Of a stretch of DNA of 64,000 bases, positions 1 through 64,000 are shown piece by piece. This DNA comes from Sphyrna mokarran. Taxonomy: Eukaryota. The notes below the pieces were generated by a model. It did no database searches and was not told the DNA's origin. It saw only the letters and a list, made by a program, of their open reading frames with translations. Where the stretch lies: contig JAGIQG010000003.1 of NCBI GenBank assembly GCA_024679065.1, positions 106,144,001 to 106,208,000 of the forward strand, in the 5' to 3' direction. Both the position numbers and the translations under genes were made by a program. Every line of letters begins with the position of its first letter. The first letter of the stretch is position 1.

Positions 1-121
1 TTTTTCCATTGTGGATTGAACTTCATGATGTCAAAGGCCGGCCAATCACTTGCTCTGAAATCCCGGTGTTTTAAAAGAAATTTTAGATTTGCCATTTCTA
101 AAATGCTTTCTTTTTTTTCAG

Positions 122-233
122 CTGGGGTACCCAAGGTGACTTCACCAGCACACACCCACTCCCTGCAGTAAAGGTGAAACTCTTCACAGAGAGCACTGGC
201 GTGTTGGCTCTGGAGGACAAAGAACTTGGGCGG
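122..233 (+). CDS. CADPS: CADPS/CAPS1 internal coding exon (C2 domain): [38 protein letters not shown]
   Basis: Acceptor tttttttcag|C at 121/122 and donor CGG|gtaagt at 233/234. 112 nt = 1 nt + 37 codons. Translation matches the CAPS C2 motif WGTQGDF...[22 protein letters not shown]. Confidence 0.96.
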
Positions 234-2065
234 GTAAGTGCTTCTTGCTTCCTGCAATTAATGATTTATGCCAGCAAGACAGTGCCAAGTCTGCACTGAT
301 TGCATTTCATGTCTGCAGCCAAAAAAAATGCTTTGCAATACCAATTGCACACTCAGGATATATCATTCGAAATCTCTCTCAGAAAATAACAAACAAGTAG
401 GGAACTGCCTTTATTTCCTAAAGTTATTAAAAACATCTTAATAGAAAAGCATGGTGCATTTTGTACAAGGGACTGATCATCTATTGTTCAGAGGTAAGTA
501 CAAAACTGAACATTGCAGCTGTCTGTCAATAAATCTGCCACTTCAATGCATGTTCACCGCCCCACCCCATGCAGAATATTTTACTGTGTATGAGAGCCTT
601 TAATTCGTTACTTTGTGAACCAGACCATTTTAACTGTCTTTAAAATACTCTGACATGCATACTAATGATATGAGAACAGTCCCTTAACTTCCAGCTTGGA
701 ACTATTGACCTCAGTTAAATTCAGTTCAGGGCTTCCTTCTCTGAGATGTTTAAGGACATTGGAAAGTAACGCATAGAATCAATTTTGACATGTCTTTCAC
801 ACACTGCATAATATACACGACTCGAATAACTGTTATGAATTGCAGTAAAATAGAATTATAGAACACATTTAGCCACATCTAAAACTCGATATTAGCTAAA
901 CAAATAGATTATAAAAATGAAACCACATCTCCAATTTCAATTCAGGATAAGAATGAAGCCACCCTCAAATGAGTTTGGAATCAGATCTCTGATCCAAAGC
1001 AACATTGAGTCTTCTGCTCAATCCCAGCAGCAGTGTGTCAACGGCTGATAGTCAAAAGTCAACGTTTGGATGGCATCAGGCTATCACAATGAATTTGTGG
1101 GAGCAGATATCAACAGTTAGCTAAGTACTTGTGGAAACTCCAGATTTGATGAGAGGGAGTGGGGAAAGAATAGCCAGGTCAATGGAGTCCAAGGTTTCTT
1201 TGTGTAGGGGTGGGGAGGGTGTTGTAGGAGTCTTTCGGAGGGGAGAAGCCTTCAAGGGAACGTAACGTTTTTTATAAAATTAAAATCTTAACTGCCCTCT
1301 GGACATGTACCATTTCGTGCCAGTTTTCACTCATGAGAGTAACACGACCCATTGAACATGCAATTGTATGCTAAAATCATGTAGACACCTTATTTGTGTT
1401 ATAGGACCCTGATGTTTGCATATTCATGAGAGCTTTTATTGGAAGCATTGAGGACTTCCTATGCCATCCAAAAGCCATCCATTGGATTGTTCTGGAGTGC
1501 AAGTGCACCAGAAAAGGATAGTTTGCACACCCCAGTTATGAGCCCTCTCCTCTCCTACAGACCCCTTTCTTGTTGGGTAGGAGCTAGTAGAAGAGGTTAA
1601 AAGTGGTTTTTGAGTTTTCAGTATTCTATTTCTTCCAACCTCTAATATTCCAATCTACGTATTATGATTTCATAACATTGTTCAAAGGGAAAGAAACTGC
1701 AAATAATAATGAAGTGATATTCCAAATATTTAGAATACAATTGTCTGTGAGGATGACTTACAACATACCCTGAAGATGGTGCGCATCACAGACAAGAATG
1801 AAAGAATGTATGTGAGGCATACAAAGAAAACATAACAGTACAGAAAGACAGATAAAGTAGAAGATAAACAGAAAAATAGAGAGAATTTGGGAATAATCAG
1901 AGAATATTACATCTGCAAGCAATGACATTGCTGATCAATCAATGCTTTTCTTGAGAACAAAATGCTTTATGTACATTCAGCTTGTCAGCTATGTTGCAGC
2001 TATCAATAAACCGACTCATTTAAACAATAGAAATGGTGGAAATGGACAATACATTCATCAACATC

Positions 2066-2630
2066 TCATAGAATCATAAGTCACAGAAGGAAATCATTCA
2101 GCCTGTTGTGCCTTTACTGGCATTCTGACAGAGCTATCCAATTAGGCTCCCTCCCCTGCTCTTTTCCCGTAGCTTAGCATTTTTTTTTGTAGCTAGCAAT
2201 CCAATTCCCTTTTTAAAAAAATTGAATCTATTTCCACCATCCTTTCAGGAAGTGAATTCCACTTCACAACAGCTTGCTGAGTAAAACAAATTCGCCTCCT
2301 CTTCCCCCTCATTTTTTATTTTTCCAATTATTTCAAATGCTTCTGCCAGTGGAAACAGATCCCCTCTCTCTCTCTCTCTCTCGTTCCTTTTACCAAAGGC
2401 CTTCAGAATTTTCCACAGTAAATCGTCTGTGCTTCATGAAGAACGATTCCCACTTTCCTAGTCTCTCCTGAAGTTTTCATCCTTGGTATAATTTTTATTA
2501 ATCTATTCCGCACTCTCTGCAAGGCCTTTCTAAAGTGTGCTGCCGAGAAATGGTCACAATACTCTCGCTGAGATCTAACCAGTGACTCACATCAGAAGCA
2601 GCAACTGCATTAATTTGTCCATACATACAG
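2066..2630 (-). mobile_element. Old CR1/HER1-type LINE 3' fragment
   Basis: Begins with the reverse-complemented tail (tcatagaatcat...ggaaatcattcagcctgttgtgcct), followed by decayed C-terminal ORF2 sequence resembling the other CR1 copies in the window. Confidence 0.65.
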
Positions 2631-3437
2631 GTACCATTCCATGCCATAACTCTCAATCCACCCCTGTGGTCTCTCGTATCTTGCATTCCAACTTAGGGCC
2701 AACTGATGATTCCTTACGCATCCCCCATAATACTTTATTAGCCCCCGCCAACTTCCAAAACAACTCATGTCAACTCAGTCACCTTTGCCCTTACATCCAC
2801 TATGCCAACTCGCCCAGTATATTTTATTTACATTAAAAGCCATATTGCAATTAAATAAAATCAAGAATTTCCAGAATGCTCTAACCAATGATGAGGAATG
2901 ATCAGAGGACAACGTACTTTCCTGTTAAAAGTTAAAAAGACCAATCTTGCATTTATAATAAAGATTTGCAACCAAAATGGAGTTGTATTATGGTGATTAC
3001 ATAATCATTGATGAGTTGTCTGCACTGCAGACGTTTTGCTGTTTCAGAATCAGTAACTAATTACCCTCGAGCAGAATACAAAGGTAACAGTCTCAGCCAT
3101 CCAGTCATTGGGAAAGCTACCCAGTAACATATAGAGCCATCAATCACAGGCATAACCACTGAGAAATCCACCCAGACACAGTTACAGTCACTAGTCACAG
3201 ACGGAGCCATCACTGCAGATGCAGAGACAACAACAACAAGCAGAGTACATTTATAATATAAATAAAGGCAAAGAGAGATTCCTCAGTGCAGATGTAAGGG
3301 ATAAGTTGCTAAAATACGTCTCACTGAGACATCGAAACAATTTTACCAGTGAAGCTAATAACAGACAGACGCTACTCATAGACATAAACACAATTGAAAT
3401 CATAGCAGAGACATAACCATAGACTGAGGCAGCAGGA

Positions 3438-3900
3438 ACAACAACTTGTATTCATATAGTGCCTTTAACAGAATAAAACATCCCAAGGCACTTCACAAAT
3501 GCATTATAAAACAAATATGATAGCAAGCCATGCATGATATTAGGGCTGTTAATCAACAGATGGTCACAGAGATAGCTTTATGGAATGTCTTCAAGGAAGA
3601 AATTGAGTTAGAGGTAGCAAGGTTTTGGGAAGAATTTCAGACCTTAGGGCCAAGGCAGCAGTGGATACAGACATCAGTGGTGCAGTAATAAAAGCTGGAA
3701 TACTCAAGAATGCATAATTGAAGGAGCACGAGTATTTTTAGCACCATAGTGCTGGAAGTGATTGAAAATATAAGAACATTCCAGGCCATGGAGGGACTTG
3801 GAAATAAAGATAAGAATGTTAAAATCCAGGTATTGTTTAATTAGGGGTCACGTAAGCACAGGCATGATGTGAGTTAAGACACGTGAAGCCATGGATATAG
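3438..3900 (-). mobile_element. L2 LINE 3' fragment
   Basis: aacaacttgtattcatatagtgcctttaac...catcccaaggcacttcaca is the reverse complement of an L2 3' tail, followed by gggaagaatttcagaccttagggccaaggcagc. Confidence 0.65.
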
Positions 3901-4039
3901 AATGAACAAGTTTGAAGAGTATTTTTTGTACTCAGGAATTACCCAAAGTACTTTATAACCAGTTAGGTATTTTTTCAAGTATAGTCACTGTTATAATGTA
4001 GAATATCAATAGAGCTGTAAGTGAATCCCAATAACCAGT

Positions 4040-4352
4040 GGGCAGCATGGTGGCACAGTAGTTAGCATTGCTGTCTCACAGTGCTAAGATCCCAGGTTCA
4101 ATTCCAGCCTCAGGTTACTGTCCGTGTGGAGTTTGTACTTTTTCCTTGTGTCAGTGTGCTCCAGATGCTCTAATTTCCTCCTACAGTTCAAAGATGTCCG
4201 GGTTACATCGATTGGTCATGCGAAGTTAATCCTAGTTCAGCTGGATTAGCCGGGTAAATGTGTGGGGTTACAGGAATAGGGCCTGGATGGGATGTGGCTG
4301 ATACAGACTCAATGGGCTGAATAGCCTCCTTCTGTACTTTAGGGATTCTATT
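4040..4352 (+). mobile_element. HE1-type V-SINE, CR1/HER1 tail (type A)
   Basis: tRNA-like head (ggtggcacagtagttagc...ggttcaattcc), V-domain (gtgtggagtttgtac...ttcctcc), and tail gggctgaatagcctccttctgtactttagggattcta. Confidence 0.9.
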
Positions 4353-4949
4353 AATTTTATAAAACCAGCAGAGATGCCAATAAGAGATGGAGACTAGCAG
4401 AAATACATATTGCAGATAATTTAAATGTTAAATATTTGTTATCTCATAGTGTAATTTCAGAACCCAGTACACTGACAAAATAAATGTGCAATATAATGGA
4501 CACCAGGAATGCAAGTTCCAAAATTCAGGTCAAATTTTCAATCCTGAGTTTCTCTCAGCTCCCCAAATACAACGCAAGTGAAACTTTCCTAAATGGTCTG
4601 ATTTTCATGATGAGGGGTTCTTAACTGTAGTTGCGTCTGGTGCAGAGTGGACAGCCTCAAGGGCTGAGATGCACTGGTTAAAGGTCAGCTTTTGTGCTCT
4701 GAGACCTCATCACAAATATAGTAAAACACAGTAAAACAAAAGACAGTCCAACACACCTCCCATTGCCTCACCAAACCCCCACACATTTCCATGCCCTATC
4801 TATGACAATTCATGCCAGCCAGTGCCCCTTTATCCACCCCCATTGCCTCTCACAGCCTCTATACTCAATCCATCTCTGTGGCCCCTCATACCTTGCGTTC
4901 CAACTTAGGGTCAACTTATGACCTGTTACACATCTCCATAACACTTTTT

Positions 4950-5260
4950 GGGCAGCACAGTGATTAGCACTGCTGCTTCACAGCCCCAGGGACCTGGGTT
5001 CAATTCCTGGTTTGGGTCACTGTCTGTGTGGAGTTTGCACATTCTCCTTGTGTCTGTGTGGGTTTCCTCTGGGTGCTCTGGTTTCCTTCCACATCCTCTG
5101 TGTGGGTTAGGTTGATTGACCATGCTAAAATTGTCCCTTAGTGTCCTCAGTTTAGAGGGATTGGCAGGTAAATATGTAGGGATAAGGAGAGAGGGCCTGG
5201 ATGAGTGTAGATTCGATGGGCCAAATGGCTTCTTTCTGCACTATAGGGTTTCTATGATTA
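4950..5260 (+). mobile_element. HE1-type V-SINE, tail A
   Basis: Same head and V-domain; ends gatgggccaaatggcttctttctgcactatagggtttctatgatt. Confidence 0.9.
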
Positions 5261-5722
5261 TAGCCACCCTGCCAATTCCTTACCAAATCATGTCAACCCT
5301 TACGCCCACTAAGTCAACTCACCCTGTATATTTAATTCGCAGACATTAGAAGCCATGCTTCAATGAAATAAAATCTAATTCTAAGTACCTATTACAAACT
5401 TCATGATATTAAAAATATGCTCTCATTGATTAAGCATAGTCAATACAATTAATTCCCTCTCAGTACAATTAATTATCTTCAAGTACTTAATCTGTTTTAT
5501 AAAACACACATTTTGTCCAAGTACTTAATCCTTTAGCAAAATAATCATTTGTATTCGTAGCCCATAGTCAAAAACAGTTAAAAACTTGAATTTATTTTTA
5601 TCAGTGTCTTTGAGTAATAAAACATTTCAATGTACTTCATATTGTTATTATAAAACGTAATGGGCCATAACTGCTAAGCTCCAAGGCATAATAAATGGGA
5701 GTATCCAAAAGATGTACACACA

Positions 5723-5782
5723 ACGCGTACACACACACACGCACACGCGCACGCGCACACACACACGCGTGCGCGCACACAC
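5723..5782. repeat. Compound (CA)/(CG) alternating purine-pyrimidine microsatellite
   Basis: acgcgtacacacacacacgcacacgcgcacgcgcacacacacacgcgtgcgcgcacacac: 60 bp of unbroken R/Y alternation. Confidence 0.95.
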
Positions 5783-5849
5783 TTTTAAATGGAATGGCAG
5801 TCCAACTTAATTGGCATTCCATCAGAAGTTATGGCACAATATGTCACTG

Positions 5850-6340
5850 ATCAATATGAGGAGATATTGGGGCAGATGACCAAAGCTTGATCAAATAAGT
5901 AAGCATTAAGGAATGTATTGAAGAAGAAAAAGAAGTAAAGAAGTTTTGGGAAGGAATCCCAGAGTTTTGTGCCTTGACAGCTGAAGATATGGCCACAAAT
6001 GAGCAATTAAAACTACGGGATCTCTGGGGAGACCATAACTAGAAAAGAGTAGATATATTATATGGCACAGAGGCTGAAGAGTGGAGTGAAACCAAGCCAG
6101 GGAGGGATTTGAAATCAAAAGAGTTGCGGAACCAGGAGCGAGTATTACTCAATGGACACAGGATTGATGAATGAACCAGACTTAGTACAAGTTGGAACAT
6201 GGGCAGAAGAGATTCAGATGATGACAAATTTACAGAGGGTACAACTGAGGAGGTTAACCACGAATGTGAAAGGAAAAATCAAATCTAAAGATAACGAAGA
6301 CTTGGATGAGAGTGTTCAGGAGCAGATGAGCTGAGGTGGA
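5850..6340 (-). mobile_element. L2 LINE fragment
   Basis: Homologous to 3540-3900 (gatattggggcagatgaccaaagcttgatcaaa...gggaaggaatcccagag...cagctgaag). Confidence 0.6.
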
Positions 6341-6597
6341 ATAATGAGTATTGTGCACAGTAGTGAATATAGCCATGTGCTGATGTACCTTTATAAATGT
6401 ATAAAATGTAAGATCAGTCATAAAGATATCCAATTAAGAAGTGAGTGGGGGTAGGGGTGAGCAGATATCACTGTGAGGAAGAAAAGTTGCCTGAAACTTT
6501 TGAAATTGTTTCCAAAAGTGAGATTGGAGTCATCTCTTTAAGGTAATTGATTTCCTGCTGCTAAGAAACATTTCTAGGTCTCTGAAATGGCTAGGAC

Positions 6598-6926
6598 ATT
6601 TTTCCATTCATTTGGGGGATGTGGGTGTCACTGGCTGGGCCAACATTTGTTGCCCGTCCCTAATTGCCCTTGAAAGGGCAGTTGAGAATCAGCCACATTG
6701 CTGTGGCTCTGGAGTCACATGTAAGTCAGACAAGGCCATTAGGGAACTGAATAGATTTTATGACAATCAACAAGAGGTTTCATAGTCTTCATTAGATTTT
6801 TAATTCCAGATTTTTATTGGATTCAAATTTCATCATCGATCATGGTGGTATTCGAATCCAGGTGCCCAGAGCATTACCCTTGGTCTCTGTATTACTAGCC
6901 CAGTGACAATACCACACTGCCTCCCC
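6598..6926 (-). mobile_element. tRNA-headed SINE, second family (tail ggcaattagggatgggcaataaatg...cccacatccc)
   Basis: Reverse complement reads gtggtattgtcactgggctagtaatacagag...ggattcgaataccaccatg...; homologous end to end with 41392-41750. Confidence 0.8.
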
Positions 6927-7279
6927 ACAACCACAGAACCACACCTTATCTCAACAGTCTTATGCTGAGCCAAAGATTTGCATAATGGACAGAATTCTCA
7001 GCATAGCCTAGGGAACGACCAGGATGCATACCCAAATTTCTGATAAAGTTAAGAAGAGAACAAGCAAAGATTCATGGCCACCCCATTCCTCCTCTTCCCC
7101 TCTGAATTAGGATTTGAACTAGACTTAATGGGACAGTTATCTAATGGGTTCAGATGCTGCTGTTAATTCCTGGCCCATCGTGGTTCTAGTTTCATTCTAT
7201 CTCACCCCAGAAATTTTGGCCCCTTATAAGCCAATAGTAAGCTGAGATTCAAGAGCAATATTAATGAATATTCTAAAAA

Positions 7280-7480
7280 CAGACGAACATATACACCAAT
7301 AATGGGTGGCCTGACACACTAATAACAGACAAGGCGGGCACACCAGTAATAGACAGACAGCCATGCCAGTGACAGGTGGCCAAGCCAATGACGGGCAGAC
7401 AGACACATCAATGACTGACAGATGAACAGACCTGTAAAGGGCAGATAGGCTCATCAGTAACATCAGACAGACAGACTGTC
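7280..7480 (+). repeat. Degenerate ~20-bp tandem repeat (GACAGACACACCAGTAATG-like)
   Basis: Recurrent acaccaataatgg / acactaataacagac / acaccagtaatagacagac units. Confidence 0.7.
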
Positions 7481-8182
7481 ACAGCCCAAGGTTGGCAGAG
7501 GATAATGTCGGCCTGAATTTAGGCCAATAAATTATACATATGTATTTGATGGCAAAGCACGCATTGGTAGAAAGATGTTTATTTATAGACTAAATCCCAG
7601 TGCAAGAAAAGGTGCAAAGATATGTATAATTTTTATTTATTATTTACAATATATCACAGAAAGATGTTTTGATGGACCAAAATAACAAACAATTAATCAA
7701 ACACAAAGGCACTTCACCAGAATGGCTTTACAGGTATGAGCGACTGTCCCAGTTCCAACTATAAAACATAGACTGCCCCTATCTACTCCCAACCAGAACA
7801 TCTTTCATTCTACTCATGCAAGAGTCCAAAATAACACAAAACAAATACTATATTGCTTCAAATAACATACAGCATTATAATCATTTGCAAATCAACAATC
7901 CAGGTTTTAAATGCACCTAAAACACAGAATAAACCTAAATATACATATAGTCGCACTATACGTTAATAAAGCACTTTCAGAAATACCGATGACAATGGAA
8001 TCTCCCAACCATGGAAATTTGAGCATATTGGATAAGCACTTTATAGCCACCCTGAGTTGCCTAGAGTTAATTTGGGTCCTTGTATAGTAAACAGAGAGAT
8101 GAGAGACAGCACTACAATAAACCAGACAAACTAAGTTAGCAATGTCAAATGTGGCCTTTTAAGAATGGACCACAATGAAGAG

Positions 8183-8475
8183 GGAGGGTGACTCAGTGGT
8201 TGAAACTGCTGCCGAACAGTGCCAGGGATCTGAGTTCGATTCCTGGCTTGGGCCACTGTGAGGAGTCTGCATGTTCTCTCTGTGTCTGCCTGGGTTTCCT
8301 CTGGATGCTCCAGTTTTCTCCCACAGTCCGAAAGATGTGCTGGTTAGGTGCATTGGCCATGCTAAATTCTTCCTCAGTATACCCAGACAGGTGCCAAAGT
8401 GTGGCGACTGGGGAATTTTCACAATAACCTCAGCGTTGATGTAAGCCTACTTGTGACGATAATAAATAAATGTTA
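8183..8475 (+). mobile_element. V-SINE with alternative tail (type B)
   Basis: HE1-like head and V-domain, then tacccagacaggtgccaaagtgtggcgactggggaattttcac...atgtaagcctacttgtgacgataataaataaa. Confidence 0.9.
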
Positions 8476-8504
8476 AGCTTGAGGCCGGCGATGAAGCTCT
8501 CCAT

Positions 8505-8745
8505 CACACAAACAGACAGAAACACTTGTAATGAACAGACACACCAGTAATGGATAGACGGACACACCAGTAATGGATAGGCAGACACACCAGGATCTCC
8601 AGACGGACACACCAGTAATGGACAGACAATCTCTCCAGACACACCAGTAAGGGACAGACAGATGTACCAGTAACTGGCAAATGAATGAGCAGCAAGATAG
8701 AGGCAGCAGTAATACACTGACAAGACACCAGCAGCACTCACACAG
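8505..8745 (+). repeat. ~20-bp minisatellite (GGA[T/C]AGACGGACACACCAGTAAT)
   Basis: cagacacaccagtaatggatagacggacacaccagtaatggataggcagacacaccagg...; accounts for the C/V/L-rich minus-strand ORFs here. Confidence 0.85.
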
Positions 8746-9687
8746 CATATTTGTTATTAATAAAGACAGAGGTCAAGCGACCTTGCTTGAACAAGACTTG
8801 AAATTCTCATTTGAGATCAACAGATATTTCTGTTGTCCACCCCTCGTCCGCTCCAATTCCATGTCAGACAAGTATCTGTAACAAACAATTTCCGCAGTAT
8901 TAGACAAATGCTCATTCGGAATTGTGCAGATAGGTATATCAGTACTAGACAGATGCAGAAACGTAGGTGTAACACATATATCAAAGATAAAATCACATTT
9001 CAAACCACACACACACAATTAGCAAGAGGTAGTACACAAGTTCAGCTGTAACACACAGGTGATTCAGTAATAGATAAACACATAAACACAGCTGGGACAG
9101 GTATGCCAGTAGTAGCTACTCAGGCAATCTTCAATAGACTGATAGCAGAATGATAAATGCACACATACAAACAACAGTGACAAACATAGATACAGGAAGT
9201 GTGATGGAAACCATACATATACACTTAAAGGGGCAAAGATAGTGCAAAGGAACAATTAAAAATTGCAAACAGTTAATTTCACAGCTGAACACAAGCCCAA
9301 AAGAATGTAAATAAAATGAATCAGAATTACCTTAACTGACATATTTCCTTTTATTAACATTCACCATCGTTATTATAATTTATAGAAATCATTTTGTTTG
9401 TTAATTATTATTGATGATTACCACCTGTGCTGCTGTTATTGTTTTCAGCAGATTTCCACCGACCTCATCACACAGCTGTAGTATGTATCTTAGGAAGGAA
9501 TAACATACTATTCCTCTGTTGTGACACCTTCAGCCAGATCTGAGTGTTAATAATTTTCCGCCTCCCAGTTATTTATTTCCTAGCGAACAAACCTCTGTTT
9601 TGTGTTTCCCAGTGTTTGGTAATCTAGTTCACAGTTACACTGCAGCAGTTAGTGAAACACCATTATCATCTTTATGTTGTTTTTCAG

Positions 9688-9827
9688 GTTGTCTTGCATC
9701 CTACACCTAACAGTCCAAAATCTGCCGAATTGCACAAAATGGTTGTTTCAAAAAACAGCACAGATCAGGATCTGAAAATTAAGTTGGCAGTTCGAATGGA
9801 CAAACCGCAGAATATGAAACACTGTGG
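9688..9827 (+). CDS. CADPS: CADPS coding exon (end of C2, linker): [46 protein letters not shown](G)
   Basis: Acceptor gttgtttttcag| and donor GG|gtaagt. 140 nt, phase 0 in and phase 2 out, continuing the previous exon in frame. [13 protein letters not shown] is a CAPS hallmark. Absent from the ORF track. Confidence 0.96.
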
Positions 9828-9886
9828 GTAAGTGTGCAGCCCATAAGTTACTGACATTGGAATGAGGGATGGGGACGTTGGTTTAA

Positions 9887-10195
9887 AGGGTGGCATGGTG
9901 GCAAGTGGTTAGCACAGCTGCCTCGCTGTGCCAGGGACCCAGGTTCATTTCCCGGCTTGGGTCATTGTCTTTGTGGAGCCTGTATGTTTTCCCCGTGTCA
10001 ACATGGATTTCCTACGGGTGCTCTGGTTTCTTCCCACATTCTGAAAGACGTGCTTGTTAGGTATATTGGCCATGCTAAATTCTCCCTCAGTGTACCCGAA
10101 CAGGTGCCAGAGAATGACGACTGGGAGATTTTCACAGTAACTTCATTGTGGTGTTAATATAAGCCTACTTGTGACACTAACAAATAAACTTTAAA
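9887..10195 (+). mobile_element. V-SINE, tail B
   Basis: Full head, V-domain and B tail; flanked by a tttaaag direct repeat; only 60 bp downstream of a CADPS donor. Confidence 0.9.
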
Positions 10196-10889
10196 GAAAT
10201 CATATCATTTAAGACTCATGACATTTAGTTGTCTGAGGATCATATTTGATCTCTTCAGTTATATCCAAATACTGAAATTAATTCAGGCCCTCAGCAGGAC
10301 TTCCTTCTTTATCGTTCACTATATGTTTCAGTTACAAATGCAGTGACAGATATCAGCTTTAGCTCAGCATATGGGATTTTATATGCAATGTTTTTGGCTT
10401 GCGTTATTGTACATAACTAATTAATCATCATTTTACTACTGGTTCATCCAGGCCACAAGGACTGAACAAAACACATAATTGATTTTTTACTGGAAACCAC
10501 TTTATCTCACCGTTGTGACATAATATAGTTGTCAATGTGACATTATAAGGCAGAGTGATAACTTAATTTTGGGGTTATGTTAACATAGCGTTTGCTGTTG
10601 AATCTAATCACAGCATTACTGAATTGAGAAAGTTAATGTTAGCTGAATTCAACTTAACGGAAATAACATTAAGGTTCCCATGTACGGTTTGCAATGTTAA
10701 CTGTCTGTAGTCTAGAATTTATTCACATTCAGGTTCTGTCTGTAGCTTGGATTATATTAACGTAAGGAGGTACAGAGCAAGATTCTCCTTCCCAAGTGGT
10801 GTTAATGGCTCTGAGTTCCCTCTAATTTGGCCTCCACTTACTTGCCTTTCAGAACTTGACCTCTGCCAAGGCAAACAGAGTAGTCTTTT

Positions 10890-12190
10890 GACAAATAGTA
10901 ACCCCCAGGATGTTGATAGTGGGGGATCCAGTGATGGTAATGCAATTGACTGTCAAAGGATGATGATTGGATTCTTTCTTATTGGAGACGGTCATCGCCT
11001 GGCACTTGAGGCACGAATTTTACTTGCCACTTATCAGCCAAAGTCTTCTTGCTTATGGACACGAACTGCTTCACTATTTGAGGAATTGCAAATGGTGATC
11101 AATGTGGTGCAATCATCAGCAAATATCCCCTTATGATTGAGGGAAGATCATTTGACAAAGCAGCTGAAGATTGTTGGATGTAAGATACTACCTAAGGAAC
11201 TACTGCAGTGATGTCCTGGGACTGGGATAATTGACTTCCAACATCATAGCCAGCTTTGTGATGGGCAGGACTCAAATCAACAGAGAATTTTGCCCGAATT
11301 CTCATTGACTCTAGTCAAATGCTGACATGATGTCAAGGGAAAGCTCTCTCACCTCATCTCTGGAATTCAGCTTGTTTGAAATGTTTGGATCAGGTTCTAA
11401 TGAGGTCAGAAGCTGAGAGACCCTAGTAGAACCCAAACTGAATTCCATGAGCAGGTTATTGCTGAGTAAATGCTGTTGATAGCAATGTTGAAGACGCCTT
11501 CATAAGTTTACTGATGATCAAGTGTAAATTGATGGGATGGTTATTGGTTGGGTTGGATTTATCCTGCTTTTTGTGGACAGGACGTTCCTGGGCAATTTTC
11601 CACATTGCCAGGTAGATGCCAATGTTGTAGCTGCACTGGAACAACTTGGCAAATTCTGGAGCATAAATCTCCGGTACTCTTACCTGATTGTACCAGGGTC
11701 CATTGTCTTTGCAGTATCCAGTACTTATAGCTTTTTCTTAACTTCACATAGAGTGAATATAATTGGCTGAAGACAGACATCTGTCATGCTGGGGACCTCC
11801 AGAAAAGACCAAGATGGATCATTCATTCGACACTTCTGGCTTAAGATTGTTGCAAATGTTTCACTTTACCTTTTACATTTATGTGCTGGGTTCCTCCATC
11901 ATTGAGGATTTTGTGGAGCCTCCTCCACCAGTTAGCTGTTCAGTTGTCCACCATCGCTGATGGATCTGATCTATTGGTTGTGGAATTGTATAGTGCTATT
12001 ACTTGCTGCTTATGCTGTTTGACATGCAACTAATCCTGTGTTGTAGCTTCACAAGGTTGCCACCTGATTTTTAGGTTTGCCTGGTGTTGCTCCTGGCTTG
12101 CCCTCCTACACCCTTCATTGAACCAGGTTTCATCCCCCGGCTTTATGGCAGTGGTGCTGTAGAGGACAAGCCAAACCTTGAGGTTACACC
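10890..12190 (-). mobile_element. Decayed APE-type LINE ORF2 fragment (CR1/L2 group)
   Basis: Minus ORF 11456..11644 GIYLAMWKIAQERPVHKKQDKSNPTNNHPINLHLIISKLM matches the WKxAxVxPVHKKxxKSxPxNYRPISL pre-RT motif. Confidence 0.8.
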
Positions 12191-12497
12191 AATGGTTTTT
12201 CACTGACGGTGATGTGTGTGCAAATTGGAAACTAGTAGAAATTGAAGAATGTCTCAGGACTGGAGAGGAGTGAGCACAGAGGTTTAGCTGAGTGTAACTG
12301 GAGAGCGGTAGTAAGAAATGATCACCTTAGCAAATTGAACAAATATACGGAGGAAGAATTAGAACTGCTAGGAAATGGTAAAGGAATTGTGTCTGGAAGG
12401 TTAAATGACCTTACACATCTTGTTTGCCAAATAGTATTTAAAACTGTGTACTTTTTATTTCCAGGTGAGTCAAATCTTATATAATCCAAAATAAAAA

Positions 12498-12710
12498 CAT
12501 GATGTGGAGATACCGGCATTAGACTAGGGCGGATACATTAAGAAGTCTCTTAACACCAGGTTAAAGCCCAACAGGTTTATTTGGTAGCACAAGCTTGTGA
12601 ATATTTGTGAACCCACCTCCCCACTCACCTGATGAAGGAGCAGTACTCTGAAAGCTTGTGATTCCATATAAGCCTGTTGGACTTTAACCTGGTGTTGTGG
12701 AATTTCTTAT
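12498..12710. mobile_element. Penelope-like element terminal-repeat insertion as an inverted pair, with hammerhead motif
   Basis: Arms 12539-12596 and 12652-12709 are reverse complements. Flanked by aataaaaaca/aataaagaca. Homologous to loci 29869, 31445 and 43033. Confidence 0.8.
12625..12661 (+). ncRNA. Minimal type I hammerhead ribozyme motif
   Basis: TCAC CTGATGA A GGAG cagta CTCT GAA AGCT T GTGA: stem I TCAC/GTGA, CUGANGA box, stem II, GAAA box, palindromic AGCU stem III, H17=U. Confidence 0.75.
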
Positions 12711-13179
12711 AATAAAGACACAGCATGTGGAAAGAAACAGAGTTATGTAATGGAATCTTTTGCTTGGAGGCAGGAAGGACACTTCATTAATGGAGGTTTT
12801 GTGGTGTTCCTGAATCCTGCCGCCATTCTGGTCTGCCAGAATTGGTTAAAAGAAAAGTGCCTGTCCCCTGGTCGTAATGGTGTCCACTGGTCAAATGCAC
12901 TTAGTGCCTAATCAAGGGAATGGGCAAAGGGCAGAATTTTTTCCACTGGCAGCCTTCTGCTGCCTGACCCTCCTCCCACTTCAGCCCCTGACCCTACAGC
13001 CCAGAATCTCTCCCTTCCCCATCTCACTTCTAGGTCCTGTGACTCAGGAAAAGTGCTGTTCTGGCAGCAGCCACTATCTCTGCTGTGGCGCTGTTGATCA
13101 CAGGGCTGCCAACCTTTGATTGCGAGCAGCTCTGGGTGGCCAGGACTTCAATCTTTGAGGACTTGATTCTTAGAATAGA

Positions 13180-13485
13180 ATTTTATCGGATCCCTACAGT
13201 GCACAAGGAGACCATTTGGCTCATCGGGTCTGCATTGACCACAATCCCACCCAGGCCCTATTCTCATAACCCATGCATTTACTCCAGCTAGTCCCCCTTA
13301 CACTAAGGGGTAATTTAGCATGGCCAGTCCACCTAACCTGTACATCTTTAGACTGTGGGAAGAAACCGGAGCACCTGGAGGAAACCCATTCAGACTCATG
13401 GAGAATGTGTAAACTCCACAGAGATAGTGATCCAAGCCAGGAATCGAACCCGGGTCCCTGATGCTTACCACTCTGCCACCATGCC
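13180..13485 (-). mobile_element. HE1-type V-SINE, tail A
   Basis: Reverse complement of the full HE1 pattern (ccctacagtgcacaaggagaccatttggctcatcg...ggaatcgaacccgggtccctg). Confidence 0.9.
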
Positions 13486-13894
13486 AATTCTGGAGGAAGA
13501 CCACTCGTGTCCCTTGGATTAAGATTGAGTTGGCCTTCGAAAGAAGAGTTAACACGGATCTGTTCAGGCTCAGAAGCCGGCAGCTCCTGTGTTTGAATAA
13601 TTACAAAGGCTGAGTATCTTGCACTCTTGCCTTCAAGGCCCATTTTCTAACTTCAATTGCATTCACGCTCTCTTGTCCCTGACCACAAATCAAACTAGAA
13701 CACCATGTCCGAAGGAATGCAACTGACTCCTGATACAAAGTACCCAGGTAACTTTCACCCTGCTTGATGGATTACAGTGTCTGTACCTCAGCCATCAGCT
13801 CAGTGACTCAGCCAAAGTTTGTCAGCTGCCAGACAATAACTGCAGACGTATTTGCCCTGGATTTTGCTGGCTTTCTAGAGCATCCACAATCAGC

Positions 13895-15085
13895 AGTCTG
13901 ATTGTGTTAACCCCCCTCACCCCGTCACAAAGCCTGATTGTGTTAACTCCCATCCCAAAGTCTGATTGTATTAATCCCTCTGCCCCAAAGTCTGATTGCA
14001 ATAACCCTCCCCGTCCCAATGTTTCATTGTATTAACCCCACTCCCAAAGTCTGAATGTACTAACCCCCCATTCTAAAGTCTGATTGTATTAATCCCCGTC
14101 CCAAAGTCTGATTGTATTAATCCCCGTCCCAAAGTCTGATTGTATTAATCCCCATCCCAAAGTCTGATTATATTAATCCCCGTCCCAATGTCTGATTGTA
14201 TTAAACACCCCCGTCTCAAAGTCTGATTGTGTTAATCTCCAGTCCCAAAGTCTGATTGTATTAACCCACCCCTCCCAAAGTTTGATTGCATTAAACCCCA
14301 TCCCAAAGTCTGATGATATTAACCTCGTCGCAAAGTCTGATTTTGTTAATCCCCCATCCCAAAATTGATTGTATTAATCCCCATGTTCCAAATTCTGATT
14401 GTATGAATCTCTGTCCCAAAGTCCGAGTGTATTAACCCATTACAAGTCAGACTGTATTAACCATCCTGTTCCATAGTCTGATTGTATTAACCTCTGTCGC
14501 ATAGCCTAATTGTGTTATCCTCCGTCCCAAAGTCAGATTGTATTAACCCTATTCTAAAGTCTGATTGGATTAACCACCATTCCAAAGTCTGATTGTATTA
14601 AACCCCCCATCCCAAAGTCTGACTGTAGTAAATGCCCACCTCCCCACTACCCGTCCCAAAGTCTGATTGCATTAAACCCATCCCAAAGAATGGTTGTATT
14701 AATCCCCCAGCCCAAAGTCTGATTGTATTAACCCCCCCCAGCCCAAAGTCTGATTGTATTAACCATCCTGTCCCATAGTCTGATTGTATTAGCCCCATCC
14801 CAAAATCTGATTGTGTTAACCTCCGTCGCATAATCTGATTGTATTAACCACACCTGTCCCATAGTCTTAATTGTATTAAACCCCTGTCCCATAGTTTGAT
14901 TGTATTAACCCCCATCCCAAAATCATTTATATTAACTTCTCCATTTCAAAGTCTGATTGTGTTAACTCCCCGTCCCAAAATCTGATTGTATTAACCCCCC
15001 GTCCCAAAGTCTGATTGTATTAAACCCCCTGTCCCAAAGTCTGATTGTATTAACTCTCCCCCATCCCAGAGTCTGATTGTATTAT
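13895..15085 (+). repeat. ~27-28 bp minisatellite, roughly 40-45 units, consensus CCCAAAGTCTGATTGTATTAA(C/T)CCCCGT
   Basis: Directly visible tandem array, with identical consecutive units around 14077-14160. Confidence 0.97.
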
Positions 15086-18000
15086 CGTCAGTCCAGATGT
15101 TTCACCATTTTAACCTCTCTCTACTGATCTCATGGTTTTATCCTCCTGCTGTCCAAAAATCACTGTTTTAACCTCTCTCCAAAAGTTCAACTGTTTTAAC
15201 CTCTCTCTCCAAATGTTTTATTTTGTAAGCTGTTTTTTCTGAAGTCGCTATTTTATCCTCTCTCCTGAAGCCTTGCTGTTAAGTCTCATTTATTTTAATC
15301 ATTTTCTCAAAAGCCTCTGTTTAAGTCTGTTCTTCCATTCTGTTCCTATATTTAAATTGATTACCAGACTTTTCCATGCTCTCTGGCAGGTTTCAATCTC
15401 TCCTATGGTGCTTCCCTTCTGTGCATTTACATTACTTTGTGACATTTTTAAACTTCATTTTACTCTATTCTGTCCACCCATCCAGTTGTTATTGCTTACC
15501 AGAATAAATTTAATCTGTATCTTAGCTACTTTATATTTCAGTATGCCTCACTTTCATTGCTGTTCAAACTCCAATATTTTTGACCAGTTAACTTTGGGCA
15601 GATTCCCTCTTCATTCCAGCAAAATCAGCAAACTTATTGTCCAACACCTTTATCTTGGACTCTTCTTCCCCTTTATTTCAACTTGAATCCAATTAAATTG
15701 TGTCAGCTATTTGCCATGTGTTCCCTGCTCTCAGGTTGCTTGCTTGCTCTGCATTGTTATATAATGATATACACCTAGAGCCAGTTCAAGCAAGACCACA
15801 AGGAAACAGCTCTGAATGCATTCAATGGAACCCTTACTTATTTTGACCGCAAATGATTATTTAATCCGAGTCCACTTTAGGTTAGTTCAGAAACCCATTA
15901 GTGTAATTGTATGACTGCTGCTCGAAGTTGGCAACAAGGATGCACACTTGTGGAGCACAGAGATATACAATAAATAAAGGGATTTTTTTTCCTAATGGCT
16001 TCCCTTGAAGTGCCTATTCCAAATAGCGGAAGTTCTGTTCAGGGCCTTTATTAGTCTTATGCAAAATTTTTCAGTTTTCATCGCTGTGCACCCTGCATGA
16101 ATAGCTTAGGCAAATAACGCAGGGTTTCAGCACTTGACCTTTTCATGGCATTATTAGTCCTTCTGCACCACAAGGTCGTTGCTTTCTTTAGTTGCACTTA
16201 ACTTTTGATGGTTCACAGGAAGTTGGTTAATGTTATGCGGAAAACATAATGGTGGTAAAAGACCAATCAAAAACTGCACTGGTAATAAAGATACTGAATA
16301 ACATTTTGGTGATTCCAGTAAGAAGACACTTAAGACAGGTGCCTAGACCGCCAATTAATTTTCTCAACTGGGAGCCTTTCATTTGTTAGAAAGGCTTCTG
16401 GATGGGTGACTGGTTAGAATACCAGAGAAGTCTGTAATTCAACTGGCTCAAATAAAGTAATGGGGACTGCAGGTGGGGGAAACATGCTGCAGAAAGAAAT
16501 TAGAAATTATTCATGAGAGAAAGCTAACTTTCAATTTGGAATATTGAAACTATCTGTTCTGGTAGGTTTAGAGTTAACAGACAGGAGTTTTTTTTTAATA
16601 AAAGCAGTCTTCTGCTATCCTAATAAACCGCCGACTACAGCACTCTAACTTCTGTCAGTAGAGATTAATGGCACCTGAAATTGCAAATGCAAATTGTCAC
16701 CAATACGTGTTCCTCTTATTCAAAATTTTAGCTCAACTGGTGGCAGCCATCTTATTCTGCAGACACGGGCAAGGTCATTTTACCAGGATAAACACAAAGA
16801 CAAATTTTCCCAAGCACAGTGAATGATACTTTACTGGCTAAATCTTTGTGCAGCAAGTACAGTATCCTTTAACAGTCTTCCATACAAATTGTAACTTGTA
16901 CATGCATGTGTTGTTACGTTATTTGCAGGTTATGAACTGGCAGGGTCATTTCACAATGGCACCATTAGAAGCACAGTTTAACGCACTAATTCTGTGCATG
17001 ACTAGCTATTAGGCGGTGGAGACATCACGTCTAGACAAGAACGGGTGATTTATTTGCCTTTCAGTTGCAATTCACTTCAGAGTCTTGTTTCATATCTATT
17101 ACAGATGAAATGACCTAAAAAGAACTGATTAATGCCCTCATTGAATGGAAACCTCCTGGCAGTCCGAACTGTATTCTGCAGACAAGTTTGCAAATAGCTG
17201 GCAATTAGCAAGAATAGATGCACTGGAAGTTATACAAAGATTAGACATGGTATTTAATTTGAAAGTTGAGATTACAGTTGTGGCCAATATTTCATCATGT
17301 GCTTTTAGTAGTGAAATTGAATTCAACAATGATTCTTAAAAACAAAGTTTCGTGCAATCTGCAGTGCAAGCACTAATGAAGTGATATCAAGGCACGGTAT
17401 GTCACCTTAATTCAAGGGACAAAGGGAAAGTGATATTGATTCACTGTGTGGGGAAACAGTTCAGAGCCAAAAGTCTTTAAATTCCCATCATTTGCATCAG
17501 CAGTATGTTCACCTTGCATAATAAATGTAATCCAATAGGAACAGACTGTGTTATAGCACATAATTAAAAATTACACTAAATCCTTCTCTTCTGTCCTAAT
17601 TATAGGAAACAATCAAAATCATTTTTGTATGGAACTTGCACTATAAATCAATACTTCCAATTTTGTTATAAAAAGATTAATGTAAGATACTTTAATGTTT
17701 TGGAAATATTTTGTAAATTGAGTAATCTTAAATGAGAAGAATATTTTGTTTGCAAACATAGCATGTACATCCTTTAATAATTCATCATGCCATTGTAAAA
17801 GAAATTCTTCCAAATATATGCCCAAGTCAAAATGACCTGAAACTGATTACATTCAGGAAGCAACATTCATGGATTTGTAGGTCATCTGAGACACTTCTCT
17901 TGCTTTGCCCGATCCTGCTATTCCCATAAGTTAATGTAAGTCAGGTGCAACTTTGATTATGTTTGCAGCAGAGAGCTTCCTTCAGGGAAACAGTTTCTTG

Positions 18001-21000
18001 TTTAAACAAAAAATATTTTGTTGCTCACATTTTGTAGCATTAAATCTACAACAATGGGAGTGGTGGCATCATTCTAGTGAAACAGTAGAGATAAAGTTCA
18101 AGGTATAATAATGATATTTACTGGGGAATGGGTATTAATATAAGAGTCCATCAAAAGCTAGAATGGATTTCCAGGAAGAACTTTTCAGATCAAGACACTG
18201 AATATGATTAAACAAATGAGAAGATAGTCAAGTACTATCTTGAAAGAATGAGAATGAGATCAAAGGGCTGAAAATATTTTTTGAATTGTTTTGCATTAAG
18301 AGTTTCCAAGTGGCAAGTTACAACATTGTAATCTTTTCAGTTAATGGATGGAATTGATGTTATTGAACCTAAATGTCAAAAATCACTGCATCCATCTAAT
18401 TCTTCAGCTCCTTAACTTTCCCAGTTTTAATTTCTCCACCATTAGCAACCATGCTATCATCTGTCAAGGTCTAAAGCTTGGGGATTTCTCCCTATACCCT
18501 TCTTTCTCTCTTTCCTCCTCAAAAACATTGAAGCAAGTCATTTTTGATCATCTTTTTGGTCAAATATCTTTATATCACCTTATGTTGCTCGGTGTCAAGT
18601 TTGCTTTACGATGCTTCTGTGAAACATGTTGGGAAATGTTGGGATATTATAGCATCCACTTAATGGGAATTAATGATCATTGGCTCGTTGGATATTTCTA
18701 GATGAATTGTCATGTGTTATTTAAAGCATTCCCTGGGAACAAAATTAGTAACACAACGCAAAATGTTTATTAAAAATCCACTGATATCAGTTCAGACATC
18801 ATTTCCACTGACCTAAATGGGTTCCCTGTTGTCCGTATCTTTAGATCATTACATGATCTGCAACCTTTATTAGTTCTGTGATTTTGATCTTTTGCGCCTC
18901 TTCCTTTCCATCTTCACACCACTGGTGAAGAAGCCTCCCCGTTCTCTGGAACTTCCTCCTTGACTTCTTTATCTGTCCATAAGACCTCCAGAAACCTCTT
19001 GGAGACCCATTGTTCTGCCCAAGAATTTTGTCTCCTACCTGTCACAACATGGCTCAGCTGTTATTCCTTTATTCTGTGCATCCATTGTGTTTTCTGTTCC
19101 TCTATCTGAAGCATTTTGGAATATTTTCTTCACAAAAACTCTACAAAAAAGCAAGTTGTTTTTGGCTCCAGAAAATAATTGCCTGAGCCCCAACTTTGTG
19201 AAGCAAGTTTGTTTGCTGAATTGAATGTTTCAGTCCAGCATCACCTCCCACTAGTTAACCATCTGGGTGAAATTTTTGGCAAAGGCAATATATAAATTTA
19301 CAAAGCTATTTATATGCAAATGTTTTTGTACTGTTGCATTCATAATTTGATTTTGGCCAAAGAAGGAATGGTTTGCTGTCAGCTACAACAAAAGAAGGCA
19401 GAACTTTCCATTCTGGAGATCAGGTGTGTGGTATGAAAGGAAAGTCGATATGATCCTTACTGGGTGCCAGTCAAATTTATCTGCCTGATGTTGCACATTT
19501 CAGTTGGTTAATTATGCATCAACAAGAAGCTCTTTAAATGGAGAAGTGATGGACAGTCCATATTCTGTCTGACATCACAGCTTCAGCTAGTGAGTGTGAA
19601 GGGCAGTGACCATCTTGGGATCCAGGTCCAGCAGTTTCTGCCAGATTTGCACTTGGATCTATGTACCGTGAGAGGGGATAAGGCACCTCAACTCCCTCTG
19701 TGTACCCCTTTTCCTCAAGGAATCAAGATCCTTTGGACACCGAAAGGCAGGAGACACATCAACCTGACACCCTGAGAGCATCCACCCTGTACAATGCAAG
19801 GATGCCCTGCTGCTTTAAGTGCTCTCTGCCCTTGACTCCATCAACTTCAGCAGGTCAGACTGAAGAGGGTGCATCTGGCCCAGAGCAGCACACTCTTAGC
19901 TGGCTAGGGCCATTCAGGTGTCAGGCCTCCCAAGGATGCTTGTCAAAGTTATCTCAGATAACAGTGCACAAAGCCTGTATCTCTGCTGCAGATATCAAGG
20001 CTACACTTAACCTAGCGGTAACGTTTTGACTGTCCCATTGTGGCACAGGTATTCATTCACTGTATATAACCTGCATTAGTATATTTCATGTTTCTCCCTC
20101 TCAGTCTCAGGTTTTGAATGGCTAATCCATGTGACGCAAGGTCCCACATTCAATCAAGGATGCAAAATAAATTCCCTTCTTCCCCCATCTTGACCTCAGT
20201 TCCATTAAGTCTCACTCAATTTCATCACAGTGTATCTCCTTTAGTTCACATCAGCAACATGAACAAAAACATATCCTTTTGAAAATGGTGGATGGACAAT
20301 ATACAGGTACCCTTCTATCATGGGCAGACATAATTTGACCTCAGGAGTATTGTTCATCAAGGTTCAAGAATATCCCAGTGCAGTTGTGCTGAAGTGTAGT
20401 TTCTGGATGTTATAAGTATTTATTGTGACTAATGTTATAATCTTATCACTTAAGTGCACTTTGCAATGGTCTTTATTCTAAGGCTGTGAATTTTTGGAAA
20501 AGTAGTATTCGACACTGATCACTATAACTTTTCCAGCCTCCCAGAATCAATTTTTCTTTTTGCATTTAAGGCTGAGTGTTATTCCTGTGTTAGATCCCAC
20601 TCTTCCTATGCCTCTTATCAGGAAAGCTGGTGTTTGGAAAGATGATGTTGTCTGGATGGATGTAGCTTCTTCTTCAGAGGGTCAACACTAATCATTGACA
20701 AAAGTTTTTTGTGATAAAGTGGCCTTTCTAAGCTGCTGTCACATTGGTATGAATGCGCTCATTTGTGCAATAGCATTTTATCTTATTGAAGCATGTCATG
20801 GCCACAGACATGTCGTCTCCATGATTGAAAGATATGCATTACAGGTAGTTGCTTCAGGATGTGTGCTAGTGCAGTGCTTATCATGTTCCCTGTGACTGCA
20901 TGATTCCTAGGCTACTGTACCTTCCAACAATGATCCCATTGTTAGCATTGAAAGTAACTTGTACTTTCTCGGTGATTATTGTGAGATTGATGACCTTTTC

Positions 21001-21596
21001 TAATATATTGAAAATGACAATTAGGGTGTTGTTGTGCCCCTGAATCAAAGCTTGAAGAGAACTTTGATCATGAAAACATGCCTTCACCTTATTCCTCTTA
21101 AAATCTGACAGCTGGGAAGTTGCCTTTGGTCTGCCAGGTTATACCTTGGCAATTGCACCCATGTGTACCTCATCTGAATCCTCCCCCTCTTCAGCCTCAT
21201 CCCCTTACAAGTCCTCCTCACTGGAGGAGATGTCTAGCTCCTCTTGTGTCTCCCTATGGCAACATATCCCTCCTTTGCAATGCTAGATTGTGTAGGACAC
21301 AGCAAAAATGATAATAAGGGCACTCTCTGCACTACTTATTGGAGAGCCCTGCTTCATAGGTACAAACATCTAAAATACATTTTCAAGAGACCAGTGGTCT
21401 ATTCTGTTGAGAGCCTTGTGGCTGAATATACAGGCATTGCCTATTGTAGCTGACAAATGAGTATCATTAGCCATGTCTTCTGGGGGTATACCTTAACTTC
21501 AAGGAACCAGTCCTCTGAGTGCCAAATCAAATAGCTTTGGCATCTGGAAGTGACTCAAAATGTATGAACATTGTGAACTAACTATGTACTGAGCGT

Positions 21597-21895
21597 GGAC
21601 AGAATGGTGGACAGTGGTTAGGACTGCTGCCTCATAGCACCAGGGACCAGGGTTCAATTCCCAGCTTGGGTCACTGTGTGTGGTTTACATGTTCTCCCTG
21701 TGTCTGTGTGGGTTTCCTCCAGGTGCTCCAGCTTCCTTCCACAGTCTGAAAGACATGCTGGTTAAGTGCATTGGCCGTGCTAACTTCTCTCTCTGTATAC
21801 CCAAACAGGTGCTGTTGTGTGACAATTGGGGGATTTTCATAGTAACTTCTTTGCAGTGTTAATGTAAGTTTACTTGTGACACTAATAAATTTTAA
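21597..21895 (+). mobile_element. V-SINE, tail B
   Basis: Head, V-domain and ...cagtgttaatgtaagtttacttgtgacactaataaa. Confidence 0.9.
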
Positions 21896-22126
21896 GAAGC
21901 ACACTGGATCTGCTTCCTGTGATCACAAATAAGTTGAACATTCCAAGAGTGAAATACTTTTCTATTGATGAATTTCACTGGCTGCTGCCATGGAGTTCTC
22001 AGGCTACATGTATAAGTTGATGGTGTTCTGCACTTGCAGGAAGCCTGAGACTGCAGCAAATCCCACTGCTGAAGACAGCCTTGCTTGCTTCATCCAGAAG
22101 GTACAATGGTTGCGGATGGGGCATTA

Positions 22127-22692
22127 AGTATAAAAATTAACGAATGATGTTACAGTTGTATAAAATATTGGTTAGGTTACATTTGGAATACTGTGTCCAA
22201 TTCTAGTTACCACGCTATAAGAAGGTGGATACTTTGGAGAGAATGCAGAAGAGGTTTATCAGGATGTTGTCTGCTGTGGAGGGTATTAGCTATGAGGAGA
22301 GATTGAATAAATTGGGATTGTCCTCCCTAGAAAGACAGAGGCTGAGAGGTGACCTGATAGAAGTTTATAAAACTGAGGGGCATAGATAAGGTGAAAAGTT
22401 GAAAGCTTTTTCCCAGGGCAGAAATGACAATTATAAAAGGGGCACAAGTTCAAGATAAGGGAGAAAATGTTCAGTAAAGATGTGCAGGGAAAGTATTTTA
22501 TACAGAAGGTGATGGGAGCCTGGAATGCACAGCCAAGTGAGGTGGTTGAGGTAGTTAAGTTAGTCATATTTAAGACTTATCTTGATAGACATATGAACAA
22601 ATGGAGAATAGAGTAATATAAGCGGTTGGTTAGGTAGGTAAACATGAGTAGCACAGGCTTGGAGGGGCTGTCCATTGCTGTATTGTTCTTTA
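22127..22692 (+). mobile_element. CR1/HER1 LINE 3' fragment
   Basis: Decayed C-terminal ORF2 (tatgaggagagattgaataaattggga...agaggtgacctgatagaagtttataaa) and tail tgctgtattgttctttattctt. Confidence 0.85.
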
Positions 22693-22694
22693 TT

Positions 22695-22915
22695 CTTATA
22701 AACTTTATTGAAAAGGGCATCTGTAACCTCCCTTATGCATTTATATGTCAACAACTGTGTGATCCTGCAAAGGTCCCCAAGTGGAGCTCTGTAAGGATCT
22801 GCAAATAAAAACGTTCAGTGTGATGGTGGCTTTCAAAGCAACCGGCACTGGATGCCCTCCAAGTCTGTGCAGCATAAGTGCCTCGTGAGAACGTGGCAGA
22901 TGTGAGCTACCACTA
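22695..22915 (-). mobile_element. PIF/Harbinger transposase remnant
   Basis: Minus-strand translation gives GGHPVPVALKATITLN...CIREVTDALF, matching the HARBI1-like motif (PVAVKVTVALNF...CIxxVTDALF). Confidence 0.65.
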
Positions 22916-25129
22916 AGACTCAGGAGTTTTGAGATATAAAATCCTTCTAAATTAAAATTTCTTACGTTCCAAATTCCTAATTTCTTACACCAGGAACCTC
23001 TGTTGTGTGTGCCCGAGCAAGGTACAAATAACTAATATTGATGAATCAAGTAGAATTTATTAAACAGGATTTTACATATCTTTAACAAAACCATGGGAGA
23101 TTGTTCTCCCTCATGTTCCTGGGATTTCTTGAGCGTTCTCAGCACAGGTGATATCTTCCCTTTTGTCTGTCTCAGAAGTGATATTGAACTGTCTCTTAAA
23201 AGAGTCATGTCACAGAAGCCATGGTAACACTGTGCCAACAAAGGGGGCAAACCCCGCTGGAGAAAACAGAGGCAACGGAGGACCCCCAGGAGGTTGGATG
23301 TGATGTGGGATGTTCCTTGGGCAGTGCCAGTCTGGCCCCCAGAATCCCCAAGGGATACTTTAGCACTGCCCACTAGCCATCAGGCAATTAGTGGGGGTGG
23401 GCTGTCCCACTGACACACTGCAGAGGGAGGGAAGGGGGTGATTGGGGCTAGCCATCCTGGGGGGTGGGGGGTGGAATCAGAACTGGCAGGTGGGGCAGCA
23501 TTGCAGGGTTGTGTGTCTGACCAGCCATTGAGCTGACCAGTGATCATGAGGCCAGCAGTGTGGGACCATTGCACAGATCTCCGCTCTGACAGATTGGCAC
23601 ACGTGCAGTGGTATGATTAGCACCATAGCAAATAAGCTCCGCCCCTGATTTTCAGAGTGATTCACGGTGGGGCATCCTGCAGTGCTCAGAGTGTGGGAGA
23701 TACATTCTGAAAATCACGCTAAAAAAAATCAGCGGGAGTTACTCCAGTTTTCATGTAGACTTAGCACTTAGAATTTTTTGGGGGAGAATCGCCCCCAAAG
23801 ATTCCAATTTCCCAACTTCTTTCACCACTTCTCATTATTGCAGAATTCCTTGGAAATAGTCCAAATTCACCTCTTGTGTTGGCTCGGGAGGAGGTTCATC
23901 TGTAACTATAGTCATGTAGATGAAAGGATAATGTCCTTTTCCCCTGGACCTCTAGAGTTTACATTCCATTGTGAACAAATGCTGCATTCTTTGGATATAG
24001 ATTATCAAGGTATAAGCAGTGTCATATCCTCTTGCCAATAGAATACCATGAGTATAGCGTAGGGTTTTGTGTAAAGATAAGATCATTCTAAGTTGAAGCT
24101 ATTTTTCAGCCATTTGTTCAAACAAGGAGTTGCTAAATCCAGATCCTTAGGAAACTTCAATTCACATCATAAAACAATTAAGTGGAGCTTCTCGCAAGCA
24201 ACAGTCTTCGATTATCTTGGCTGCTCACTGTCTCACTAACAGAAATTCAAACTGATCTGTTTAAAAAGTGATAGAAATAAAATCCATAAATCTTAAACCT
24301 TAAATATTAGTAGTATTATCCAAATCTTACACTGCATCCCTAGACAAATGGGATGGTAGGACCCATTGAATGGTCTCCCTTCACATAAAAGATAGGAATA
24401 CAGACCTTGGCTCGCCCTCTGTCTACACATTACATACAAAGGATACCCCTTAAAGTCTGATATCATAATGGAGGACAAGAGGAGGTTGAATTTTCCCTTC
24501 AAATATGACTGGGCATTCACAATGAGGGTTTCAATTAGGGTCAAAAGTCCCAAGACCTAGGATCCATAGTCAGCTTTGTGTTGGTTGTCCTCCAGTGATC
24601 TTGACAATACTTATTAATGCCCAATTCTTGCACTTGTATCCTGACTGCAATTGTGGTCCTTTGAATGTCATGACCAATCCATGAACGCTGGCATTAACAG
24701 TGATGTTCATATGCCATTAATAAATAAAACAAACGAAAAGTCCTTGTACAGTGAGTGCTGAGTTTACAAATGTTGATTTTTCTCCAATGGTTTTTTCTCT
24801 TGTAAATAAGTTTAAAGCGATATAAGGAAGGAACTCCAGCTACATTAGCTAAAGGTCTATGCCAGTTGTTCATCATGTCCACCACAAATGTGCTCAAAAA
24901 TACTTCGTAACTCAAGTAACTACATCCAAGAGCCTAGAGCCATCCTATCATTGAGAATGCTCTGCCTGTACCCATAGTCAGCAAGGAAGATGATGTATGG
25001 AGTTGTATAGTGGTAATGGGGTCTCAGCCTCTGACTGGAGAGCTGATGAGAACCTTACACCATCTTCATTCTGGTAGGCCTGCTGCACCTTATTCCACTC
25101 AGGCACTTTGACAGGTCAGCAATAGGTAT

Positions 25130-25465
25130 TTGGGGCCACACCGTGGTTAGCACTCTGCCTCAAAGCTCCAGAGATCTTAGTTCGATTCCTAGCTTTGGTC
25201 ACTGTGTATGTGGAGTTGGCCTGTTCTCCCTGTGTCTGCATGGGATTCCTCCAGGTGCTTTGGTTTCCTCCCATGCTCCAAAGATGTACGGGTTAGGTGC
25301 ATTGGCCAACGTAAATTGCTCCTTAGTGTCCAAGGATGCTTTGGTTAGAGAGATTAGCAGGGTAAATATGTGGGGTTACGGGGATAAGGCCTAGATGGGA
25401 TTGTTGTTAGTGCAGATTTGATGGGCTGAATGGCTTCCTTTTGTGCTGTAGGGTTTCTATGATTT
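25130..25465 (+). mobile_element. HE1-type V-SINE, tail A
   Basis: Full HE1 pattern ending gctgtagggtttctatgatt. Confidence 0.9.
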
Positions 25466-27344
25466 CCCTGGAATCAAGAACCCTGGGGAGACTGCCAGCT
25501 AATCAGAGGCCAGCAACTCCATTCAAAAGCAGTGCCATAAGCAAGGGGTGTCTGCTACTGGTACGATCCCCACCTGAATTCTAGGGTTGTCCTAGGCCAG
25601 AATTGAGTAATGTTGGGAGTGATATGTGGGTTACAGATGTAGGGGTTCAGCAGCAAGGGCAGCCATGATGCTGTCAGTAGGTACGCACCATCTCTCCATT
25701 TCCTGATGCTAGGTCCCTCCATCATTGAATGAAGGTCCCCCTAGGAAACCACAAGCAACCCTGATGGGAAATGCTTGTCATGTTCCCCACTTAGTAGTGG
25801 TGGGATGAGGTCCTGAAATGGCACTAATTGTCCATTAAAAGCCTCAGTGAGTAGAAGGGTAGAAAGGCCATCCTCAGGCCTTCACACCATAGATTTAGTG
25901 AAGTTGGAGGTAGAAAGGTGGCAAGATCTACATCTCTCAGCCTTCCACCTGATTAAATGTTCTCCACCACCAACCCCCAAGAAGGAGGACACAAGATTCT
26001 GCCCTATAATTGTAAGCATATAAGAATTATCTTTGGCTGGGCAATTATCCAGAAGAGTTTGCGATATTGAAGTTTGCCTCTAGAGAAGATTTCTTTCTGA
26101 ACTATATTAATTAGCTCAGCAATCAAATTAGTCAGATGGATTAGAAGAATGTTTGGTCTCATTTCTCCTTTTAAAATGAGAGGGATGACAGTTTCTGTCT
26201 TCCCATTAAATCACTAACCTTGCGCTCAGCAAGGATTATTGACCACGGATTTACACTTGCGGACACATGGTGTGGGAAGCTTTATGATGGGGGGAGCATA
26301 GAGAGTGGAAGAAGGATCCAAAGAAGGTCAAAGGGCAGGGCCAAGGCCTCACTGGATTGAAGTGCGAAGGGCTTGGAATCCTGGATGTGGGGAGGCTGGG
26401 GTAGTCAGTCAAGGGAAAGAAATGAGGAACCTAAAAAGTAGGGTCAGTATTGTCCACGCATGGGTTCAACTCAGGGTGTTGGCTGGCAGAATCCTTATCA
26501 GGCTGTAAGTTCACCTCAACATTTTGGTTATCCCCATTGAGGGTGATCTTAGACAGTCTCATTTACAATGCATGAACGGGCCTGCCAGTTCAGCCATGTC
26601 CCAAAGAGTGGTGACAGGAACAGTAAAATTCAGTATAGAGTGAACAAAAAAAAACACAACACTGTCTCTTCCAGAATAAAGGAAATGTCCCTAACTGCCC
26701 TGTAATCATCAATATGTGCCAACCATAGGCATGCTGCTATACTTAATTCTCAGACAAAGCTTGTCGCAACAAATAACAATACTGTATAAATGAATAATGT
26801 GAAATGTTTGTAAGTAAAACTTAAATTTGGAAAAACACCTGTAGTAGCCTTGTACTCTTAGTAAGTTTTAGTTCATGCCATGGGAATTGGGGAGGTAAAT
26901 TATGGCTTTGATTGTCCAGGAGGCTTTCTTGTAGCTACTCATAGCTCCTGCTTTGTCAAAGGACAACCTCACCATCATAAAGCTTCCCACATCACGTGAC
27001 CACCCATGTCTCTTGTGTGCGTTGCTGGCAGGATTTTAAATCCTAATCAAAAGCCCACAAGATGTTAAAAGTGTTGCCTGGTTCTGATTCTTCTGTCAGG
27101 AGTGGCGCTCGGCAGTTAAAATCTAACCCTGCATCTCCCATCTAAGCTTCTTCCAAAAATTCAAATGGAATCCAGTTCATGATCCTCAAATGAGGGACAA
27201 ACGAGATCCATGCTGACAGGATGAGGCATCGCACTCATTCGGGTTTGATCTTCTTGCGAGCTACCCCTGGCATACCCTCCATTCTATCTTTTACCCTCGT
27301 TCTATGCTTTTCAAACTCTTTCAACTCTTTCAAACTCTCTGCAG

Positions 27345-27640
27345 GAGTCTAAAAATAAAAGGCATAAATTTAAGGTGAGGGGGAGAGATACAAAAGTGTC
27401 CAGAGGGGCAATTTTTTCACACAGAGGGTGGTGAGTGTCTGGAACAAACTGCCACAGGTAGTAGTGGAGGCTGGTACAATTTAATCTTTTAAAAAGCATT
27501 TAGATAGTTACATGGGTATGATGGGTATAGAGAGATATGGGCCAAATTTTAATCCCATATGAGCAATTGGGATTAAAAAGGGTAGCATGGAAAAGTTGGG
27601 CCAAAGGGCCTGTTTCCATGCTGTAAACCTCTATGACCCT
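27345..27640 (+). mobile_element. 5'-truncated CR1 3' end inserted in a Rex1-type tail
   Basis: ggggcaattttttcacacagagggtggtgagtgtctggaac...gggcctgtttccatgctgtaaacctctatga. The interrupted host resumes at 27640-27848 (aatacaattgacaataattaatcaaat). Confidence 0.8.
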
Positions 27641-28391
27641 AACAGCACTCTATTTCAATTTCTTAACTTATCATACTTTGATCTTTCTCTGCACTCTAGC
27701 CGTGAATGTAACACTATATTCTGCACCTTCTCCTTTCCATATCCTCTATGTATTCTATGAACGATATGCTTTGTCCGCTGTACAGCGTGCAAAGAACAAT
27801 ACTTCTTCCCTTATCCCAATACAATTGACAATAATTAATCAAATGAAAAATCTTAGCCAAAAGACCAAGATGGCTTTGAAAAAGTTGCATCAGGTAAAGT
27901 CTCGGTTCAACCTTATTGGCTCCCCTGATCCTTTACTTTATTCTAACCTGGACAAACCATCATTGCAGGTGTTGGCACACCCCAGTACAATGTACTGTGT
28001 AGTCTTGTCAGCTGCTTGACTGTGGTTTCACCCATACTAGGTAGGAGGATGAGTTAAATGGACGGAATTGTTTGCAGCATGGATACTGAGTGTTGTATAA
28101 TTAGATGAGATTTTAGTGTTATACTGTTTTACAGGCCGAATTGGTGCAGGTAGAAATGAAGGGAGTGGGGGAAAGATGGGAGGAGAGACGGTTCCTTAGC
28201 TATTAGCACGTCACCTCTTTGAGCAGAAGGACACAATGTTCTTGGGAAGCCATTCAGCTCATGTCATGGAGGATGGAAGATTGACCATCTCTTACTGATG
28301 GCAGTTAAATGAATGAAGCCATACAGTTATTCTCAGGTCCATGTGAGATGGCATGTAGGTACAAATTATACCCACTCTCTGTCTTTTTAAT

Positions 28392-28900
28392 GGAGGGTTT
28401 GGTGGCATCATGTTTATAATGCTAAACTTGACATCCAGTCACCAGGACTAAAAGAACATGAGTGGAAAATACACCAGGACAGTTTGGGAGTTTGAATTAA
28501 GCTTTTAAAAACCTGCAAAACTGAAAAAAAAAACAGGCGCCAGTGAGAGAAACTAGAAAGTTGTTGGATTGTCACAGAAATCGAACTGGTTCAGTTTAAG
28601 GCAGGAAGCTGCCATCCTTATCTGGTCGAGCCAGGCTATGACTTCAGGCTTGTTAACTCTCAACTTCACTCAGAACTGCTGAGCAAATGTCAAACAGTGG
28701 AGATGGAATGAGCGCATAAAACAGGATGGACCACTCTGCTGCAATCTCAGTGGTAAATCAGGAAACACTGAAGGCATACCCAACAGAGTTTGTCCATAGT
28801 CCTAACTAATAATTGGGGGTTGATGTCATTGCTTTGAGAGCTGTTACACATCCTAGTCAATTAACAGGCAGACATGTCCATATTTATGGGATCATGGCTT
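28392..28900 (+). mobile_element. Degenerate SINE-like head/body continuing into a LINE APE endonuclease start
   Basis: 28392-28670 aligns with the 6598/41392 SINE. 28802-28900 translates LTNNWGLMSLL*ELLHILVN*QADMSIFMGSWL. Confidence 0.55.
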
Positions 28901-29868
28901 GATGGGCCGAATGGCCTCTCTCGGCACTGTAGGGATTCTATAATTTGCAAGAAGACTAACGTATTGTCACTTTGTAGGATAAGTGGTGGGTTGAGGGAAA
29001 GTTGTTTTCTATGAGAAGGGGGAGGGCGGGGTAAGGTTGTACTGTCAAAGGCAGGCTTTGTCCCACAAACAATATTTCAATGATACTTCTTGTAGTAAAT
29101 GTTACCTATGTCTCAATTGCTCCATTCTGTGATATTCCTCCAAGGGGATATCATACTGCTCATACTATGGTGAGGTGCATTTAGAGTAAGTGCTGTAGGC
29201 AGACTGACAAAACAAAAGTCTTCAGAGTTCTCTTTCTCCTAGAGAAATGCCTGTTCGAGTATGACCAGTCTCTTCTGCCTCACTTCTTCTGGGCGGCACA
29301 GTGTTAGCACTGCTGTTTCACAGCACTGGGGACACCGGTTTGATTCCTGGTTTAGATCACTATCTGTGCAAAGTCTGCACGTTCTCCCCTTGCCAATGTA
29401 GGTTTCCTCCAGGTACTCCGGTTTTCTATTGCGGCCCGTCATAGAACTTGGTGCAACTTACGTTGGATTACTGGGAATGCAGAAAGCTCAAAGCACTTTG
29501 AAATGTGTAATTGAGACCAATGCTGACATTGGCTGTAGGCTTCAAAAATACAAGGATATTTTCCGTAGAATGTTGGGATCCAGAAGTCAGCCCCATATGG
29601 GGGTCCCACCCATTTGGCAGCATGCAGCATGCCCACCAATGCAATATTATGGGGAGCAGTCTCCAAATTGATTGTCCCTATACTCTCTGTATAGAACTGC
29701 TCAACTAAAGTGATCTGACACGGCTGGGGTCATTGGGTTGTGGAGAAAACCACTCCACAAGGTTGTTAACTGTGGCCCTGTCATTAGGGCATAGAGTCTC
29801 TGACTTCAGTGGCCCTCTAGCTTACTGCCAGGTGGTCAGCTTGATTGAGCTGGTGGCCTTAAAAACAG

Positions 29869-29987
29869 AAGTTTTTAGGTGGCCTAAAAAACATTTGCCT
29901 GACGAAGGCTGTAAAGTCGAAAGCTCGCGGATTTACTATCAAATAAATTGGTTGGATTTAAAATTGGTGTTGTAAAACTTTACTGTA
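29869..29987 (+). mobile_element. Penelope-like short insertion with hammerhead motif
   Basis: Perfect 11-bp TSD cttaaaaacag (29858-29868 and 29988-29998). Downstream part ttactatcaaataaattggttggatttaaaattggtgttgt is shared with locus 43033. Confidence 0.8.
29895..29930 (+). ncRNA. Minimal type I hammerhead ribozyme motif (intact core)
   Basis: TTGC CTGACGA A GGCT gtaa AGTC GAA AGCT C GCGG: stem II closed by a GUAA (GNRA) loop, H17=C. Confidence 0.75.
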
Positions 29988-30133
29988 CTTAAAAACAGTG
30001 GCAAACAGTTCTGTAATCAGTAAGAGTGCCGGCATAAAATGGCCTTTATGTGGAGTCCTAATTAACAAACTAGCTGCTTGCTGGTGTGGATTGGGCAATT
30101 GTTGTGCTTTCTGGTCTGCCTGGGAAAGTTCTC

Positions 30134-30135
<2 letters not shown>

Positions 30136-30183
<48 letters not shown>
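30136..30183 (+). repeat. Poly(G) homopolymer, 48 nt
   Basis: Counted directly. Confidence 0.95.
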
Positions 30184-30184
<1 letters not shown>

Positions 30185-30519
30185 GTAGAAGCCGATGCAA
30201 TTCCCCATTATTTTCTATCTTCCTAGCCCCATTCCTCAGCTACCTCTGACAGGCAATGGGAAAATGCATGCCCTGGAGTCTTTTAATGGCTGATATACAG
30301 CAGAAACTACTGCCACTGAAATTCTGTGCAAAATAACTTGCTGTTCCTGTGTGATGCTTAACATCAGAAAAAATAGGAAATTTATCACTAAACCTTCATA
30401 GTAGTGAACTAGAGCCTTAAATATCTGTTAGAGTATAATTCTATCATTGAATATTTCATCCATGTTTAGAGACATGTCAATGAGAATAAAGTCAGATGGT
30501 GAAAGTAGATTTAGTATTC

Positions 30520-30812
30520 GGGCAGGCAGCACAGTGATTAGCACTGCTGCCTCACAGTGCCAGGGACCCAAGTTCAATTCATGGCTTGAGTCACTGTCTT
30601 GTGGAGTCTGCACATTCTCCCCATGTCTGCATGGATTTTCTCTGGGTTCTCCAGTTTCTTCTCACAATCTGAAAGACATGCTGGTTAGGAGTATTGGTCA
30701 TGCTAAATTCTCACCTAGTGTACCCAAACAAGTGTCTGACTGTGGCAACCAGGGGATTCTCAGTAATTTCATTGCAGTGTTAATATAAACCTATTTGTAA
30801 CAGTAATAAATG
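30520..30812 (+). mobile_element. V-SINE, tail B
   Basis: Head, V-domain and tail ...ttcattgcagtgttaatataaacctatttgtaacagtaataaa. Confidence 0.9.
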
Positions 30813-31257
30813 GACATAAACAATAAACATTGTGTGGCATAATTGGTTCTTGTACTATGAGGACAATGCTTTATAATTCACTGCCTACAGTTATTTTCAA
30901 AATGCGGATTCACAAGCACTGAAGTCATTAGTCTTCCATTTATTCATCATCAGATTTCTATACTCTTCTGTATTTATTATTTAATTATTCATTATGTCAA
31001 TAAATGAGCTTCTGTTTGAAAAAGGAGCAATAGGAGAGATCGCACAGTTTCTGCAGAGTTCATTATCTTCCTTGTCACCATGAGAGGTCTCCTCCAGGAA
31101 TGCATTTCCTTTTCTTACTCCTTCTAAAGGAAGTTAAAAACTTCCCTGTCAGCTTGAAGCTACAGTAAGATCGATCCATTTTGCGTTAACTTCCACAATA
31201 GAAGTGGATTAAGAAAGAACTAGAAAATATAGTGGATGGAGAAATTCTAAAAGCCGC

Positions 31258-31765
31258 TTTGATTTGATTTGATTTATTATTGTCACATGTATTGGGATAC
31301 AGTGGAAAGCATTGGAGGAGGAGGGAGGAGGAGGACAGACAGAGCATGCCATTCATAGAATACGTATGGGAAAAGAAAGAAGAAGGTGCAGAATATAGCG
31401 TTGTAGCCATAGCTAGGATTTAGAGAAAGATCAACTTAATATAACCTTATAAAGGAGCAGCACTCTGAAAGCTTGTTGGATCTGAAAACTTGTTGGATTT
31501 TAACCTAGTGTTGTGAAACTTCTCACTGAACTTAATATAAGGTAGGTCCATTCAATAGCCTCATGGCAGCAGGGAAGAAGCTGTTCTTGAGTCGGTTGGT
31601 ACATCATCTCAGATATCTGTATCTTTTTCCCGATAGAAGAAGGTGGAAGAGAGAATATCCGGGGTGCATGGTGTCCTTTGAATATACTGGCTGCTTTTCC
31701 GAAGCAGCGGAAATGTAAATAGAGTCAATGGATGGGTTTGTGTAGTAGACTGAGCTTCATTCACT
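31258..31765 (-). mobile_element. Rex1/Babar-type LINE 3' end
   Basis: Minus translation HPGYSLFHLLLSGKRYRYLR*CTNRLKNSFFPAA is the Rex1 C-terminal motif. Tail aatacatgtgacaataataaatcaaatcaaatcaaa. Confidence 0.8.
31445..31528 (+). mobile_element. Degenerate Penelope-like hammerhead insertion nested in the Rex1 element
   Basis: Perfect 12-bp TSD aacttaatataa (31433-31444 and 31529-31540). ccttataaaggagcagcactctgaaagcttg is a mutated copy of the 12625 core. Confidence 0.8.
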
Positions 31766-32084
31766 TGGGATAGATATAAATGAGCACTGTCTGCAGGGAA
31801 GATATGCTAAATAAAAGAGCTGTGATAAACATAATCAGGCTTCCTGTCTGCACTATTTAACAGCTGGAAAATACTGACCACAAATCAGATTAATATGTAA
31901 TCATCAATAGAGACACATGCTTCTTACTCATCCTAAAAATATACTGAGAAATGTGATATTGCTCACTAGCTGGAATTATTTTACTTTTGATCGCATATTT
32001 AAATATATTTGGACTTTTGCAAACAGTTGATCTAAAGCTCTGTTCATTCAAGGAAGTTATTTTTCTTTCTTTTCCTTTTACTAT

Positions 32085-32099
32085 CCAGCAGAGGGCAGC
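32085..32099 (+). promoter_or_regulatory. Candidate CTCF site
   Basis: CCAGCAGAGGGCAGC matches CCASYAGRKGGCRS without mismatch, in apparently non-repetitive intron sequence. Confidence 0.45.
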
Positions 32100-32684
32100 C
32101 TTGGCTCACTCAGGAATTGAACAGAAACTGCTACAAACCCATTTCCTGATTCAAATTCATTCAATCATTTTTTTTAATTTTTCAATCAAATAGGCATTTG
32201 CTACCTCATATCAAAGTCGTTTTGGTGCTGCCTCAGTGCATCGTGTGTGATGAATGACGTGGGAAACGTCAGTATGATTAGTTTTGTTAAACAGGTCACC
32301 AATTTTCTGTCAATCTCTCATCCAGCTATCACTGATGCGTGTTATTAATTCTGGTGAGCTTTATTTATCGAGTTGATCCAGAACTTTCAGCTTCCGTTCC
32401 AGGGCTGGGATATGCTTATAATTCTCAGTCCCAACCATGATGAACTTTGTTAGGTCTGTCTTTGTTATAGATGTGTTAAAGGACACAACTGATCTTAGAT
32501 GAGATAACTAAATGTCACAGAATTAGTTGTAAAATACTGGACTGAATTCGAAGCTTGGTTTATTTAAGTATGCAGTACTATAAGTTTCAACAAAGCTTCA
32601 AACTTTTGGTTTTGAGCTTGGTTTTCAAATATCCACCATTTCCAGAAAAGTATGAGAAAAATAGAACTAATGACCACGCAGATG

Positions 32685-32975
32685 TTAAAGTTTGTTTATT
32701 AGTGTCACAAGTAGGCTTATATTAACACTACAATGAAGTTGTTGTGAAAATCCCCTAGTCACCACACTCCAGTGTCGGTACACTGAAGGAGAATTTAGCA
32801 CAGGCAGTGCACCTAATCGGCACATCCTTTAGACTAGGAGGAAACAAAAGCATCTGGAAGAAACTCATACAGACACAGGGAGAAGGCACAAACTCTACAC
32901 AGACAGTGACAGAAGCCAGAAATGGAGTTGTGGCGCTGTGCGGCAGCAGTGCTGACCACTGTGCCACCATGCTGC
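32685..32975 (-). mobile_element. V-SINE, tail B
   Basis: tttattagtgtcacaagtaggctta...gcagcagtgctgaccactgtgccaccatgctgc. Confidence 0.9.
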
Positions 32976-33157
32976 GCAAAAGGAAAAGGTCAGATGCTTT
33001 AGCTGACCCCTGAATCTATGTTATTTAGATTCTCACTAAACTTGGTAATAGCCTGGCATCTGTTTAGGATCCATTTGAATCAGGGATTTGACCCTTCTAG
33101 TTTCAAATGCTTTGAGCAAATCAATACACTCTGTAGTAAGAGCTGCTAAATGTCTCT

Positions 33158-33595
33158 AATGTTCAGTTGGTAGCACACTTACTACTGAGTTTAGAACGTT
33201 GTGGGTTCAAACCCGGTCCAGAAACGTGAGCAGAAAAGTCTAGGCTGACAGTCCAGTGTAGTACTGAGGGAGTCCTACACTATGGGAAATGTTGCCTTTT
33301 GCAGGAGACGTCAAACCCAAAGTTCCAGATGCTGCTGCTCTCTGGTGAATATAGGCCTATGGCCTATTGTCAAGCAGAATTACTGGCGGAGGGGGCAGTT
33401 ACTCCTGGTGTCCCAGATTCCTCAATCAGCATTTCAAAAATGAGATTACCTGGTTGTTATCACCTTGCTGTGTGTGGGCAAATTGACATCTTTCTTACAT
33501 AACTACGCTGACTTTGTATGTATTGAAATTACTGGTAAGTGTTCGCGATGTCCTGAAGTAAAAAAAATTGTTATATAAATGTAAGTCTTTCTTTG
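33158..33595 (+). mobile_element. SacSINE1-like DeuSINE
   Basis: tRNA head (gttcagttggtagcac...gtgggttcaaaccc), Deu-like core (cagtgtagtactgagggagt...gagacgtcaaacc) and L2-type tail (tatataaatgtaagtctttcttt). Confidence 0.75.
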
Positions 33596-34177
33596 ATTAC
33601 TCTTAACTCCAGAGTTGTGGCACCTCAGCCCCAAACATCACACAGTGAGCTCTACCCCATTGTGCCAGTGCTCCCAGCATCTGAATGCACCAGAATGTTG
33701 TGGGCCAGCTCTTTGCCCATCCATTGTTTCACTTAGTAAAAGTCAAATTTGGGACAGCCTGCAACTTAGGAGGTAAGTTTTCCCATTTACTTCCCTGAAT
33801 CTGAAATCAGTAGGAGTCAGAGTGCCTAATCTTAGGAATAAATGTTAAAATGGTGAGTTGCATTCACTGGTGAAGGACATAACCCGTGCCATCAAGTGCG
33901 GGTGGTGGAGCCAGAGGATAAGCAAGAATTTACTGGCTCCAGGAACAGCTTGGATATTCTTCAGCTGACAAGTTCAGTGATCCCTCCTTTATGAGCCCAA
34001 TGTTTAAAGGGATGATGTTGTCTGAAGTACTGACATTTTCTACAGCCAATACAGAATGCTCTGGGAATCCTGGAAGGTCTGCTGGCTAGTATGCAGTACA
34101 ATCACTTGTTACTGTTGAGACTTGGACTCCAATTGGCTCTGTCCAGCATGCAAAGGGATTGAAAAAAAGAGACCAAT

Positions 34178-34297
34178 TGGGCAGAATTTTCCAATCCCAC
34201 TTGCCCGGGGGAATTGAGACACAGATCATGCAGGGGTCCGTTGATCCTGGGCAGGATTCCCCAACCCTGGGGCAAGCATGGCTGAAAAATCCCACAC
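34178..34297. mobile_element. ~120-bp MITE, probably Harbinger-type; related copies at ~41152-41268 and ~43557-43688
   Basis: Imperfect TIRs gggcagaattttcc.../...gaaaaatcccacac. Internal ggtccgttgatcctgggcaggatt is shared with the other two copies. Confidence 0.55.
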
Positions 34298-35004
34298 TAT
34301 ATATATGCAGCTCGTTCTCTACGTTCCTACTGCACAACTTGTGGGACATGCTAAAAGAATGACCAGCTGGAAGAACATGGCTGGAGAAGACACTGCTGTC
34401 TCTCAGGGTGATGTACTGTCAAATTCTCTAACTTCCCTTACGACATTAAATGTGACAAAGTGAACAGCCGCTGCAATATTGTGGCTTACTTTGTGGTCTA
34501 TTTCAAGGAAGCGGTGACCCACCTCCCTCCCAAGGTGCCTACACTGAGGCCCAGCAGTGAACACCTTGACACTGCAACTAGGGAAACACCTGGAAGAAAC
34601 AGGTTCACGAATGCAGACATCGCATTCTGTCATCAAGAGATGCATCAGAGTAGCAAGCACTAAATTCACGAGTTGCAGAATTCGTTGAAATTCTTCCATT
34701 CGCTGTGCACAGAGTATGGGAGGATGATGTAGTGCAGGATTTTGACAAGAAATGGGAACCCCATTTGTTGAATTAGTACAAATATCATTTTCAGGTGAGT
34801 TGTTCTACTCTCTACATAATGCAGAGAAAGAAAGCACAGGAACATTAATATACAGGGCAGATGGTACTTGGATGAACTTTGTGCTTGGCTCTGGCTTCCT
34901 TCAGAGTCCATCAGTAAGAATCATTTCTGGCTGTTTGCCTTTAACTTGCTCAGGTCCTGGCTCTGTTTGCCTCCTTCAGCAGCTCCATGCTTACAAATAT
35001 GAAT

Positions 35005-35140
35005 GACAAGTTTGTGCAGCAGGCACAATACAATAATTATCTTTGGAAACTTGGCAGAATTGTATTGTAGCACAACTCTCACATCTGTCCAGCAATCTAA
35101 AACACTGCTTCAAGAGCCTTGGCATGTTTTCAGCGATGAT
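35005..35140 (-). mobile_element. PIF/Harbinger transposase C-terminal remnant
   Basis: Minus translation IAENMPRLLKQCFRLLDR / VLQYNSAKFPKII resembles IEQTIGLLKxRFRCLDRSGGxLQYSPxKVxxII. Confidence 0.5.
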
Positions 35141-35141
35141 C

Positions 35142-37071
35142 TTAGTGCGTATTAATTGTCACGTACCTCCAGGAAGACTCATCAAATTCAAGTTGGAGAT
35201 GTGCATGGCTTATGTCCAACTTTGAAAATATTTGGCCCCCAGTTAACCTGGCATACAGGTCTTCAATCCAGGGCATGGGGCATCTGTCAAGTTTAGCAAC
35301 CCTGTTGACACTAAGCTTATGGTCTCCACAAAGTCTTATCGCTTTATCCAGCTTAAGGACAGGAACAACACATGTGGTCCACTCCGCAAACTGTACAGGT
35401 CCTATTTTGCCAGCTTTTCCAGGCATTCCAATTCTGACTCTATTTTTTCCAAAAGGAGCATATAATAGTCTTGCTTTAAAATATTTAGGCCTAGCATTGG
35501 GGTTGACATAGATCTTAGTTTTGGCTCCCCTTATTTTTCCAAATCTTCCTTGGAAGACTTTGGGGCACTTATTGATGACTTCATGCATCTCCCCCATATC
35601 TAGCCTGCAGATCTTCAGCCAGTTCACTCTGATGTGTTGAAGACAATCTCTGCCCATAAGGCAAGTCTCTTGTTCCCATAAAATGAGGAGTGGAGGTTGA
35701 GCTGACCACTGCCTGTCAGTTATTAGGGGTACCATTGATTTTTTACCTGCAATGGTTCTCCTTTGTAGGCGGCCAGATCTGGCCTTTGTGTTTCTGAGTT
35801 CAGGAACTGCATTTCAGTCTGGAAGTGTTCATATTGTCTTCTCCCTGGTGAGAGATCACTGCCCCCATATCCACTTACATTTTTAATAGGTGGCCATTTA
35901 CTAACAACTTCACCATTATGGGGACAACCTTTGTCATGGAGATGTGATTTAATTGCAGTGCAGGGCCTATCTGCAAACTACAGTCTGGCATTGTTCTTGA
36001 TCTTTTATCAGAATAGCACATGTTTTGACTGTCCCTATATCTTTGTCTGGGTTGTGTTCTGCAGAAGTTCCAGTAGTCCACCATCTGGCATCTACAATCT
36101 TCAGGAATATGCTCCATCGGAGCATGGAAAGCTGTCCCTCCCCTTCCTTAACTGTCTGATGGTACAACTTGGGCTCCACCACAGTAAGAGATGGTGTGAT
36201 AATTTACTGATACCAATAACTCTTAATTGAGGGATAGATGTGGTATGAGCCCCCTCTCCCAATCAATAAACACTATCTGATGTCTCCTGTAGTTCCTGAG
36301 TTCTTTTCTCTGCATTCTCCAGTGATAGAGCTATCCCAATAGCCTTCTTTAGATCCAAGTTGGGCTCTGTCACATTGGTAATTCCGCAGACCAGTCTATC
36401 TCACAACATGTTGTTCAGAAGTGGCCTGAAGTCACAGTGCCAATTTTCGTAACTTGATCAGAAATTTGGTGACAGATGCCCCAGTGGGTTCACTGTACCG
36501 TGTTTAAGTCTTATCGCTGGAATACTAATCCATCAATTCATTTAAGATTTTGAAGTCAGGGTGTCTGGGTAGCTCAGGCATTTTATTACACTGAAGGTCA
36601 AGACTCTGCATGCCGTCAACTGGATCATTTTCTGCACCTCGTCACCCTCAATATTCTTGGCAAAAAAAATACATGCCCTCTGCCAGTCTTCAATATTTGC
36701 ATCATAGGCTTTAAGTTTATCAAAGAGAGTCAGTTTTCTTACCGGAGATTACTTGTTTCGACAATAAAGATGGTCTGGAGGGAAGATAAGAAGTCGCTTT
36801 ATTGCTTGTCACCGATATAATAATCTTAGCGAGGCCAGTCTTCCATCACCATCAGCCTTTATGCACACCGTGTTCAAAATGCTGTTCAGCAGTTACAGTG
36901 TACAAGGCAGCCCCATAATCTTTTGACTGCTAACCTCAGTGGAACCAGCTAGTTTTCAAACCCCTGCTGCTCCTTTCTTATTGGGCGAACCGCCACTCAA
37001 CTATTTGGGGAGTTTGATTTCTACGAGATCCATGGGAGATCTATTGACGATCCCCCATGGCCATCATAACA
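35142..37071 (-). mobile_element. Truncated, decayed Ty3/Gypsy LTR retrotransposon (5' LTR, gag, protease, N-terminal RT)
   Basis: ORF 35142..35735 has RLCGDHKLSVNR...PMPWIEDLYARLTGGQIFSKLDISHAHLQL...TINTH. Protease VNGHLLKM*VDMGA near 35860-35900. Degenerate PBS near 36805-36815. Putative LTR ~36816-37071 starts TGTTATG. Confidence 0.88.
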
Positions 37072-37080
37072 TCGATCTGT

Positions 37081-38748
37081 GGTCAGCACAGTGACTCAGT
37101 GGTTAGCACTGCTGCTTCACATTATCGGGGACCTGGTTCAATTCCAGCCTTGGGTGACTATTTGTGTGGAGTGTGCACATTCTCCCTTTGTCTGTGTGGG
37201 TTTCATAGAAACATGGAAACTAGAAGCAGGAGTAGGCCATTCGGCCCTTAAAGCCTGCTCTGCCGTTCATCTTGATCATGGCTGATCATTGAATTCAATA
37301 TCCCGATCCCTCCTTTTCTCCCGATATCTCTTGATCCCTTTATTCCCAGAAGTTACATCTAATTTCTTCTTGAAATCAGACAACGTTTTGGTGTCAACTA
37401 CATTCAGTGAATTCCACACATTCACCAACCTCTGAGTGAAGAAATTTCTCCTCACGCCAGTTCTAAAAGGTTTACCCCTTGTCTTCAAATTATGATCCCT
37501 ACTTCTGCACTCCTCCACCATGGAAATATTCTTTCTGAATCTATCCTGTCTAATCCTGTTAGAATTTTATAAGTTTCTATGAGATCTTCTTTCACTCTTT
37601 TAAACTCCAATCAATATAATCCTAACTGATCTAATCTCTCCTCATACGACAGACTTACCATCCCAGGAATCAGCCTGATAAATCTTCACTGTATTCACTT
37701 TATGGCAAGGACATCCTCCCTCAGATAAGGACACCAAAACTGCACACAATATCCAGGCATGACCTCACCAATGCCCTATACAATTGCAGCATAACATTCC
37801 TATCTCTACACTGAAATCGTCTTGCTGTGAAAGCCAACATTCCATTTACCTTCATTACTGCCTATTGTACCTTTGTGCTTACTTTCAGCCTCTGATGCAT
37901 GAGGACACCAAGTCTCGTTGAGTATCCACCTCTCTCGATTTACACCAATTCAAGTAATAATCTGTCTACCGTTTATTGCTACCAAAGTGGATATGCACTC
38001 ACACTGTCCAAATCACATTGAAACACTTCTGCACCCTCCTCACAGCTCAGCCTCCCACCCAATTTTGTATACCTGCAAATTTGGAGATAATACATTCAGT
38101 TTTCTCCTCCAAATCATTAATATACAATGTGAACAGTTGGGGTCCTAGCACAGATCCCTGCAGAAGTTCACTAGTCACCGACTGCCAATCAGAAAAAGAC
38201 CCATTTATTCCGATTGTTTCCTTCCTATCTGCTAACCAGCTTTTTATCCATCTCAGAACTTTACCTACGATCCCACGTACTTTAACTTTATATAGTAGTC
38301 TGTTACGTGAGACCTTATCAAAGCCTTCTAAAAGTCTAAATAAAATTCATCCACTGGTTCTCTGTAGGTAAACTCAACTAGTTACATCCTCAAAAAGTGC
38401 CAATAGATTTGCCAAGCGTGATTTACCTTCTGTAAATCCATGCTGAATTTGTCTGATTAAAACACTGCCTTCCAAATGCTGAGTTATGAAATCCTTGATA
38501 ATAGACTCTAGCAACTTCCCCAGTACCAGTTTCCTCTGGATGCTTCAATTTCCTCTCACAGTTCAAAGAATTGCATGTTTGGCTGATTAGCCATGCTAAA
38601 TTACTCCTGATTGTCTCAAGATATGCAGGTTAAGAGAATTAGTGGAGGAAGTATATGAAGTTATAGAGATAGGATCTGGGTAAGACGCTCTGTTGGAGAG
38701 TTGGTGCAGACTCAGTGGGCTGAATGGCCTGCATTGTTGGGATTCTAT
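37081..38748 (+). mobile_element. HE1-type V-SINE split in two (37081-37204 and 38530-38748) by a CR1 insertion
   Basis: The SINE stops at gtgggtttc and resumes at gtttcctctggatgct; gtttc is duplicated. Confidence 0.85.
37205..38529 (-). mobile_element. CR1/HER1 LINE, 5'-truncated (~1.3 kb)
   Basis: Tail (atagaaacatggaaactagaagcaggagtaggccattcggccc), ORF RSRDHNLKTRGKPFRTGVRRNFFTQRLVNVWNSL, and RT-region sequence. Confidence 0.9.
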
Positions 38749-39770
38749 ACCTGTGACACTAATGCACAACACACTGAAAATAGATAAGAGATGCATTACA
38801 ATATTAAAATCACTTTTAATGATAGACGGATCACTTATGATGATTTTGATATTCTAATTGGCTCTTCCCTATTTTTAGTGAGCACTTTGCAGTTTCCCAG
38901 ATCACTTCAGTTGTGTACTCATGTATACGCAGAGTACGAGTAGACGGTTAGCAATCAAATTCCTTGCTTCTTTTCTGACCAACATGGCTTTCCCACTCTT
39001 TGCTGCCATCAACAACTGTGCTGATTGAAAAGAATACCCTAATATTCCCATGGGATGTCCATAATGCACCACTGTGCGTAAACAAACCTTTTTTGGATAT
39101 TTTGTCTGTATATCTCATGTATTAAATTTTGATTATTGTAACAGACAGTTTGAACATGTGATAATTAGTACACTGAGCTTCATATCCTGCTCAATAATAA
39201 TATTCCTGCCTGAGCTGTACCATCATATTTTATATTTGTAGTGGGTAAATGCTAATTAATAACTGTTTATTTCACCCAATTTCAATGTATCTGTTTCAGT
39301 GTTAACTATATTTTGCTTTTCTGTACAGCTTTATACCATCTTAAAATGTAGATATTCTGTTTGCTTTCAGCAAATGAAAATATCTGCAGTCCAAATACCA
39401 GTAGCTTTGTGTGTTAAAATTGTATCTACAATATATATATGGTTATACTTTGCTTTCTATAAGAGAATGCTGAATAGTTGATCGGGGTGTGACTTTACTC
39501 CAGATAGTCATTGCTATTTATTCATGCTTTTCAATACTAATTCAATCTTATTTGATATCAAAGGACTGGTTTAATATTACAAGGAGTAGGAAACAGGGAG
39601 GATCCCATGTAACAGAATGAGCTAAAGGTTGCGAAACAGCCAAGAGGAAGTGGATGACTGTCACTGAGTTCAGATCTAGCAATATGTAGTGTGTTTAAAA
39701 ACTCTCAAACCTGTTCTATTGTAGCTCATTTCCTTTATAAAACAAACCATAAAGTACCAGCAAGAAACCA

Positions 39771-40087
39771 GGGTGGCATGGTAGCACAGTGGTTAGCAAT
39801 GCTGCCTCATAGCACCAGGGACCCAGGTTCAATTCTGGCTTTGTGTCACTATCAGTGAGGAGTCTGCATGATCTCCCTGTGGGTTTCCTTCAGCTGCTCT
39901 GGTTTCCTCCCAGAGTCCAAAAGCGTGCGGGCAAGGTTGATTGGCCATGCTCAGTTTCCCCTTTGTGTCAGGGTGAATTAGCAGGGTAAATACGTGAGAT
40001 TACAGGGATAAGGCCTGGGTGGGATTGTTGTCAGTGCAGGCTTGTTGGGTAGAATGGCTTCCTTCTGCATTTAGGGATTCTATGATT
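39771..40087 (+). mobile_element. HE1-type V-SINE, tail A
   Basis: Full HE1 pattern ending tttagggattctatgatt. Confidence 0.9.
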
Positions 40088-40149
40088 AAAGAGAACTGGA
40101 CAGAAGGATTCAGAACGTGGCAACTTCATGCGAGCTATCGCCAGCATAT

Positions 40150-40355
40150 CCTCTAATTCTATTTTTTACTCTTGTTCTATGCATTTAAAACTGTACTCTA
40201 CATCCTAGCTATGAATGTAACACTGTATTCTGCACTCTCTCCTTTCCTTGTCCCCTGTGTACTCTATGAACAGTATGATTTGTCTGTATAGCACACAAGA
40301 AACAATGCTTTTCACTGTATCCCAATACATGTGATGATAATACATCAAATCAAAA
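40150..40355 (+). mobile_element. Rex1-type 3' tail
   Basis: gaatgtaacactgtattctgcac...ttttcactgtatcccaatacatgtgatgataatacatcaaatcaaa; same tail as at 31258 and 27640. Confidence 0.75.
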
Positions 40356-41391
40356 ATATTTGGAAGCCTCAACACAGAGTGCAATCAAGTGGGCGCTGGC
40401 TGTTAGATTCCTTAGACATTAATACAGTAGTCTGAGATGATCCAGAATGAAAATCCAAAACATAATCCAAGGCTGTCTGCATCAGCAGCCTGCCATACCA
40501 ACAATAAATATTTGAGATGTAACATTGTCCTCTGCTGTCTCACAGTAGAGTGAAGTATTTGGAATCCAGGATGACTTTCTCTTTTCAAGTTATTCTGAGC
40601 TGCAGTGTCATTTCTGACACACATGCTTATGTGTTAGTGCCAAGGTGTGGGCTTGAAAGGGTACAAGTCAATAAATTTGATGTTTTTTTCAAGGCTACCA
40701 CAAGGTTGCAGAGAATTAATAATCAGTAACCCTGCACATGATGGTCACTTGTATATACAGAAAATGTTTGATGCCACTTCCTGTTAAGTGTGAAGACCTT
40801 CCTATGATCTATCTTTCTTGTGCCAGATCCTGCAGTAGCCTCCTGCTGGGTCTGAATCACAGAGTATCAGCAGGCCATAAGTTTAACATTTGACGTTCAA
40901 TATGTCCTCCTCACATTTACACCACAAAAGCATTCAGATTTGCACAATATAAATCAGGCTGCCAGTGATGCTTGCTTTGGAGCAGGTGTTGAATGCTGTT
41001 AAAGACATCATCACGTCCAACTTTAAACCTCTTGTCCAGAAATGAACCATTGAAAAGTGGCATTGTATCACTTAACAGAAGGACCGGATGAAATGGGAAG
41101 GAGATGGGGTAGCTCTGTTAATAAAGGATGATAAGAACAGCAAGAAGACATGGGGTAGGACTTTCTGGCTGCGCTCACCCTAAAATTGGAATACCGTCCC
41201 TCCCCCCAAGGTCAACAGACTATCGTATGGCTCTACCTCTCCCCCACAACCAGGAAAATTCCGATCTTAGTCTTGGTTCAGAGGATTAAAATGTGGAATT
41301 AGTTTGGAGATGATAAGAAATCAGAAAGGAAAACACTTAACTAGACTGTAGGATATGTATAACTTAATAAATAATGGGGCTTGTAAGAAAA

Positions 41392-41750
41392 GGCAATGGC
41401 CCAATGGTAATCTGACTACTTTATTAATCCAGAAACTCAGCTAATGTTCTGGGGACCCATGTTCAAATTCCATTATGGCAGATGGTGGAATTTGAACTCA
41501 ATAAAAAATATTTGGAATTAAGAATCTACTGTTGACCATATAACTGTTGTCGATTGTCAGAAAAACCCATCTGTTTCACTAATGTCATTCAGGGAAGGAA
41601 ATCTGCCATCCTTGCCTTATGTGTTTGGCCTATATATGACTCCAAAGCCACAGCAAATGTGGTTAACCCTCAACTGCCCTTAGGCAACTAGAGATGGACA
41701 ATAAATGTTGACTAGCCAGCACGCCACGTCCCACAAATGAATAATAAAAA
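41392..41750 (+). mobile_element. tRNA-headed SINE, second family
   Basis: caatggcccaatggtaat...atgttcaaattccattatggcagatggtggaatttgaac...ggcaactagagatggacaataaatgttgactagccagc; homologous to 6598-6926. Confidence 0.8.
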
Positions 41751-43032
41751 TATTGAGCGGATGAATCAACTTGGAAAAAGTAGTCTGGAGGATAAGTTCA
41801 CAAAGTGTATTCAGAACAGTTTCTTAGAGCAACATATCCTGGAACCAACTAGGAACAAACTATTTTAGACCTGATAATGTATAATGAAACAAGATTAATT
41901 AATGACCTTATAGTAAAGGATTCTCTTGGTAAGAGAGTGATCATCACATGACAAAATTTCACCTTCTGTTTGAGGGTGAGAAATTTGGGCAAACTGATAT
42001 CTTATTGCCTTGTTTAAGTTTGTGAAGGTAGAGTTGGCTAAAGTGAAATTAGAAAACCGGTTAGAAGTTAAAAATGTAGAGAAGCAGTACCTGGCATTTA
42101 ATAAGATATTTCCTAGTTCTCAACAAAGATATATTCTATTTGGAAGTACTCTATAAGAAGGATGCATCGTCCAGGGACAATTAAGGAAATTAAGAATAGT
42201 TTCAAATTAAAAGAAATAATATTAAGAAAATTTTAGAAACCAATGAAGCATGGCTAAAAAGTAAAGAGGGAGAAATTGGAGTACGAGAGAAAACTAGCAC
42301 TAAATATAAAAACAGACAATAAACGGTTCTACAATTATATGAAAAGATGAGAACAGCAGAAGTGAGCATTGGTTCCTTTGAGAGTGGGATGGGGAATTGA
42401 TAATGGGAAATCTGGAAATGATAGAGGCTTTAAGCACATATTTTATACTTGCTACCAAAGTAGAAGAAACAGAAATCGTTGAAAGAATAGCAGAATATCA
42501 AGAGAATTATGTGAGTGAGAAACATAAAACAACTATGATCACTAGAGAAATGACACTAGCAAAACTAATAGATCTACACATCCCTTGGACCTGATACTCA
42601 GCATCCTCGAATCTAAAGGGAAGTAGCTGTACATGCATTGGTTGTAATCTCCCAAAATTCTCCAGATTCTGGGAAGGTTTGACTGTCGCACAACTATTTA
42701 AAAAAGGAGCAAGACTAAAAGCAGGAAACAATGGACCAGTTAATATAATGTATGTCAGTGGGAAAATGATAGAACCCATTATTAAAAAGGTGATATCTGG
42801 ACATTTAGAAAATCAGCCAGAATCATTAAAGGGAAATATATTTGATTTTATAAATAATAAAAGTTCTTTGAGGATGTAATGAACACGGTTTTAAAGGAGA
42901 AAGAGTAACAACAGTGATTTAGATTTTCAAAAAATATTCAATGAGGTGCCACATAAAATGTTACTGCACAGGTTAAGGGATTAGGTTTGGATAATATCTT
43001 AGCACGGATAGAAGATTGGTTAACCAACAGGG

Positions 43033-43268
43033 TAGAAATACAACCAATTTATTTGATAGTAAACTCACAAGCTTTTGACCCTCTGGTCTTCGTCAGGTGA
43101 ATGAGGTGTTCTGGTCTCAAACACCAGAATACTTCATTCACCTGACAAAGATCAGAGGGTCAAAGACTTGTGAGTTTACTATCAAATAAATCGGTTGGAT
43201 TTAAACCTGATGTTGTCAGACTTCTTACTGTGTTTACCCCAGTCCAACGCCGGCATCTCTACATCATG
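43033..43268. mobile_element. Penelope-like inverted pair with two decayed hammerhead motifs
   Basis: Arms 43036-43115 and 43123-43202 with a 7-nt loop. TSD-like taaccaacaggg/tgactaacaggg. Minus-strand core TCAC CTGACGA A GACC agag GGTC aAA AGCT T GTGA. Confidence 0.85.
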
Positions 43269-43699
43269 ACTAACAGGGAATGGAGTATGGAGATAAATGG
43301 ATTGTTTTTGGGGTTGGTAAACTGTAACAGGAATCGGTGCTGGGGCCTCTTATCTTTTACAATTTATATTAATGAATTGGATGAAGGGATTAATTGTATT
43401 GTAACTAAAATTGCTAATGATACAAAGATAGATAAGAAAATGAGTTATGAGGGAGATACATAGAGTATGAAAGAAGTATAGATTGGTTAAGTGAACAACG
43501 AATTTGGCAGATAGGGTATAATGTGTGGAAATGTGAGTTTTCACACGAATTGGGGACTTACGCCAAAATTCTACTGCCCTGCCCGCACGGGAATCCAAAT
43601 GGGTGAGGGGGGAACAACAGGAAGGTCTGCTGATCTCAGGCAGGATTTTCAGATCTTGAATTGAGCAAGGCCATAAAATCCTGCCCTTCAAATTTTTCA

Positions 43700-44345
43700 G
43701 GAAGAATCCCACCCTGTGTCTTCTTTACAATATACTTTCCTAACCATGTATTTTCATCTCAAACTTAGCAACCATGCCTTTGCTCCCTTGTCTAAATCAT
43801 TGAAGTAAATTGCAAAAAATTGAGCCCCAGCACAAACCCTTACGGGAGTCCGCCTATCACATTCTGCCAATCAGCCAAAAACCTATTTATGCATTCTCTC
43901 TGTTTTCTGGCAGCCTATCTTCTGCCAAGCTAATGTATTAGCCCCTGTACCACAGCTTTTTCTTCTGCAATAACTTCTGATGTGATACGTTATCAAATGT
44001 TTTCAGGACATCCAAGTACAGTACATCTACAGATTCCGCTCTATTCACAGTGCATGTTACTCTTTCAAAGAATTCTAAAAATGTGTTAAACATGATTTCC
44101 CTTTCAAAAAACCCTGCTGACTCTTTCTGATTACCTTGAGCTTTTCCTAGTGCCCAGCTATAACCGCTTGAATTATTGAAGTTAGCATCTTCCCCACAAC
44201 AGAAATCAAGGTTACTGCCTTTGGTTTCCTGTTTTCTGCCTCCCTCCCTTTTTGAATAGGGAGGTTATCTTTGAGACTTTCCAGTCTAATGGAACATTTC
44301 TAAAATCCAGGCAATTTTGGAAAGTCAACACCAATGCACCCACAT
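43700..44345 (-). mobile_element. CR1 RT-region fragment
   Basis: Reverse complement contains VPLDWKVSKITSLFKKGGRQKTGN and a decayed KxFDNVSHQKLL motif. Confidence 0.75.
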
Positions 44346-44410
44346 TGTAAGTTTCCTGGTGGTGAGGCATGCATTCAGTGAAAACACTGTTGACAATGGC
44401 AGGAGCAAAA

Positions 44411-45331
44411 CAGAACTGCGTCCAGTTCTGGTCGCCGTACTATAGGAAGGATGTGGAGTCCTTGGAGAGAGTGCAGAGGAGGTTCACCAGGATGCTGCCT
44501 GGTATGGAAGGACTGTCTTATGAGGAACGATTAAATAGACTGGGGTTGTTTTCCCTTGAAAGACGTCGTCTTAGAGGGGATCTAATAGAGGTGTATAAGA
44601 TTATAAGGGGTATAGATAGAGTAAATGGGGGTAAACTTTTTCCACCTTCAGAAATGGATAGGACGAGGGGTCATGGCCTTAGGGTGAGGGGGCTATGTAT
44701 AAGATGAATATTAGAGGGCAGTTTTTCACACAAAGGGTAGTGGGGGTGTGGAATGCACTGCCGAGTAAGGTGGTGGGAGCAGGCACACTGGGGCTGTTTA
44801 AGGGTCTCTTGGACAGCCACATGAGCGATATGCAGATAGAGGGATATAGCAGGACTGTTTTAACTACGGCTTTTTCCACAGGTAATTCGGTCCATACTTG
44901 ACCAACATTGAGCATGCATTCGGCAGGTGGTGCGGGTACAGCTCTTGGATGTTGATTCATGGGTTGCCTGGTACCTCATGTCGTAAATGAGTGCTTTATG
45001 TGGACCATCTGAAGGGCACCATGACAGCTCAGAGACTATCGATGTGGCTGTGCAGACACTTGGAATTGGGCCGGTGTCTGCGGGAGTTTGCGCGTTCTAC
45101 CCGTGGTTGCGTGGGTTTTCTCCGGGCACTCCGGTTTCCTCCCACAACCCAAAAATTCGCTCTTAGGCTGATTGGGAAACAAATTGTCCCTATAGTGAGA
45201 GTCTTCCATATTAGGAATAACCTAAATCTATAATAGGATAGTGGAATTGCTACTATATAGTTATGACGGCGGCGCGGGCTCGTTGAGCCGAAGGGCCTGT
45301 TTCCCGTGCTGTGTTGCTCTAAAAAAAAAAA
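44411..45331 (+). mobile_element. Young 5'-truncated CR1 LINE with a long 3' UTR containing a V-domain, ending in A11
   Basis: Near-intact ORF2 end (CVQFWSPYYRKDVESLERVQRRFTRMLPGMEGLSYEERL...; FFTQRVVGVWNALP). V-domain at 45074-45197. CR1 tail gagccgaagggcctgtttcccgtgctgt. Confidence 0.85.
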
Positions 45332-45387
45332 TCCCGCCACTAGCCAATGATGGCTGCCTCCACCGCCATGAAAAACATGGCAGGTAT

Positions 45388-45695
45388 CACAGAATCCTGT
45401 AGTTCAGATGGAGGCCATTCGGCCCATCAAGTCTGCACCAAACAAAATCCATCCAGGCTATCCCCATAATCCCACGCGTGTACTCTAGTCAGTCCCCCTG
45501 GCATAAGGGGAAATTTATCATGGCCAATCCACTTAACCTGTGCATTTTTGGACTGGGGGAGGAAATAGGAACACCTGGAGGAAATCCATTCAGGTATGGG
45601 GAGAACATGCAAACTCCACACAGACATTAACCCAAGCCAGGAATTGACCCCGGGTCCCTGGCGCTGTGAGGCAGCAGTGCTAACCACTGTGCCAT
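45388..45695 (-). mobile_element. HE1-type V-SINE, tail A
   Basis: cacagaatcctgtag...ggaggccattcggcccatc...gaggcagcagtgctaaccactgtgcca. Confidence 0.9.
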
Positions 45696-46879
45696 CAATA
45701 CACCCTGAGATGTGTAGAAAATGCTGCCCCCTGTCCTTCATATTCAAAACTATAAATAGAATAATAAAGACAGACAAATGAGTTTCATTTCTAATTTCTG
45801 ACTTTATTGTCTCCTGTTTAACATTAGATTAGATACAATTTAGCAATTAGATTTTGGGGCCTTAAAGGCATAAGCACGACAGATGAATAATATGTACCAC
45901 ACTCCGGTCTTAAAACAATCTATCATTTGACTTACCATACTCAATTCCAGGGAAAGTCTGCAAGTTTGTTCAAAAAAAAATTAATCATGAACTTCCTGTA
46001 AATGTGTCTGGATAGTGTTACAATCTTGCTCAAGGGAAGTAGTTATAAAGAAAATGAAGAAATCTAAGATGCCAGTTTTTACTGAAAGAATAAAGCCACA
46101 AGATGCCATAGTTTAAAACAGAAGAATTTTTGTTTTAAAATAGTCAAAGCCTAAAGTAATCTCCTATATTCTAAAACACAGAATCAATATATGTTAAACA
46201 AGTTAACTGGCAAATTACAGTCAGTTATAAACTACATCTTGCACATTAAATGATATAATTATAATAAGTCTTATAAGTTGTCTTAACAGTCCCCACACAA
46301 CATAGAGGTTGTCAATGTCTGGCAAAAAGTCCTTCAAAACTCTGTTTTCCTCACAAAGAATTTTAGCTCCTCTCCTTCCAGGCTATGGGCTGATTTCCAA
46401 CCAACTTCAGTGCACATTAGTTTTCAAGGGTAGGTCTTCACCAAAAATGGCACACATCTAAAGAAACACTTCAACTCTGCCTGCAATGCTTGAGTTGATG
46501 TCGAACCACCAATGTTGTCTTTGAGTAGCAGAAACAGCCACAACAACTATGTCCCAGTTTCTGAATTTAGTCTCTGTCCTCTTAGACTGCTTGTACTACA
46601 CCATTGGACTCATCATCCACTGCGTTCCTCATTTTCTTTTATATAGTTAAACCCAGGAATTTTGGTTTCTAATCCTAGTATCAGTCTTAGTTTCCTTTCT
46701 CAGTATCTCTTTTCACTTCAGACTTGTGTCAAAAGATATACAAGTTTTGTCCACAAATTTGATCACAACTATTAAATGTATATTCAGGATTAAAATGAAA
46801 CATCTACTAATCATTTCATAACTTTGCTTAATTTCTTAAATCTGTCTCTGAATGCATTTTTCTGTGGCTTGTTTTTTAG

Positions 46880-46946
46880 GTACTTGTGGACCATTGGTAA
46901 AAATGTTTGGAAAAGATGGAAAAAACGATTCTTTGTTCTAGTGCAG
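46880..46946 (+). CDS. CADPS: CADPS coding exon (start of PH domain): (G)[22 protein letters not shown]
   Basis: Acceptor gttttttag|G and donor CAG|gtaaat. 67 nt; the first G completes the GG from the previous exon. Contains the basic phosphoinositide-binding motif [11 protein letters not shown]. Confidence 0.96.
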
Positions 46947-47234
46947 GTAAATGAAAATGAATATTCCAAATGCCTTTGACTTCATTGTTTTCCAGCATTA
47001 CAAATTGGATGCAATTTGCAAAAATTCATACTGTCAAATATGTATTTTCCTTCAGTTGCTTGTGTTAAAAGTGCCACCTGACTGACAGCTATAATAATAT
47101 ATAGGAACTCAGCTCAAGAATTGTCCACAAGGTGAGCTACCAGGAACAGTGTGAGGATTGGCAGTGTCTTCCTATTGCTAAGAGAGAAAAATGAGAAAAT
47201 GAATCTAATAAGGACAAGAAATACACGGCTGCAA

Positions 47235-50120
47235 ACAGTACAGCGTTAGCTTGTAGTTAAATACTGCAAGCTTTAATGTATTTAGAAATGTTAGGGAAGG
47301 ATGGAGGGAGTGGTGGGGTAGCTGTGTTAATCACAAACAATAACATCACTGTAGCAAAAATAGATATAACTAACAGAGCTATAAATGCAATCCACATGGA
47401 TTGAGATACTGTGGTCACACTATTAAGGGAATGCTACATGCCACCAAATAGTGAAAATCTAGGGGAAGGAGGAATACATTGGCAAATATCATAAATAAGT
47501 CTTTAAAAAGCACAGAATCATGATTATGGGGCAATTTCAGCTATTCCCATTTAAACTTACAGGGAAAGGAGGTGAAAGGTGAGAAGAGAATAAGCGTTTT
47601 ACAGAATGTAAACACCCCTTTCTGCTTCAATATGTAAAAAACCTAACAAGAACGGAAGCAATGCTAGACCAAATAATGGAAAGTAAACCAGAGCAGACAT
47701 GGGCAGGTAGAGAGAAGTGGTCACAGGATAACAAGGATAAAGGTAATGGTTGGAAGAGATTGAGAGCACGAAGACCAAAGTAATAGATTGGATAAAAGCA
47801 AATGTAGTATAAGTAATCATATTGAAAGTTTTGTAAAACTAATCAAAAGAGTAGACGAGGTTACTTCATGCAGCGTGCATCAACTTTCAAACAGTCTTTT
47901 ATCAGATGGAAGACTCATGACATTTTTAGAGTGTGTGGTGTTAAGGGTTCAAATAACAGATTGGAAAAATAGTTAAAGACAGAAGGTAGGAGTTAAGATC
48001 GGTTTCTCTGATTGGTAGAAAGTGGGAAGTGGCATCCTGTGGTGATCCATGCTGTGACCATGTATATAAATGATTTTAATTCAGTAAACAGAAATATGTT
48101 GATGAAAATCGTCCATGAGGAGAGGGCGTGTAGCTAATAATAGCTAATGTGAGGGATTGCACCAACACACAGGAAAGCATGAACAGGTTTGTAGTGTGGG
48201 TGGATAAATAGCAAAGGAAATTCAGTACAATAAACTGTGGCATGTTTCATCTTGGGAGGAAAAGTTCAAGTCATTTATTCCTTACAAGGTAAAAAATTAA
48301 ATAGAGTAAAAGAGCAATTAGATTTGTGATTACAGATACACGGGACCATAACGTCCTCAGAGTGACAATCAGCGTCGGATTACCACTCCATGCCCACTTG
48401 GCTACACCAGGTCTTTTCTGTGCATATCTCACTCAACCCTCCAACTCAGTCCATGTGAGCCAGGCAGTGCAGCTATATCCGAAACCCTACAGCAAAATGG
48501 AGTGGAGACAAATTGCCTTTTTTTATGGGTGGCACAATGGTTAGCGCTGCAACCTCACAGCACCAGAGACCTGGGTTCAATTCCTGGCTTGTGTCACTGT
48601 CTGTCTGGAGTCTACATGTTCCCCTCATATCTGTGTGGGTTTCCTCTGAGTGCTCCGGTTCCCCCTCGCAGTCTGAAAGATGTGCTGGTTAGGTGCATTG
48701 ACCATGCCAAATTCTCCCTCAGGGTATTTGAACAGGCATCAGAGTGTGGCAATTACGGGACTTTCACTGTAACTTCATTGCAGTGTTAATGTAAGCCTAT
48801 TTGTGACATTAATTAATAATTTTAAAACTACCTTCTGTCAACCAGTTGAGTTTAAAATCGCATTGAGATTAACAGGCCAGGGAGAAGACTGAAGTACTGA
48901 AGATAAGTGGAGAGGATTTGAGGGGTGGAGGGTTAAGTAATAGGGTTTTGGGAAGGGTGGCAAGGGAATGGGGAGTCAGACATTACAGGTTGGCGGGTTT
49001 GGACCTCAGAGAGGAGGGCGGGCCTCAGAAGGATCAGGCCTCGGTGATGGGGAGCTGAGCGGTGCGGCAGGAGGATATCAAGTCAGGCAGAATGTCAGTT
49101 CGTATAGGGCAGAGTTTGGGTGGCAATCTGATCAGGTTTGGGAGTGGGTAGGGTATGGGTTGGACCTTGCGGTGGCAGGAGGCGTACCGGGATCAAATCT
49201 ACAGAGGGGGGTGGTGCATCGATTTGGAGGGGGATCTATGGAGGGTTGTATCTATGTTTGAGAGTTAGCCCTGAGGGGAATCTAAGGGGTGGTGTAAGCA
49301 GGAAAGTACGATGGGCAGGTGGGGGGAATCTTAGGTTGGTGGGAGCATTGTTGGGAAATGCAGTAGGGAGGAGGAGTTAATTGAGGGTGAGGTTATCCCC
49401 TGGGGTTTTGGGAGGAGGGGGAGTGGTTAAGTGTGTGGGAGTAGCCCTGGGGGCCTTCCCTCATCCCCAGTCTGATGCTGAGCAACTTAAAAGATTTACT
49501 AAAGATTCCAATAAAGTGGAATAATATATAAAGGCTGAATGTAATGTTAAATGTAGATAGAACTCTAGTTAGACCACATGTACCTTGTAGTTCTTAGACT
49601 CCTTTCTTCAAAAGGATATTTAAGCACTGATAAAACAGCAGAAAAGATTCATGTGGCTGTTACCAGAATTGAGGAGATGTAAGTATCAGGAAAGATTTAA
49701 TGGGACTTGCCTCCTTTCTCTGGGGAAGGAAAAGATACAAAGAGATCTGACAGAGGCCTTTTAAAAGTATGAACAGGTTCTAGAGGGTGCATATAAAGAA
49801 AATGTTCCTAGTAATTGCGTGTCAAGAAGACAGACACACAAATATAACACAACCATGAAGAGATCAAACAAAAAAATTGGAAGCAATTTCTTTACAGAGA
49901 GAGGGGTGAGAATCTGGAACTTGCTGCCACATGGACTGGTTGAAGCTGATATCATCAATGCATTTAAAAAGATGATGCTATCAGAGTGAGGGGGATACAT
50001 AAACAAGGTCTGAACAGGTAATTGGAGTGAGAAAATATTTATGTGGACTATAAACACAAGGATAGACAAATTGGACCAAAAGGCCAGTTTCTGTGATGCA
50101 GATTTATGTAATTCTGTTCA
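47235..50120 (+). mobile_element. Very old CR1 remnant in two blocks (~47235-48340 and ~49500-50120) separated by other inserts
   Basis: Decayed endonuclease (gattatggggcaatttcagc), RT and C-terminal sequence (aatttctttacagagagaggggtgagaatctggaacttgctgcc). Confidence 0.6.
48527..48825 (+). mobile_element. V-SINE, tail B
   Basis: Head, V-domain and gtaacttcattgcagtgttaatgtaagcctatttgtgacatta. Confidence 0.9.
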
Positions 50121-51187
50121 GGACAAACACTTGAAAATTCTAGAAAGCAGATCACATACTGATTGCCAGAGCACAGATGAATGATGGAGAGGTGATAACA
50201 TGGAATTAATTTAATGGCATCACTAAGAACAACTAATATAAACTTTAAAAATAGATTCCAAATTTAACTATGAATTTATTTAATTCAAGTTCCGCTTCAG
50301 TCACAAACTTGTAATATCTCAAAAGAATAATTTATCATTTACATTATATTTTGGCTTGTCTGCAACAAAGAGACAACTTATATTTATTTTGATGTTGACA
50401 TTAAATCCCCAAGTATCACGTATTATGAAAGGGTGATGGTCAAGGAAGTGGAACCAACTAAAATGGATGCTGACTGTATTGTTTGCAAACTGGATAGTGC
50501 ACTGGACACCTCTGGATTGAATGTAGCTTAGACTGACAGATTCATCTCTCTGCCAACTGTCTGGGCTCAATATGAAATGTGTGTGGGCAGACAACTCTGT
50601 TCTGAGTGGCATGAGCTTTCAGCAACAAACTACCCACAATTTGGCACAAGGTAAAATTAAATTGGCAATCTCATTTGGCAAGTATGTAAGAATGTCAAGT
50701 GAGGAAAATGTAAACATTTACCCTCAGATAGTAGGGTTGGGATTGTGTGCTTGGGAATTCAGATACATTACTTGGGAAGAATAAAAAGCAGCTGTATCCA
50801 GCATCAGACCAATACTGTTGCCGACTTGGGATACTAACTCCTCATGACAAGGTGCAAAGGCTGATGTATCCTGCACTGGTATTCCTTATGTTGCTCAGCA
50901 CAAAGGAATTCTGTACAGAGGTGGCAGCAGACTTTTGTATGACAGCCCTGGCAAGAGAGAAAATTAAGCCCAATGGAAGTATCTTGAGTCTCATCATAGT
51001 AAGATATATATATATATTATATATAAATATTATTGCAGCAATAATCTGATATTTGAAGCACTCAATGATCAAATGTGCCTGAAAATCAACTCCATCATTG
51101 AGTGCAACCAATCCAGGTATGTTAAACTGGGTGAGGCAACTCAAGGCGGGGTTGGGCACCATATGGGTTGACCTTTGTGAGACTGAA

Positions 51188-52015
51188 ATATAGAATATAG
51201 AAAAACTACAGCTCAAATAGGCCCTTTGGCCCACAAGTTGTGCCAATGATATCTCTACCTAGTAGGCTTATCTATAACCTTCAATTCTGTTAAGTTCCAT
51301 GTACTCATACAGAAGTCTCTTGAAAGACTCTATCGAATTTGCCTCCACCGATGGCAGCTGATTCCGCTCACCCAACATCCTCTAAGTGAAAACTTACCCC
51401 AATATCTCCTCTGTACTTACTTCCCAGCACCTTAAACCTGTGTCCTCTCGTAGCAACCATTCCAGCCATTGGGAAAAGACTCTTGAGAATCCACTTAATC
51501 TATACTTCTCACATCTTATACGCTTCTATCAGGTAACCTCTCATCCTTTGTCTCTCTAAGGAGAAAAGACCAAGCTCCCTCAACCTATCCTTATAAGGCA
51601 TGCCATCCAATCCAGGCAACATCCTTGTAAATCTTCTCTGCAGCCTTTCAATAGCTTCCACATGCTTCTTGTAATGAGGCGATCAGAACTGAGCACAGTA
51701 TTCCAAGAGAGGTCTGACTAGGGTCTTATAAAGCTGTAGCATTATCTCCCGACTCCTAAACTCAGTCCCTCAATTGATGAAGACCAGGACACCATTGGCC
51801 TTCTTAACCACATCCTCTACCTGTGCTGCCAATAGGTCCTTCTGATCATCTACACTGCTAAGAGTCTTACCCTTGATATTATACTCCTTCATCCCATTTC
51901 ACCTGCCAAAATGGACGATTACACATTTATCTGGTTGAAGTCCATCTGCCACTTCTCCGGCCAGTCTTGCATCTTATCTATGTCATGCTGCAACCTCTGA
52001 CATCCCTCCAAACTG
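51188..52015 (-). mobile_element. CR1 LINE 3' fragment
   Basis: atatagaatatagaaaaactacagctcaaataggccctttggcccaca tail, followed by C-terminal ORF2 in reverse complement. Confidence 0.8.
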
Positions 52016-53409
52016 TGTTGGACTGAATGTCTGATGTAAACTATTACCAGTTAGAATAGCTCACATTTACACATAACATTTTCTTTGTTGCCCACACCTT
52101 TGTTCTGAATCTCAAACGCTCCCTTCAGATCAGATAGTTTGAGATCAAATCTTAATCTACACAACAAAAGTTCAAGAAAACTTTTTTATAGCCACCATGT
52201 CCTAGTCAATCACAAATCAAGCTTTCAATCTCATATACAAAGATATGACTGACCTACATTAATCCCTGTTTTCCCCCCCCGCCACAAGCCAGAAATTTAA
52301 AATTCTCATCCCTCTGTTTAAATCCCTCCATCACTATGCTCTCCTTACCTATGTCGCCTTTACTAATCCTTCTCACCACTCTACCCTACCACCTCTTCAT
52401 TCTTTTAATTTAGGCCCCCTCTTCATCCTACCGCTTTCTAATCCACCACTGATGTACATTCTTTCAGCCTGCCTAGGATGTGAATCTCTTCTATCTCTCT
52501 GTTTTCTTGTCCATTTACAAGATTCTTCTTAAAACCCATCTCTCTGATCGATCATCTTTTGGTCACTCAACAGAATTGCTCCATCTTTAGTTCAGTATCA
52601 TTGCATTGCTGTGAGGCACCTTGGACTGATTTTGTCTCTGAGTTGCGATATAAATACCATTTGTTGTTATTATTGCCACTGACTCTGATTGTTCCATTGC
52701 CAATCGATGTTCACAGTGTAACAAAGCCGACAAACCACGGGTTCCTTTTCCTCCCTTCCCACCAGCCCTGTAGAACCAGGTAAAACTCCGGGTTTCAACA
52801 AATGGTTTAATTGTGCAAAAGTCAGGACGCTGAATGCAAAGAAAGCACCCATTGAGTATGCTATTATTTGTAACTGTGCATAATGAACAGCAGGTGGTAG
52901 CACTGAATTAATCTGGTCAAAACATACTGGCAACCTTGCTTTCTAGTTTGCACCAATCTCTAGTACTTTGCGTTGCTATACAATATGCTAATATTAAAGA
53001 CATTTCTTTTATCAGCAATCTGTAAAAAAAAAAGGAACAGGAACAATTAACCTTCTGGTATCCTTCACTAAGAGGTATTCTTTCGTACTGGATCTATATT
53101 TTCAATGTCTGCAATTTGTCTTGTGGAATCACTAATACTCTACAATATAAATGTACATATTCAGTATGTGTCATTAATCAAAACATGGTTAGCTGTAGTT
53201 GAACAGACACAGTTAATGAATTTTTCACCATCAAAAAATTATGTGAAATAATGCACTTCCAGTCCAGTTGGGAAAAGTGTAAGCCTATCCTCCATTACAG
53301 GACACCTGTATTTTGTTGATGCACTGATTATATGTATCATGTCACCTCTCTATTTGAAACATCCAAGGATGTGATTAGCCCATTTCAGTAGTGTAATAAC
53401 TGGAGACGA

Positions 53410-53722
53410 ATCATAGAATCCCTACAGTGCAGAAAAAGGCTGTTCGGCCCATTCAGCCTGCACCAATAACAATCCCAAGCAGGCCCTACCCCCATAACCC
53501 CAAGCAATCTCCCCAACACTAAGGAGCAATTTAGCATGGCCAATCAACTTAACCTGTGCTTCTTTGGACTGTGGGAGGAAATCAGAGCACCCAGAGGAAA
53601 CCCATGTAGACACAGAGAGAATGTGCAAACTCGACACAGACAGTCACTGAAGGTCAGAACCAAACCCGGGTTCCTGGCACTGTGAGGCAGCAGTGGTAAC
53701 TACTGTGCCACCATGCCACCCC
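53410..53722 (-). mobile_element. HE1-type V-SINE, tail A
   Basis: aatcatagaatccctacagtgcag...tgtgaggcagcagtggtaactactgtgccaccatgccaccc. Confidence 0.9.
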
Positions 53723-56464
53723 TCGATGTGGCTCCAACAACATAAAGGGTTTATTCAATTATGATAACTACTTACACTCTAAGGGTCTAACAGAATCACT
53801 GCACAGGTGATTCTCTGGTTCCAAATGAATTCTTCCCAGAAACCAGGATGTGCACCCTTGCTCCCGATTAGCCCGTCTTCATGAGCTTCCATTCCATAGT
53901 GTCTGGCCTGATCACATGACCTGCAAAGGCTTGCCCCTTAAAGAGACAAGTAGCATTTGCAATATTTTGCCTTGCACTATTGTCTTCAAACGGAGACAGT
54001 TGGAAGTTTTCTTCCAACTTTTGATCACCATTTATACTACAGGAGAAAAGCGTGCTTATTGATTGATAGATGGCTTTGATTGGCCCATGCATCACCATGG
54101 AGATTGCCAGGGTGAATAATAGGCTTCCAAGTAATTGAAAAAGGCCAAAGGTTTGAACGTTTTCCTTTTGTATGCAGAGAACGTGTCCCTTTGTGTGAAT
54201 GTATATTGCTTCTAGCAAGCACAAATGAGACATTATCATTGTGACAGATCATTTTAACTTGGTTGTTAGCGTAGCTATGATCAACTCCCTTGCTAACAAT
54301 GCTGAGGGAATACCTTCTTTACAAAGAGTACAGCAGTTGAATAAGCTGGTTTTGCAGCAGGAAATAAATTCTGCCATTTCCCATAGCCAAATCCCATGAA
54401 TTAAAAAGAACATGAGGAGGCATGGATGCCAAAGAGTTCTCTGTCATATTTCAGAATATCAATCACATAATTGTAGATTTTTTTCTTAATATAAAAAATT
54501 TGTTTGACAACCAAGTGGAAGGACATTAGCTGACCACATGCAGAATTTGCAATTAGTTATTGATAAGGAGGCCACCATTGCTGTTTCTTCCATGCCATCC
54601 AATAGGTAGCTGGTCGTGCAGCTGGCTTCCCTTGACCCTGGTTCACATTAACAGTCAGAAAGTTACTGTTCTTGGGTCAGGAAAAAACATTTATCTGCCC
54701 TTGATGGTCTCGAATACTTCCAAGTAATTGTTAACCTCCCATGATCTCTGCGTCTTCATTGCTATCGCTCCTGAGAGAAACTAACTCAGCAAAAGCAAAG
54801 GATTGAAAATATGGCTTATTCCCAGTCCACATGATTCTGTACCACACCACTTTTTTTTTATTAGTGTCACAAATAGGCTTACATTAACACTGCAATACCT
54901 CCACTGTTCTCCTAGTTGCCACACTCCGGTGCCTGTTTGCGTTCACTGAAAACGAGGGATCACTGATCCCGATAATATGTATAATAACAACATGTACTTT
55001 AACCATATATGATTCAAGCTGGCATATCAGACCAGGTGTTCAATTGGCTTTATAGAATTCTAGACTGCAATATTTTGATAAGCCATTGATAGGTATATGA
55101 CACTTGCTCCCAGTACAACAGGACTGCATTTCATTGTCCTTATTAAACATTAGAAACAAAGTTAAAAAAATTCTGATGCAGTCTATCATTAAAGATGGCT
55201 TGTGCCCTTTCTGCTAAATATCTAAATGATAGCTTCAGCTGTTCACAGATTATTCAAGGGCTGTGATATGGAGTGGTTGGCAGTTAACGTGTTGAGACGT
55301 TCTTGACACAGTTAGTTGTAGTCACTCAGGCTGTTGAGCTTAAGATGGCATTCGTAAAGAATGAGGTAACCCAAAAACCATGAAGAAATCCAAAGAACCT
55401 AATTTTTAGTCAAAGATAATCTCTCCACCTTTGAAATCTTTAAACAGTGGAAAGCTGTGTAAGCACCTAGCCCGAAGCCTGGAGAATCCTATGTTTTCTA
55501 ACAGCTTTTCCTTTCAGACAATCCAAAACCTCATTGCCAAATGCTGGCTGGGGTCTGATGCAGTCTGATGGTGTCCTGAAGGCGTATTGAGGCTCACGGA
55601 GCCTGAAAGAGACCCTGCGGCTCAGTAACTTGCATCAAGAACATGACATTGAATTCATCGTGTTATCCAGAAGCAAACTAAGGGGAGTGAGAGCTGCCAT
55701 TTACAGCAGTTCTGACAACAATTGCTCTGATGACTGAGATTTAAGGATTGCTTAAACATGACTGGCACCACAGCGGTCAACTCACATTGTTTGTGACAGG
55801 ATGTCACTCCTAACATTTTCTGAATTGAGTGATAGAGTGCACAAATATCAGCACAAACCATAGCCCAGCACAACATCACAGGTTAGTTCAGAGCCTTAAC
55901 AAGTGTTATCTTCAAAAAATTCACAAGGTGAGCAGTTCTACATTGTTGACACTTCTGCCACATAATTCTTTTATATAGTATGGGTAAATATATAGTTTAA
56001 TAGTTCGTAGGAGATTCAGCAATTATTCACAATACTGTTTATATTTAGAAGTACAGCAATACCAATTAATCTGCATTGATTATAATTACACAGTACCTGA
56101 TTAATATTCAGGGGAATCTTTATCATGTCTGTTATGATAATTTGTCCAAAGATGTTTTTTAATTCTGCTTCCTTGGAAACAACCTTGTTTAACCAACAAG
56201 GCTATTCTTTATGCATTTCTTCATTCCCCTTATAAGTTATTTCTTCCAGCAACTTCTCCTGTCTGTTATGCCCATTGCTCTTGAACATGAATTGTACTTT
56301 TCAAAAGGTAAACACAATTAATTAAGTTCTTTTACAAGGTCAGATCATGGCACCGAACAAACCAGCTAAAAATGGCAACATGCATCGTGTGTATATGGGG
56401 TAATAGAACTAGTACCATGATGTAAATTTGCTACAATAGGAATACAGTTTTACCATTGCTTTAA

Positions 56465-56783
56465 CCAGAGATGTATAGGTTAGGTGGACTGACCTAATAC
56501 CACCAAATTGCCCCTTTATGTCCCTAAATACGTAGGTAAGGTGGATTGCCCATGCTAAATTGCTCCTTACTGTCCAAAGATGTGTAGGTTAGATGGATTA
56601 GCTGTGGTAAATTGCCCTATAGATAGATATCCAAGTTTGTGTAGGTTAATTTGACTGGCCATGGTAAATGTGCTGGGTAATGGGGATAGGACGAGGGAGA
56701 GTGCATGGATAAGATGCTCTGTCAGAGATACAGACTTTTAATGGGCCAAATGGCCTCTCCTGCATGATAGGGATTCTATGATT
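56465..56783 (+). mobile_element. Headless HE1-like SINE with four tandem copies of the ~52-bp internal unit
   Basis: gatgtgtaggttaggtggattggccatgctaaattgcccctt-like unit x4, then tail A. Confidence 0.75.
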
Positions 56784-57172
56784 GCGATGCAATATCATAA
56801 TGGTTCCTGGGTTTTCATAGTTAGTTTTAAAAATATTTTGTTGCAGAATACCTGTGTTAGTTAAAATATATTTTAGCCCATCTGTTTTATGTTTGCGCTT
56901 CATTAATTTTAAGGAAGTAGCTAACTAACTTGTGGGAATTTTTTTGAGTGCGCACCATTAATGGGAAATTTTACCTGCACTAGAAGATACTCATTGTTTT
57001 GAAAGTTATGGGCAACATGCATCGTATTTCCCTATATGTGCTGACAATGGATAACGTGTCATAGACTCATGTATTGAGAAATTTTCAGCAAATCTGTAGA
57101 TCTTGTTGTGAAACTTGGTAAGTTTAAAGGAAAGACAGATTATTTTTCATCCATTTCTCTTTATTTATTCAG

Positions 57173-57281
57173 GTCAGCCAGTATACATTTGCAATGTGCA
57201 GTTACCGGGAGAAAAAAGCTGAGCCTCAGGAACTGCTGCAACTGGATGGATACACAGTGGATTACACTGACCCACAGCCAG
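57173..57281 (+). CDS. CADPS: CADPS coding exon (PH domain): [36 protein letters not shown](G)
   Basis: Acceptor tttatttattcag| and donor G|gtgaaa. 109 nt = 36 codons + 1 nt, in frame with both neighbours. Confidence 0.96.
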
Positions 57282-59409
57282 GTGAAAGGCTTCAGTGCAC
57301 AGCTATTGAATCAATTCAATACTGACATCTAGAGAAGGCAATGTAACATGAAACAGCTGCATAGAAAGTAGATTTTCTTTGGCTTTTACTGACCATTTTG
57401 TCATACCTTTGTCATAACTTTTTTAAAAAAAGGCCTATTCATATTTGCAGCTGCAATCATCCAGCATGCCATTACACATGATTTTAATTTTCTCTGTCTT
57501 GACAGTAATCTGCCATCATGGATTATTGCCTTTGGTAAAAACACCTAATAGAAGGCCCCTGCTAGCAACCTTACTCTTGGAAACTTCTCTCCCCACCGAC
57601 TTACGGCATTCAGCAAGCTAAATTTAAAAGTTACAATCCCCTCCACAATGTCACCCCATTTTGCATCTGTTCTCCAACTGTGTACATCATTCCACATTCT
57701 TCATTTTCTGACTTTCGTATCTTTGTCTTTCTTTCCCATGGCACATTCAGTGACAGAGATTTCAGCCTTCTCAAATTATTACTGAGTCTTATTATCTCTT
57801 ATTCCGACATACGAAAACCTCTGTAAAGCTTATCTTTTTACTACATCTAGTCTCCTCCATAAAATCATCACCAACTACTGCTTAGTGTCCATTCACACCT
57901 TGGGATGTTTTTGCAGCATGCAAATTGTCATTGTAACAGTGTAATGTAAATCAAATTTAATCCATGAAAAGCAAAAGCATTGGAATTTTAGACCAGGTTT
58001 ATTGACCCCGTCAACATATTTGCTGACACAATCTCTGAAAATCTTGTATGGTAACATTTGTTTTCACCTCATACTTTGTTCATCTACAATATATAAAATG
58101 CTTACATGTGCATGCTCTTTCCTGTTTCTGAAACTTTATTTCCTGCTCTCACATATTTATCCAATTTCATGTTAACTTTTTCCAATATAAATTCTTACAT
58201 CCACATTTATAACGAAAATTAACTGTGTAAAATTATAAATACTGTAATTACATTCTCCCTCCAGTGGCCATGCTACTGTATTTCAATTTTGTTCATTGGC
58301 CTGCAATGAAATCATTAAGCACTCTGCTTTCTAAATTGCAAGCAGCTTTGACATTTAACTATATACAATGTCAAATCAAAGCATATTATAAAAAAGAGGA
58401 GAGAACATATGACTTTAAAATGCAGATTGAATAATATCCGCACACCCTGTTGTCATTATCTCCTGCCCTTTAATTCCACTTCCATTTCAAGATTACAATT
58501 TGATCTTTACTCACATGTGTGCAACATGATGGAAAAATAAGCTAACAATATATTAAGAGTTCTTACACCTAGCAGATATTTCTTATTAGCATCAGTTATT
58601 TGTCACACTTCAGATATCACCTTTTCACTATATCCATGTACTTATGCAAAACACCAGAGAAGATCTGTTCTCTCGGTAAAATATTAATGTTTCAAGGATT
58701 ATGCCTTTCTAGAGGTGATGAAATGAGTATTGGAAGAAAGTAAGTGTTTGGGTTGGTCTATGAAAAAGTACGGGACTATTGGATGACCTTCTGCCTTTTG
58801 TAGACTAATCTTTCAGTTGCAATTGTACAAGTATTGATACAGTGCATTTTAGGTGTTCATAAAACCGTTGTATAGGTATGTCCATATAGCAGGGCATTGC
58901 AGCACCTTGGATCATTGGTGCTCAGTGCAGGAGAGGCTGGTCCAATGCCTAATCTCATCCATGCAGCTAAGGGAAAATGGAAGCAAATGGCAGAAACCAA
59001 ATTATAAATTGAAAGAAAGCAAACAACTCAACAAATCTCTAGTGATATGTCAGCTAATCGCTAAGAGTAGATTAGTTGATGGTGCCTAGGAGCATGCTGG
59101 CCACCCATTGTCTGATGCAGGACATAGGAAAGAGCAGAAAATCAGGGCAACAGGAATAAATCAGAATGAGAGAAAACCTGTACTAAATAAAACTGAATAA
59201 CAAAATATAAGTTTATAAAACATTATTGAGCAATGGTTTTATTCTTTAATATCGCCAATATAACTAATTAGTTCATTCACATACATTTCTGTGCCAAGTA
59301 ATCAAGCCAGGTGCTGCTGATTCAAGGTTCTATTCAGTTCCAACATTGCCTGTAATCTGTGCACTGTTGCATCAAAAAGAACTAACTACGGATAGTCCAT
59401 CGTTTTCAA

Positions 59410-60185
59410 AGAGAAAAAGAAAGATTTGTAATTATAGAATGTCTTTCCTAAAGCATTCTACAGTTAATAAAACACTTCTGAAGTATAGTCACTCTTGTCA
59501 CGTAGGAAATATAGCAGTCAACTTATGCATAGCAAGCTCCTACAAACAGCAATCTAGTAATCATAGAATTTCTACAGTGCAGAAGGAGGTCATTCAGCCC
59601 ATTGAGCCTGCACCGACAACAATTCCACCTAGGGCTAGTCCTCTTAACCCCACATACTTGCCCTGCTAATCTCCCTCACATTAAAGGACAATTTAGTATG
59701 ACCAATCAACCTGACCTGCACGTTTTTGGACTGTGGGAGAAAACTGGAACACCCAGAAAAAACCCAGGTAAACATGGGGAAAATTAACAAATTCCACACA
59801 GTGACCCAAGGCTGAAATTGAACCAGGTCCCTGATGCTCTGAGACGGCAGAGCTACCCACTGTGCCACCACACTGCCCAATAATGACCAGATAATCTTTT
59901 CGAGTAATGTTAATTGAGGAATTAATATTAGCTTCGATGGAATAACGTCGCTGCTCTTGTTCAGTATAGTGCCCTGGGACTTTTCTGTCCAACTGAGAGG
60001 ATAGATGGGATTTTGGTTTAACCCCCCACCTACAAGATGGCATCTTTGACAGCACAGCACTCCCTAAATACTGCACTGGTGTGTCTTCCTAGATTTTCAG
60101 CTCAAGGCTTGGTCTTGGACTTGACCCCACAACCACTGGGTGTTCATCTCATAGATGAGAGTGCCATCAACTGAGCCACAGCTAA
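59410..60185 (-). mobile_element. SacSINE1-like DeuSINE interrupted by an HE1 SINE
   Basis: Reverse complement of the 33158 family (gacagcacagcactccctaaatactgcactgg...gagtgccatcaactgagccacagcta). Confidence 0.75.
59560..59879 (-). mobile_element. HE1-type V-SINE, tail A, nested in the DeuSINE
   Basis: aatcatagaatttctacagtgcagaaggaggtcattcagccc...ccactgtgccaccacactgccc. Confidence 0.9.
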
Positions 60186-60774
60186 CAAAAAGATTTTGCA
60201 AGAACTTAACAGTATTTTTTTTTTAAAAAATCAGAAAATCAGAATTTTTTTAAAAAAATGCAAAGTTTACAAGTGTAAGTAGATAATGGGGAGAATTGAA
60301 TTACTGCAAACATCAACATTTATAGTGATTAGAAATCAGAGATAGTAATGTAAAGGTTAAAAGCTTGCAAAATTGACATAGATCTCTAGATCCCTAACAT
60401 GTTAAGTAAGTGTTGCACTGTTACTGAAGTCTGTTGAACAAGTGATAATGTTCACTCTATGTATCACACAAACTTATATAACTTGCTAAGTGGAGCATTG
60501 GCCATATATTTCATTGCATTTCAAACAATGGATTCAATTACTAGGTTTTTTAAAGTATTTTGAGGATTTTTGAGTGTTTTCATGAATGTTTGACTCTTTG
60601 TTTATAAGCAAAGATCAGTTTGGAACAAGTGGCTCAAAGCAACCATAGCTATGTGAATCTAGGCAAATGCAGTTCCTGAACTGTTTCAAAAATATATTTA
60701 TTGTAATAATGTCTGCTGATTTTGGAGTGCAAATGTACACTCTTCTCACAGTTGATAAATAATTTATTGTTTAG

Positions 60775-60987
60775 GTTTGGAGGGTGGTAGGGCATTCTTT
60801 AATGCAGTCAAAGAAGGCGACACTGTGATTTTTGCCAGCGATGATGAACAGGATCGCATCCTTTGGGTTCAGGCAATGTACCGTGCAACTGGTCAGTCCC
60901 ACAAGCCTATTCCTCCAACTCAAGTCCAAAAACTTAATGCCAAAGGAGGAAATGTACCCCAGCTGGATGCTCCCATCTCCCAGTTTT
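60775..60987 (+). CDS. CADPS: CADPS coding exon (end of PH domain): (G)[70 protein letters not shown]
   Basis: Acceptor ttgtttag|GT and donor T|gtaagt. 213 nt; overlaps ORF 60777..61031. The C-terminal [15 protein letters not shown] is CAPS1-type rather than CAPS2-type. Confidence 0.96.
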
Positions 60988-61764
60988 GTAAGTTATTAAC
61001 CATATTTTCTGTGAAATTGCATGTTGCATGAATTAGTCTTTACTTCTTTTGATAATAAAACTTAATGGGCACAAAGCTAAGCTATTTATTTAAATGTTAC
61101 TATAGTACAGAATGGGCTTTCCATGTCCCTCAGGTATTTTTTAGAATGTGTGTCTATAATAGTACTTAAACTAAAAGTTTAGGGCAAGAAAACTATTTGA
61201 ATTAGGTACTTGGTGCTTATAGAGAAAGCATATTTTGAGGAAATACCCTATTACCATAAATGTTGTGGAGGTTACCTGAAGTTTTTATTGGTGTCACTTA
61301 ATTACCAGTTGTTGCTCCATTTTATGCTTTCAAACCTGGTTGGCAGTGAATTCTGTGGTTGAAACTCAAACTCATGTGATTATCATCAATTTCTGCTGAC
61401 CTTTCATTTAGAAATCCTGACAATTTTTCATATACTCTGGTGCTCACCTTTAAGCAAAGATTTCAATATATTTCTTGTGTTAACTCGTCTATAGTTCACT
61501 AGATTTGTTTTATTTTTCTTTTTGATGAAGGGCATTACATTCGCTGTCTTCAGTCCTCAAGAATACTTTGTTTGTTGAGTTTTTATATATCAATAATTGT
61601 GCTTCTACTATTTTCTCCCTAGTTTATTTCAATAACTTCCAGTGCAATCTGTCTGGACTTGGATGTTTTAACCTACTTAAGTTCTGATCGTGGTTGAATC
61701 AATAATTGGAAGTATATTATTACTTGATTAGTACTTGAATGCGTATAAATAGAGAGCGATGGGT

Positions 61765-62405
61765 ACTCAGTGAGACCATAATGTCTTTGTGAATCAGTTG
61801 CTAAAAATAAGCATGCAGGTACAGCAGGCAATAAAGAAGGCAGATGGTATTTTGGCCTTCATAATGAGAGGATTTGAGTATAGGAATAGGGATGTTTTGC
61901 TGTAATTGTACAGGGCATTGGTGAGGCCATATGCAATTTTGGTGTCCTTATCTGAGAGAAGATGTCCTTGCTTTAGAGGGAGTGCAGCCAAGGTTTACCA
62001 GGCTGATTCCTGCGATGGCAGATCTGTCATATGAGGAGAGATTAAGTCGGTTAGGATTATATTCACTGGAGTTTAGAAGAGTGAGAGGGGATCTCATAGA
62101 AACCTATAAAATTCTAACAGGGTTAGACTGGGTAGATCAGAAAGAATGTTCCTAATGCTGGAGGAGTTCAGAACTAGAAGTCATAGTTTGAGGGTAGTTT
62201 AGAACTGAGGTGAGGAAAAGTTTCTACATCCAGAGGGAGTAAATCTGTGGAAGAACTTAGATATAGCTCTTGGGGCTAATGGGAGCAAGGGATATGGGAA
62301 GAAAGTGATATCAGAATATTGAATTTGATGATCAGCCATGATCAAAATGAATGATGGAGCAGGCTTGGAGGGGTGAATGGTCTACTCCTGCTGATAGTTC
62401 CTATA
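61765..62405 (+). mobile_element. CR1/HER1 LINE 3' fragment
   Basis: ORF 61931..62155 QFWCPYLREDVLALEGVQPRFTRLIP...RGDLIETYKIL; tail ggggtgaatggtctactcctgct. Confidence 0.9.
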
Positions 62406-64000
62406 ATTGTATTTTTCGCTTTTTCCACCCGGCATCAAGTAAGGTACTGAAAAATAATGCAGACACCACACATGCTCAAATGCAGTGTCAGTTGCTTGCA
62501 TTAAAGATTTCACAGACCAAGCAACCACACAGAGAGTTTTGCCGCACCCCTGCTCCTGTTTCCCTCCCTCCCCTCGCTGCTGATGTTGCAGTATGTGACC
62601 ATGTCATCACACCATACGTGCATATGTTGGATACTGGCAAACAAAGAAGCAGGTACATTCCAACTTCCAAGGTTGCTTTCTTTGGCCACTGGGATATTGA
62701 TGCCGATTCCAATAGACTCCCAACATTCTGAAAGGATTTGCAGTGCTAGTTGATGTTAAGTTGGCATATAAGCTGTTAGGAGCTATAAGGTTGAGAGGAG
62801 GAGCATTGGTTGACATGGAGGGCATGAGACCATTATGAGTGAGAGGCCGCATGGGTTGGCATGTGTTGGCATCGATGGGGCATGGGGACTGAGTGGGGAT
62901 GGTGGGGACTAGAAGGCCTAATATTGAGTAACTGAATAAAATGACTGGGATGCAGTCCAGAGAACTGAGGCTAGCCTTTGAACAATTCCTTGGATGGAAT
63001 TTTCCCATCCCGCCACAGGGATTGTAAAAGGGTATGGACCACACGAAGATCCGTTTTCCTCAGGCGAGATTTTTCTGTCTTGGGGTGAATGTGGCTGGTA
63101 AATCCCACCTCCAAACTGTTCCTGGGGATGGAGGATTCAACTTAATCCCACACTTTATCCTTCTCCCCTCTGCATCCCCACCCTCCCATCCCAGAATTAG
63201 GATCCCACCATTCAGGGCATCTTTTCCCAAGTTGAGTGTAGAGAGCTCATATATTCCTGACTTTCTGCACCTGCCTTGCTAGAATCTGTTAAATATCACT
63301 CCAATTTCAGTGTCAGATCCTGATATTATTAATTAAACTGCAATCCAATTTCAGAGGAAAGGAGTTCAGTGCAAAAAGCCTGAACCATTAATTATCAAGT
63401 AGAAAATGGAGCAATAAAAGGCACCAATAAGTAGATAGGTATCCTCTTGTACACATTTGTGTGTGTGGAGAGAATCCTTAGAGTAATTCTGTAATCACTG
63501 TAAATGGAAAGTTATGCACCTTAATGAAAGAAAGCTGATGGCCTAGAAATTGGATCACGCTGCACTCATTTTATAAATGTAAATTGGCACCACAGCTTCA
63601 AATATGGCGGGTGACTTGGCTGCGCTCTTTCTGTTCTGAAAGTACAGATTGGGCTTATTCTATTAGTTGGATAAGCATTTTACATTGCAGCCACAACTGG
63701 AAACTCAAACCAGGACATGGATAGCACTACCTGTAGCTATCATTGACACACTAGCCCTTGTTTTTAACGTAAGTATCGCCCAGTTTACTGAACACCCATT
63801 CTATCAGGGAGGTCCCAAAGGCTAATGTGTGAGCTGCCATTGAAATGTTCATCTGTCAGCAGAGACTTCATCCTGTCATGTTCAAACAGTTAACCACTTC
63901 TTTCACATCAGACAGAATGGTCTCCATGCACCGTGCAAAGTGTTGACAAGCTGTTGAACCACCATTGGCACCTTTTCCTCTAATTCTTTCAGATTGTGGC

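Follow-up and report, generated by a model that had tools for sequence, protein, structure and literature searches.

The closest described systems are Penelope-like elements (PLEs), and the PLE anatomy found here is the same as that described in PMC8557442 and PMC3846280. In Neptune EN+ PLEs (Craig et al. 2021, PMC8557442), as in the shark element, a single ORF codes for a reverse transcriptase (RT), a CX2-5CxxC linker and a GIY-YIG domain at the C-terminus. The pseudo-LTRs (pLTRs) of both carry a hammerhead and occur in partial tandem or inverted, 5' truncation is heavy, and a 30- to 40-bp tail is often present at one end only. The linker that joins RT to EN is given there as a Neptune trait that is common to Nematis; Neptune and Poseidon are the PLE clades reported from vertebrates. 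The green anole element PAc/Poseidon_Ac (Frangieh et al. 2024, PMC11167929) shares with the shark element 3' ends at two sites spaced by one tail, targets that lean towards AT, a hammerhead near the ORF start and, in the sections of that study drawn on here, no sign of cleaved RNA as template. Unlike the shark element, PAc belongs to the Penelope/Poseidon clade. Its ORF begins at stem II with both initiation sites inside the ORF, whereas the shark ORF begins approximately 95–100 nt downstream of the core, with its ATG at the position of the long 3' end. No difference in start site between the strands was seen for PAc in vitro (PMC11167929), whereas the arms of the shark pairs almost always differ.

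The minimal hammerheads of metazoan PLEs (Cervera and De la Pena 2014, PMC4209133) agree with the shark motifs in being type I with an extra nucleotide between 9 and 10.1, a G10.1-C11.1 pair and a palindromic 15–16 region without loop III. They likewise form many sequence families with compensatory changes, and are mostly single motifs from truncated PLEs with some close opposite-strand pairs. Shark stem II has 3–5 bp compared to 7–8 bp in schistosomes, and the approximately 35,000 intact shark motifs compare with approximately 4,000 in coelacanth and 9,000 in Xenopus; sharks are not named in the results or discussion of that paper. Non-LTR retrozymes of metazoans (Cervera and De la Pena 2020, PMC7229834; Li et al. 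2026, preprint) are also non-coding, PLE-pLTR-related and equipped with a type I hammerhead and long TSDs. They are described as tandem 170- to 400-nt monomers with canonical hammerheads that are expressed as circles, whereas the shark inserts occur singly or as head-to-head pairs, their cores are of the minimal kind and their junctions are private. No account of this shark family or of a one-tail count was found in the literature, although Repbase/Dfam may well hold the family and the supplements of PMC4209133 and of the bioRxiv preprint may list shark motifs.

A search of the window (the whole analysed stretch of 64,000 nucleotides from Sphyrna mokarran) with a pLTR profile returned exactly six arms, which represent four insertions (Table 1). 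All four are located in a 37-kb CADPS intron (9828–46879); MUN exons lie on the same strand 57–166 kb further downstream. Profile search and flanking exons thus bear out the initial annotation, which had placed four homologous inserts in one CADPS intron. Clustering in this intron was rejected, since the density is ordinary (four insertions vs. 2.8 expected, P = 0.32). A hammerhead had been assigned to all four loci. The core pattern matched twice in the window (0.01 expected), and a full core is present only at loci 1 and 2 (2/4 loci, 2/6 arms); the cores of loci 3 and 4 are degenerate. The TSD lengths of 10–12 bp described before hold for loci 1 to 3, with one mismatch at locus 1; the locus 4 TSD is shorter and not AT-rich. 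With the element ORF as query, tblastn gave no match below E 0.15 in the window, so the absence of coding sequence stands for the window, but not for the family, which has an 893-aa ORF. When the window was compared with Rfam up to E 5, there was no match to a hammerhead family; the best match, MIR841 (33.8 bits vs. 200), was rejected as merely reflecting the locus-4 hairpin. The locus itself is ordinary repeat debris within a large intron.

Table 1. Features of the four insertions and the flanking CADPS exons (positions in the window).
Feature	Position	Strand	Description
CADPS-family exon (C2 domain end)	9688–9827	+	5' of host intron; exon prediction; PF25341 match, E 5e-12
Locus 1 left TSD	12490–12499	+	10 bp, one mismatch to 12711–12720
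Locus 1 left arm	12498–12596	−	5'-truncated; long (tailed) 3' end stopping at ORF start codon; profile columns 79–183
Locus 1 right arm	12604–12709	+	Older GGAG/CUCC-type subfamily; short (tail-less) 3' end; profile columns 29–142
Locus 1 hammerhead core	12629–12657	+	Intact minimal type I
Locus 2 left TSD	29858–29868	+	11 bp, exact copy at 29988–29998
Locus 2 5' filler	29869–29891	+	Non-element sequence; near copy of target flank inside (GGTGGCC(T)TAAAAA)
Locus 2 copy	29892–29987	+	Single, young; begins 7 nt 5' of core; short 3' end
Locus 2 hammerhead core	29899–29926	+	Intact
Locus 3 left TSD	31433–31444	+	12 bp, exact copy at 31529–31540
Locus 3 copy	31445–31528	+	Single, old; core degenerate (CUUAUAA for CUGAUGA); short 3' end
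Locus 4 left TSD	43026–43032	+	7 bp exact, AACAGGG, not AT-rich; copy at 43272–43278
Locus 4 left arm	43033–43122	−	GACC/GGUC subfamily; G12 to A (AAA for GAA); profile columns 28–122
Locus 4 right arm	43123–43272	+	Degenerate core CUGACAA...AAAGACU; long (tailed) 3' end running into ATGACTA
CADPS exon (PH domain start)	46880–46946	+	3' of host intron; exon prediction; 22/22 identical to CAPS-1 chain 7vs3_A

Loci 2 and 3 are single copies. Loci 1 and 4 each consist of two inverted arms placed head to head, with an arm complementarity of 83% and 87%, respectively, an arrangement overlooked in the initial annotation. The left arm of locus 1 starts at an AAGCTT palindrome and therefore lacks a hammerhead core; the nearest copy compared to the right arm is 91.5% identical. 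In the sense RNA, the locus 1 core is predicted to be sequestered in a long arm–arm hairpin (−84 kcal/mol; stem I/II pair probabilities 0.00–0.013). Locus 2 is identical to another copy (L084) at 96/96 positions and has many 100% identical copies, whereas the nearest copy compared to locus 3 is 83% identical. At locus 4, the left arm stops before the common short 3' end, and the ATGACTA reached by the right arm represents the first bases of the element ORF. A "10-bp" version of the locus 4 TSD overlaps this ATGACTA.

The full-length element is composed of a hammerhead-containing pLTR, the tail, the ATG of an 893-aa ORF, a 3' UTR of approximately 220 nt, a second hammerhead and the 3' end. The ORF is a natural one and encodes an RT with a YIDD motif, a CX4CXXC linker and a GIY-YIG domain at the C-terminus. 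RVT_1 was detected above the cut-off (E 7e-10) and GIY-YIG just under it (E 4e-4, 21.1 bits vs. 22.6); the linker of the protein P0001, CHSNLCKTC, fits CX2-5CxxC. A PDB search with the element ORF gave no matches. Its homologues are RT plus GIY-YIG proteins of sharks, turtles and invertebrates, and the closest ones (84%–88% identical) belong to three shark genera, in agreement with the shark subfamilies proposed earlier. Linker motif and homologue set suggest a Neptune-type PLE, and we infer Neptune over Nematis from the vertebrate host.

The Penelope link of the inserts, which had been claimed before, is supported by copies in which both parts are joined. The locus 2 body is 100% identical to copies connected to the RT/GIY-YIG ORF, and no base distinguishes the locus from them. 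Exact tail–ATG–ORF junctions were found 299 times genome-wide and not once in the control, and one copy (L204) matches the full unit at 97% over 2,973 nt. All three stem II types of the window occur downstream of the endonuclease ORF, and 29/101 position-sampled copies with an intact core reach into this ORF (9/36 for the older type). At the 5' end, the pLTRs are in partial tandem and/or inverted. Contigs from three RNA runs cover 30/30, 28/30 and 30/30 bins of the element; contigs alone show neither starts, ends and strand nor real transcription.

Genome-wide, the search for the core pattern proposed in the initial annotation returned 35,149 matches compared to one in the control. The density of about 77 insertions per Mb, very high in comparison to the Neptune elements of PMC8557442, corresponds to about 2 × 10^5 insertions; under 2 Mb of the 2.77-Gb genome were read. 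No microsatellite insertion bias, as described in the same paper, was evident by eye in the shark loci seen. Copy lengths range continuously from 37 bp up to complete elements of 3 kb. In an unselected sample (964 kb taken without regard to content, 105 arms), 16/31 pairs span 115–238 bp and 22/43 singles have at most 135 bp. The 3' ends fall at two sites approximately 36 nt apart, the longer one being the ORF start codon (47 short, 36 long and 18 other among 101 copies; 48/51/6 among the 105 unselected arms). Truncation close to the ribozyme, noted before, is genuine. The 5' end lies 0–15 nt upstream of the core in 20/105 arms, and the 5'-end hazard is 0.016 per nt in this section vs. 0.005–0.007 beside it, an excess that random truncation leaves unexplained.

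Within inverted pairs, one arm has the long and the other the short 3' end in 89 of the 98 classifiable cases (P = 5e-18; 19 of 117 pairs with an unclassified end were left out). This rule, for which PMC8557442 uses "often", also holds without end-selected loci (55/61 pairs) and in the unselected 964 kb (25/26). TSDs were detected in 77/117 pairs with a mode of 13 bp and an AT content of 0.66 vs. 0.59 in the background. Rough values in the 964-kb sample had suggested that a single RNA is the simultaneous template of both arms, at a constant offset of 36 nt. This idea was rejected with exact breakpoints, which gave no peak at +30 to +39 (3/77).

The four inserts are very probably 5'-truncated 3' ends (pLTRs) of one autonomous Penelope-like lineage and likely dead-end insertion products; as PLE truncation products, they likely belong to an already known kind of thing and not to a separate mini-element family. 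By analogy with the green anole element, the endonuclease would cut both target strands, the RT would prime internally on uncleaved RNA at one of two sites, and cDNA synthesis would mostly abort early. At loci 2 and 3, a single cDNA would have been connected to the target end on the far side; at loci 1 and 4, two cDNAs, one per strand, would have been connected head to head. No arm out of 105 starts at the predicted cut site or up to 3 nt away from it, as expected if the template is uncleaved RNA (PMC11167929), and copying from the ribozyme's 3' cleavage product was rejected. Possibly, though we would not rely on it, an in vivo rule of Penelope integration shows in this family: the two target strands would be primed coordinately at two different sites on uncleaved RNA, so that each inverted insertion has one tailed and one tail-less end, the 100- to 230-bp copies would be complete run-off products from a start just upstream of the hammerhead, and the ribozyme would lie at the mRNA 5' end with its job outside template formation. 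Models such as the rolling-circle copying of circles cut by the ribozyme are constrained by the nearly strict one-tail rule and by the absence of copies with cut-site starts. With its young near-identical subfamilies and natural full-length ORFs, the family is a natural data set that makes PLE questions countable, including the origin of the tail and the inverted arms and the role of the hammerhead.

The initial annotation had instead seen independent tiny retrozyme/SINE-like units, here non-autonomous hammerhead RNAs amplified by the Penelope enzyme. The many tiny insertions, the bunching of 5' ends just upstream of the core and the PLE-pLTR-derived tandem retrozymes described for one chondrichthyan genome (bioRxiv 10.64898/2026.07.22.740005) would fit such units. 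They are nevertheless very unlikely, because the lengths continue up to full ORFs instead of defining a fixed unit, locus 2 is inseparable from ORF-linked copies, and no copy begins at the cut site. The junctions are also private, which by itself largely refutes this reading: 75/77 clean pairs have a unique breakpoint pair, and common breakpoints were found for one locus pair (L061 and R1104:13067). Multi-copy ribozyme arrays were absent from the window, the 964 kb and the other loci; eight same-strand neighbours are among those listed, two of them duplicates or overlaps, and the single tandem array found (155 bp × 7.6) has no core. A minor non-autonomous subfamily could hide among the insertions. 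An addition to the truncation reading, to which we give roughly one chance in three, is that the mRNA starts approximately 6–10 nt upstream of the hammerhead and that the RT, priming at the 5' pLTR tail, reaches the RNA 5' end after 95–135 nt, so that tiny copies are complete cDNAs. Ends at −2 to −11 were found in 25/74 well-matched unselected copies, and both arms of a pair often stop together at this hotspot (rank correlation of arm extents 0.68). The hotspot is, however, broad and not a single base. CA at −7/−6, which we take to be in an initiator-like context, is shared by 95 and 93, respectively, of the 96 long copies, but the positions beside it are equally conserved. Of the 39 copies that cross the ATG, 24 have their end no more than 137 nt upstream of this codon. 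In just five of the 39, the end lies 2–9 nt upstream of the core, whereas at least nine extend well past it. Internal priming near the ORF start was demonstrated for the anole element (PMC11167929); RNA/cDNA folding or microhomology in the ribozyme stems could yield the same excess, and the RNA data consist of contigs only.

The inverted pairs could also stem from fold-back (self-priming) of a single cDNA, as proposed for rotifer PLE palindromes (PMC3846280), and the arms usually belong to the same subfamily with often similar end points. Under fold-back, the tailed arm has to extend no less far 5' than its tail-less partner. The 28 pairs in which both arms go more than 40 nt upstream comprise 14 with a longer tail-less arm, 13 with a shorter one and one with arms of equal length; this symmetric distribution rejects simple fold-back and makes fold-back in general improbable. 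That the inserts are exapted intronic ribozymes acting on the CADPS pre-mRNA is scarcely credible. Both intact cores lie on the sense strand of CADPS; against this stand the ordinary density, the broken cores at two of four loci, a predicted stem I/II pairing in local context below 0.03 for both intact cores, the very young age of the locus 2 insertion and the absence of cleavage reported for monomeric minimal hammerheads (PMC4209133).

The minimal type I architecture itself was confirmed: the CUGANGA/GAAA/UH core, stems I and II and a palindromic stem III are present, and the extra nucleotide between 9 and 10.1 is an A in 234/234 copies. To cut, the predicted hammerhead would have to dimerise or be assisted by protein; Lunse and coworkers reportedly observed cleavage of PLE hammerheads as dimers. 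In a cofold of two locus 2 monomers, the AGCU dimer helix was not the minimum-energy structure, a result of little weight since energy models miss hammerhead cores. As annotated, there are several subfamilies whose stem II varies in sequence while remaining paired; the youngest of them has a stem I of 2 bp. The stem covariation proposed with them is present in part: among 101 copies, II.2, II.3, II.4 and I.2 exceeded 2000/2000 shuffles, whereas I.1, I.3, I.4 and II.1 did not. The simplest account of the G-U pair of locus 1 (GGAG/CUCU) is that C11.1-G12 underwent CpG decay, rather than covariation. On the tree, the covariation comprises just a few clade-level changes; pairing is preserved across successive subfamilies with few independent changes. 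Judged from these sequences, the suggested selection on the fold appears visible between master subfamilies only; it would maintain the hammerhead in master elements, with decay after insertion. Inserted copies lose the core, which is intact in 29/78, with the catalytic bases G8 and G12 altered in 17/82 and 27/87, respectively. Among inserted copies, differences are rarer in the non-CpG columns of the core than in conserved columns of the flank (3.6% vs. 5.7%, P = 0.007), which could reflect some constraint after insertion and is equally explained by subfamily differences in the flank.

The inserts in the CADPS intron are pieces of an endonuclease-bearing Penelope-like element (PLE). All four listed in the initial annotation are present and mutually homologous, and a profile, for which 32 natural copies were used, resolved them into six arms (an arm being one copy of the pseudo-LTR, pLTR). 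Two of the four insertions are inverted pairs, a structure absent from that annotation (see the table). The minimal type I hammerhead core had been assigned to every locus; its pattern matched twice in the window (0.01 expected), in the right arm of locus 1 and in locus 2, whereas the core is altered to CUUAUAA in locus 3 and changed in both arms of locus 4. Similarly, target site duplications (TSDs) of 10–12 bp hold for loci 1 (10 bp, one mismatch), 2 (11 bp) and 3 (12 bp, both exact), but locus 4 has an exact TSD of 7 bp; its apparent 10-bp TSD overlaps ATGACTA, which belongs to the element itself. Locus 2 is very young (96/96 positions identical to another copy) and locus 3 is old (83% to the nearest copy compared).

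Features in the window and at other loci of the family in the same genome (prefix L)
Feature	Position	Strand	Description
Locus 1	12498-12710		head-to-head inverted pair (profile search)
Locus 2	29869-29987	+	single copy (profile search)
Locus 2, 5' junction	29869-29891		23-nt filler
Locus 3	31445-31528	+	single copy (profile search)
Locus 4	43033-43268		head-to-head inverted pair (profile search)
CADPS exons	122-233, 9688-9827		match CAPS C2 family
CADPS exon	46880-46946		identical to CAPS-1 over 22 residues
Minisatellite	13884-15080		28-30-bp unit, about 39 copies
300-bp SINE-like repeat, example copies	4043-4184, 4945-5086, 9890-10195, 21599-21900, 48522-48827		tRNA-like head
Long repeat copies	37539-37907 versus 61782-62137		inverted orientation
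L208, twin insertion	1520-3953, 6926-9365		whole inverted pair, twice
L237, 5' and 3' pLTR	3273-3299, 6298-6327		different stem II variants
L237, 3'UTR	6208-6276		GT...AG stretch of about 68 nt
L313, tandem array	182-1359		155 bp x 7.6, 98% matches

CADPS as the host gene was borne out by the exon matches, a reading frame continuing from 9827 to 46880, and MUN exons downstream of the exons in the window. The number of insertions in the 37-kb intron is in line with the family density (four versus 2.8 expected, P 0.32). An effect on CADPS is improbable, because both intact cores are predicted to misfold in context and minimal hammerheads are described as inactive as monomers (PMC4209133). The same intron holds a long minisatellite, and about a dozen copies of a SINE-like repeat lie on both strands of the window. 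The long repeat copies in inverted orientation and the flanks of locus 4 (42850-43450) resemble what we take to be CR1-type LINE fragments; locus 4 is nested in one such putative fragment.

Upstream, relatives of loci 1, 2 and 4 continue for differing lengths, first through a 3'UTR of about 220 nt and then into the end of a GIY-YIG coding region. In a position-based sample of 101 intact-core copies, 29 reached the ORF; among them were 9/36 of the older type (that of loci 1 and 3), so the proposed Penelope link stands. Searches with ORF pieces recovered natural copies whose open frames are close to 900 aa, one full copy having the order pLTR with hammerhead, tail, ATG, 893 aa, 3'UTR, hammerhead, and 3' end. 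The 893-aa protein contains RVT_1 (E 7e-10), YIDD, the linker CHSNLCKTC, and a GIY-YIG match just short of the cut-off (E 4e-4). Among the best 120 of 1,967 matches, its closest relatives are shark proteins (84–88% identity), followed by turtle proteins at about 45%. RT, a CX2-5CxxC linker plus GIY-YIG at the C terminus, all matched by the shark element, are given as defining the Neptune (or Nematis) clade (PMC8557442), where domain architecture and linker, rather than an RT tree, place it, most likely as a Neptune element. PLEs are described as general in vertebrates (PMC6155905, PMC4350176). One database protein from a shark (P0031), labelled an epn2 isoform, includes part of the element's RT, either by exonisation or as an annotation artefact. 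In the 3'UTR of L237, the GT...AG stretch includes branch-point-like words and directly precedes the hammerhead, the position of the intron in Drosophila virilis Penelope; none of the joints listed came from a contig skipping it.

The family is abundant. CTGAYGAA-N12,13-GAAAGCTH had 35,149 exact matches in the 2.77-Gb genome, compared with one for the reversed control. In 964 kb from four regions chosen without regard to content, 105 arms in 74 insertions were found (none in shuffled sequence), about 77 insertions per Mb or, extrapolated, roughly 2x10^5 genome-wide; family references matched about 4.9% of this DNA. The core was intact in 29 of 78 core-covering arms, and G8 and G12, both in CpG context, were changed in 17/82 and 27/87. 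Variation was lower in non-CpG core columns (3.6%) than in conserved columns of the flank (5.7%; P 0.007), which we read as conservation among master elements; some constraint may also act on the core after insertion.

Stem pairing was tested in 101 position-sampled copies, with the invariant core as the anchor for numbering. Pairs II.2, II.3, II.4 and I.2 (numbered by stem) formed in 96, 96, 70 and 84 copies, above all 2000 shuffles; II.1, I.1, I.3 and I.4 were not informative. A tree of 96 long copies, excluding the ribozyme and with 59/92 inner branches weak, gave a subfamily ladder from GGAG/CUCC over GGGG/GAGG types, GACC/GGUC (locus 4) and GGCA/GGCC to two young types, GGCU/AGUC (locus 2) and GACA/UGUY. 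II.2 pairs in all 96 tree copies through G-C, A-U or G-U, and II.3 in 92. Joint changes were required 7 times at II.2, 10 at II.3 and 8 at I.2, mostly as single-sided steps. The selected, covarying fold that had been proposed thus survives in reduced form: masters retain it from one to the next, as judged by a small number of independent events. The pattern agrees with the general description of PLE minimal hammerheads, in which the fold is kept across families, with an extra base after A9, a palindromic 15-16 region, and single motifs from truncated elements or close opposite-strand pairs (PMC4209133). In the youngest subfamily (L233-L252), stem I has only 2 bp in many copies (UUGC/GCUU or GCUA), N7 is often G, and stem II and its loop are far more variable than the ORF (97–99% identical). 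Most inverted pairs have identical stem II variants in both arms; the differing variants in the two pLTRs of the full-length copy L237 argue against a single circular monomer as its template.

A countable one-tail rule and a truncation hotspot, rather than the locus, are the main point of interest. The 3' ends cluster at two modes separated by about 36 nt, with the longer, tailed one at the ORF ATG (47 short, 36 long and 18 other among 101 copies). Single-arm insertions in the 964 kb were long or short equally often (21:21, 1 other), whereas 25 of 26 classifiable pairs (31 in total) combined one long and one short end. Over all loci this held for 89/98 pairs (19 of the 117 were set aside because an end could not be classified; a small number of loci are duplicates), and for 55/61 after removal of end-selected loci. 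Published accounts of PLEs already describe the tail as frequently confined to one end (PMC8557442, PMC3846280); our literature search did not find a count. TSDs could be recognised at 77/117 pairs (mode 13 bp; AT 66% vs 59% background).

The 5' ends are distributed continuously, from points within the pLTR up to full length, with an excess 0–15 nt upstream of the core (20/105 arms; hazard 0.016/nt vs 0.005–0.007 on either side and about 0.002 further upstream), also seen at base level in well-matched copies. No arm among the 105 begins less than 4 nt from the predicted cut site. As the source of the hotspot we favour, though at less than even odds, transcription that begins close upstream of the hammerhead, the cDNA being primed in the 5' pLTR and running off the transcript's end: 24 of 39 copies running through the ATG end within 137 nt upstream, but only 5 have this end 2–9 nt from the core, and no fewer than 9 continue well beyond it.

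For the green-anole PLE, the protein is described as cleaving both target strands at AT-rich positions and priming reverse transcription internally at two tail-defining sites on uncleaved RNA, and its hammerhead as cutting only with protein present (PMC11167929). Each insert in the window would then stem from its own aborted integration event of the autonomous element; in loci 1 and 4, two cDNAs, made on one strand each, would have been linked head to head. Simple fold-back is an unlikely origin of the inverted pairs: of 28 pairs, 14 have the longer arm on the tail-less side and 13 on the tailed side. Junctions were unique in 75 of 77 clean two-arm cases (from 136 pairs, the remainder lacking a clean match or a long and short end). 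The filler of locus 2, which nearly repeats the target flank beside it and forms a small hairpin, looks like templated end-joining and points to such repair at the 5' junction, where it would have been copied from the flank. The retrozyme- or SINE-like unit of the initial annotation was not upheld: the tandem monomers described for retrozymes (PMC7229834; preprint 10.64898/2026.07.22.740005) were not seen among the shark inserts, nor was a shared unit.

No array of ribozyme-bearing monomers was seen in the window, the 964 kb or the other loci compared. The tandem array in L313 is without a hammerhead core; its unit, in which the 3' half of the pLTR is followed by the ORF's first 55 nt, begins a few bases past the predicted cut site, and an inverted piece lies at one end. 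This points to a template switch that recurred several times, or to a small circle as template. The twin insertion in L208, 5.4 kb apart with identical breakpoints, is a local duplication.
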